Shown: in pieces, positions 1-64,000 of the stretch
Position numbering within the stretch: position 1 is the stretch's first letter
Layout of the letters: each line of letters opens with the position of its first letter
NCBI RefSeq assembly: GCF_009914755.1
Contig: NC_060934.1
DNA: 64,000 nt
Source of the DNA: the human T2T-CHM13v2.0 reference genome, Homo sapiens
Direction: 5' to 3' (one strand)
Position numbers and translations under genes: made by a program
The notes under the pieces: generated by a model
What the model was told of the DNA's origin: nothing
The model's input: only the letters and a program-made list of their open reading frames with translations
Databases searched by the model: none

Positions 1-824
1 GTGAAGAACTACTGAGCAGAAACCAATTGTCCACAGCTGCCAGCCTTGGGCCATCTGGATTACAGAATCATGGACAACACTTAATATTATCCAGGGAAGC
101 CTCTTGGGCAAAACCACATTACGAGTTCAACCTCAGCCGTATGAAGTTCAGGGGAAATGGTGCACTCAGCAACATCAGTGACCTTCCTTTTCTTGCAGAA
201 AACTCTGCCTTTCCAAAAATGGCACTTCAAGCAAAACAAGATGGAAAAAAGGATGTGAGCCATTCATCTCCTGTAGATTTAAAGATACCACAAGTTCGAG
301 GAATGGATCTTTCTTGGGAGTCTCGCACTGGTGATCAGTACAGCTATAGCTCTTTGGTAATGGGTTCACAAACGGAGAGCGCGCTTAGTAAAAAATTAAG
401 GGCTATTCTTCCAAAACAAAGTAGAAAAAGCATGTTAGATGCTGGACCCGATTCTTGGGGCTCAGATGCTGAGCAGTCTACCTCTGGACAGCCATATCCC
501 ACATCGGATCAAGAAGGAGACCCTGGCTCCAAGCAGCCTCGGAAGAAAAGAGGGCGTTACAGACAGTACAACAGTGAGATACTGGAGGAAGCAATCTCAG
601 TGGTTATGAGTGGAAAAATGAGTGTTTCCAAAGCTCAGAGTATTTATGGGATTCCCCACAGTACACTGGAGTACAAAGTAAAGGAGAGGCTGGGCACTTT
701 GAAAAACCCTCCAAAGAAAAAGATGAAATTAATGAGGTCGGAGGGGCCAGATGTTTCTGTAAAGATTGAATTAGATCCCCAGGGAGAGGCAGCACAAAGT
801 GCAAATGAATCAAAAAACGAGTAG
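1..824 (+). CDS. LCOR: LCOR terminal coding exon (5'-truncated by window), C-terminal pipsqueak-type HTH domain
   Basis: Open frame from position 3 (EELLSRNQLSTAAS...) to TAG 822-824. Contains PRKKRGRYRQYNSEILEEAISVVMSGKMSVSKAQSIYGIPHSTLEYKVKER (HTH_psq) and ends ...SANESKNE, as recalled for human LCOR. The TTG 'start' at 27 in the ORF track is not the real start. Confidence 0.97.
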   Translation, partial: EELLSRNQLSTAASLGPSGLQNHGQHLILSREASWAKPHYEFNLSRMKFRGNGALSNISDLPFLAENSAFPKMALQAKQDGKKDVSHSSPVDLKIPQVRGMDLSWESRTGDQYSYSSLVMGSQTESALSKKLRAILPKQSRKSMLDAGPDSWGSDAEQSTSGQPYPTSDQEGDPGSKQPRKKRGRYRQYNSEILEEAISVVMSGKMSVSKAQSIYGIPHSTLEYKVKERLGTLKNPPKKKMKLMRSEGPDVSVKIELDPQGEAAQSANESKNE

Positions 825-3313
825 GAATACTGTAGAGTGCCAATTACTGTACAAACTGGGTGAGCACTACTGCATCATTGTTCAGCTATCATTGCTTGCA
901 CGTAATTTCATTTACTGTGACACTTGCTTCTTTGCAGATTTTGCATTGACTTGTGTGTACAGAGATGAAATGTGCATTCTGAATGTTGCATATTTTAAAT
1001 TTTTCATGTGCAGTATGGCTCGGAATATGTTTGGCCTTTTGCATGTTTCTCTACAAAAGAGAATTGAGTTACCTCACAGAGAACAGATACATGGAAGTGG
1101 ACTCCTTGCCTGTAGAGCCTGCATGCTTTTTTGTTTTTTTTTGTTGTTGTTGTTTTTTCTTAAGTTATATTTGTTTTTACTTTTTAAAAAAGAAGAGGAA
1201 ACAAAGCCCCCTTTTAGAAACTACGTCTGTCATACTGGGAGCTTTATCACTGCAAATTGGAAAGCCATCTTATACAAAATTATTCACATTTTTCATCTAC
1301 GATTCAACTAATCGAAGGATTAAACTAAAGAAAAAACTAAGAAGAACAATGAACCTTTGACTTTGAGAAATTTGGTTATTCACTGACATAATTATTGGGT
1401 CATTTATAGTTACATTTTATAATTTTCTTCTCACTATTAAATTTATTTAAATTAGCAAGCTATTAGTGCTCACCCAGAGGGGAAGGTGGTGGAAAATGTG
1501 CACACACTACCTTCAGAAATGCTTCAGTTAATTACTTTGAACACTACCTTTGCTGTAATTTCATTTGAGATTTTCTAAGGGTAGAATTTGGTCTCACCAA
1601 CAAGTGAGGATATAGCCTTATCTCATGGAGGACGAGCTCCGTATTTACTCAGGAGCAGTCAGGGTACATTACATAAAACAATGGAGGATGCCTCATTTTA
1701 GCAAACTAGGTTTCTTTGTATTCTTCAGTCCTTTTACAGAATTGATGTGCTAACTGAATATCATTGCAGCAACTAGACTAAGATATTCAAGATCTCTTTA
1801 TTGGGGATGGGAGAAATAGGGAAAGAAATGTGTATAAGTAATTATGATATTGCAAAAGTGATACTTAGATTTTACAGCCTCAGTAGTCTGCCCAGTGTCC
1901 ACATTAATGAAGGATCCATGTTTGTAGTGAGAGAAAAAAACCCCAAGGTAACCCGATATGATTTAGGATGCATATCAGTTCTAACAATTCAATCAGAAGT
2001 CAAGCTCATTGGAATTCCTTTTTTAACTGATCCAAATACTAGTAGAAGGGGGAGGGAGAGGTGTTGGGTTTTTTTTTTAAGTTTTTATTTAATTTTGTTG
2101 GTTAGAATTTTTTTCTGTTTTTGGCATCCTACATAATACCCCCCTTCTTGACTTTTTCTGATAATTAGCTGATATTCATGGTTGTTTAGCACACAGTTCA
2201 GGACCTTTGAGATCATGTTTGTATAAGCACTCCTTGAAGAATATCTAAGCTTTTTCTGAGATGGGCTTTTAAAATTATAATAAGGGAAGTTTATTTTCTG
2301 CGGTTTTTGCAAGAATAAGCAAAGCCCATGGAATTTAATTTTTCATTGTGATCAGATTAAAATTACTATTTGTGCAAAACAAATTCCACACCACATGTAC
2401 TGTATATTCTAATCTGCTGAGAAAGGTGGTCAGGCCCTTCTAAATGCTTAACCAAAAACAAACATTATTGGAGTTTCAGTGTAAAATAAAATTAAAATTG
2501 GAGGGTTGGTTAGATTGATTTCAGATGGATACTAACAGTTTGAGGGGAGGTCCAGATATTTCCAAGGCATAAATTCTTGCCTGGAAACTTTGGAGCAATT
2601 AATTAAATTAGGTTAAGTTTTCCCTCAGCAACCTGTGTGTTCAAAGGTTAGGCACACCATTGCTGTTACTAAAATACATGCACTGCTCATTCTTGACATA
2701 GCTTGGGTGTGGGTTCCTCTTGTTTTGGTTATTTTGTGTAGCAGTTTAATCAGTGGATAACTGAGCCTGTTTCCTCTTAGCTTTCTAGACTTCTTAACAG
2801 AAAAAACAGTTTGGGTTCAATAGCATTTTATGATTCTACAATATTTTGTCACCTAGCTGGAAGTTGCAATAAAAATTCCTTATGAAATATATGGTTTTCA
2901 TCTGTAATTGAAGGAAATCATAGAAAGTTTGCTGAAAGCAAAGGGCTAAGCTTATGAAGGAATGCCTCCTTTGTTACACACTCAAGAATTTGTCAGCACA
3001 CAATTAATTGCAGCCATAGTACCTTTTTGCGTAATGTTTGGGATATTCAGTAGCCCAGGATTGCTACAAAAAGGTCCTTTGAGAAAATTAATTTGTGCTT
3101 GCTTTTATCCCCTCTCAGAAAGACATCACTAAAGGCCCATTAAAAATCTGGCCCTAAAAGTTCAACTTTTGTAGAGTTTATTGTTCAGAGAGGTTTAATC
3201 CTATGTGGTAGTCTATATAAGTGATGTATGAGTTGAGTTATGTAAATTTTGTCATTGTAGTGTACATGGAGTGATCATTTTACTAACATAAATATTTTCT
3301 ATGTGTGTTTCAG
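737..3313 (+). other. LCOR: Alternative intron inside the LCOR terminal exon, giving a C-terminus ...KKKMKLMSG*
   Basis: Donor GAG|GTCGGA at 736|737; perfect branch point TACTAAC 3281-3287; acceptor TGTTTCAG| at 3313. The joined sequence ATG AG|T GGA TGA stops at 3318-3320, predicting 406 aa, which matches the short LCOR isoform length as I recall it. Confidence 0.75.
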
Positions 3314-3808
3314 TGGATGACAATCGAGCAGCAGAAGAATGGTGTGCCTACCCTTTAATGCTGCAGTTTAAGAGAACTTGTATTGTGTCATTTCAGATTG
3401 TAGGCTGAGAGTTGTAAATAGTGAAAATTTGAGTACTTCTATTATTTGTTTTGGTTAGAAAGTGAATTTAAAAAACAAACCAAACTCTAAACTTTCTCAG
3501 ATTAAAAGTCCTGAGACCTGAAGATTGTAATATTCATGTCTGTGAAGCTTTTAAACATTACACTTGAGATCAGTCATGACTTGATATTCAGGTAAATTTT
3601 CTTTTCCAAGAAGCTTTTGAATAAGCATATTTCCTCCAAAGGTCTCTCTCTTTCTCTCTCTTTTTTTGAGTGTAGATTATTTTAAAGCACTAATTGCATT
3701 ACATTGGTAACTGCAATATAAAATAGCCATTATTGTTTTGTGAAGCATGGTTGAAATTAGCTAGTGGTCCCTTTTGAATTTCATGAGCCTCTCAAAAAAG
3801 AAAAACTT

Positions 3809-3829
3809 AAAAAAAAAAAAAAAAAAAAA
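3809..3829 (+). repeat. A21 homopolymer in LCOR 3'UTR
   Basis: Direct read; a likely oligo-dT internal priming site. Confidence 0.9.
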
Positions 3830-6800
3830 CAAAAAGCTGCTGGAATATTTCAAAAGATATATATTTTACCTTATTATAGGTTTTGTAAAGTTAGTTTGTA
3901 ATATTCAGGTGCACTTTTAATGTTAAATTTTGTGTTCAGAGTTCCATTATACCATGTATTTCTCGGAGGTGGCTCATCACACGGCTGGTGGCAGTCTTGG
4001 TGCCGCAGTGATTCCTTAATATTTGATTTCTCTCTTGATTTGCCACTATTCTGTATTGGCACTTTCAGTGTAGATATTCTAGTTTGGGGATGTCCTCACA
4101 ATGTGTAATAGAGATTGGTCTATTAGCATGCTTAATTTCTGCTAATCAGAGTTTTGCATGGCCCAAACAACAGTTGACCATTTTTATGGTATGGGAAAGT
4201 GTAGTTCACAACTGTCTTTGTCACGAAAGCCGTTTTTCCTCACATTTTCCAGTAGGCAGATAACATTACTTAAATTATTAATATATAACACTCTTGGAAC
4301 TATTGATAGGAAATAATGTATTTAAAATAATTTTTTGCATTTTCAGAGACCTTGATGTTATAGGGTAGATAAGCTATGGCACTATAAAATCAAAAACACT
4401 AATTCTGTGGAAGGATATCTAGTTGGTATTTTTATCTTTAGCTTTCTCATTTCTGAGACAGCATAGTCATCCAGCTTGATGGTAATGTAGTATATTACTT
4501 TGTTCAGTGGGCTTATAAGTGACTCTGAATTATGTTTGTGATGAGCTATACACTTTTTTTCTGTTCCCCAAATACCATGAAGGACAAGGTCACTCTTTCA
4601 GGAAAAATAATTTATATTTGTGTATAATACTTTTTAATATTAAGTTTGTTGTTCTGAAGTTTAGATGTTGCTTGATAAACCTTTGCTGCAGCAGATCATG
4701 AATATGAGTAAGGCTTTGTGTGATAATAGGGGTCCTTATGTGAAGTTAATTACTGTTCAGTTCTGGTGAGCAAGCTCAACAAGTGTGAAGTGTGTATTAG
4801 CTTTATTTGGTACACTTTTACTTTACAATATCGAAGTGCTTTTAGAACTCTGGTTATCTTATATAAACCATTACCTCAACCAATTGGCATTTCTTTTCCC
4901 CAACATTTACCTTAGCTATAATATGAGCTATGTGGGATCAGATGGTAAAACTATAAAAGGCACAATGAGAAGTTTAGTTCCCAAGTTTTGGAGAGAACTC
5001 TAAATTAGACTAAAAACAACTACCTGTTAACACCAATATCATAACTACCTTCTGTCGTTAGGCAGTACATAGCAACCTTTGAGCTGCTAGTGAGCTATCT
5101 GTTCTCCCCCTACCCCCAAGTAAGCACACAGTGCCAGGCCTGGTTCTAAGCCTTTGTGATTCTCTTACATCTCATTGACCCATAATAGTGAAGCATGGAT
5201 TCATTTATTTTCATAAGACAAATTGAGTCAGCTCGATGTCAGAAGTTGAAAATATTTTGAGTAGTTTAACAGTTATATGAGAGATTGGCATCATTTTCTT
5301 TAACAGCTTTTATCTTTGTAGATTTCCTTTTGAGACATGTATTTTTGCTTTTATAATCCTTTCATTAAATGCCAGAGGTTGTTTTCATATTAATCACTCT
5401 TTTCTGTATATTCAGGTTGCTGTCATTGGTGATAGAATATGGCAATAGACAGAATTGTGCTCCACTTTATGTTTTTTAGGAGATATTGAAAGTTATAGGT
5501 TAAATTTTGGCCTTCTTGAAGATATCAAAGATTGTTTTCCTTGTTACCTTTAATTAGAATTTGGTCTTCATTAATGCTTTGGTCAGGCTAGCATTACTAA
5601 AAACTTGATGGCTTCAGCAGAACAGCCCGTTTAGGAGACTATTAAGCTATCTAGGGATTTTTTTTCAAATTAATTGCTTTCAAAATCTGAAAAGGAAAAA
5701 AGTATAATTGTGGTACAAAGAAGACAGATCTCCAGGCTCTTTCTTCTCAGTTTATTTTGGTTTAATTCTGTACTGGAGACTTGAATAGGATTTGTGAACA
5801 TGGTGATGGAAAGAAAAATAGAGGACATTATTTGTGTACCCTCATTCCTGAATAATCTTGCAGTCACCTTTTAAAGAAGCAGACATTAGCCCTGTAACAC
5901 AACACTGTAGCTATAAACTCTAAGTGTTAGGAAGGAGATTGGGGTGGGGAGGGTGGAGTAGGATGGAAAAAGCATGTAGACTTCTGAGAAGAGGCTAAAA
6001 ATTCTGCCCTATAATACTAAAAATGAGTCACAAGATAATGTGGTGAAGTTAGGCCATCTTGATTTGATAGAAAAATCTTTTACATTGTTTAAAAATGAGA
6101 ATCGAGGCTAATTAATGTTGATTTGACAATAGAACATGAGCTAATTCTGCAACCGTTTGGGGGGTAATTTTATGGTTTCCAGTTCATTTAGAGCTGTATC
6201 AAGAAAAGCTAAAAAGCAAGCACTTTTAGTTAATCATAGATTTATTGGATATAGCAAATATTATTATAATATTTAATCTCTATTATTTGAATGTGGAAAT
6301 GAACTCTTTTACCCCATCTTGAACTGTCATTGAACATGCTCAAGATGATCAACACTGGAAATGACCCTACACACATACCAAAAAAATCTAAAGCAGTAAG
6401 ACATATTTGAAGATCCATACCTCTTAAACTTTTTAGATTTGTCTTGGGAAAGAATTTATGAACCTGTAACCAGTATTAGTGCAGTCTTGGGTTCCTTGTT
6501 CTGCATAATTGCACCCTTTCTCAGGTATGTCCTGACAACATAAATTTTAAAATAATCTCATTAGAGATTAGATTCTCAGTGGATAGTGTGTAAGGGGACT
6601 AGGGGTGGGGGGTTGGGGGTAGTTGGACACAGGACACTGACACAGTAGAGCAGGGATTTTTAACAGTCAATAGCCAAATAGAATTTCAATCTAGAATATT
6701 TTTACCCCCTCAGAATGAGTGAAACAACTTCTATTATTTGGTGTACCCGGTGCTACACTCCTAAAAGTCTTTTTTTTTTTTCATCCAGGTGACGTTTTTT

Positions 6801-9317
6801 ATTTTTCCTGCTTGGTGGTGGAAGGTTATATAGTAAACTTCACTGTCATTAAGAAAGCGCTTGTCCAAAATGTTTAAAGTACTAGAAAAGGGATAATTCA
6901 GCACTTTTTCTGTTACAACACTAAAGTCTTAATTTATCTTCAGAGTCTTAGGTACTGTAAGTTTTTGGATGATTATTTAAAAATATAAAACATACTACAT
7001 AATATGGGGTCAGATCACATTTATATAAATAATTCTTATTTTAAAAAAGACAATAACATTTTGTACCTTTCTAGCAATTCCAAGTGATTGCCTCATTTTC
7101 TCTTGTTAAGCATTTCAAGCTTAAGAATTTGGAATTTGAGAGAAGGTGAGGGGGAAAATTCCCTAAAATAAAAATTTGTTTCAAACCATTTTAGAAAAAT
7201 AAATCACTAGGAAAATAGGTAGGGATTCTCTCCCCCTTTAAGTCTTCAGGGAATGAGCAGTATTTAGAATCTTTGGCTGAAATTCAAGCCTTTTTACTTT
7301 GTAAATTTTTAATATTAATTCACTGACATGCTTTTTACACCAGAGGACTGAAAATGGATCTTAATGTTTTTAAGTTGTGGAAGGGTATATTTCTAAAATG
7401 AGGGGGGATGATTAACTAGGTTAGTATTACCAGCATTAGTAAGTTTAAGGAATTTTAGTATGTAATAGCAAAGTGTTTGATTAAAAGTCTAATCCTATAT
7501 TACTAGTCAAAATTAGTTACATTCTGATCTAGGAAAGATAATAGTCATTGGATATTGATATGCTGTGCTGTCAGAAAACCAGACTAAGATAGAAACCTTT
7601 ATCTGACTCCCACATGTTGCTTGTTGTGATGGGATGTATACTTTACAGCAGCTTATTGCTGCTTTGAAAAAAAATGTATAAACTATACATTTGGAGTGTT
7701 TGCATATAATTCTTTATAACCTCCACTTAAAGCTGTCAGACATTGGTATTTTATCAGTCCACATTGTTGAATAAAACTAATGTTCTTAGGAATCCAGCTT
7801 GTACACACTGTTTAAAAACCCTCAGGGACAGTTTACACACTCTTCTCACTCAATTCAGGTACTTTGATGCTATTCTTAAACCTAACAGTGACTTGTATTT
7901 TTCTGTTTTGCTTTTATTTCAACGTGCTGGTAGCACATCTGATGAATGTCAACTTAAAAAACTCAGTTCAGGTATCCAGGTATAACTCAGCCAAACAGAT
8001 TTTAAAGCTGCATATAACTCTCCAGCACATGGTGCCTCACACTCTTATAGTGGCATTCTATATATTCAGTTATTACTACTGAGCAGATAATATGGGGGTT
8101 CCTGTTAACAGTGTATTTTTTAAAAAAAGCGCATAAATGTATAGCCAGCACACTACACACACACACACAAACATGCACAGTTAAACTATATATTTTTAAA
8201 TGCCACTAATAGCCAGCACAACTAAAACAAAAGACATTCCTAACTGCTCTGTAAGCTGTTAACAGATGCAGTTCCTTCTTGATGTGGCTCTTGCTTCTTC
8301 ACGATAACTACTACTAAATTCAAGCACTGGTCCTTGGGTGTCTGACCTCTACATTCTAGTTTATGCAATGTCTTTAGAGAATTTTGTGCACTGGCCACTG
8401 TGATGGAACCATTGGGCCAGGAGTGCTTTGAGTTTATCAGTAGTGATTCTGCCAAAGTTGGTGTTGTAACATGAGTATGTAAAATGTCAAAAAAATTAGC
8501 AGAGGTCTAGGTCTGCATATCAGCAGACAGTTTTGTCCGTGTATTTTGTAGCCTTGAAGTTCTCAGTGACAAGTTTTTTCTGATGCGAAGTTCTAATTCC
8601 AGTGTTTTAGTCCTTTGCATCTTTAATGTTAAGACTTGCCTCTTTAAAATTGCTTTTGTTTTCTGCAGTACTATCTGTGGTTAACAAAATAGATTATTTC
8701 TCTGCTTTAATATTTGATATCTTACATCTAAAATAAATTCTCTCCACATATAAAACCCATAGCCTTTGGAGATATGGAAAATGGTATCTTTCAGATTTCT
8801 AGAAGTTCAAGTGTCATACAACAAAACAGGAACCCCCTTTACTCTTATGGACCTCATTTCAATATACTGTTTACAGTTTGATGGAATTGTATAATTTAAT
8901 ATTTCTCTTGTACTGTAGTTTATATTTATTTACAGATTTTTTTGTACTGTGTGATTTGAACTTTTTGTTCCTTGCTATGATCAATGTTTATGTAGTAGAG
9001 CACTTATGATCACAAATTAAGTTTTTTGGTTTGATTGCACTACATTAAATTTTTTAATGCAGTTCTGATTTTTGACTGGACTAAAACTGTGTCTTAATGT
9101 ATGTGATGAGTACTTAAAATTTTAATCCATGTGGTCCCCCCCCTTTTTTTTTTTTTTGCATTGTATGTCAAAAGCGCTTGTTCTTTCGTGCATGTGTAAG
9201 ATTTAATGGTTCCATTGTATTATTTGACCATGACATTTTGGAGAAACATTCCCAGCTGTAATGTTGTGTATGGTAGTTCTCACTGGATGCTAGAGTTTTC
9301 AAAACCACTATTCTTCT

Positions 9318-9323
9318 AATAAA
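9318..9323 (+). terminator. LCOR: Distal polyadenylation signal of the LCOR (HTH) isoform
   Basis: AATAAA with several upstream TGTA motifs and downstream U/GU-rich sequence (TTTTGTTGTG...TGTTTTT). Confidence 0.75.
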
Positions 9324-9794
9324 TTTTGTTGTGAAAAACTGTTTTTAAAGCTTGGTTTCTACTTCCTAAGATTTTAATGCTTTTTGAAAAATTCAAAAAA
9401 TGGGTAAAAGTTGGATTGTACTCCAACTGTAAATACACATGGTACAAAGTGATTTTTTTAATGATAAATTCTTTCTAGATGCAATCTTTTAGATAAAGTT
9501 GCTGCTGTGAGATTCTGCTTTCATATTCAGGTGCAATATTGCGTTGTAAACTCAGTGTCTTTACTAATTTGATACCTCGGCGCTCAGATTACCTCAGTTT
9601 TCTTCATTGGATTATTCATTTTAAAAAATGTATTCAGCTAAACAAGATACAGTAATGTTTTCATAATACCGTCTTCTGTCTTGACTTAGTTTTTTATAAT
9701 TTTCTTAAGAGTATAAAACTTAATGCCGGGATTCCTTGTCAGAAAATAATAGTGACTATTTTTTGTTTGCTTTTGTCTTGAGGCATAAGTATAA

Positions 9795-10206
<412 letters not shown>

Positions 10207-10279
10207 TGCTAGTGGTGTTTTATATTTAAAGATGATGCTATTGTTAATTGGTCTAGTTTATCTTTTAATAGTTTTTGTC

Positions 10280-10593
<314 letters not shown>

Positions 10594-11006
10594 CTAGCTG
10601 TTTCTGCCTTTGGTCTGATGTTTATAAAATAGGAATTTATATTAGTACTACAGACTTGTTCTGTTGGCTTTATTTGTTCCCCTTAATTATGCCACATACT
10701 TAATCAAGATTTTTTAAGAAAGCTAATTATTATTTTGCTGTAAGTTCCAAAGCCATAACTAACTTGTTTATGGTCATTTCCTGCCGTTACTCATTATAAA
10801 CTGGGAGCCAGGTCAGTAATAAGATTACAGTTTAGCATCTCATAAATGAATTTGCTTTATTTTAGTGATCCTATCTTCAAATTGATATTCAGCTCTTCAG
10901 TTGTTATAAAGGCCCTATTTAAAGAAAGGACTTTTTCTTTTAAACTGGAATTTTCTCTGATTCTGCTGATATTTTGGAAACTAATTCAGGGGGCCCTATG
11001 TCTTAA

Positions 11007-11412
<406 letters not shown>

Positions 11413-11637
11413 AGGACTCTTAACAAACACTATTCAAATATAACAGCATATGCTCGGGACATGTGGTATTAGGTTTTGTAGCTGAAATGAGTGAATAATT
11501 TTTTTAATAGAAAGTGTTAAGTAATATAGTAGATAAGAGTTCTTGTTATATTTCACTTTATTTGCTTCTAAAAGGTAAGCATTTTAACACAGAATTTTAT
11601 TTATCAGATTCTTAACAGAATGTTGAACTTCCGTTGT

Positions 11638-11921
11638 TTGACAGGATCTCATTCTTATCTCCCAGGTTGGAGTGCAGTGGCATGATCACGGTTCACTGCA
11701 GCCTCGACCTGCTGGGCTTACGTGATCCTCCCACCTCAGCCTCCTGAGTAGCTGGAACTGCAGGCACATGCTGCCATGCCTGGCTAATTTTACAATTTTT
11801 TGTGGAGACAAGGTTTCAGTACGTTGCCCTGGCTGGTCTCGAACTCCTGAGCACAAGTGATTTCTCCCACTTTGGCTTCCCTAAGTGCTAGGATTATAGG
11901 CATGAGCCATCATGCCTGGCC
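11638..11921 (-). mobile_element. AluJ-like SINE
   Basis: GGCATGATCACGGTTCACTGCAGCCTCGACC, typical of AluJ. Confidence 0.85.
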
Positions 11922-12025
11922 GACTGTAGAGGTTTTGTAGGCATGTAAGAATACTACTGTTTCTTGACTAGTCATTTTTTAATGTTCGTTGTTCATCAGC
12001 AGTATGGAGTGATAATGGTTTGATA

Positions 12026-12316
12026 TTTTTTTGAAATAGAATCTGTCCCTGTCTCCTAGACTGGAATGCAGTGGTGCGATCTCGGCTCACTGTAACCTCC
12101 ACTTCCCAGGTTCACAAGTGATTCTCGTGCCTCAGCCACTCGAGTAGCTGGGATTATAGGTGTGTGCCACCATGCCCAGCTAATTTTGTATTTTCATTAG
12201 CGTTGGGGTTTCACCATGGTTGGCCTGCCTGTTTTGGAACTCCTGGCTTCAAGTGATCCGCCTACCTTGGCCTCCCAAAGTGCTGGGATTACAAGTATGA
12301 GCCACCGCACTTTGCC
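12026..12316 (-). mobile_element. Alu SINE (S/J)
   Basis: Both arms present, antisense. Confidence 0.85.
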
Positions 12317-12921
12317 TGAATTGTTATTTTAATGTTATCTTTCAACTTGGTGCACTAGAAAGATCACTTATTTTTCCTTCTGTAAAGTGAGGGTGTTACA
12401 GACTGAATGGTTTTTAGACCTTATTTCAACTCGTGAGTTGAAATATTTAAAATGATAGAAAATGTCATTTTCTATTAAATGTGAGACAAATACACAAATC
12501 GTATCTGTACGAACATTGGCAAATACAGTAGAAACTCTTTATTGAATAAGGTCTCGTAAACCCAGGTCTCACCTTTGCATTGAAACATTTTCTAAAGGAA
12601 AAAAAAGATCTGGATATCATGTTTAGATGCCTTTTGTTTATTTTAAGTTTTTGTTATGAAGTGTGTATGAATGTGATACTTTTGCAAATATTAACTTGAA
12701 AAGTCACTTTAAGTTATTCATAATTTTTATTTCTATTATGTGCAGGGTAGGTGTTCCTTGAATATTAGAGCACTAAGGGTCTTGGGAATCATCAGATACA
12801 ATCAGTCTTAAGCAGAATCAACCTTTTAAAAATATAGATGCCTGGGTCCTACACTAGACTAGATCCACTGAATCAGTTTATAGGAATGAGGCTTAGACAT
12901 GTTTAGTATTTTCAGAATGTT

Positions 12922-13048
12922 CCACAGGAAGTTTTTTGGGTTTTTTATTATGGTTAAAAAAAACATTAAAATTTACCATCTTAGTCATTTTCAAGTATAC
13001 AGCTCAGCATTGTTAAGTACATTCATGTTGTGACCACAGGAAGTTTTT
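12922..13048 (-). mobile_element. Short 5'-truncated old L1 (L1M) 3' end with TSD, inserted in a MER5-like remnant
   Basis: AAAATTTACCATCTTAGTCATTTTCAAGTATACAG resembles an L1M 3' end. It is flanked by the direct repeat CCACAGGAAGTTTTT at 12922 and 13034. Confidence 0.6.
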
Positions 13049-13545
13049 ATTAACCCACTGATTAAGTACTGTTGATCCCATTCTACTTTTTCATTTTTTT
13101 AGGTGAAAAACATGGAACTTGGAACCTTGAGGGACTTGTCCCTCCTCACACAATGAGGTGCCCATAATACTCATGATTTCATACCATCTTACTTATCTCC
13201 GTACCACTTTGGCATTCTTGACTCAAGCTAGAATTAGAATTAGGGATTGTACATACTAATAATTTTCCGTTAGATTCAGTTTTAACTAAATTTTAACTAT
13301 TAATTGAGTTTGGCCCTTCAGCAAACTTACGCTGCTTTTTAGGAAGAGAATGAAATCTCTTTTGTGAAGTTAGCCATAAAAATATTGAAAGCATATAAAA
13401 CCTCAGTGTTAAAAATCAGCATTAATAGGTGACTTTCAGAAAGCCCTCATAAAGGAGGTGAGTTGAAGAATAGGTAGGGCATGGATAGGAGAGGAGAGAA
13501 TACCCCAAGTTTGAGAGATAGGATTTGATGGGCCTGAGTTTAAAT

Positions 13546-13834
13546 GCCATGGCTCACTTCTGTAATCCCAGTGTTTTGGGAGGCCGAAATGAGATGATCA
13601 CTTGAGCCCAGGAGTTTGAGACCAGCCTGGACAACATGGTGAGACCCCATCTCTACAAAAAATCCAAAAATTAGCTGGCTTGGTGGCTCAATGCCTGTAG
13701 TCCCAGCTCTACTTGGTGGTGAGGTGGGAGGGTCACTTGGGCCCAAGAGATAGAGGCTGCAGTCAGCCCTGATCGCACCACTGCACTCCAGCCTGGGTGA
13801 CTAAGTAAGAGATCCTGTCTCCAAAAAAAAAAAA
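13546..13834 (+). mobile_element. AluJ-like SINE
   Basis: GATCACTTGAGCCCAGGAGTTTGAGACC...GAGGCTGCAGT; A tail. Confidence 0.85.
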
Positions 13835-13844
13835 ATTCAGCGTT

Positions 13845-14005
13845 TTCACTTGCTTATTACTACATGATCTTGAACAAGTTATTGAACCTTCCCGAGTTTC
13901 AGTTTTCTTATCTGTAAAAGAGGGTCATAGATTTGCTATAAGGTTTAAATGAGATTCTGTTGTGTAAAATACTTAGCACTGTGGCAGGCTCTTTGCAAGT
14001 GTTGT
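13845..14005 (+). mobile_element. MIR SINE
   Basis: Core-like TCTTGAACAAGTTATTGAACCTT...TCAGTTTTCTTATCTGTAAAA. Confidence 0.65.
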
Positions 14006-14616
14006 ATAAATGAAAGGCATTGACAGCACCTGATGGGCATGAATTTAGTGTGAGGGATAGAAGAGTGAGAAAGTCAGATTGACATTATGCAAGAAACTGT
14101 ATTGATTAGAACACTGGAGAGTGAGGTCGTTGTGTTCATATTAGACTGAAGCAAAGGGCAGCCAATCTTGTTCAAGAACCTAAAAATACTGGAATTGTGA
14201 TTGAAACCTGGAATGCTGCTTTCCTGCATTTCATGGTACTGTTTTAGGGGAATGTAATCAAACCATTAATTATTGTTTCTTTTCAAAGACTAAAATGGAA
14301 TAAAAGTTGTTTGGAAGTAGAAGATGCTTAAGATTAGAAATTTAAAAGTCATAAAGTTAACTATGTGCATTTCCATTGTATACAAAATTTTTTGTATACT
14401 TTAAGGTTGAAGTTTTACATGCTTTGTAGACTTCTTTTTGCATGGGTAGTAGAGTTTGAACAATGATCTAAGAGCTGAGGGTGGGAATGTGTATGTTTAA
14501 TCATCAAAACTTTTCCAGTGGAAGAAGTTGGGGACAATTATGCCTATTTAATGTGGTTTTATCAATTAGGGGTTGTGTGGATTTCAAACCAACAAATCAG
14601 ATCACAGCTAACATAG

Positions 14617-14976
<360 letters not shown>

Positions 14977-15001
14977 TTTAACAACTATTAAATTGACTTG
15001 A

Positions 15002-15310
15002 GGCTGGGTGCGGTGGGTCACGCCTGTAATCCCAGCACTTTGGGAGGCTGAGGCAGGCAGATCACCTGAGCTCAGGAGTTTGAGACCACCCTGGGCAACA
15101 TGGTGAAATCCTGTCTCTACTAAAATACAAAAAAATAACCGGGTGTGGTGGCGCTTGCCTGTAGTCCTAGCTACTCTGGAGGCTGAGGCACAAGAATCGC
15201 TTGAGCCCGGGAGGCGGAGGTTGCAGTGAGCGAGATCACACCACTTCACTTCAGCTTGGGCTACAGACTGAGACGCCGTCTCAAAAAATAAATAAATAAG
15301 AGTAAAAAAT
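15002..15310 (+). mobile_element. AluS-like SINE with TSD
   Basis: Full Alu; TSD TAAATTGACTTGAGG on both sides. Confidence 0.9.
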
Positions 15311-15484
15311 AAATTGACTTGAGGTATTTTTGCCAAGAAGACCTGGCAGTGTAATTTTGACTAGATAGAGATGGATTAAGAAAAAAAATCCATCTTCTTG
15401 GATTTCTTCTCTACCTACCAGGTAGTTTTTCAAATTGGGTTGACCAGCTACAGCCTATTAATGGATTGTAAGATCCTAACCAGC

Positions 15485-15803
15485 ATTTTATTTTATTTTA
15501 TTTTATTTTATTTATTTTATTTTATTTTATTTTATTTTATTTATTTTATTTTATTTTATTTTAGAGACAGAGTCTCACTCTGTCGCCCAGGCTGGAGTGA
15601 AGTGGCATGATCTCGGCTCACCACAGCCTCTGCCTCCCGAGTTCAAGTGATTCTTGTGCCTCAGCTTCCCAAATAGCTGGGACTAGTAGAGACGGGGTTT
15701 TGCCATGTTGCCCAGGCTGGTCTCGAACTCCTGAGCTCAGGCAATCCTCCTGCCTCGGCCTCCCAAAGTATTAGAATTACAGGCGTGAGCCACCACGCAC
15801 AGC
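15485..15803 (-). mobile_element. Alu with (TTTTA)n tail and internal deletion
   Basis: (TTTTA)n at ~15486-15562; junction GGGACTA|GTAGAGACGGGG lacks the central linker; TSD CTA(A/G)CCAGCATTTTA. Confidence 0.88.
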
Positions 15804-16239
15804 TCTAGCCAGCATTTTAAAAAAGAAACAGAATCAGAGTACATAGGATTATAGTAAGGATAAATAATGTTTCATCAAAACTTACATCATCATACATATA
15901 TACATACAAATTGGAATGTGTGTACTGGGTCACTTTGTAAAAAGTATTTCTTGTTCTGGATTGCTGTTGAAAACCTAGTGGTGTTTTAAAGCCATTATGT
16001 AAACCATTTCATCCCAGTTTTCCTGGTACCTTAGAGAGCACACTTGGACTGCCTGTGTGCTTAGTCAAAACCTACATACTTACTGTCTGCCCTTCAAAAT
16101 TCCCTTCTTTCCCTGCCTCGTTGAACTCATTTTTTTTGAAAGGTTATTCTTTTCCCTTCTGATTATATGTAAAAATGTTTCCTCTACCCCTTTCAATTCC
16201 CTTGAAAAATGCATTTGGGAGAATTATTTTCACTACATA

Positions 16240-16740
16240 ATAATTTATTTGAATAGTCCATTTGTGACTGACTTAATGCCTGCCATGAGTTGAGCCCCAA
16301 GCTTTAGGCACTGAGGCTACCAAATTGGAAAGGACAAAGTCCTTGACCTAGAGGAGGTTCACAGTCCATGGAGAAGACGGTTAGGTCAATAGTTACAAAG
16401 CAGCATAAGTACTGTTTAACAAAAGATACAAGCAGACTGTGAGAGTAGAGGAGAAACTACCTAATGCAGCACCAGGGACAGGGTGCTGAGGAGGGTTGTG
16501 TAAGCAGTGGGGAGCTTATAGGGGTTTCATGCAGGAAAGTAACCAGATGAGATTTGGGCTTTAGGAAGTTGGCAATTCTGGATAATGTGACGCTGACTCT
16601 AAAATGAGAAACGAGGGGCAGAGATATACAATATAGCATTTTCCAAAGAAAGTCAACCCTTGTAGTTAAAACTGGATGGTGTATTGGAGGCAAGGGAAGT
16701 GATGAAACTAATAATAAAAATTGAGGTAGAATATCTAGCA
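16240..16740 (-). mobile_element. Degenerate L2 LINE fragment
   Basis: TAGGCACTGAGG...AAAGTCCTTGACCTAGAGGAGGTTCACAGTCCATGGAGAAGAC resembles the L2 3' region. Boundaries approximate. Confidence 0.5.
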
Positions 16741-19700
16741 TAGAGTATCTAAATAACAGGCCTTATAACTCTTACGTCTGCATGTGTGCCTACACATTCA
16801 GTTACATTTTGTCTTCCAAGATTCCTGAGTAAAAACTTGAACGTACAGATGATTTTATTAATACTTAGTTCAGTTCTACCCCCAGAACATCTCCAGCTGT
16901 AGCCTTGAGTGTTTCTAGAGAGGGGTGGGGTGGGGAATAGTTATAAAGGACTATTAATTCTTATAGCACCCCAGAGAGGATGATAAATATAAAATACCTT
17001 GCTTATCCTCACACTTTAAAAATACTTAAAAAAATAAAAATTTAGTGTTACTGCTCACCTTATGAGTATCAATGAGGTAAAGGGGTAAAATATTAAAAAT
17101 ATTTTAAAAATATTTTTAAATGTATGTCATCCAGTCCAAAATCTCACATCTCTCACTGCCTCTGAACCCTCCCTTTTTTTAAAAAATTAACACCATATAT
17201 ACGTTAGATTTTGCATAGTCTTACCAAGGATGATGAAGTTAGAAACAAAAATCAATTTGGTAGGGGAAAAAAACCACAGAAGTAGTTTGTCAGAGATGTC
17301 TGTTTTCTGAGGCCATCACATTTCCAGAGAGCAAATGGAGGCATTGACCTGCTGTGCTTAATGACCCTTGCTCTGACTTCCTGCTCTCCAAGTAACTTTC
17401 TGATTGTATTTTGGCATCCTGGGTACATTTGTCTGTAGGGTAAAAATATGTTAAAGAATGAACATGAGAATCTTCTTGATAGTTATATTTTTTATTGTAA
17501 TTTAATAAATTTGACAATCTAGTTAAAATGAAGAAAAATAGGAGATACAATATATAAGCCTTAAAGTGCTTCTGTGATATTTAGGAGATCTACTCTGTCC
17601 CTTATCTAGGGATATTAAGCCTTAAGATGCAGAAAGGTAGCAAACTATGGCTTCATGCCCAGTAAGCTCCCTCTGAAACACCTATTTTTCCCCCAGTTTC
17701 GATTATTAGTTCATTATTTTTGAACCTTTATTCTGCTCTTTTAGTGAATGTGGTTAAGAACATGGTAAACTTAGCAATTACAAAGGGATTGCATGCCCTT
17801 TGCTTTAGATCAGTACCTCCACACACTTGAACAAATACCATGTTGCCATTAGCAATGGTGTCACTGAGGCTGGGACTTCTATAGGGGTGAAGAGATACAT
17901 CCTGGTTTCAACCCCTCACCATTCTCCATGATTCTGATCTCTGGGAAAGGGGATAATTTAACCCCAATTTTGAAAATTGCTTTTTCTGTATCTAGGTTCT
18001 ATCTACATCCAAATTTAGATAATTTGGATTTCAACCACCTGGAAATCACATATTTAACAGCCTGTGATTTTTATGAACTTCATTTCTCACTTTCCTGTAT
18101 TCACTTTTGCCTACCCTTTCACTGCTTCTCCTAAGCCAGTTCTGTGGAAAGAAAAGTTTGTTCAGGGGTTTTAAAGTACACCTATGGCTTTCTAAAGAGT
18201 GGAAAAATAAAATTTCCACACCCCATGCCAACCTTCTCCATTATGTCTACACAACTTTGTCATAACCTTGGAATATCCTTATATTCAGGTGTGGAGGATA
18301 CAACAGATGTGAAATAGCCAAGAGTAGATAAATTTCTCCGTGTAGAGCAAGGACTTGTCAGCAGATTTTTTCAGGCCCTCCTGACTATACTTATACTTTC
18401 TGTGCTTAAAGGAGAAGAAGTGAGTAAACTAGGGGACACAATTTCAGATTATTGTCTGGCAAAAAATATAACTTGTTATGCCTTGAAGAGGGGGTGAGGA
18501 AGCATTTTTGTTTTATTTAAAGAGTCAAGCCATAGTAATTTACAACCCTTGACTATAGTCAGCTCTCTAAAGCTTGCTTTCCCCTTCTGTTTTCCTGGGA
18601 CTCCCTGTTTCTGCTATTAAGATTAGCTCCTATCCAAACATCATTCTCTGTGGCTATTGATCTTTTTTCAGTCAAGAAGAATGTATTTTGGTCATCAGTG
18701 ATATTGCCTTTGCTCATCAAGCAGTTATTGGTAGTTAGAGAGTAAATACCTAAATTCATCACTCCTAAATTCTAGACTCTCAGACTTGTCACTTCACCTC
18801 CATGCCAAATCTCTTCTCCACTTGATCTTTAACTCTAAGATAACATAAGCATTGCCCACCCACCAGTATTAACCACAGGAATGCTTTCCATCAGAAATTA
18901 AATGTTGTGTTATTGACTTGGTAGGCAAGTTAAGCTGTGTCTAACCTATGATGTAGATAAATATTGAGTAAATCATTAAAGATGGGGTTATGAAACAACA
19001 ATCATTCTTAAACTGTAGCTTTTAAAGGGTTTATGAATATTATCTTATCCTTTTACCACACCCTTAACAATTGGGCATGGAACTGAAGATAGGAAGACAG
19101 TGGTCAAGGTCATGCACACCGTTTCTCACCAAGGAGATAAACTGAAAACTAATTTAAGTATTGGAAATCCAGTTTTTTCTTTTCCTTTATGAGAAGTGGG
19201 AGTACTTCCTCCCATTAACCAATCCCTAGGATCTTACTGTGCTTTAGTGGTGGTTTTCAGGTATTTCTGATTAACGAATAATTCACTTGACTATTACAGA
19301 GTCCTCTTGATGAGCAGAAGCAGCATGAACTAGCATGAGCTCAAGTCATTTCAACATCTGTTATGAATTACTGTTCTTATAAAGACCTTATTTAGTCAGA
19401 TGTGAAGGACATCGTATGATACAGACTATAATCTGCACCGAACTAAAACAGTGCTTCCTGGACCTTAGGCCAAGTTGAGGAAATGGTTTGCAGAACAGAA
19501 AATTGCCTCTCTCTGGTTTCCCTACTAGCTGCCCAACAATATTCTAAGTTAATGCAAGTGCTATATTTAGGGTTTGTTACAAATCTAAGGTCTCGGAAAA
19601 ATTGAATAACTAGAAGCAAAAGTAAAGACAAGCTGTTTAAAACAGGAAAAACTGGCTAACACCTATTTTTTAACATAAAAAAATAGTAATAGAATTAAAT

Positions 19701-19772
19701 ATCAGGAAGTTGAGATTCATTTTTAAAATATTCAAATGATAAAGTGAAATTCATCTAAATTTAGGTGCTATT

Positions 19773-20078
19773 GGCCGGGTGCTGTGGCTCACACCTGTAA
19801 TCCCAGCACTTTGGGAAGCCGAGGCTGGTGGATCACCTGAGGTCAGGCGCTTAAGACCAGCCTGGCCAACAGGGTGTAAAACCCCATCGCTAGTAAAAAT
19901 ACAAAAATTAGCTGGGTGTGGTGGCACATGCCTGTAATCCCAGGTACTTGGGGGGCTGAGGCCCAAGAATTGCTTGAACCCGGGAGGTGGCGGTTGCCGT
20001 GAGCCAAGATTGTGTCACTGCACTCCAGCCTGGGCGACAGAGGGAGACTCTATCTCAAAATAAAATAATAAAATAAAT
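19773..20078 (+). mobile_element. AluS-like SINE
   Basis: GGCCGGGTGCTGTGGCTC...GGATCACCTGAGGTCAGG; (AAAAT)n tail. Confidence 0.9.
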
Positions 20079-20596
20079 ACTTATGTGCTATTAAGAAAAA
20101 TTCCAGAAAAAAAAGTAGGAAGCTGGATAACTTTGAGGCACAGCCAAAACTGATTTTATTGCTATATTGTAAAGTTAGCTGTTATAACAGGGCCTTTTAA
20201 TGACACCTGGACAAAGGTTAGTATTCATGTGAAGGCCTCTCAGATCGAAGGGAAGCTGTTGGTGGGCTCATCATGCCTATGTGTCTAGTTGCCTACCAGA
20301 CATCTCAGGTTCAGAATCATGTAAATATCTTAATATGTATAGTACAGAGCTCTTCAGAAACATACACAGCCTAACAACCACCAGCCACTATCTTTGTTAC
20401 CTTTATTCCTATCTCAGTAAATGGTGCTGCCCAGGAAGAAAACTCAGGAAGCATCCTAGATGTCCCTTTTCCCTCTCCTCTTTTTTGCTAAGAGAAAACA
20501 GGAAAACATGAAACATGGTCCCTGCACTCAAGTAGCTTACATCTGCTTGGGAAGCTAAGACAAAAACAAGGCAAAGTCAATACAAGATAAAAATTA

Positions 20597-20935
<339 letters not shown>

Positions 20936-22458
20936 TTAGGATTTTCAGGAAAGAATGCAATCAAACCAGGTGGGGTAGTTTTGAGCTGGCCAGTGACAGG
21001 CTGACAAGAATACCCTGGTACCTGCTCTTACACGTTGTCCCTGATCCTTTTTATGAGGAAAACATACAAATGATCTTTTTTGTTGATGCCATTTTCTCTG
21101 GAGGTTGCCATTTGCAGTTCTGTGGAAAGAAACGTTTATTTTCTTTTCATTCTCCTGAGCTTCCACAAACTACTGCTCTAAGTGTCCCTTAAGGTTGGTG
21201 TAGCCTGTGTCAGTCTCTCTGATGCTACTGTTTTTTAGTATCCACATGCTGTATTACATTGTTCCAGGTTAGAGTTCAGTGGATCCTGAACATGTTTCTT
21301 TAGCATGCCTTAGTGGTGGCATGGAAGACACCACCGCCTCTTGCCATGAGGTTGTGAAATACATTCCTACCTACCTGTGGCTGTCTAATGGGGACTAGCT
21401 TGAGCCATATGGCCATGGTTGTTGCTTCAGGGCTGGCTGCATGGCCCTTTGGAAGACCTTACATTAGTTAAGGGTAATGAAGATATTGGGGTGCTATTAA
21501 GTTATTGAAACATGGGACAGCAGCAGATTAGAGTCTCACAATCATGAAGGAAGTTAGATAATACCTGTGAACTAAATTATTACTCATTTATTCTGTGTGA
21601 GCATCACTTTAGAGGAAAGTGCTTCTTCAGCTTTCTTCATAGCACTCTGTCTTCTTACTGCATGCATACCTTGATGTCATTCAACCCCAGGCATCTCATT
21701 AATTCCAAGCACTAAAGCTTGCTTCCAGAACCCAGCTATAGGCATGAAGCGGTACCTAGAAAATTTTTGCGAAGAGTTAGGTAATGATTGTGCTTCTTGA
21801 ATTAGGAAGAACCGTTTATCTCTTCAGTTTTTCTACAATTAGATGCCATAATATTTCTTCACCCTCTTCACTGACCTTTGTCATCCTTTTTTGTGTATTG
21901 CCAAAACGCACTTGGAGTATGTTCTTTGATGCATTGAAAAGGCACCCACTTATTTATAGTCACCTACCTTGGAAACATCAGGAACATATCAGGAACTAAG
22001 GAATAAAGGCTTTTGAGCAACAGAAGTTGTGGTTAGAAAATTCATGTACTTACCCCTAAAACTATTCCTCAAGCTTTCATTCAGAGCCTATTTATTTTTA
22101 CTTAAAGTACCATTTTGGCACTTGGGATATGGCTTCTCAGCTAGTGAGTAAAATTCTCTACTAAAGGTAGAAGTAGGACTGCTAAGATCAGCCACTGTTT
22201 GGAAGCCAGTAAGAAAGAAGATTTAATACAATACAGGCCACCACTGTAGTTTTTAGGAAGTCAGACTTAGTTAATTGAGTTGCCCCTCAAACTATTAATC
22301 TAATTCAGTCTAGTATAATAAAAATAATAGCCAGACTTCAGTAATAGTCCATATGGTAATGATCCCAAGTATCAGGAAGAATAAATTATGTTCCAAGATA
22401 ATATAATTTTTTAAGACTTCCATCAAAAAAAATTTGAATCTTTAAATATTTGCTTTAA

Positions 22459-22730
<272 letters not shown>

Positions 22731-23719
22731 TGATTTTTTACTGAAGCACTTTTAATTTGATTCACTGACAGTAGTGGTAGCTGATATTTGTATAAACTTT
22801 GTAGGTTTTTCCTTGGAGAATTTCCAAGTGGTAGATGGGGCAGGTACTCTACTAAGACCCAAAGTGGTTAAATGTTTTGGACAAGGTCACATAACTAGTA
22901 AGCAGCAGGACTACTTACTGATTCTCCATCTCCACTCTCGTACTGTAGCCTGTAACACATATTGTGCTGTTGCTTTCATCTGGTAGACATAGTGACAAAG
23001 TTCTTCCTAAAGGGGTCTGGGGTCCTTCAGCAGGGGCCTCCTCCTGCCTGTTCCATGAGCAGAAAAGTCTGCAGCTGCATGAGGATTCTGTTGAGCTCCT
23101 TTGTACATCTCATTGAGTCGGAAAGTTGGAAATGTCCTAACAATCACTCATCCAAGGGTGTCACTGATGTCTTGCCTGTTCCAAAGGAAGAAGATAATAT
23201 TTGCCATTCTTGCAAAGCAGGAGGAGCTTATTCCATATGCTGCCTTTTTAAAACTTTTACTAAGTCCACTTTACAGATAGAAAAGTACTCAATAGGTTTT
23301 TTCTAGCTGCTTTCGTCTTTTCTTTCCTTTGGTACATTTTGTCCCCATCGCCAGTATGTACTTCAGAGTTCACCGTACTTGTGTACCTTTTGTAATACTT
23401 CTATAATAATATTTTTTCCTAGAGTATTCACAATTCAGGTATCATTGGAAAGTATGAGGTAGGCATTTTCTATGACATTTCTAGTCTTTCAAATCCATGG
23501 TCTAATATAGGCCCTTTCAGAAACCCATGGCACTACCGACTAAAACTGCTTTCTTGCTAGTTGTGAAAACAAAAACACAGTGTAACCTTTTCTCTGGTAA
23601 AGCAGTTTAGGTTAAGCAACAGATTTGACTAATTTCTTGGTTTTGTATTTAGACATGTTCAGCAACCTTTTCACTACTTGATCTTAAAAATCTCCCTAAG
23701 CCCTGAACAGAAACTGAAA

Positions 23720-23950
23720 TTGTCTGAGCACCTGCCCTTTTGTGCTTTGTGCTTTATGTTTTATGTATGTTATCTAATATCTCACAACAATCCTTTGAGA
23801 TACTGACATTCAGTCCCAACTTACAGATGAGGAAACCAAGGTTCAGAGAGATGACGTAACTTGCCTAAGATCCTGTAGATAGTAAATGTCAGAGCCAAAG
23901 GTGGAATCTCGGATCTCCATATTCCACAGCCTATGCTCTTTTCCACTGTG
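23720..23950 (-). mobile_element. MIR SINE
   Basis: CCCAACTTACAGATGAGGAAACCAAGGTTCAGAGAG...AACTTGCCTAAGATC. Confidence 0.7.
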
Positions 23951-24740
23951 ACCCCACTGCTCAGAAGCCAGTGGAGGGTGGGAAGGTAGGAGGTGATGTG
24001 GGTTGTCTAGGGTCAGCCTTCCTGTAAAAGTGCCTCATGACTGAGACAGAAAAATCAAAGACTGAAGAAAAGAATTAGCCAGAAGATATTATCAAACATC
24101 TGTTCACACATTTAAAGCTGCCTCTGTGTGCTGCTGTATTTCATGGCAAGTCACATAATAGTCTCCTGAGGAATTATAATCCATACAGAGAGAGAGGGAG
24201 TTTAAAAAATTATATAAAACTCCAGGAAATTGGAGCACACCGACTGCATGGGTTCAGTACAACCCAGACATCCAGAAGCACAAAGCAGCTAGTGAAAGGC
24301 CTGGCTGTCTAAGCAGGTATTGCCTGTGGCATGTCTTGAGTCTAGCATCACCCTTTCACACAGTCCCCACTGTCTGCGCTAAGCTCTAAGGATTTGTCCT
24401 GGGTGACTTACTTAAATGGTGGAAAGGGGTTTTTAACATAGAATGATTTCTTGTGGTTGATTGTAAAAGGTGTATTGAAGATCTCGGAGAATGTAGCAAG
24501 TGGGCCTTGAATAAAGATACAATACTACTACCTTGCAGTGACAGGCCTGTACAGTTTAGTGTGGCTTCATAGCTATCTCCTCACTTAAGAGACTGCGAAT
24601 TGGGACTTGCTTGTCATCTCACCATTTAAAGTAGGTGAAGTTATTGATTTCTATTCCTTTATACTCCCAGGAAAGGGTAGCAGGATTCCTGCATTAGCAT
24701 GACCAATTGGTCATGCTGAGAAACTATCTTAAAACTGTTA

Positions 24741-25082
<342 letters not shown>

Positions 25083-25450
25083 CTAAACCCAAGATTTGTA
25101 CTGTAGTGCACCTCAATTCTTGTCAGTGTTGTGGACTTATAAACCCACGATTATTTAACAGGAATACCCAGACCTAAAATAAAGTATATGTTGACCAACC
25201 AGAGTTAATAGTGTGGTCAAAATTTTAGCTTTTTTGAAAAAAATGTATTTGCAGTATTTCTTCTCTTTAAGATAAAAATGATTTTTGAATGATTACTTTT
25301 AACGTATGAAGAATATCGTCACTAAAATTTGAGGCTATAACAGGCTGACCTTATAATTAGGTAAATAATTCACATTTATTGAATCAAAAGTATATGAGCA
25401 GACTTAGAAGCAGTTTTCGCCAAAGTACCCACCCTCTTTATAATACAGAT

Positions 25451-25590
25451 AGCCAGGCAAGGTGGCTTACACCTGTAATCCCAGCACTTTGGGAGGCTGA
25501 GGCAGGAGGATCTCTTTAGGCCAGGAGTTCGAGATCAGCCTGGCCAACATAGCGAGACCCTGTATCTACAAAAAATAAATAAATAATAAA
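25451..25590 (+). mobile_element. Alu left monomer (FLAM-like) ~90 nt upstream of the PALI1 acceptor
   Basis: Single arm ending ACCCTGTATCTACAAAAAATAAATAAAT. Confidence 0.8.
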
Positions 25591-25646
25591 ATGAATAACG
25601 TTGGGTGAATTTTATAATGTAAAAATGGTTCTTTGGTAAATGACAA

Positions 25647-25678
25647 TACTAATTCCTTCTTTCTCTTTCTCTGTCTAG
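25647..25678 (+). promoter_or_regulatory. LCOR: Branch point, polypyrimidine tract and 3' splice site of the PALI1-specific exon
   Basis: TACTAAT (25647-25653), TTCCTTCTTTCTCTTTCTCTGTCT, AG at 25677-25678. Confidence 0.9.
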
Positions 25679-28600
25679 TGAGAACTCAACAGAGGCAAAA
25701 GCAGTAGATTCTAACAATCAGTCGAAGTCCCCACTGGAGAAATTTATGGTCAAACTGTGTACTCATCATCAAAAGCAATTCATTCGTGTTCTGAACGACC
25801 TGTACACTGAATCTCAACCAGGCACTGAGGACCTGCAGCCTTCTGATTCGGGAGCAATGGATGTATCCACTTGCAATGCTGGCTGTGCCCAGCTCAGCAC
25901 CAAACATAAGGAAAAAGATGCTCTGTGTCTCGATATGAAGTCTTCTGCTTCTGTAGATTTGTTCGTAGACTCGTCAGACTCTCACAGCCCTCTACACTTG
26001 ACGGAACAGACCCCGAAGAAGCCTCCTCCTGAGATAAACCCTGTAGATGGAAGAGAGAATGCCTTGACTGTTGTCCAGAAAGATTCCTCTGAACTTCCAA
26101 CCACTAAATCGAATTCTATTAATAGCAGTTCAGTGGATAGTTTCACTCCGGGATACCTCACTGCATCTAATTGTTCCTCAGTGAACTTCCACCACATCCC
26201 TAAAATCTTGGAGGGGCAGACCACTGGACAAGAGCAAGACACAAATGTGAACATATGTGAGGATGGTAAAGACCATATGCAGAGTTCAGCTTTAGTAGAA
26301 AGTCTAATTACAGTAAAAATGGCAGCTGAGAATAGTGAGGAAGGCAATACCTGTATTATTCCTCAAAGAAATTTGTTCAAAGCTTTATCAGAAGAGGCTT
26401 GGAACTCAGGGTTTATGGGGAACTCATCTAGAACTGCTGACAAAGAGAATACTTTACAGTGTCCAAAAACACCTTTGCGCCAGGATTTAGAGGCAAATGA
26501 ACAAGATGCAAGGCCAAAGCAAGAGAACCATCTTCACTCTCTGGGAAGAAATAAGGTGGGTTACCATTTACATCCCAGTGATAAGGGCCAGTTTGATCAT
26601 TCCAAAGATGGTTGGTTAGGCCCCGGCCCTATGCCAGCTGTACACAAAGCGGCAAATGGACACTCAAGAACCAAGATGATATCAACCTCCATCAAGACAG
26701 CTCGGAAAAGTAAAAGGGCATCAGGGCTGAGGATAAATGATTATGATAACCAGTGTGATGTTGTTTATATCAGTCAACCAATAACAGAATGCCACTTTGA
26801 GAATCAAAAATCAATATTATCTTCTCGGAAAACAGCCAGAAAGAGTACTCGAGGATACTTTTTCAATGGTGACTGTTGTGAGCTGCCAACTGTTCGTACA
26901 CTGGCCAGAAATTTACACTCCCAGGAAAAAGCAAGCTGCTCAGCATTGGCATCAGAGGCAGTTTTCACTCCTAAGCAGACCCTTACAATTCCAGCCCCTA
27001 GACATACAGTAGATGTGCAGCTTCCCAGAGAAGACAACCCTGAAGAACCTAGCAAGGAAATCACCTCTCACGAGGAAGGAGGTGGAGACGTTTCACCTCG
27101 AAAAGAACCTCAAGAGCCTGAGGTTTGCCCCACAAAGATTAAGCCGAACCTGAGCAGCTCCCCTAGGTCAGAGGAAACGACAGCCTCCAGCCTGGTGTGG
27201 CCTCTCCCTGCTCACCTTCCTGAAGAGGACCTGCCAGAAGGTGGCTCCACAGTCTCAGCTCCCACAGCAAGTGGGATGTCTTCTCCTGAACACAACCAAC
27301 CACCAGTTGCACTGTTGGATACGGAGGAGATGAGTGTACCCCAGGACTGTCACCTCCTTCCCTCCACTGAAAGCTTTTCCGGGGGAGTCAGTGAAGATGT
27401 CATTTCTAGGCCTCATTCTCCTCCTGAAATAGTCAGTAGAGAAGAAAGTCCTCAGTGCTCAGAAAATCAGAGTTCCCCAATGGGCTTGGAGCCCCCCATG
27501 AGTCTGGGAAAGGCTGAGGACAACCAAAGCATCAGTGCTGAGGTTGAGTCTGGAGACACCCAGGAGCTAAATGTCGACCCACTCTTGAAGGAAAGCAGCA
27601 CTTTTACTGATGAAAACCCCAGTGAAACTGAGGAAAGTGAGGCAGCAGGTGGTATAGGAAAATTAGAGGGAGAGGACGGTGATGTAAAATGCCTGTCAGA
27701 AAAAGACACGTATGATACAAGCATTGACTCACTCGAAGAGAATTTGGACAAGAAGAAAAAAGGTAAAAAATTCCCTGAGGCCTCTGATAGGTGCCTAAGA
27801 AGTCAACTTTCGGATTCTTCCTCTGCTGACAGATGCCTAAGAAATCAGAGTTCAGATTCTTCCTCAGCTTGTCTTGAAATCAAAGTTCCTAAAAATCCTA
27901 GTGCAAAACGTTCAAAAAAAGAAGGGCACCCTGGTGGGACAACACCTAAGGGCCTTCTACCTGACAGTTTCCACACGGAAACTCTGGAGGACACAGAAAA
28001 GCCAAGTGTCAATGAACGCCCCTCTGAGAAAGATGCTGAGCAGGAGGGCGAAGGCGGGGGGATCATCACCAGGCAGACTTTGAAAAACATGCTGGACAAA
28101 GAAGTCAAGGAGTTACGAGGAGAGATTTTCCCCAGCAGGGACCCCATAACCACAGCTGGACAGCCACTGCCTGGAGAGAGATTGGAAATCTATGTTCAGT
28201 CTAAAATGGATGAGAAGAATGCTCATATCCCCTCAGAAAGTATTGCTTGTAAGAGGGACCCAGAACAGGCAAAAGAAGAGCCAGGGCATATTCCCACACA
28301 GCATGTGGAGGAGGCTGTGAATGAGGTAGACAACGAAAACACCCAGCAGAAAGATGATGAGAGTGATGCCCCATGCAGCTCTCTTGGGTTGTCGAGTAGT
28401 GGAAGTGGTGATGCTGCTAGGGCACCAAAATCGGTGCCAAGGCCTAAAAGATTGACCTCTTCAACCTACAACCTAAGACACGCTCATTCTCTGGGCTCCT
28501 TGGATGCTTCAAAAGTGACTTCAGAAAAGGAAGCTGCACAAGTAAACCCCATAATGCCAAAGGAAAATGGAGCTTCAGAGAGTGGAGACCCCCTAGATGA

Positions 28601-30020
28601 GGACGATGTTGACACCGTGGTAGATGAACAGCCAAAGTTTATGGAATGGTGTGCTGAGGAGGAGAACCAAGAGCTCATCGCCAACTTCAATGCCCAGTAC
28701 ATGAAAGTTCAGAAGGGCTGGATCCAGTTGGAGAAAGAAGGACAGCCAACACCAAGAGCAAGGAACAAATCAGATAAACTGAAAGAGATTTGGAAAAGCA
28801 AGAAAAGGTCACGGAAATGTAGGAGTTCATTGGAGAGTCAGAAGTGTTCTCCTGTTCAGATGCTCTTTATGACAAACTTTAAATTATCTAATGTTTGTAA
28901 ATGGTTCTTAGAGACAACTGAAACCCGGTCTCTAGTCATTGTGAAGAAGCTCAATACTCGCCTTCCAGGAGACGTTCCCCCTGTCAAGCATCCTCTTCAG
29001 AAATACGCTCCTTCCAGCCTATATCCCAGTTCACTACAGGCTGAGCGCTTGAAAAAGCACTTGAAGAAATTTCCTGGAGCTACCCCTGCTAAGAATAATT
29101 GGAAAATGCAGAAGCTCTGGGCCAAATTTCGAGAGAATCCTGATCAAGTGGAGCCAGAAGATGGCAGTGATGTCAGCCCCGGCCCTAATTCTGAAGACAG
29201 CATAGAGGAAGTCAAGGAAGATAGAAACAGTCATCCTCCAGCAAACCTGCCCACTCCAGCCAGTACCCGGATTCTTAGAAAATATTCCAATATTCGAGGA
29301 AAGCTCAGAGCCCAGCAACGTTTAATCAAGAATGAGAAAATGGAATGCCCAGATGCTCTGGCTGTGGAAAGTAAGCCAAGTCGTAAGAGCGTATGCATCA
29401 ACCCTCTGATGTCCCCCAAGCTTGCCCTGCAAGTGGATGCAGATGGGTTTCCTGTTAAGCCCAAGAGTACTGAAGGAATGAAGGGAAGGAAGGGGAAGCA
29501 GGTGTCTGAAATCTTGCCTAAAGCAGAAGTTCAGAGTAAACGCAAGAGAACAGAAGGCAGCAGCCCTCCAGATAGTAAGAACAAGGGGCCTACGGTGAAA
29601 GCCAGCAAAGAAAAGCATGCTGATGGAGCCACCAAAACCCCTGCTGCCAAGAGGCCAGCTGCAAGGGACAGAAGCAGCCAACCCCCCAAAAAGACGTCTT
29701 TGAAAGAGAATAAAGTGAAGATCCCTAAAAAGTCCGCTGGGAAGAGCTGCCCTCCCTCCAGGAAAGAAAAAGAGAATACAAACAAAAGGCCTTCCCAGTC
29801 TATTGCCTCGGAAACACTGACGAAACCTGCAAAACAGAAGGGGGCCGGTGAATCCTCTTCAAGGCCTCAGAAAGCCACGAATAGGAAGCAGAGTAGTGGA
29901 AAGACTCGGGCCAGACCCTCAACGAAAACCCCAGAGAGCAGTGCAGCTCAGAGAAAGCGAAAGCTGAAGGCAAAGCTGGACTGTTCGCACAGCAAACGGA
30001 GGCGGCTGGATGCAAAGTGA
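25679..30020 (+). CDS. LCOR: PALI1-specific terminal coding exon of LCOR (formerly C10orf12); PRC2.1 accessory subunit with PIP domain
   Basis: One leftover nt then an open frame ENSTEAKAVDSNNQSKSPLEKFMVKLC...KRRRLDAK* (1446 codons). With 111 upstream shared residues this gives 1557 aa. The numbering places W1125 at 28719, W1186 at 28902, K1219 at 29001 and K1241 at 29067, the residues I recall as PRC2/EED-critical. Met at 26277 gives the historical 1247-aa C10orf12. Confidence 0.96.
27786..27869 (+). repeat. In-frame 42-nt tandem duplication (DRCLRSQLSDSSSA / DRCLRNQSSDSSSA)
   Basis: Two adjacent 14-codon units, read directly. Confidence 0.9.
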
Positions 30021-32006
30021 TTGGAAAGATGGTAGCCAAGAGTAAAACTGTTCTATAGAAGTAACCTTTTATTTTGCATTAACTAAATCTGCTTTTATAA
30101 GCTTATCAAGCCTTTCAAATTTACAGTTAATGGAGAACACCGTAATTTGAGATGTCAGAAAATGCATCTCAGATGGAGAAGGGAACTTGCAGAGTCCTTC
30201 TCTGAGGCTAAGGGAAGTTATATATTATATTCTGGTTGTTCCTTGGGTTTTAAACTTGGAACCAAGCAGTTTTCGTTTTTAAAAGTACAGTGCCTTATTT
30301 ATCCTTTTTGTTTTTAAATTTACAAAAGCTAAAAAGCTGATCTATGTGATTAAAGGCTTGTATTTTATACTTGATGCACAAGCACTTGTACTGTAGCCGA
30401 GAAGACCACCATCATGCACATAAAAGGAGCTTTTCAGCAGCCACCCTGCAGCATCTGCCCACGAACAGATGCCCTTCTTTGCAAACCCCAGCAGTGAACT
30501 TCCCTCTCTGTCTTGTTTGTTTGTTTAGATGATGTTTGAAAGCTAAACCAAATCATTTTATGGTATGCAGAGGATTTATAATTATAAAAGATTACTATTT
30601 CTGTTACCCCCTTTTAAAAAAGATCATGTTCATTGTTGGTCCCTCCTCTCACCTTTGATGTTTTGTCATTTGAGAGCATGTATTCTAAATTATGTGCCCA
30701 TGGGACAAGAGATATGTCACAAGTGTTAATTTTTGTTTACAAACTCTAAAAAATCATTTGCATCCCCAAACTGTATTACTAATTCTCACCATCTTCTTCA
30801 TTTCTGGTCTTGCTAGCACTCCTGCAAGGCTTCCATCCTACTTCGGGAGGAAAAAGCCTAGGATTTTTTTTTTCCATCTTGTAGCTGTAATTTGATGATT
30901 AGGATGAAAATGACTCTTATTTTCTTTCTTACCCAGAGTACTTCCATATTCAAAGAAAGCCGAACTATTATTTCCAGTAATAGAAAGGTTTAAGAATATG
31001 TATGTCCATGTGTGTTTGGGTGCATTTGCATGTGGTTATCAGCCACAAATGTCTCCCAATCCCAATTTTACAGTAAAATTTTTTCCCTATGCAGTGTGCT
31101 TGGGTGTCCCTGAGTTGAGTAATTAGCAAAGGACAGATGGTTTAAAAGTAGCCCAGTGTCTCTGTGAGCATCCCCAATACCACTTTGGTACCAGACTCAG
31201 AAAGATCTAAAACAGCATGGAGTTATGTAAAGGTTAGAGCAGCCTTGCAGTTGGAGGAAGCAGCTCCAGCATCTGTGAAGAGCCCACACACCCCCTACAC
31301 CCAGAGCTGATGTTCAGCTGTATGCTCCAATGTGAATGTACTTGTTGGAGTAGACGTTCATTCTGATTGATTAACACCATCCTAGTAGTTAAATGCTTGT
31401 AGTATCACTCCTGCCATGTCATGTCAGGCTCTATTCCGTGTCTCAGAAGTGAGAGCCACAATGTTTTAATGACTTTGTTTGCCTTTCCCAGGTGAAGCCT
31501 GAGACAGGCGCATTGGCTTCAACCTAGTGCCTGTGACCTTGCTCCATTATTATAGTGCAGCGTGTACTTGACTTTTCCATTGGGCCGCTCTACAAAAAAA
31601 GGCTTGGTTGTTGAAGCCTCAGTCAGCTTCCTTAACCGGTTCTGTCACCAAAATCAGCTTGTATGGACAGCTGCTGCCCTGTCCTTTTTATTTGAAAATT
31701 TTCCATTTAGGTTGTTTCAGATCTCTTTAGATAAGCCCAGATGGACTTTTTTCATGCAAATCATGATAATACAGGCCTTCTACCCATTCTGTTAAAGGTT
31801 TGCTGTATATCATGGGAACTTCTGATGATTGGATAAGACTGGAGAAAAGTATTTGATTTGTGAGAAATTTAGAATTGTGTTGAATTTCATAGCTAGAGAA
31901 GCTTGCTGTCTTATGAAGCCCTGATTTTTTTTCATGTCTTCTCTATCTGATGAGTCTTTTTCTTTTTAGTATCTTTGACTTTGGCCATTCAAGAGCTACC
32001 TACATT

Positions 32007-32012
32007 AATAAA
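32007..32012 (+). terminator. LCOR: Candidate proximal poly(A) signal of PALI1
   Basis: AATAAA followed by GTGTGTATGTTGG. Confidence 0.45.
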
Positions 32013-33674
32013 ACTGCTGAGTGTGTATGTTGGCAACCCTTTCTCAGCATTAAGTTGCACAGAGGCATTAATGTGTTTTGAATAGGTTCATTTAATCTTA
32101 AAAAATGGTTTTAAGGTTTTAAAAATGTCTTTTCATATAGTTGTCACTGGATATTGTGTTTGTGGTGACTTAAACAGCTGATGTTTGCCAATGTCAGGCA
32201 TGCTGATTCCTGTACAGAAGAGGTGCCCCGTTGGCTGCATACCGACTACCTTGTAAGGTGCTTGGATTAGGTTAGGGAGAGGTGTAAGGTAGTAAGTGGG
32301 TGGAACTTTTCCAGTTCCAAGTTTGTAATTCATTCCATTCCTTTTCTAAGTTCTTTTTCATTTTTAAAAGCTCAGTTAAAGATAATAGCCTTCTTTCCCA
32401 TTCTAGGCTGTGTGTGAGAAAAGGTGTTAATGTGTATGTATGTATTTTATATACCTAACAATGCAATGGATCATCTTTAAAATCAACTTATACTTTATAA
32501 TAAGGACATTTAAATAGACCAAGAGTCTACATAATTATGACACTTAAAAGTTTAGAATTTTTTATATTTGTTGAATCTCATTTTTGCTGATTCAGTTAAT
32601 TTTGTTAATAGAAGAAAGAAAACAGCAAAACTTGAGGGCTAATCCTGCAAGGCCCTTTGATACCTACAGCAGGTACTGGCAAAGCAGTTTCCCAGATACC
32701 TCCAAGCTCAGGTGTGGTATTGACTCAAGTCTGCTATTGTTTTCCCTACCTTGCAAAAACCTTCTTCCCAGAGCCATCTTCAAGAATGGCTTACCACACC
32801 AGATGCAAAAGCAGTCCATCCCACATTCCGATCCAAATCAGAAAGGAATTCTCCTGGGTGTACACTCAGTGAAATGACTGTTCCAGTCTTGGGGCTGAAG
32901 TTGATGACCAAAGGACACTGGTATTCTCTGAGTTTCTGGAGAAGCTGGAAGATGCCTGGGAAGCAATCACTGAAGCTCTGCCATAGCTCCCGTAGAGGAG
33001 GGCCCTCTTCAGGACACCCATCTTCTATCCTACGAGACTCCCTGCTATAGATGGACATGCAGGAGACCACTCCCTCACTTGGGGTCCTGAGCCTCACCCC
33101 TAGCACTTCCTCAGACAGGTAACAATCTTGCAGCACAGCAGGAAGGTTGTGAACCTTTATTCTGCTCCTGAGGCTTCCTTCATAGGAATGCTGTCAGTTT
33201 CTGTAAGTCACCAGTCACTAGCCCCTTGGATTCCTTGTTAAAGACTTCTGTGCAGCCTTATCTAAAATGATAATCTTAGGCTGTGAGTCTCCTGCTGTAT
33301 TGTTCCTAAAATCGTATGGATAGAAGAGGTGCCCTTAGTCATCCCTTTACATATGTGGTGCTTTCTAATGGGATCTCTATGCATCACATACTATGCAGGT
33401 GAATTTCTCACTGTTCAGATAGGTCATCAGTAAAAGGCATCACTTCAAGATAATTACTTTGAATTGAGGTTTGGCCTCTTTTCCTGCTTTGTAATGGGTT
33501 CGGTCATGAGGGTGGGAGCTGTCATTCACATTTATGGGCAGCATTCCTGTTGATTAGTGGACCTAAGAGCCAAGTAGGAAAATATAGCATGCTATGTGAT
33601 ACAAGCTGGAGATGCTGTAGTGTTACTATCAGCAAGTTCTGTGCAGACTGCCTTTCGGATTCCAGATGATCTGT

Positions 33675-33876
33675 CAAGGGTCTGCCAACTGTGGGCTGGT
33701 CGCTTGTTTGTGTAAATAAAATGTGTTTGGAATATAGCCACACCCATTTTCTTAAGTTCTGTCTGCGGCTGCTTTCGCACTGCAAGAGCAGAGTTGAGTA
33801 GCTGCGGCAGAGACCCGTGTGGCCCTTACAGCCTAAGATACTATCTGGACCTTCAGAAAACATCTGCTGATCCCTG
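33675..33876 (+). mobile_element. MER58A-like hAT-Charlie MITE
   Basis: TGTAAATAAAATG...TGGAATATAGCCACACCCATT...GGCTGCTTTCGCACT...GCAGAGTTGAGTAGCTGC; degenerate TIRs CAAGGGTCTGCCAACT / TCTGCTGATCCCTG. Confidence 0.8.
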
Positions 33877-34559
33877 CTTGAGAAAGTCATCCTTTTCAGG
33901 AACAAATATTCTTGATTTTCCTTCTCTCTTCTGCCCTTTTCTCTCTGTTCTTCTTTACTTCTCATTTTCCTTGTCTCCATTTTTTCTTTTCAAAGGAGAC
34001 ATGTTATATCGATATGCACTACTATCCCCTTAAACTTGAGCAACCTTAGCATTCCATCTTCTTAAAAAAAACCATCACAGTAGCCAAAATGAGGCCACCT
34101 TACCGTATCGAGCCGGAACCCATGAGCAAATAGGGATTCAGAGTTCTAAAATTATGTGGCCTGGGCCTCTCATTTCACTCACACAGAACTGACTCTGGCT
34201 TTATTTCTTGTTTATTAAAGTAAGCCAAGATTTTGTTTCTGGTAAAATTAGTTGAGACTACTTTAGTTGGACTTTTAGTCCTCTGAATGTCACATTTAGA
34301 TATGGAAAATGTTTTTTCACAGAGTAGAAACAAAGTCTGATCACAATCCCAAAGCTTTGTTTATTCTTATATAATATTTTGGTACTGATACCTTTTCAGC
34401 CACATACTTTCAAAATAATTTTATTAAAGGTAAGCCAACAAATAAAACATAGAGGCTTTTGAAGTGCTTTAATATTGATTTAAAAAATTGGAGTTATAAC
34501 CAGAGTATGACTGAAAAGCTATTATAGTCTTCCTCCTTTTCCAAAAACTCAAGGATAAG

Positions 34560-34561
34560 GA

Positions 34562-34601
<40 letters not shown>

Positions 34602-34722
34602 TTTAATAGAGACGAGGTTACGCTATGTTGCCGAGGCTGATCTGAAACTCCTGGCCTCAAGCAGTGCTCCCACCTCAGCCTCCCAAAGTGCTGGGATTAC
34701 AAGTGAGCCACCGCACCAACCC
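34560..34722 (-). mobile_element. (TA)n + poly-T + Alu monomer (FLAM_C-like)
   Basis: Single-arm Alu AGAGACGAGGTTACGCTATGTTGCCGAGGCTG...GAGCCACCGCACC. Confidence 0.8.
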
Positions 34723-35070
34723 AAGTATGAGTTTCTATGCTGGTTTTTTTTTAATGTGATTCAATGTCCTGTCAGTGAAAAATTTTTGTCAGTGGCCCCA
34801 AATCACTGATCGTTTTAGTTGTTTTGAAACAATTATCATTTTGAATTCTTAGTATTACTTTGATGTCTTATTGTGACTTGATATCCACTGAAATACTGGA
34901 ATTTTTTTTAAGTATAAAATTGATCTGTGTAAGGCGGTCTTCATATCCTAGCAGTAAGTGCTATTCCCCATGCTTGCTCTCAAATCCTTTTCAGGGGAAA
35001 AATAAAAAGATTATTGTATTTAAAACGAGCAGAATTGTGGGAGGGCCTTCCCCTCCCCCTGCCCAGCCCC

Positions 35071-35333
35071 CAGACAGGGTCTCACTCTGTCGCCCCAGGC
35101 TGGAGTGCAATGGGCATATGGTCTTATCTATTAGGGTATGTAGTTTAAAAGTACAGTTTTTTGAAAGTATAGTCATCTTCATTTTTATGACGCCCACTGC
35201 AGGCTCAAAGAGATTTTCACACCTCAGCCTCCTGAGTAGCTGGGACTACAGGTGCATGCCACCACACCCAGTTAATTTTTTTTTTTTTTCCAGTTTTAGC
35301 AGAAATGAGGTCTCACTGTGTTGCCCAGACTGG
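35071..35333 (-). mobile_element. AluJ-like fragment interrupted by a ~80-nt non-Alu insert
   Basis: AGACAGGGTCTCACTCTGTCGCCCCAGGCTGGAGTGCAAT [insert 35111-35190] CCCACTGCAGGCTCAA...CCTCAGCCTCCTGAGTAGCTGGGACTACAGG. Confidence 0.8.
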
Positions 35334-35860
35334 GAAGTCTTTTGAGGCAGCCTTCAATATAATTCATCCTTTGAAACATCAGAACAGAGTCCTGTATTCT
35401 ACAATGGATGGATTGGAAGACTTGAGGATCCAGTCTCTTTCCTTTATAGATAATTAGACTCAGGCAGAAACTCAGAGCTCTCAGGGCTTTGCTGTGCTGT
35501 GCTGTGTCATGCCGTCCTGGGGCCCGGGGAACCACCCTGAGCACTTTGTGGAGTGTGTCCTTGCTCAGGCTTTTGCCTTGGGATTGAACCGAAGCTGCTC
35601 AGTTCCTTCCACTTACCTCCTCTCTGTCTGATCTTCCTTTTCCCAGAGCCTCAGTGCTTGATGCTCAGTGCTCAGGAGATGTCCTTTGCTCCATCCTTCA
35701 GAGGGGCAGTTGTGTAGTTATGCTGCCGGGTGAGCACAGACACACATACTTTCTCCCCTAGCTGGGACCATCCCACACGGGGTGCTCAATATGCATGCCT
35801 CATGAAAGCATAGACTGTCCATTTAAAAAAAAATCAGGTACTCATGGTATTACAATATGC

Positions 35861-36004
35861 CAGGGGTTGGACAAATGGATTTTTTACCCTTTTTTAAAGG
35901 GTTATGTAAAAAAAAAAAAAAAAAAAAAAAGCAACTATATGTGGCCCGCATAGCCTGAAATATTTACTTCCTGACCCTTTTGTGGAAAAGCTCTACTGAT
36001 CCTT
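35861..36004 (+). mobile_element. MER58B/C-like hAT remnant with A23 tract
   Basis: CAGGGGTTGG...TATGTGGCCCGCATAGCCTGAAATATTTACTTCCTGACCCTTT. Confidence 0.6.
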
Positions 36005-37449
36005 ATAGTAGTCATTAAAGATCAAATTGTGTAGACAGGCACAACTTTTTTTTTTCATATGCTCCAACATTTTTTTCATACAGTCCAGCAATTCTTTTAG
36101 ATTTTAGAGTGTCTTGCCTGTTCATCTCAGTACACAGCTGCTGTTACAGATTATTCCTGAATAATGCTTTTGCGTTAAGAAAAATTATCCCCCTTTGCCA
36201 GTTGTCTACTTGTTAATAAGTTGTGGGCCATGTGATCATATCTATTAGGGTATGTAGTGAAAACTAAAAGTGCAGTCTTTAAAAGTACAGTCTTCATTTT
36301 TATGAATCAGAGTGAACTTGACTGTGGTAGACATTCCATTAACAGCAGTTCAGCACAAACAAATTACTCATGAACTTAAAGCCAAGAATAGTGCCTCTCC
36401 CTGAAAGTATGCGATGTGTTGGTTTTACCCCTAGAACCCTTCATTTCTCTTTTGTATCATATACTTGAAGGTTTCTCACTCTTCAAGCTCTGGTCGTGAT
36501 ATGAGAACATAGATGCCTGGTGTTTGCCTGTTTGACTTTCGAGTGCAGACCACACATTCTCTTAAAAATACCAGCATGTCTGTGGCATCTTGTCAGGACA
36601 CCGGCAGCTTTAGACAGAACAAGTTCAGGGCTCTCCAGCCCAGCCCGAGTCACTGCTCGTTCTGAGGAGCCATCCTTGGCACCTTGCCCTCCCTCCTCCT
36701 GCCTCTGCTTATGCCGCCAGCCCCCTTCCAGGAGGCATATTCTCTGGGACAGTCCCCCACTTCCCCAGTGTGGCCCTGAACACAAATTTGTCACATTGGA
36801 AGCATTTTTCTCTCAAAACTCTTTTCCTCTAGTATTTAGTTGTTGGGTTTAAATGCTATTCAATTTATCCACTTTTTTTTAAACCCCAGTTTTCTGTGAT
36901 CTGCACCTCATAGTTGTCTTGTAGCTAAAGCTGAGGTATTTGGGAGCTAATTTTTGGGAAAGAGACTATACCAACAAGATTTGCATAATTTTTTATATTT
37001 ATACCACAGGTAGGGATTATTTTTAGAGTCACTATAGCTTAAGGTTATTGATTTCACTAGTGTGGTTTCTGCATTCTAAATAGTTCTCGGAGACTGTGTT
37101 AGTAACTGGTTTCAAATACATATATATAATATTTATACACACCACTGTGGAATTTATTTCACTGTGTAAATAGTGATATTTTCCTGTTCAGATACTTCTA
37201 TAGAAAGTATTTATTTTAACAAGAAAATTAACTGTCAAAAGGGCTTTCCAAAAAGTGTTCTTTCTAGCCACCCATCCTCCCCAGCTACCATGCTCAACCA
37301 TTGAGCCCCCAAACAACAGTGAAAGCAGAAAGGTGTGGCCTTGAAACCTTCACTGTATTTGGACAGATGCAACAGAAGCACGTCTCCCCCACTGTCACCC
37401 CATCCCACAACAAAGTGGGAATCCCATCATGGGTATGGCTGTGCCAGGC

Positions 37450-37574
37450 ATGGCATCGGGTGTGCCCCATGCAGCCTACTTCTTGCATGCACAGTTGGTA
37501 CATTTAGCTGTATGGCATCGGGTGTGCCCCACGCAGCCTACTTCTTGCATGCACAGTTGGTACATTCAGCTGTA
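37450..37574. repeat. 62-bp direct tandem duplication (2 copies, 2 mismatches)
   Basis: ATGGCATCGGGTGTGCCCCA(T/C)GCAGCCTACTTCTTGCATGCACAGTTGGTACATT(T/C)AGCTGT x2. Confidence 0.95.
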
Positions 37575-40500
37575 CACTTAACAGCCTGTACAGGAAAATG
37601 AGCCTTAGTTGTAGCCCCAAGGAAATCCAAACCCATGCTTGTGAGATATGGAGAAACCACTGGTTGCCTAGAGAAAGCATTAAGGTGTATTTCCAGTTCC
37701 CCTTTCATGTTGGTGAAAGACACCTATTCACACTCTAATTAATCATGGGAGATAAGCATGTTACCTTCTGCACCTTGACTTTGCTCGTGAGCACCTGGCT
37801 TTCCTCTTCCTCCTTCTCCCCTCTCTCCCTGTCTCAGTGTGCATCTGTGCAGATGTGGGCCAGTCCCCCTGTAACCAGTGGTTACAGAATGATACCATCT
37901 GTTCTAAGATGTGGTCAGCTTTACTTCTCAGGAGTCCTGTCCTACAATTCAGAGCACCCCTAGATGGGATGGAACCAGTGCTTTATGATCATGTTCCTCT
38001 TCTCTGTGCCCTGTCCTTCGGCACCCCCATGTTAGTCATGATCCTCATTGTGCAGGGCTGGCTGGACTGAGAATTGCAACTCCAGGACAGCAGGGAGCTT
38101 TGGGACTAGGCACGCAGGGGTTTTGTCATCCATTTGAACCATAATTTGCATATTTTCTTACGGCCTCCCTTTGTCTTTTCTAAACAAATGAGGCAGACAC
38201 TTGAACAGTAATGCTGGAGAATGTTTTTTCTAGGAGACTTTGTAAGCAAATCTGATTTTAAGATGAAATGTGAATGAGAAACTAGGTGCCAGGGAATTTA
38301 GCACTGAACTAGACAGTCAAAACTTTTTTAACTTTGCAGGAAGAAATAAATTTTGCTCTCGTCTAAATGTTCACAAGAAGTAATGTTGTAAATAGTTTTC
38401 TAAAAATATTTATTACTTGTGCTGTATACAAATTCATGTTCTGAGTGATGTTGGTTTGCATTGTAGTATTATAGAATATATTTTGAGCAGTGGACTTCCT
38501 TTCATAACACAGTTCACACATGGAGAAAGAACAAAAACCAGCAGGTTGAGAGCTGTTTGGGGCCTTTGATCTGTAATGTTACATCAAATCTGAGCTTTAA
38601 CTGCCCCCTCTTCTCATCTGGTTATGTTATATTATATATATATATTATATATATATATATACAGGTGTATGATAAACTGGTCAGTGGTCAGTACTCAGAT
38701 CTGCAGAGCAGATTTCCAGATGTTCTTTCTGATGTGTTGCCCATAAGCAATAAGATCCTAGGTAATAACATTTATTCCAGGGCCCACATTGGCCCTTGTC
38801 TCAGAGGATAGGGTGGGGGTAGAACAGCTCTTGCTAAGACCTCTTGCCTTTGCTGGAGAGGTTGCTGTACTTGAATTTTTGCTTCTGTTTGTCTGCACGC
38901 TCCTTCATGTCATAGAACTCTAGCAATGGATGAGAAATCTGCCAGCACCAGACACATCAAAATTGGGCACATAGATGGAAAATTTTGCAATTTTTCATGA
39001 ATTTATAGGGTTTCCAGAATCTAGTTGAGGCAAAGCTCATTTGGCTATAGAGTAAATGTAAGACTTGTTACAACAGAAATTTAAGTGGCCAGTTCAATGT
39101 CCTTTGGCTATATTTGACCTACCTTTAAAACCTAGCCCATTTCATATCAGCCTCTTCTGTGCCTGGGCTTGAAATGTCTAAAGCTGCCTTCGTGTCTGGG
39201 ATTACACCATGTAGGTCAGTATAAAGAGGGCAGTCACTCCTCCATTTCTCCCAGCGTGTCCAGTTCAGCAGATTTCTAAAGCTGTTAAGCAGCCTCTCTT
39301 TTTGACCGTCCTAAACTTTGTGAAAATAAATACCCCACACCCAGATAACCATTAATAGAAGTAATGTAGTTTTTTAGGCTTTTGGAATATGTCTTCTCTT
39401 TTGTATTTATGATGGTGTTTGGAATTTTTCACTAGTGTATTTTTAGACTGAAGTGGGTGCATTAGGATAAAACTTTCCCTTGCTGAGCCTGAAGGCAAGC
39501 AAGAGGGAAGAAATTGACCTGTATTGTATCATTGGGGAGGCGACTACTTCTTGTGGTGGTAGGGGGTGGGGGGAATGGGGCATTGTAGATTATGTGGGGG
39601 TACAATAGAATTCTGGCCTGAGGCTCCCCAAGTCTTATTACCTTGTATGAAAAATCCCCATATTAGCCTCACTTAATCTCAATAGAAGCCTGCTGTTTAC
39701 CCTCAGGGAACAAGTAGTTTTCAAAATTGAGCTCCTCCAAGGTCATTGGCCAATGCTGTGTGCAGGCATTGGTCATCTTTGTAAACTCATGGCATTATTT
39801 CCTCATATGCATTATGATACTAAGAAATTCAACCCCAACCTGTATGAAAAGCACAGCCCAGGGCCCTAATTGAGGCTAGCATGAATGCCTTTGAGGGGCC
39901 AGGGGGCCATAGGAGGCCCATGCAATTTAACTGAAGCTCAGGTGCCACGTTGGATTTTTATTCTTATTAGGCCGCAACCTTTCTGAATGAGTTTAGGGCA
40001 GGGGCTGCTGATCCGGCTGTGGATTCAGGGAGCTCTAAAATGAATCTCTACCGTTCCTTTAAAGGTCTTTCTGGTTCCTCCCAGTGTTGTCATTGCTGAG
40101 GTCGATCTCGTAGTTGTTCAGTTGTGCTCTTTTTGCTGTCTTGTGAGTCTTAGCCAGTGATCCAGCTGCCCAAGGACAGGGCCTCCAGAGGGCCTAGCGC
40201 CCTCCTGGTACCAAGCGTGTGCTCCTGGCCTGTGTGACAGTGTCTTTCCCGAAGCAGTGAAATGAGAAATTCTGCAAGTGGCCACCCGGAAGATCAGTCT
40301 GTAGCTCTTGGGCCTGGATTTCTACTATGTTAGTGAGTGTAGGAATATACTGTGTCTTTAATGGATGAAAATTCAATGTATGCTGTGAATTTGTTGGTTT
40401 GAAACATTGAAATTTTTCATTAGACAATGTTTACATACCTCACCTGAAGAACCTTTGAGAGTGTATATATAAAATTTTAAAATATATTAAGTTGCTTTAA

Positions 40501-40819
40501 AACAATATGTATAGCTATAAAAGTTGGAGTTATTTTAACTTTGAATATGTACCAAGTCTCTTAAATATTGAAATCTTGTAGACTTCTTGTGCTTCTGTGT
40601 TTTGCTTTCCTATCAGGCCATGTAGGAAACTGTGTTCTTGTTATTGGTAGAGGGGCCCTCACTGAAATCCAAGCTTGGAAGGATGTCCTGTGTTGTTTCA
40701 GATTCTCTTGTTTGGTTTTGAAGGATGCGGTGTGGAGCCAGAGGATGTGTGGGAGGGGTTTCTCTAACACTGACTTCTATTCCATGAGCTTTTTCAAGGC
40801 GCTTATTTTATGGCAGCGT

Positions 40820-40825
40820 ATTAAA
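40820..40825 (+). terminator. LCOR: Distal poly(A) signal of the PALI1 isoform
   Basis: ATTAAA, CA about 14 nt downstream, then GTGTGTCTGTGT. Confidence 0.65.
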
Positions 40826-41774
40826 CTTCTTTGATATTCAAGTGTGTCTGTGTAGTCACTGAAGAGGGCACAGAACGCCTTGAAGCCGGGCATTCAACTT
40901 GCAGCCTAAGGCAAAATTGATGAGTTGCCAGAAGGAACCACAAAGCAATACTTCCACCAAGTGTCAGGGCTTAGAGAAACCTTGTTTGCTAATGTAAGTA
41001 ATAAATCATTTTGTGAGTTCTGCCTAACTTCAGGGAAAAGAAAAGGCAATGGAGGAATCCTTGAGATTCCCATGGCAGGGTTGGAAAGGTGCCAGCATTT
41101 CATCCTGAGGGGCAGGGAGCAATGGAGGGCAAACTCCTGACCTCAGGCTAGCCACTGGGAAGTGTGCAGGCCACAGGCCAGGGCTGCCCCAGCTCTCAAT
41201 GCCCTTGTTGGAGTATGGCAGAAAAAGTCCTTCGATTTGCTAGCCTCATGAGTTTTTCATTATATTCTTTCAACTCTGCTTGAAGTGGGTCAGCGTAAGG
41301 GCCCACAAGCGGCTCATCTGACTGTGCCATCACTGTGCAGAACCACATCCAGCAAAAATAACCCCACAGCTGACTGCCAGGCCACCCCTCTGAATCTGAA
41401 GTTGGAAGATTACCTCATTCCAGATTAGTTGTTTTCATTGTTAAGATAGACCTCTTTTCCTCCAGTAGTCATCCTGTAGTGGAGTAATGAAAATACTGAC
41501 CCAAGAGGTGCAGACTGGCTGCCTTGGGGTGAGGGGACATCTCAAAAATTAACTCTGAGGGCTTTGGGCTTAGGGATGATAGAGATGTGTCTAGAGATGT
41601 GTCATCACCAATCTCAGGAAAACTTGGCAGCTCTAGTAATCAGGATGTCGCCCATTGGAAGTCTGGGCACTGCTTTTTGGCCTCCACCCTCCCAACCAAG
41701 CCCGGCTGTGCCCATTCCCTTGGCTGGGGATTTCCCTTTAGCAGTGAAATTTGCCACTGATTTTACTTTAACTC

Positions 41775-42170
41775 AGAAATAGCAAACTGGTGGCCTACAG
41801 ATGTGTTTTCTTTAGCCTAGTGTTTAAAAAAATACTTCGTGAGCTTTTTTTTACATAAAGATTGAGAGTTCTGACTTTTGTAAAAAAATTAAAAAGATGA
41901 AGATTTGACAGAATTAACTCACGGTAAGAGTCAGCTGGCATGAGATTGGAAAACGTGCCTTTCAGGTCACCACAGCCCCTGACTGTCAGTTCCCATTTGT
42001 CACTGTTTCTTCACGGCAGGGGAATGGGTCTGTGTACGTGCAGCCTTATCAGAAGTGACAGCCAGGTGACTGACAGGTAACCAACTGACCTTGTGAGACG
42101 GGAGCATCCAACCCCATTGGAACGCATTTTCTCTCCTGCACACTGTTCGTTACATTTCCTCCAAAATCCC
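41775..42170. mobile_element. Old hAT-Charlie (MER102-like) remnant
   Basis: GCAAACTGGTGGCCTACAGATGTGTTTTCTTTAGCC resembles a MER102 terminus. Boundaries approximate. Confidence 0.4.
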
Positions 42171-44812
42171 TGACTTTTTTGAAGGCACTGAAGTTATATC
42201 AAGTGGCCACTTTCAAGATGACCCATGTGCTGTTAAGGTGTGGCTTGTGTGACCATTGCCCTGGCCCAATTTTCCACAGAAACCTGTCCATGGCGCTGGC
42301 TCATGGTCCCGGCTCAGGCTTCCCTTTAGTGTCAGTGACCCTGCCCAGCCTGCCTGCCCAGGCCTGGCCTTACCCAGACATCCATCCTGAGTGAGTGAGT
42401 CCTATAAAATCGTGCTTGCAGTGTTCTCATCTGAATGGTGATGGAGCCACTGCAGACGTATGTGTGTGTGCCTGCTTTCTCCACCAATTTCTAAGAGCCA
42501 CTGTGCTGGGGACAGGAAAGTGAACCTCACAGGGCATCTGAGAAGTCACACTATATAGATTGCCCCGATGGCTCCGAAACCCTTAGAGCCAAATTAAAGA
42601 TGGGTGTGGCTCTGTGCACAAACTTACAGAATGTCCATGTCACGGCAATTACTTGAAGGGAGATGAGGATGAGCAGCCTCCCCAGCTCGGCCGTGCACTG
42701 ACAGACCCCGGGGGGGTGTCCCCCAGCCCTCTCCCAGGACCCCCTCCTTCAGGAGGAATGGACTTCAGGAAAAGCAGGGAGTTCCAGGGACAGACATCCT
42801 ACGTGTGTAGCCCCTTGGAGCCATCCCTGGATGATGGCCCATATGCGATCAGCCCAGAAGCCCTAGGAGAGAATGCCAGCAGCACCCGGCCCGCCCTTGG
42901 TGGAGAAAAAGAGACCAACAAGGCAGAGTGACTCAATGTCATGTTCACATGGAAGACAACAGACAATATCGACATAGTCTAAAACAATACTTCCAGGGCA
43001 GGTGCAGCTCCCTCATGGGCCTGTTCTAAACCAGCCTCTAGGAGTTGATCCAAACAAGACGACTACAGAAACCCCCAACAAAACGTGCCACGACCACATA
43101 GCATCTGAAAGGCAAAACAAGACGCTGGATGTTGACTTTAACATATAAAAATACTGTAACAAAATGAAATACAAATATATATTAGAATCTGTAAGTATTC
43201 TGTATAAAGAGATACTTTTGCGGTTAGGCTACCAGCAGGCAAAGAGGAGACAAAGTCCAGCCTTTTCCACTTCCTGACACCTTCACCGGGAGCCCCGGCC
43301 CTGTTGCCAGTGGTGTTGCAAGGCCACAGCTCCCTCCGGACGCACCCTGCTGTATCTCTTCATGCCTAAAATGCAGAGCGAACTAGGGGTCTTCACAAAG
43401 GGGGACAAGATGTGGAGAGAGGACTTCTCAGAGGGGTGATTTTGCAGTAGCCACCTTCCGGACTTTCAAGCGGAGTGTGAATAGGCAACGTGAGTGCTGA
43501 CTCAGGTCCTTAGCAACTCGCTGGCTGATGGCCAAGTTGGAGAAAAAGTTGATCCTGGGGCACACAGCTCTCACATCATCTCATGGTGGATTCCAATCCT
43601 CAGACTGCACTGAGGTCAGCGCTGCTGTGCTAGGAGGCTGGGCCATGTGGTGGGGCCGGTCAGGGGAGCCTTAAGCTCACATGGTGCTCCCTAGGAACAA
43701 ACATGCCAGCCGCTCACCTCCCAGCCCCATGGCGCCAGGTGAGGGGTGAGCATCACCTGTCTACAGGTGTCCTTTCCACCTCCTGCAGAATGAAGAGGCC
43801 TCCTGCCAGCCAGTGCCCTTCAAGCCTGGGAATTGGCTTCTCCAGGGTGGTGGGGAATGGTGGTGGCCAGGAAAGCTATCTTTCTCAGGGTTGGTGAGTC
43901 CCAGAGCACCTTTCTTCCAGGGAAGAGGCAAGCTAGCTGCCCTTGAGCTTTTCTGCCCTATCCAGCCCGGTGCAGATGCTCTGCAGGGTCCCACGGTGGC
44001 CTGGAAACTCAGAGAGGGATGCCATGTGGGCCTGGGAGAAGCCCCATGAGGCCCAGGCTGCAGTCTACTTGGGGGTGGGGGCGGGCATTGTGGCCTTGCT
44101 CAGAGCTCCAAGCAAGTAGATCCCAGCCCCCTGGTGAGGGGCAGATCCTGCCATGAGGACACCTGCCACATTGGGCAGGGCACTGCCCTCTTCCCATCAC
44201 AGGGACCCCAGGACTCACAGTTGCTAGATTGAGTCCCCATGGCATGAGACATGCCAGGCACCTCTACCCCAGTTCTAGCCTTCTAATCAGCATCAAGGGC
44301 TCCCCTCACTGCCCTGGGCAGGGGACAGGGACACAATGCCACTCTGAGCCTCACCTGAACATACACCCAGCCATGCCTCCTGGTCACAGATGGAGGGAGC
44401 CAGGGCAGGGACATGCTCACCCCCGTTGCCCACCAGAACCCCCGGGGGTGTGCCCTCTTGGTGAGCCCTCTGGGGAAGGAGAGTGCAACTTTGCCTCCCT
44501 TTAGCCCATTCACAGTTTGGCCTCACAAACCATCTTTCTACATTTTCACTGTGTATGGAAGAGAAGACAACGTGGGCAGGCAATCGTATATTCAGGGCCT
44601 CTTCTTCTTCCACCACTGGCTCCTTCGTTGCCAGCAACTCCCTGGCCTGGGCCGCTGTCTGTGGCTGGAGCCCCCACTCAGCTCAACTCTTCCCGGGCAT
44701 CCTGGTCATTCCTGCGATGCTCTGGGATGAGTTCACATCTGTCCATTAGGCCAGAACGTCCACAATCCCCAGCCCCGGGTTAGGCACATAAATACTTTTG
44801 ATGTGATCAATG

Positions 44813-44835
44813 TAGATAGATAGATAGATAGATAG
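44813..44835. repeat. (TAGA)n microsatellite
   Basis: Direct read, ~6 units. Confidence 0.9.
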
Positions 44836-45719
44836 GTCTTCTAACTCCTCTGGCCTCCCAAGACCACAGTGGGGGAGTCTGCACTGTTCCTTTAGTCATC
44901 CCGCCCCCCACCTCTGGCCATTTTATAGCTGAAGAACCCAAGGCCCAGGTGGGGAGAAGTTTGCCCCGAGTGATAGAGCCAGCAGGGACTTCCCAATGCC
45001 TGGAGCACTGTCCCTTCCACTGCTCCCTACTGGCCTGCGGTGTGAAGGACTCTGAACCAGCTGCTCCCAGGTCAAGCACCCTGGCCCAGACCCTCACACC
45101 CAGTCCCTCTACCAATAGGTCACCGACAGCTTGTGGCTGACTGGTGGCTGGGGAAGCCCAGGACCAATACTCCTACTGTGGCCAGTGTCTGGAGGCAGAT
45201 GATGTTTGTTTATCTAGAGCAAAGAACCCTCTGCCCTCTTTAGTGGGGTCTGCCACCCTGAGCAGCCCCTGTGACTGTTTCCTCCACATAAGCCCTCGCA
45301 GCTACAGTAGTCATGCTAGAACTTTAGGATTCAGAGGCCTGGTCCTAAGAACCACCTCCACCCACAGCCTCGTTCCCAAGCCGTGGCTGCAGAGCTGCCA
45401 GTCAGCCCAGGGGGCAAGGGTCCGACCCTCCCTGGCCAGCAGGAGGCGGCACCCCCGCTCCAGAGCCTGGCCTACCACCAGCAGATTCTGTAGCAGCAGA
45501 ATGAACCAGGCTGGCTTCCCGGGGAGGCTGACAGTACTTCATGGTTGCCCGCAGAGGGGTAAGAGGCTTCTGGGGCCACAGACCCAGTTCCAAGCCAGCC
45601 TGGGCCACAGGCCAAAGGGAAGGGTTGGTTTGGAAGGCTGTCATTTTTCTTCTCCAGATTCAGATAGCAGGTAAGGAGGGGTGTCATCGTTCTGCACTTC
45701 TTGGCCTGACCTCACGCAC

Positions 45720-45768
45720 ACATTCACTCAACAAATATTTATTAAGCGCCTATTTGTGCAAGGCACTT
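45720..45768 (-). terminator. SLIT1: L2 3'-end fragment carrying AATAAA (45743-45738), candidate proximal SLIT1 poly(A) signal
   Basis: The minus strand reads AGTGCCTTGCACAAATAGGCGCTTAATAAATATTTGTTGAGTGAATG, the L2 terminal consensus pattern, about 254 nt after the SLIT1 stop. Confidence 0.65.
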
Positions 45769-45996
45769 CCGGAGAGGGCAGCCCGCAGCTCAGGCCTCGC
45801 CCACCCCCGCTGCCCCCAGCTATGGCGCAATTTGCTTTTAAAAGGCTGCTCTGGCACCACCCCACCCAGGAGGGCCCAGCTGCCCAGGAGCCGTCCTGTG
45901 ATGACCTGCACCCCAGCCCAGCTGCTGGCGACTGTCTCCGCTGCTGCAGCGGCTGGGGCCCCTTGCCCGCCCTCACCGGCCTGTCCACGCCCAGCG

Positions 45997-46235
45997 CTAT
46001 GCGCAGAGGGCACAGCCACACTTGGTGGGCTTTTCCACCTCCTCGGCAAAAGAGGTCCCATCGCTGCACTCAAAGGTGAACTTCCTCCGCTTCAGCCGAA
46101 GGCCCTGGCAGCAGCCCTGGCCTGGGCACGAGCCCCGGCACTCCACCCATGACAGGGGGCGCGTGGTCTGGCAGATGGCATAGCCCCTCTGGACCTGGTG
46201 AAAGTCCCGGACAGGGTCCCCCCGGCACTCGGACT
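45997..46235 (-). CDS. SLIT1: SLIT1 last coding exon (C-terminal cystine knot)
   Basis: Acceptor CCCATCCAG|AG; [25 protein letters not shown]...KCGCALCA*; stop 45999-45997. Confidence 0.96.
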
Positions 46236-47042
46236 CTGGATGGGACAGACACCAAGAGAAAGCCTCAGGGCACACCCATGGGTGAGCTGCTGCCTCCAGG
46301 GAGGCAGGAGGAAGAGGAGGAGGAGGGCAGCATCTGTGGGGTGGATCCTTTGGCTCTCAGACCCCACCTCTGTCCCCAGCATACTTCCGCCTCCCACTGA
46401 CATGCACAAGCTTCCTCCCAGGGCCTACAGTCTGGTCCTAGCGTCAGGGCCCTCCAGGACAGACTGAACTGCTGGAGGGAGGGGGGGTCCCCATTGCTAG
46501 AGGCGTGCAAGAGAGGCTGGAGGCCCCGGGGGCAATAACATTATGAAAAGGATTCATGCTGGGGAGGGGATAGCCTAGGGGACCCTTAAGGTGCCTGAGT
46601 TCTGGGTTTCTCCAGCTTCTCCCTGCCCAGCCTTAGCAGTCCGGATTCCAGCAGAAGCCATCTTGGTCAAGCAGGCCAGGGAGGGCCTGGGAAGGAGTCC
46701 CCAACCCTCGGACTTCCTGCTGCCGCTCCCAGGTCATGAGGTGATGGGGCCAAGAGGCAGAGGTTGGGCCAGGAGCTGTTACCCTGGGTGGTCTCTTCTG
46801 CAAGGAGAGACCCCAGCCAGAAGAGGCGCATACCCTGAATAAGGGAGCTGCAGGGCAAACTGGGCCAGGAGAGATTGGGAGCAGTGCCCAGAGGGTGGAG
46901 GGACTCTGAAAGCCCCATAGTAGCCCATGGTACAGGGCTGGGAAGGGACAGAAGGGCTGCCGAGACTGGGAGGAAGAGTCAAATTGCTAAAGCAATTTGT
47001 GGGGGACCCTGGGGAGGGCACGTCAGGAGGGGGGCCCCTGAC

Positions 47043-47254
47043 CTTGCTCACACAGCTCGCCCGAAAAGCCGGGGTCACACACACAGTGTGCCCCCTTGGT
47101 GCCTGAGGCCTGGCAGTGGCCATGCAGGCACTGCAGGCCTCTGCAGGGCTCTGCCAGGGCCCCGGCCTGGTTGCACAGTGCCCCCGAGTACCCATCCTGG
47201 CACTGGCAGCTGTAGGAAAGAGCGTCGAGGGGCACGCATTGCCCATGGACACAC
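47043..47254 (-). CDS. SLIT1: SLIT1 exon (last two EGF repeats)
   Basis: CTCCAG|G...CAAG|GTCAGG; [18 protein letters not shown]...FSGELCEQ; 212 nt, phases consistent. Confidence 0.95.
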
Positions 47255-47588
47255 CTGGAGGAGACAGAGAAAAGGCGCTGTGAGGACAAACCCAGCCAAG
47301 CCCCACCTGACACAGCCCGCCCCACCTGACACAGCCCACCCCACCCAGCCCTGACTTCACAGGTCTTTAATCTGTTCCCAAAACTGAAACAAAGGGAGTT
47401 GCATGCGACTATGTGTGTGTCCCTATAGGCCTTGTCCTATTAATAAAAAGTGAAAGCCAGATAAAAGTAATAAAACCCTGGCTTAGGCTACATGTTCTAA
47501 TATGGGTTGGAAAACTGTGAGGCAGCCCTTCCCATGGGGAAGGAACAGGTAGGCAGGGGCAAGGGCTCCCCCAGTGCCCCAGGCTCAC

Positions 47589-47877
47589 TTGTGGCCATGG
47601 CAGGGGCCGTCAGCGGGCTGGTCACAGTGCAGGCCCACCCAGCCAGCCTCGCAGTGGCACATGGGCCCTGGGGTGGCATTGGGCTGGCAGATGCCATGCA
47701 GGCAGTAGAGCTTGCGGCAGGGTTCGCAGCCTGGCACCACGCCTGGCTTCATCTGCGTCTTGGTGAAGTCCTGCAGCTCGTTGTTGATGTACAGGTTTCG
47801 GATGCAACCGTGGAAGCCGGTGCCGTTGAGGATCTGCCACAGGCGGAAGGCAGCTGAGTTGACATCCACGGGCATCC
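47589..47877 (-). CDS. SLIT1: SLIT1 exon (end of laminin-G + EGF)
   Basis: CCCCAG|GG...CACAA|GTGAGC; [15 protein letters not shown]...GPCHGHK; 289 nt. Confidence 0.95.
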
Positions 47878-48952
47878 CTGGGGTAGGGGAGGGAGCAGAG
47901 CTGGGCTGAGTAAAGCTCGGGCTATGCCGGGCACCCACCCCTGAGGTCTGGGCAGCTCCATGGCCTTCCCTCTTGCCTGCGGCCTCTGTCCTTCATCTCT
48001 GCAACCCTGATCCAAGGTCCTTTGCCACCTTGGAGGGCCCAGGCTCCTTGCCCAGAAGAAAGGGAAAAGCTGCTTCCTCTGTGATTGGAGCTGGGGCATC
48101 AGGCCTGGTGGTGGCCAGCTGCTGCGTGTGGCTCTGAGGTGCCTGTTCCTAAAGTCTGGCTTCCCTCGCCAAGGCGCCTTCTCTCCCTGGGACGCTAGCT
48201 TTTACCTCCCAGAGACCCCAGCCGTAGCAAAGGGGCAGGACCGAGACATCACGTGTGGCGCTAGGTCACTGCTTTTGTGGCTGTCCCTTCTCAGCAGCCC
48301 TCTGAAGTAGGGCTTGCTAAGCCCCATTTGACAGATGCTCATGACTGGCCTGAAGCTGCACAAGGAGTAAGCTGCGGAGCTGGGCTGAGGCCCAGGGCCA
48401 TCCCTCACCTCTGCCCCAGCCTCAGCACGCCTCCCACAGGGTGGAGATGGCCCCACTGCATCCAGCAGCCTGCTCATCAATACCGAGAAATGCTTGCAGG
48501 TGGTAGACGGGGTCATCTAGCCTGCAAAGCCTCTAAGGCCAGCCGAGGCAGTCCCTGGTTGATACAGGGACTCTGTGCCTGAGTCTCTTGCAGTGGTTCT
48601 GGGTCTCAGAGGGCCCCAAGACTGGGAATGGACCTGAAGCCATTGAAAAGCCCCTTCTAGCCCAAAACCAAGAGGAAATGTGCCCAAGGTGTTGCAGATA
48701 GCTCGGACAGTCCCAGGGCCTCCCCTAAGCCAGACCTTGCACCCAACCCAAGCATCCATCCTCCTTGGTCAGTCTGGGCTAGGCAGAGAGCAGCTGGGCT
48801 CCAGGCAGCGAGGCCAGTCCACCTGCAGCTTGGCCACCACCAGGATCATCTTCCCACTTGGCATTTCCCACAGTGCAGTCCCTAGGCACCAGCTCTCCTG
48901 GCTGGCCTCAGGCCAGACAGCAAAAGAGGCCCCGCCAGGGCCAGGTCCTCAC

Positions 48953-49107
48953 CTCCCACATAGAGTGGCGCCTCGCTGTTGAGCGTGTAATGTTTGCCAA
49001 AGTTGTCCATGGTCATGGGGCTCCCGCCATCAATGGAGAGATTCACCATCTGGTCAAAGGCAACCAGCTCAACGGTGTGGAATTGCCCATCGTTGATCGT
49101 CTCAGCA
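48953..49107 (-). CDS. SLIT1: SLIT1 exon (laminin-G)
   Basis: CTCCAG|T...GGGAG|GTGAGG; [15 protein letters not shown]...APLYVG; 155 nt. Confidence 0.95.
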
Positions 49108-49577
49108 CTGGAGGAAGAGGGGGTTCCCCGTTCCAGGGAGTGGGCATCAGTCTGGACCATCCCTGCCTGGGCACTTCCCCAGAAACACCAGTAGCTGCTT
49201 CCCAGGAGACCAAATATCTAAGGAAAAGGACTGTGGGGGCTCAAGGGTCTATCGCATGATCCCTTTCACTCCCCTTCTTTGACTCCCTGGGGAAGGCTGA
49301 GAGGTTTGAGGCAGGGGTCTCAAACTTACAAGTCTCCCCCTCCCCATTAAGGAGCCTCCTCTAAGGTGGTGGTGGGATGGGGAAGGATGGGGCCACTGCA
49401 CAGGCCTCAGAGACCTCAGCCCCAAGCTGGGGCTAACCCAGATGGTTCAAGTGTCCTTCAAACTCAGGCAGCCCAGGTTTCTAGAGGTCTCGATAACCAC
49501 CTGCTTTTGGCCCAGGAGACCTCGCCCTGGCAGTCCCGTACCCCTGAGGGCAGCTGGGGGGCATAAGGAAGCCCTAC

Positions 49578-49708
49578 CTGTAGATGGCAGAGCTGGGGTA
49601 GCTGCCTGGGTCGTAGCTGACACGCACATGGCCCTGGTACAGCTCAACTGCAATGTGGTCGTTGTCCCCGTTGTACAGAAGGATCCCATTGTCCTCTGCC
49701 GTGGAGAC
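49578..49708 (-). CDS. SLIT1: SLIT1 exon (laminin-G)
   Basis: CATCAG|GTC...TACAG|GTAGGG; [24 protein letters not shown]...; 131 nt. Confidence 0.95.
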
Positions 49709-50309
49709 CTGATGGGCAGTGGCACTTTCTCTCCCACCCCACCCCATGCAGCAGCGGCACAGGCTAGCAGATGGGGCAGAGAGGGCACCCAAGATTGGAA
49801 GAGAGATGCTCTGTGCAGAGCGCTCTTCCCCCACCTGGCCAGCCTCCCCAAGGCCATTCCTCCAGGGGGCACCAATAGGGGCTGCAGCCTCTGGTTCAAG
49901 CCCCATCCACTGCCAGCCTGGCCAGGTCCAGGCAGGGGAGGGTGATGGGTCCCTGAGGCCTGGAAACTCTGTGCCAGGAAGAGCAGCCAGGAGACCTCAG
50001 GACAATCTTCCCAGAGAGGAAAATTAGACTGGGACCCCTGTCTGCTGGGTGTGGGTAGCCTTGCCCTGTGGGCCTTGGGGAGCTAACTGCTCAGGGTGGG
50101 AACTACAGAGAGGACAAGTTCAGGAAGGCTCTCTGACAGCCAGAGTCATCCAAGCCTAGTGGAAGGAGCCACTCAGAAGGTAGTGTCTGTCGCTGGAACT
50201 GTGCAAGCAAAAGTGAGATCTTTGCCTCAGGAGGGAGATCCCTCTAAGATGCTGTAGGAGCCATGATCATTTTTCCCTGCCTTGTCCTGCTCCCTCCGTT
50301 TCTTCTGGT

Positions 50310-50600
50310 AAAGACCCTGAGCCCCCTGGTCTGTGGAGCTGGGCATATGACCCAAGCTGTCCAGTCACACTGCCCCATCTCCTTGGACTCAGCAGCTGGT
50401 TCAGAGATGGGCATGTGACTAACGCCAGGCCAATCAGAGATCTTCCTTGAGCTGACCGAATTAGAGCTGGCAAGGAAGAGCCTTTGTAAATCAATGTCTG
50501 GTAAAAGATGAGGATAAACCAAGGATGTGCCCGAGGCAATGGCTGGTTAGGGTTTTGGTGAATTTTATTTTTGGCGGTTAGGCTAGCTGTTGTCTTGCCA
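50310..50600. mobile_element. Old ERVL-type LTR remnant (LTR16/LTR33-like)
   Basis: GGGCATATGACCCAAGCTG...GGGCATGTGACTAACGCCAGGCCAATCAGAG motif. Confidence 0.45.
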
Positions 50601-51367
50601 TGTAGACTATGTAAGTGGATAGGATGTTGGAGAGGTGACGTAGGGGAAGAGAGCAGAATGCGCATGTTTGAGAGGCTGAAGAGTTCTGAGAAAAAAGGAA
50701 AAGAGGACAAAAGAGAGGGAAGAAAGATGTGGCATTTGTGACAGGGAATGGAATTCGGGGGAAAGAGAAAGATGACTACAGAGGAGTTTAACATTCTTTA
50801 TCATGTGCTGTGCAATATAAACCACTCTCCTCTCCATCCCCCAAAAGAAGTGTTTAGCAAAATATTGATATATTTCATCAATGCTGCTGAAGTGGGAATT
50901 GCTTTATTTTCCCCTCAACATGAAGATGTTCTGAGATGGAACTGAAGGCATGAAAAGGATGAGTTAAGGGACCCTAGGGACATTTGGTTAAAGGTATAAG
51001 CCCAAAGTTAAATCTGGCCACATTCCAGGCACACATAGAAAGCCTGTCTGCAGCACTGGAGGCAGACACTGAGGAGTAGCTGGGACAAGAAATGGTGGGA
51101 AGGGATGATGGCAAGCCTGGTTTTCTGGATTCAGTTACCCATGAGACCATGTCCACCCCTGCCCTGGTTTTGTGACACTATAACCTTTCTAATTGTGCTT
51201 AAACTAGTTCAAGCTGAGATTTTGATACCCATATGCAAAACGTTTTGATTACACAGAGTCCTTCCAGTTCCCCAGGCACCATGCAGGGATGTATCCTGAT
51301 GCTCTGGCCTAAGCCAGGGTCGCCTGCTCCCTGACTCCCCTCTGTGACCAAGCCCCCTGGCACGCAC

Positions 51368-51605
51368 CTGCAACGTGATGTTGGCCCGTGGCCAGTTTTG
51401 CAGGTCAGTGAACTGCAGGTAAGTGTCCCGATCCACAAAGTTGACACTGAGCAACTTCTCACACTCAGGGCCACCGAAGCCTGGGAGGCACTGGCACACA
51501 GGCCTGTTGCCCTGGTCCACACAGTTGGCCCCATTCTGGCACTCAGTCCCCTCACAGGGGCTCTTGGGGGCAGGCAGATGGGGAGGGATCTCACAGAGCT
51601 GTCCA
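51368..51605 (-). CDS. SLIT1: SLIT1 exon (EGF5-6 linker, EGF6, start of laminin-G)
   Basis: CTCTCAG|T...TTGCAG|GTGCGT; [28 protein letters not shown]...ANITLQ; 238 nt. Confidence 0.95.
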
Positions 51606-51784
51606 CTGAGAGGAAAGGACATAAGTCAGAGAGGGCCAAGGAGGAAGGGAGTATCTTCCTCTCCCACAGCCCTGGAGAGAAATTCACTAAACATCTTGGG
51701 AAAATGGATTCTTAAAGCGACAGAAGATGCTCCTAATAAACACTTTTCATGAGAGAGCTGAGAGCCAGAAGGATACCAGGATAC

Positions 51785-51885
51785 AAGTATGGTCCCTGGT
51801 CCAGCAGCGTCAACATTACCTGGACACTTGATAGAAATGGCAAACCCACTGAATCTGCTTTTTAACAAGATCCAAGGTGATTACT
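51785..51885 (+). mobile_element. MER5A-like DNA transposon remnant
   Basis: GGTCCCTGGTCCAGCAGCGTCAACATTACCTGG...AGAAATG...ACTGAATC...TTTTAACAAGATCC. Confidence 0.6.
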
Positions 51886-52832
51886 GACAATGTCAATAAC
51901 TCTGCAAGGCAGATTTTACTATACCCATTTTATAGAAAAGAAAACTGAGACTTAAGACACAAGCATAAAGAGGGAAGAGTCAAGTTACTAAAATAAGAAA
52001 TAAAAGAAGGGACATTACTACCAACCTCATAGAAATACAGTGAATTATAAAGGAATACTATGAACAACAATATACCAACAAACTAGAAAACAGATGAAAT
52101 GCACAAATTCCTAGAAATATGCAAACTACCAAAACTGAACCAAGAAAAAAATAGAAAATATGAATAGACCTATAACTAGTAAAGGAATTAGTAATCAGAA
52201 AACTTCCCAGGCCCAGATGGTTTAACTGGTGAATTCTACCAAACATTTAAAAACAATAAATACCAATTCTTCACAAACTTGTCCAAAAAATAAAAAATGA
52301 GGGAACACTTTCTAACTCATTCTATGAGACCAGCATTACCCCAATACCAAAACCAAAGACATCACAACAAAAGATATCACAAAAAACTACAGACCAATAT
52401 CTATTATAAATATTGTCACCAAAATCCTCAACAAATTACTAGCTAATCAAGTACAGCATAAAAAGGATTATATACAATGACCAAGTGAGATTTACGCCAG
52501 GAATGCAAGGCTGGTTTGACCTCTGAAATTCAATTAATGGAATACATGATATTGATAGATGAAAAAGCAAAAAAAAAAAGTTCATCTCAATAGATGCAGA
52601 AAAAGCATTTGACAAACTTCAACATTCCTTCATGACAGAAACACTCCACAAACTAGGAATAGAAGTGAACTACATCAACCTGATAAAGGGCACCTACAAA
52701 AAACACACAACTGACATCATACTTAATAATGAGAGACTGAATTTTTTCCTCCTAAGATTAGGAACAACACAAGGATATTTGCTCTCACAATTTCTATTCA
52801 ATATTTTACTGGAAGTTCTAGCCATGGCAGTT

Positions 52833-52975
52833 AGGAAAAAGGGAAAGGAAAGAAAAGGAATGAAGGAAGGAGGGAGGGAGGGAGGGAGAGGGGGAAGGCA
52901 GGAAGGCAAGAAGGAAAGCAGGCAGGCAGGCAGGAAGGAAGGCAAGCAAGGGAAGGAGGAAAGGAAAGATAAATA
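52833..52975. repeat. GA-rich low-complexity repeat (GGAA/GGGA/GGCA)
   Basis: Direct read. Confidence 0.85.
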
Positions 52976-53221
52976 AAATGCATCCAGAAGACATGATCTT
53001 ATATAAGAAAATCCTACAGATTCCAGTAAAATGCTATTAGAATTAATGAAATAATTCAGCAAGATTGTAGAATACCAGATTAATGCACAAAAATCAAACA
53101 AAAAATGAAATTAAGAAAACAATTCCTTTACAATAGCATCAAACAGAATAAAATACGTAAGAATAAATTTTTTAAGTGCAAAACTTATACTTTGAAAACT
53201 ACAAAATGTTGAAAGAAATTA

Positions 53222-53604
<383 letters not shown>

Positions 53605-53657
53605 CTACCTAAATTGATCTACAGATTCAACAGAATCTTTATCAAAATCCCAGTTGA

Positions 53658-54061
<404 letters not shown>

Positions 54062-55877
54062 AGCCAAAACAATCTTTAAAAAGAAAAACAAACTGGGAGG
54101 ACTCACACTTCCCAATTTCAAAATATATTACAAAAACTACAGTAACCAAGAAAGTGTGGCACTAGCATCCAGATAGTCATACAGATTAATGGAATAGAAC
54201 TTGAAGTCCAGAAATATCCTTACATTTAAAGTTAGCTGATTTTGACAAGAGTGCCATGACCATTCAATTGGAAAGAATTATCTTTTTGACAAATAGTGCT
54301 AGTACAACTGTATATCTGCATGCAAAAGAATGAAGTTGGGCCCTCTACCCATATATAAAAATTAACTCAAAATGGATCAATGACCTAAATATAAGAGCTA
54401 AAACTATAAAAGTCTTAGAAGACAACATAGGTATAAATCTTCATAACCTTGGATTAGGCAATGGTTTCTTAGGATACCCACAGCACAAGCAACAAAATAA
54501 AAAATAAACTAGATATGCCCAAATTATTAAACTAGATATACCCAAATTAAACATTTTTGTGCATTATCAAGAAAAGATAACCAACAAAATGGGAGAAAAT
54601 ACTTGCCAACATATATCTGATAAGGGACTTGTCTAGAATATATAAAAAGCCTTTACAACTCAACAACAAAAAGACAAATACCTTAATTTGAAAATGAGCA
54701 AAGAACTTGAATAAAAATTTTTTCCAAAGAAGATATTTTTAAATGGCTAATAAGCACATGAAAAGATGCTCAACATTATTGGCCACTGAGGAAATGCAAA
54801 TCAAAACCACAGTGAGCTACCACTTCACACCCTCATACAATAGTGGTGGGAATTGTGCAGCCATTAGGAAAAAACAGTTTGGTAGTTCCTCAAACAGTTA
54901 AACATACAGTTAACATACGACTCAGAAAATCCACTCCTACGCATATACCCAAGAGACTGAAAAATGTATGTCTACACAAAAACCTGTACAAAAATGTCGA
55001 TAAGATCAGTCTTCATTATAGCCAAAAAGTGGCAACAACCTAAATGCCTATCAACTGATGAGTGGGTAAACAAAATGTGGTATGTCCATACGGCAGAACA
55101 CTGTTTAGCCATAAGAAGGAATGAAGTGCCGACACATGTTACCACACGGATGAACCTCAAAACATGATGCTGAGTGAAAGCAGCCAGTCACAAAGGACAA
55201 CAGACTGTACGATTCGACTTATAGGAAATCCCCAGAACAGGCAAATTTATAGACACAAATATTAGGAGATTAGTAGTTGCCTGGAGCTGGGATAGAAGAG
55301 GGGCTGGTGTGACAGATAAAGGGTATGGGGTTTTTTAAGGGGAAATCAACATGTTCAAAATTGGTTGTGGTGATGGATACACAACTCTGGGAATAAACTA
55401 AAAGTCATGGAATTTTACATGTAACTGTGTAAACTGTATGGTACATGAATTATATCTCAATAAAGCTATTTTTTAACAAATGAGTGAGCAGAGCATGGGA
55501 CGTGGGTGGCCAGAGGGAGGGTGGGCCCTCCAACCTCCCAGGGGAGCCCAGTGGGCTGGTAGATAATCTTTGGGGCAAGACATGTCTTCAGAGGCTCAGG
55601 TAGGCAGGTAAGTGACAGCACACTGCCCTGTCATCTGCACCCACCTCTCATGCCCTCCACCAAACAGGTTAGGGGTCCTCTGCCTAGGCCCTGGGCAGTT
55701 ACATGACTTTCCCAAGGCTGCACAGCTGGTGACTGGCAGAGCCACGGTTAAAACCCCAGCATCCAACTTCCAGGCTCTGACCCACACCCCTTTCCTTCGC
55801 CATGGCTGGAGGCTCCTGCCAGCCCAGGGGCTGACAGCCACAAGGAGTCACTCCTAGTGTGTCCAGGGGCTGCTCAC

Positions 55878-56015
55878 CTGTAGCCCTCAGCACAGAGGCA
55901 GGAGTAGCTGTTGACTTCATCCATACACTGGGCCCCATTCTGGCAGCGGTGGTCCCTGCAGTCATCCTGGTTCTCACTGCAGTTGTCACCTGCATAACCT
56001 GGCATGCACTCACAC
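55878..56015 (-). CDS. SLIT1: SLIT1 exon (EGF4 end/EGF5)
   Basis: CCACTAG|G TGT GAG TGC ATG...GGC TAC AG|GTGAGC; [45 protein letters not shown]; 138 nt; this frame is not in the ORF track. Confidence 0.95.
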
Positions 56016-56957
56016 CTAGTGGGTGGGGGGCAGGGGTAGTTGGGGGGTCAGCCACACAGAGTCTGGGAGGCCAGGGGAGCGCACCAGGGATCCCCCACAC
56101 AGTCTGTACATGTGAGGGAGAACCTCAAGTTCCATTGAGGCTGTGGGGATCTCCAGGAGGTCACACAGAGCTCTGGATCTAAAAGGGCCCCTAGCCCATC
56201 CTGGGACCCTTTCCTAGTAGAAGAGAGCTCATGTGGACTTGAGGTAGGGGCCTGGGGCTGGAAGAGTGGACCCCAGTAGCAGGGGCAGATGGAGTCTTGT
56301 CATGGAGGACCCACCTTCACCAGCAACAGCACATCCAAGGCCAACTGTCAGCCCCTTCCCCACCTCCCCAGCAGCTCAGCTGCACCCTCCCTGTTCTCCC
56401 AGGACCCACTACCATGTGACTGAGTTCCACAGGCTCCCCCACTCCTCTTTCTCCAGCCTCCCAGTCCTCAGCAGGGCTAGTGCCCCCTGCTCAGTGGGTG
56501 CCTTGACCTCAGGTAAGCCCCCAGCTTCCCAGCTGCCACCATGCCTCACTGCTGGCCCAAAACACTCCCTTTGGGCTCCTGTCTGCCTATCAAATAAATA
56601 AAGGATGCACTCCTGTAGCCCTTTCTAGTAATGGCCTTGCTGTCTGTCCTACAGACCTCCTGCTCCCCTGACACCAAGCCCACCTCACCAAGCACTTCCC
56701 TGCCTTCACACCTGTGGATTCCAGAATACCGTCTCCTGTCTGCCTGCATGGTCCAGCCAGCCCAATACCTCACCTCCTCCAGGAAGCCTCTGGAGAGCAC
56801 TCCAGCCCTCACTGAGCAGTCCCCTTGTCTGATCGCCTTCTAAACTCCTAACTCTGAAGCTCAACCATGCAACCTGGCAGATGGGTGCTCTTGCCTGGGA
56901 TTTTTACTCATTTCCTTGTCCAGTGTTTTTCGGGCTATAAGAAATACTTTCAAGCCC

Positions 56958-56960
<3 letters not shown>

Positions 56961-57012
<52 letters not shown>
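56961..57012. repeat. (AC)26 microsatellite
   Basis: Direct read. Confidence 0.95.
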
Positions 57013-57019
<7 letters not shown>

Positions 57020-57914
57020 TTCGAAACCAGATTCATACAACAATACTGATTATCCTTATTATATAAGATGGCATGTTGCTGTCTGATACTTTGTTTCATC
57101 TTTTAATGTTAATCTTGACATTAATATTAAACAGGGGCTGGGGCTCCCTTTATATCCAATTGATCACAGTCTACTAATGAGTCTGGAGTTACAGTCTGAA
57201 AAATGTTACAGTAGCTAAGCCACCACTTATTCATCCATTTAATGACTATATACTGGATATATATCTTGGGTTCCAGGTAATGCCAGGCACAGCTGAACAT
57301 GTCAGTTCCATCTTTCCACCAGGACAGGCAGTTGAGAGAACACGCACTCAACGCTCCACTGTGTGCCACAACCCCGGGTCCGGAGCTAAGCACAATGCTT
57401 GCCCTTCGTGATTGAGGGGCTGTGCTAGCAGCTCCAGGCTGGACAACGTGCAGTCCTGCCTTATTCCACCCTCCAAGGAGGGCGCATGCTGCCCAATCTG
57501 CCACTGCTGATTGGTCTGCCTGCCAAGCCCCACCCCTGGGAGCCCCCGCAGGAGTACAGCGTCCGTCTACCATTTGGATGGAGGCTCTTGTGGGCCCATT
57601 TACCGTGGAACCAGGCCTCAACAATCCTGGGCTCTTGCTTCCTGTCATGGGCCTCAGGCTGCTCCAGCTAGACAGGGGGCTCCTGGGGGACTCCATCTGA
57701 GTCCCTAGGCTTGGGTCCCTCAGCCACAAGCCCCAGGAAGCTCTGCCCTGACCACCCCTTGCTGGCCTGACTGGTGGAATGGGGAGGTCCCAGAAATGAG
57801 ACTACGTTTGCACAACTGCAGTTGGAAGCATTATTTTAAAACTGCGTAACCTTCATAAAGCAGTCTTCAAGTAACAAACATTTTCACATATGCCAATAAC
57901 AACCATGATGAAAA

Positions 57915-58250
57915 TACAGACCAACAACTTTTACCCAAACCTCCTGGGACCAGATAGGTTTTGGAATTCAACACTTTTTAGATTTTCGTAAGGTCAGACA
58001 ATGCATATTATACAACCTGCTGGTAGGAGCTGAGGCAGCCCCGTAATCAGACTTATTCACATTTCTGCCACAAAATCTATACATATTCACATTACGTGGG
58101 ATGAATAACAACAAAAAGCAATCTCACACCAGTGCGGGGCAGCTTTTATTACCAAATACGTCCACCTCAGATCAGATCTGGCCATGAGATGGGATGCTTT
58201 CCCGAGTTTTGTGGATTTTGTAACTGGGGATAAGAAATGGTAGATCTGGA
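57915..58250. mobile_element. TcMar-Tigger (MER46-like) remnant
   Basis: Terminus GGATTTTGTAACTGGGGATAAGAAATGGTAGATCTG resembles a MER46-type TIR. Confidence 0.4.
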
Positions 58251-58254
58251 ATAA

Positions 58255-58440
58255 TAGCCTGGAGCACTTAACAGATGCCAGACCGGGAGCTAAGTGCTTT
58301 CCATGCATTTTCTCATCTTACCCTTGCAATCACCCCAGGAGGAAGCTACTGTTGTGCCCAGTTTACAGATGAGAAAACAAGCTCAGAGCAGGCAAGTGAC
58401 ACATTCAGGGTCATGCTGCAAACCCAGGTCTCTGTGGCCA
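58255..58440 (-). mobile_element. MIR SINE
   Basis: GCTAAGTGCTTT...CCCAGTTTACAGATGAGAAAAC. Confidence 0.6.
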
Positions 58441-58623
58441 CAAAGCTGTGCACATCACCCCTCCACCCACAACCCCGCATGGATTCTCAGGAACCCTGTA
58501 GAGCTGAGACCAAACCCATTGGACAAATGAGGGAATGAGGGTGGGGCACGGAGCCCAGACTGGAATCCAGTCTGACTCAGGGGCCTGAGCTCCTCCCTGG
58601 CCCTGGAAAGGGGCAACACTCAC

Positions 58624-58717
58624 CTGGGCCCATCCGGGGTGCCCACACACTGGGCCTCGTGTTGACATGGGTTCAGATCCGGAGAGCACAAGTCCACCAG
58701 CTGCTCACAGGCCTTTC
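58624..58717 (-). CDS. SLIT1: SLIT1 exon (EGF4)
   Basis: CCCCAG|GA...CCCAG|GTGAGT; [32 protein letters not shown]; 94 nt. Confidence 0.95.
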
Positions 58718-58901
58718 CTGGGGAAAGAACGAGCAAGGGGCAGGAGAGAAGCTGCTCTCCTGTGCTCTGCCGGGCAGCCAGACCCACAGAAATCCTCCTG
58801 CAGACACTGAGGCAGGGATCCCCTTCCACTCCCGAGCATGGGGGCTCAGGGCTGTCTCTGTTCCCCACCTCCCCCAGACACTGCTGCCCTGACGCACTTA
58901 C

Positions 58902-59041
58902 CCTCATACTGCAGGGGGCACTGGCAGGTGTAGTTGCCCACACCATCCACACAGACGCCCCCATTGGCACAGGCATGATCCACACAGTCATCTGTGTTCA
59001 CCCCACAGGTTGGTCCTTCAAAGCCGGTGGGACAGGAGCAC
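58902..59041 (-). CDS. SLIT1: SLIT1 exon (EGF2 end/EGF3)
   Basis: GCACAG|G...GAGG|GTAAGT; [46 protein letters not shown]; 140 nt. Confidence 0.95.
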
Positions 59042-59218
59042 CTGTGCGGGGAAGGGGAGGATGGAGAGACAGCCCTCTTGGAACACTGGTGGAAGCCTGT
59101 GGCTGCCGGTTAATATCACCATTCCACGGAGTTAGGGTCCCTAATCCCGGCCAGGCCCTTGCCAGGTGCTGGGTAGGGTTAGAGGTGACCAAGACTGACC
59201 ATGCCCTCATGGGATTCA

Positions 59219-59765
<547 letters not shown>

Positions 59766-60830
59766 CTAGAGTGGAAGGGAACCCCACAGCTAGTCTTCTA
59801 TAGGGGCCCTGCCCATCCACACAGTCCAATACTTCAGGAGCACAGTGAGCAAAGGGCTGCGGTGAGCAGGAGCCTGGTCATGAGGGGCCCTGGGGATCAG
59901 TGACTTTCAAACCAAGATACACCTTCCCCTGGGGCACCCAAGGTTTTCCAAGGGGTGTGTGGATCAGAGAGAGGTCCAAGAAATTAATTTCCAGATCTTC
60001 AAATATCTGCACGAGCTCTTCCCTAAATTGACCCAGCTCAGAACTCTAAAAAGGTGGCATCTGTCCCAGCCCCAGCCCTTACAGACTGGGGGGTGATGGG
60101 ACAAGCCCTCCAGGTAGAAAGGTGGGCATGCTTCCAGGTGCCAAATAAATGGGCAGTTAGGAATCCTGATGTTTAGAAAGTGAATGAATAAATGCAATCT
60201 AAGTCAAGAGGTTTCCAGTTCTGTGCACTGGAAGTAATTGAAGGAAGGCCTCATAGAACTGTCAGCTGATAGAACATTAAAAATAATCTTGATGACAGGT
60301 CACTGTGGAGATTTGGCATAAAAACTGGGAGGGCTTTCAAAGAATTAAGTGACATGGCTATAATAAAACTCCTAATCTCACCAGTTTATTTACATGAACA
60401 AACTTCCCAGCATTTATATCTATAAAAACAAAACAGGAAAAGATCAAACGCTGTGTCCTCTCTCATTCTGCAACATTCACCCATAAACCAACTGAGAGAA
60501 GAAAAGAACAAAAAAGCACCCATCCATCTCATTAAGAGAGATACAGTCCAATAAAATTTTCCTTCTATGTGTAATAATTTTCAATCCAATTCTATAATAC
60601 AGTTATGTTGTTTCGAATTATTGTAGGGATAACTCGCTGCAAAAGAAACTTTAAATCAGAGGCTTATGGTGATGAGAAATAAGAAAAAAACTTTAAGTTT
60701 TAACTTACGTGTACCCATGTTGGGGACAGAGACGCATGGCAGAGTACTCAAGAAAAGAGTCTAGCATAAAAATATATTTGGTTAGAAAAAAAAGACAGGA
60801 GGGTAAGGAGTAAAATGGAAATACTAGTTA

Positions 60831-61223
<393 letters not shown>

Positions 61224-61281
61224 TTAGATTGCATTGGAGAATGATAAAAGAGTGATTTAATGTCATATTTTTAAAGCTTAA

Positions 61282-61550
61282 TTTATTTTTTTATTTTAGA
61301 GACAGTTTCACTGTGTTGCCCAGACTGGAGTGCAGTGGTATGATCACAGCTTACTGCAGCCTCAACTTCCTGAGCTCAAGTGATCCTCCCTCCTCAGCCT
61401 CCTGAGAAGCTGGGACTATAGGCATTCACCATTACACCTGGTTAATTTTTAATTGTCTGTAGAGATGGGTTTTGCCATGGGGATTTTGCCATGTTGCCCA
61501 GGCTAGTCTCCAACTACTTGTCTTAAGGCCCTTCCACCTTAGCCTCCCAA
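61282..61550 (-). mobile_element. AluJ-like SINE
   Basis: GGTATGATCACAGCTTACTGCAGCCTCAAC. Confidence 0.8.
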
Positions 61551-62635
61551 ATAAAGTGATAGTTTTATTCTTAAATGTTAATAATATTTATAATATCTGG
61601 AAAAATTACCTCCTTTGCAATGAAAAACTTAAAATGAAAATTTTAGCTGTCAATCTAAGGATGTGTGAGGGAGTGTATAGTTTTTAGAATGTATCTGGGG
61701 AGTCTGTGAGTAAAAAGAATTCAAATCACCATTGCAGGAAATGGTCTGTGGTTAACTGTTTTCCCTGAAGGCTGGAGGGGACCAGCAGCAGGGTTTTAAG
61801 CTGGGGTGACAGGGTCAGTTTCACATTTCAGAAAGTGGCCTGTGGTACGAGCTGGGGCAGGGTAGCGGGAGTAGACACAGGTCAGGGGATAACAGGTGCC
61901 CCAGAGAGCCTTGGGGTTGAGGGGTAACTCGTGGAGGCACCCCCTTTCCACCTGGAGAGCCCACTCCCGCAGCCCGCATTCTGTAAGGCAGTGAGGTGAG
62001 GGGGCTGCCCCATCTCCCCATCTCAGGGTGAAGGGGGTGTCCTTTCAGCCCCCAGCTGGGGCGTCTCAGGAATGAGGAGGGCGCGCCCAGGGAGTTGCTC
62101 ACCGAAGCCCCGAGGAGGCTGGGTGCAGAGTGTAAGGACGCCGTTTCCAAGGCAACCAGGGGAAGAGAGGCCATTTAGTGATTCATTTTTACATCTGGTA
62201 ATTTGGGTATGCAGAGGCAGGCTCAGCCATTTCTGCCCCCAGATTCAACATCATTTTCGGAAGAGCCAATGTATTGCGCCAGCAATTTATTTTCAGCAAC
62301 TAAATACTATGTATTCCTCAGAAAAGCTCTGGGAGGGTGGGGCTCATTGGGCGGTCCTGTGGGGAGCAGCCAGTGGGAGGGCGCTTGCGTTGTGATGTCA
62401 GCTCTGGAAGGACTTAAGAGATGGGGTCATTAGGGCTGGCCCCTTCACTGAATAGCAGAAAATGGGCTGCTCAGGGCAGGGCCGGAGGGCTATCCCCTCC
62501 CACAGTGCCCAGTGTGACTCATGAGATGGGGGGACCCCAGAGAAAGCAAACAGGCCTTGGCTCCCACCTCTGGGCAGGCCTCACCCACCCAGTGGCAGCC
62601 CCAGCTGTGTCTCAGGGGCTCAGGGGGCAGCTTGA

Positions 62636-63029
<394 letters not shown>

Positions 63030-63468
63030 TGAATGGAAATTTATAGGAATTTCAAACACCCCTGCTGTGGTCCTTGGCACTGCACTGTATATGCTTTGGC
63101 CATGGAATCCGAGTGCCTTCAAAAAGGCCCCCATGGCACCTGGCAGGAGCAGGAAGAAGGCCTGGAGCAGGAGGCAGCAGAGCCCACTCCAAGCCCTGCT
63201 CAACCCTGGAGCTGGGGAGCTGTGCGGCTTAGGTATCCACTGGTCTCTCTGTGCTCCCACTGCATCTGCGCAAGGAAGGGCTTGGCCTGGTGGGCTTGGA
63301 GAGCCCTCTGGCTATGATTTGGAGTACATGCCTGCCCCCGACAGTGCGCCTCCACCTCCCCACAGGGCACAGGAGGCCTGGGCCATCCCTGATGGAGAGG
63401 AGGGCCCTGAGGCACAGGTGCTGGGCCCATCAGCACTCACCAGGCTCCTGCCCCTCCAGGTAACTCAC

Positions 63469-63566
63469 GTGAACGGGGCATCCTCGCCCTCCTGTGCATG
63501 GCAGGTGCCCCCATTTTCACAGGGGCCACTGGAACAGCTGTCCAGGGACACCTCACAGTCTCGACC
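63469..63566 (-). CDS. SLIT1: SLIT1 exon (EGF2)
   Basis: CCCCAG|GGT...TTCAC|GTGAGT; [32 protein letters not shown]; 98 nt. Confidence 0.95.
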
Positions 63567-63679
63567 CTGGGGGGAAAGTCAGTGATGGGGACCCCAGGGA
63601 GACCCAGGAGTTAGTATGAGCCAACAGCCAGCCAGACCCTCAGCAGCTCAGCCTCTCCCTGTCCCAGGAGTTACTTGTT

Positions 63680-63800
63680 TTCATTCATTCATTCGTCCAC
63701 TTCATTCATTCATTCATTCATTCATTCATTCATTCATATGTTAAGTCATTAATTACAGGTTCACTCAAGCATCTGCTCTGAGTCAGGCAGTGCTCTGGGC
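63680..63800 (-). repeat. (TTCA)n with L2 3'-end remnant
   Basis: (TTCA)n 63680-63736, then CAAGCATCTGCTCTGAGTCAGGCAGTGCTCTGGG. Confidence 0.7.
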
Positions 63801-63865
63801 CCTGGGGACAGCCCTGCAGTGTACACGAAGAGCCCTCCTCCTCCCCGGCCTCTGCCTCCACTCAC

Positions 63866-63990
63866 CTTATAGCCGCTGGGGCAGGCGCACCTGTACACCT
63901 CAAGGGGGTCGTTGTGGCAGGTGCCCTGGTTCTGGCACGGACTGGACAAGCAGAGATCACACTTGGCCTGGACAGCCAGCGTTGGAGGAC
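63866..63990 (-). CDS. SLIT1: SLIT1 exon (LRRCT end/EGF1)
   Basis: GCTGCAG|GT...TATAAG|GTGAGT; [41 protein letters not shown]; 125 nt. Confidence 0.95.
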
Positions 63991-64000
63991 CTGCAGCAAG

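What the first reader, a model, noticed from the sequence alone, without database searches (positions are those of the whole stretch)
736..25679. Phase-matched splice sites allow an in-frame LCOR-HTH + PALI1-PIP chimera (a possible DNA-binding PRC2.1 recruiter)
Seen: the internal donor at 736|737 (ATG AG|GTCGGA) lies just after the HTH and leaves 2 nt of a codon. The PALI1 acceptor (TAG|T GAG AAC) supplies exactly 1 nt. Joining them reads ...KKKMKLM-S-ENSTEAK... open to 30020, about 1851 aa by standard LCOR numbering (404+1+1446). Established: LCOR carries the HTH and PALI1 the PRC2-binding PIP domain, and they are described as mutually exclusive last exons. Inference: a third isoform could put a DNA-binding HTH and the PIP domain on one protein. 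I know of no description of it. Caveats: the donor is weak (C at +3, G at +4), phase match alone has a 1-in-3 chance, and it must outcompete the 3313 acceptor and the 9318 poly(A) signal.
Basis: partly seen in the sequence, partly recalled or inferred. Interest (0 to 1): 0.8.

Follow-up and report, generated by a model that had tools for sequence, protein, structure and literature searches.

The report
Unsupported LCOR HTH–PALI1 splice chimera
Two known LCOR splice sites could in principle be joined in frame to make a DNA-binding PALI1, but the frame match follows from how the gene is built and nothing found here shows that the joint is ever made.

Summary
The sequence facts hold. The donor at 736|737 (GAG|GTCGGA) and the acceptor at 25678|25679 (CTAG|T) exist. 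Joining them would read 404+1+1446 = 1851 aa, ending at the stop at 30018-30020. Both sites are already annotated. The 736 donor makes the published 406-aa LCoR2 isoform by pairing with 3314. The 25679 acceptor is the PALI1 exon.

The phase match carries no information. The HTH exon and the PALI1 exon are alternative acceptors for the same upstream donor, and exon -145..736 is 882 nt (294 codons). In window 1-824, 11 of 35 GTs are in phase.

I found no evidence that 736->25679 is used:
- 0 of 120 listed PALI1 protein clusters (all named ones mammalian) carry the HTH.
- A census of long HTH-bearing proteins found 14 of 46 with both domains, all automated non-human models with differing junctions. 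None of the 9 LCOR-type models uses a 736-like joint.
- Published PRC2 pull-downs from human cells found LCOR N-terminal and C10orf12 peptides but none from the LCOR C-terminus.
- No paper found describes the isoform.

Junction reads could not be queried. The most likely verdict is splicing noise at best. A second in-phase GT overlaps the LCOR stop codon (820|821).

The parts
1..736 (+). Window part of the LCOR HTH exon. The exon begins at window -145, outside the window. With the 736 donor it is 882 nt, which is 294 codons.
   Evidence: hub annotation (exon -145-736).
576..704 (+). HTH_psq DNA-binding domain (PF05225)
   Evidence: E 2.5e-15, residues 192-234 of window:3-821.
734..742 (+). Internal 5' splice site GAG|GTCGGA. 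It is weak but used; it leaves 2 nt (AG) of a codon.
   Evidence: 3.4 bits on a recalled matrix, against 7.3-12.2 for 10 SLIT1 donors; the LCoR2 qPCR primer spans 736|3314.
3289..3319 (+). LCoR2 acceptor CAG|T at 3313|3314. The joint reads Ser-Gly-stop.
   Evidence: pyrimidine fraction 0.65. Hub annotation (exon 3314-9338).
818..826 (+). Second in-phase GT, CGA|GTAGGA (exon end 820), overlapping the LCOR stop codon TAG at 822-824
   Evidence: 3.1 bits. The equivalent place is used in the sawfish model.
9318..9338 (+). LCOR poly(A) signal AATAAA and the annotated transcript end
   Evidence: hub annotation.
25654..25679 (+). PALI1 acceptor: a pyrimidine tract, then CTAG|T. It supplies 1 nt of a codon.
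   Evidence: pyrimidine fraction 0.95, against a mean of 0.785 for 10 SLIT1 acceptors.
25679..30020 (+). Coding part of the PALI1 (C10orf12) terminal exon: 1446 full codons plus the stop
   Evidence: hub annotation.
28518..29096 (+). PRC2-interacting region, PALI1 residues 1058-1250, placed by arithmetic from the 1557-aa numbering
   Evidence: Residue numbers come from passages of PMC8319299. The coordinates are my inference.
28611..30014 (+). DUF4553 (PF15090)
   Evidence: E 3.6e-202, residues 978-1445 of the exon translation.

Best explanation
The finding pairs two real, already annotated splice sites of the LCOR gene. One is the internal donor at 736, which normally pairs with the acceptor at 3314 to give the 406-aa LCoR2. 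The other is the acceptor of the PALI1 terminal exon at 25679, which normally pairs with the exon-7 donor upstream of the window. They are frame-compatible for a structural reason. The HTH exon and the PALI1 exon are alternative acceptors for the same upstream donor, so both start with one base of a split codon. The exon from -145 to 736 happens to be 882 nt, a multiple of three. That is a one-in-three event and says nothing about use. In pre-mRNAs that include the HTH exon, the weak 736 donor first meets the 3314 acceptor and then the LCOR poly(A) site. Pre-mRNAs that read on to 25679 are mostly those that skipped the HTH exon. A 736->25679 joint is therefore, most likely, absent or rare splicing noise and not a functional third isoform. 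Shown: the sites, the frames, the domains, use of the 736 donor in LCoR2, and the absence of the chimera from mammalian gene models. Inferred: the kinetic argument and the 'noise' verdict.
For: Sites and frames. Exon length 882 nt. Share of GTs in phase, 11 of 35. The 736 donor scores 3.4 bits on a recalled matrix against 7.3-12.2 for 10 annotated SLIT1 donors in the same window. The 736 donor is used with 3314 (LCoR2, passages of PMC5562849). Between 737 and 25678 lie 26 AATAAA and 18 ATTAAA hexamers, including the annotated one at 9318. Among the 120 best clusters homologous to the PALI1 exon, 0 carry PF05225. Of those 120, 114 are named and all mammalian, and 6 are unnamed. 0 of the 120 contain the HTH core motif, and 95 of the 103 with the exon-start anchor show the canonical exon-7 context. 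Among 46 proteins of 1096-3488 aa that match the HTH exon, 14 have both domains. All 14 are automated models from snakes, a toad, a sawfish (flagged low quality), teleosts, and two mammalian LCORL models. 13 of the 14 are single-member clusters. 0 of the 9 LCOR-type models use a 736-like joint, and their junctions differ, with extra unmatched stretches in 3 of them. [quoted passage not shown] The papers read treat the HTH and the PRC2-interacting part as exclusive.
Against: No RNA-seq junction database, long-read set or human transcript catalogue beyond the hub's RefSeq rows could be queried, so use of the joint was never tested directly. The 736 donor is demonstrably functional despite its low score. 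The 25679 acceptor is very strong (pyrimidine fraction 0.95). PALI1 pre-mRNAs prove that the LCOR poly(A) sites can be read through, so some 736->25679 product is mechanistically plausible. Automated pipelines in 14 clusters did join an HTH exon to a PALI exon, and one of them (Sousa chinensis LCORL) did so from an internal donor just after the HTH. The protein database is clustered at 90% identity and shows representatives only, so a human chimera hidden inside a cluster cannot be ruled out. The AP-MS evidence is from one cell line, and its supplementary peptide figure was not seen.
Confidence: 0.7

Rival explanations
1. One reading: 736->25679 is used at a low but regulated level in some cell type. 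It gives an 1851-aa protein that carries both the HTH_psq domain and the PRC2-interacting region, and it tethers PRC2.1 to LCOR DNA sites.
For: The joint is in frame and open to 30020. The donor is functional. The acceptor is strong. The stop lies in the last exon, so nonsense-mediated decay is not expected (inference). One automated LCORL model (Sousa chinensis, P0250) uses an internal donor 7 residues after PPKKK.
Against: 0 of 120 PALI1 clusters carry the HTH. 0 of 9 LCOR-type chimeric models use this joint. LCOR C-terminus peptides were missing from PRC2 purifications. No paper was found. The donor is weak, a nearer acceptor exists, and the intron of about 24.9 kb holds 44 poly(A) hexamers.
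Confidence: 0.1
2. If an HTH+PALI1 protein exists, it is made from the other in-phase GT, at 820|821 (CGA|GTAGGA), which overlaps the LCOR stop codon. Splicing there removes the stop, keeps the whole LCOR tail, and makes the split codon GA+T (Asp).
For:: the site is in phase and scores 3.1 bits, about the same as the 736 donor. All 9 LCOR-type chimeric models keep the LCOR tail up to its last codon or nearly so. In the sawfish model the final Glu of ordinary shark and ray LCOR is replaced by Asp, as a GA|GT joint would give. The human LCORL paralogue has the same layout: the stop is preceded by G (CCTGT|GTAGAT), the PALI2 acceptor is TTAG|T, and the Galemys model uses that joint.
Against: The site is not annotated as a donor in the hub's RefSeq rows. 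The same negative evidence applies as for the 736 joint. About one ORF in four ends with G before the stop and so has such a GT by chance (inference). The snake models appear to use a different base (the joint codon is Tyr), so the site is not conserved at base level. The models come from pipelines that tend to chain all coding exons.
Confidence: 0.06
3. The chimeric gene models reflect a real long HTH+PALI isoform in non-mammalian vertebrates, for instance a separate teleost paralogue, that mammals have lost or silenced. The human phase match would then be a relic of it.
For: Five teleost models from different submitters share a similar layout. Their tail after the HTH differs from ordinary teleost LCOR, which suggests a distinct gene. 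Both human paralogues keep the same entry phase and a GT at the stop.
Against: Each teleost chimera listed is a single-member cluster, while ordinary LCOR clusters listed hold up to 340 members. Junctions vary, and 3 of 9 contain stretches with no counterpart in relatives. No transcript evidence was seen. No vertebrate genome other than the window's own could be read with these tools.
Confidence: 0.1

Closest known systems
LCoR2 (LCOR isoform 2, 406 aa; 736->3314)
   Same: It uses the same donor at 736 and keeps the HTH. The split codon also becomes AGT (Ser).
   Different: It pairs with the acceptor 2.6 kb downstream and stops after Ser-Gly. It is annotated and was measured by junction qPCR in 35 breast cancer lines (passages of PMC5562849).
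PALI1 (LCOR isoform 3 / LCOR-CRA_b, 1557 aa)
   Same: It has the same acceptor at 25679, the same 1446-codon exon with the PRC2-interacting region and DUF4553, and the same entry phase.
   Different: It is joined from exon 7, so the split codon is Gly and the upstream context is QGN-G, and the HTH exon is skipped. It is experimentally established.
PALI2 / LCORL long isoform
   Same: It is the paralogous locus with the same plan: an HTH exon with its own stop, then a giant PALI exon whose acceptor supplies one T.
   Different: In human the PALI2 exon lies only about 5.5 kb after the HTH exon. A figure legend in PMC12448305 calls the HTH unique to LCORL and the PIP domain specific to PALI2.
Automated HTH+DUF4553 gene models (e.g. 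Candoia aspera P0013, Spea bombifrons P0019, Pristis pectinata P0243, Galemys LCORL P0251)
   Same: They put HTH_psq and DUF4553 in one predicted protein.
   Different: None is human. None of the LCOR-type models uses the 736-like joint. Their junctions are heterogeneous, and no transcript support was seen.
DNA-binding PRC2 accessory subunits (PCL proteins, JARID2, AEBP2)
   Same: The proposed chimera would work like these, as an accessory subunit that adds a DNA-binding module to PRC2 (review passages).
   Different: Those are established proteins. PALI1 itself already raises the DNA affinity of PRC2 without sequence selectivity through residues 1058-1329, so an HTH is not needed for DNA contact.

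Membership tests
Functional 5' splice site (LCoR2 donor) | GT at +1/+2 at an annotated exon end | tested here: met
   (GAG|GTCGGA); the hub annotation lists exon -145-736.
Functional 5' splice site (LCoR2 donor) | Transcript evidence that the site is used | tested here: met
   Passages of PMC5562849: a junction primer across 736|3314 and qPCR in 35 cell lines. This shows use with 3314 only.
PALI1 terminal exon | An AG acceptor with a pyrimidine tract, a long open frame, and DUF4553 | tested here: met
HTH_psq domain protein (LCOR / Mblk-1 / E93 family) | A Pfam PF05225 match above the gathering score | tested here: met
   56.4 bits against a cut-off of 20.4.
Frame-preserving cassette exon between exon 7 and the PALI1 exon | Exon length is a multiple of 3 and the flanking phases are compatible | tested here: met
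   882 nt. The exon starts with 1 nt and ends with 2 nt, and the PALI1 exon starts with 1 nt.
Frame-preserving cassette exon between exon 7 and the PALI1 exon | A 736->25679 junction seen in transcripts | not testable with these tools
   No RNA-seq junction or long-read resource was on hand. The hub's RefSeq rows list 736 only with 3314.
Frame-preserving cassette exon between exon 7 and the PALI1 exon | The included form is present in gene models of related species | tested here: not met
   0 of 120 listed PALI1 clusters carry PF05225 or the HTH motif. The caveat is that only representatives of 90% clusters are seen.
PRC2.1 accessory subunit carrying the LCOR HTH | LCOR HTH/C-terminal peptides co-purify with PRC2 | tested here: not met
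   This comes from the literature, not a computation. Hauri et al. report that LCOR C-terminus peptides were missing from PRC2 purifications in HEK293 (passages). The supplementary figure was not seen.

The most novel reading that the evidence does not exclude
A minor LCOR isoform includes the HTH exon as an internal exon, through the 736 donor or the stop-overlapping 820 donor, and continues into the PALI1 exon. The result would be a protein of about 1850-1880 aa that couples a sequence-reading HTH_psq domain to the PRC2-interacting region. The same layout in LCORL, and the HTH+DUF4553 models in fish, amphibians and reptiles, would then mark this as an old vertebrate design and not an accident.
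Probability: 0.08. Interest if true: 0.6.

Novelty: already known. Interest (0 to 1): 0.18.

Why it matters
How PRC2.1 finds its targets is an open question, and PALI1 is reported to bind DNA without sequence preference. A PALI1 form carrying the LCOR HTH would offer a sequence-directed route. The evidence here gives no reason to think such a form exists in mammals. What is present is two known splice sites whose frames agree by a one-in-three coincidence. The result saves a bench follow-up from being over-motivated. It also leaves one cheap RT-PCR or junction-database query that settles both candidate joints.

Tried and rejected
2. Conway et al. 2018 (Mol Cell), the primary PALI1 paper, is not held. 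Everything about it comes from other papers' passages.
3. For PMC13733772 only 1,856 characters are held, and the terms did not occur.
4. Searches for 'LCOR-C10orf12' and for 'LCOR' with 'intronic polyadenylation' each returned 0 papers.
5. I considered that the GT overlapping the stop codon is a conserved donor. I rejected this as unproven. The snake models appear to splice one base later (the joint codon is Tyr), the toad model does not fit either position, and no non-human vertebrate DNA could be read.
6. I considered the long mammalian PALI1 models of 1806-1993 aa as hidden chimeras. I rejected this because none holds the HTH motif; their extra length lies elsewhere.
7. Vipera latastei (P0244) and Apodemus speciosus (P0236) join pieces of the HTH exon to the PALI1 exon from other cryptic donors and lose the HTH. 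I read these as annotation artefacts.
8. The donor scores use a position matrix recalled from memory, not MaxEntScan. They are calibrated only against 10 SLIT1 donors in the window.
Full report
**What is in the sequence**

Bases 734-742 read GAG|GTCGGA, with the exon end at 736. The LCOR frame has codons starting at positions divisible by three. ATG is therefore 732-734, AG at 735-736 opens a codon, and the LCOR stop TAG is at 822-824. Bases 25670-25679 read TCTGTCTAG|T. From 25680 the frame is open for 1446 codons, to the stop at 30018-30020.

The competing acceptor is CAG|T at 3313|3314, and AATAAA lies at 9318. Pfam places HTH_psq at window 576-704 and DUF4553 at 28611-30014. By the published numbering, PALI1 residues 1058-1250 (passages of PMC8319299) fall at about 28518-29096; that placement is my arithmetic.

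**Why the frames agree**

The window's own genome is held, so I read the 5' end of the HTH exon. The acceptor TTAG|G lies at window -145, and the exon starts with one base of a split codon. The exon from -145 to 736 is thus 882 nt, or 294 codons.

The HTH exon and the PALI1 exon are alternative acceptors for the same exon-7 donor, so both must begin with one base. Any donor in the HTH exon that leaves two bases is then in frame with 25679. In window 1-824, 11 of 35 GT dinucleotides do so, which is the one-in-three expectation. The phase match is real but carries no information about use.

**Both sites are already known**

The hub's RefSeq rows list exon -145-736 and exon 3314-9338. Passages of PMC5562849 describe LCoR2, a 406-aa protein measured with a primer that spans 736|3314 in 35 breast cancer lines. 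So the donor works.

It is nonetheless weak. It scores 3.4 bits on a position matrix that I recalled from memory, against 7.3-12.2 bits (mean 9.6) for the 10 annotated SLIT1 donors in the same window. It ranks seventh of the 35 GTs.

The 25679 acceptor is strong, with a pyrimidine fraction of 0.95 against 0.65 for 3314 and a mean of 0.785 for 10 SLIT1 acceptors. The would-be intron of about 24.9 kb holds 26 AATAAA and 18 ATTAAA hexamers.

**Is the joint ever made? Gene models**

The protein database includes vertebrate annotation.

- With the PALI1 exon as query, 335 proteins passed and the best 120 were listed. Of these, 114 are named, all mammals, and 6 are unnamed.
- 0 of the 120 carry PF05225.
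- A script found the HTH core motif in 0 of the 120.
- 95 of the 103 that hold the exon-start anchor have the canonical exon-7 context.
- With the HTH exon as query among longer proteins, 2 of the 120 listed (of 488 passing) had both domains.

A census restricted to proteins of 1096-3488 aa found 46 hits, of which 14 carry both PF15090 and PF05225. Nine are LCOR-type: two snakes, a toad, a sawfish flagged low quality, and five teleosts. Five are LCORL-type, including the mammals Sousa chinensis and Galemys pyrenaicus. 13 of the 14 are single-member clusters.

I inspected their junctions.

- 0 of the 9 LCOR-type models use a joint like 736. All keep the LCOR tail up to or near its last codon.
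- 3 of the 9 insert stretches with no counterpart in relatives.
- Two further models (Vipera, Apodemus) splice from other cryptic sites and lose the HTH.
- Only the Sousa LCORL model leaves from an internal donor just after the HTH.

This heterogeneity fits pipelines that chain all coding exons into one model. It does not fit one conserved splice. One caveat applies: the database shows representatives of 90% clusters, so a hidden member cannot be excluded.

**Is the joint ever made? Proteins and papers**

I did not see the supplementary figure.

Other passages describe the two products as alternatives:

- PMC12223765 describes PALI1 as exon 8 skipping with exon 9 inclusion.
- PMC8864842 says only the PALI1 region binds PRC2.
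- PMC12669776 says the splice-form binds PRC2 but canonical LCOR does not.
- PMC12448305 says, for the paralogue, that the HTH is unique to LCORL and the PIP domain specific to PALI2.

One review table lists a helix-turn-helix domain under PALI1/PALI2 (PMC8489530). I read that as conflation with LCOR, not as a report of the isoform.

Six full-text searches found no description of an HTH+PIP isoform. Conway et al. 2018 is not held.

A second in-phase GT sits at 820|821 (CGA|GTAGGA), overlapping the stop codon TAG at 822-824. It scores 3.1 bits. Splicing there would remove the stop and keep the whole LCOR tail.

The sawfish model changes the final Glu of ordinary shark and ray LCOR to Asp, as a GA|GT joint followed by T or C would. 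The snake models instead show Tyr after an intact tail, which suggests a joint one base later.

Human LCORL has the same plan:

- Its HTH exon ends CCTGT|GTAGAT, so its stop also follows a G.
- Its PALI2 exon starts TTAG|T about 5.5 kb downstream.
- The Galemys and Sousa models correspond exactly to joints from the stop-overlapping GT and from an internal TGG|GTTATA.

About one ORF in four ends in G before its stop, so this is suggestive at most.

**Mechanism and verdict**

Once the HTH exon is included, its weak donor first meets the 3314 acceptor and then the LCOR poly(A) site. Transcripts that reach 25679 are mainly those that skipped the exon. This part is inference.

Some 736->25679 or 820->25679 product is plausible at noise level, because the donor works, the acceptor is strong and the poly(A) sites can be read through. 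Nothing indicates a regulated isoform, and two indirect lines argue against an abundant one in mammals. My confidences are:

- About 0.7 that there is no functional chimera.
- About 0.06 for the 820 variant.
- About 0.1 that non-mammalian models reflect a real long form.

The components are already known, and the proposed isoform remains an untested hypothesis. A junction-database query or one RT-PCR would settle it.

Noticed in passing
window 818-826: A GT overlapping the LCOR stop codon (CGA|GTAGGA, exon end 820) is in the same phase as the 736 donor and scores about the same. It would join the complete LCOR ORF to the PALI1 exon, with Asp at the joint.
   Followed up: partly
L002 (own genome C4, minus strand) 1432-1500 and L003 6343: The human LCORL paralogue has the same plan. 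Its HTH exon stop is preceded by G (CCTGT|GTAGAT), and there is an internal GT after PDTG. The PALI2 giant exon acceptor TTAG|T also supplies one T and lies only about 5.5 kb downstream.
   Followed up: partly
proteins P0245-P0249: Five teleost models that carry HTH plus DUF4553 have a post-HTH tail unlike ordinary teleost LCOR. They may come from a separate teleost paralogue whose short and long forms are not annotated apart.
   Followed up: no
proteins P0003, P0004 and P0122-P0129: Many mammalian LCOR and PALI1 models are about 140-160 aa longer at the N-terminus (about 575-596 aa and about 1695-1716 aa) than the human 433-aa and 1557-aa forms. Two clusters with hidden sources (491 and 695 aa) match the window's HTH exon at 99% identity. 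The extra part lies upstream of the window.
   Followed up: no
PMC8489530, table of PRC2 subunits: [quoted passage not shown] The primary descriptions read here place the HTH only in LCOR/LCORL.
   Followed up: partly
window 25448-25628: A repeat whose sequence looks Alu-like to me, with an A-rich tail that includes three AATAAA hexamers at 25574-25590, ends about 50 nt before the PALI1 acceptor. The hub table lists 25448-25628 as masked, without a family name.
   Followed up: no
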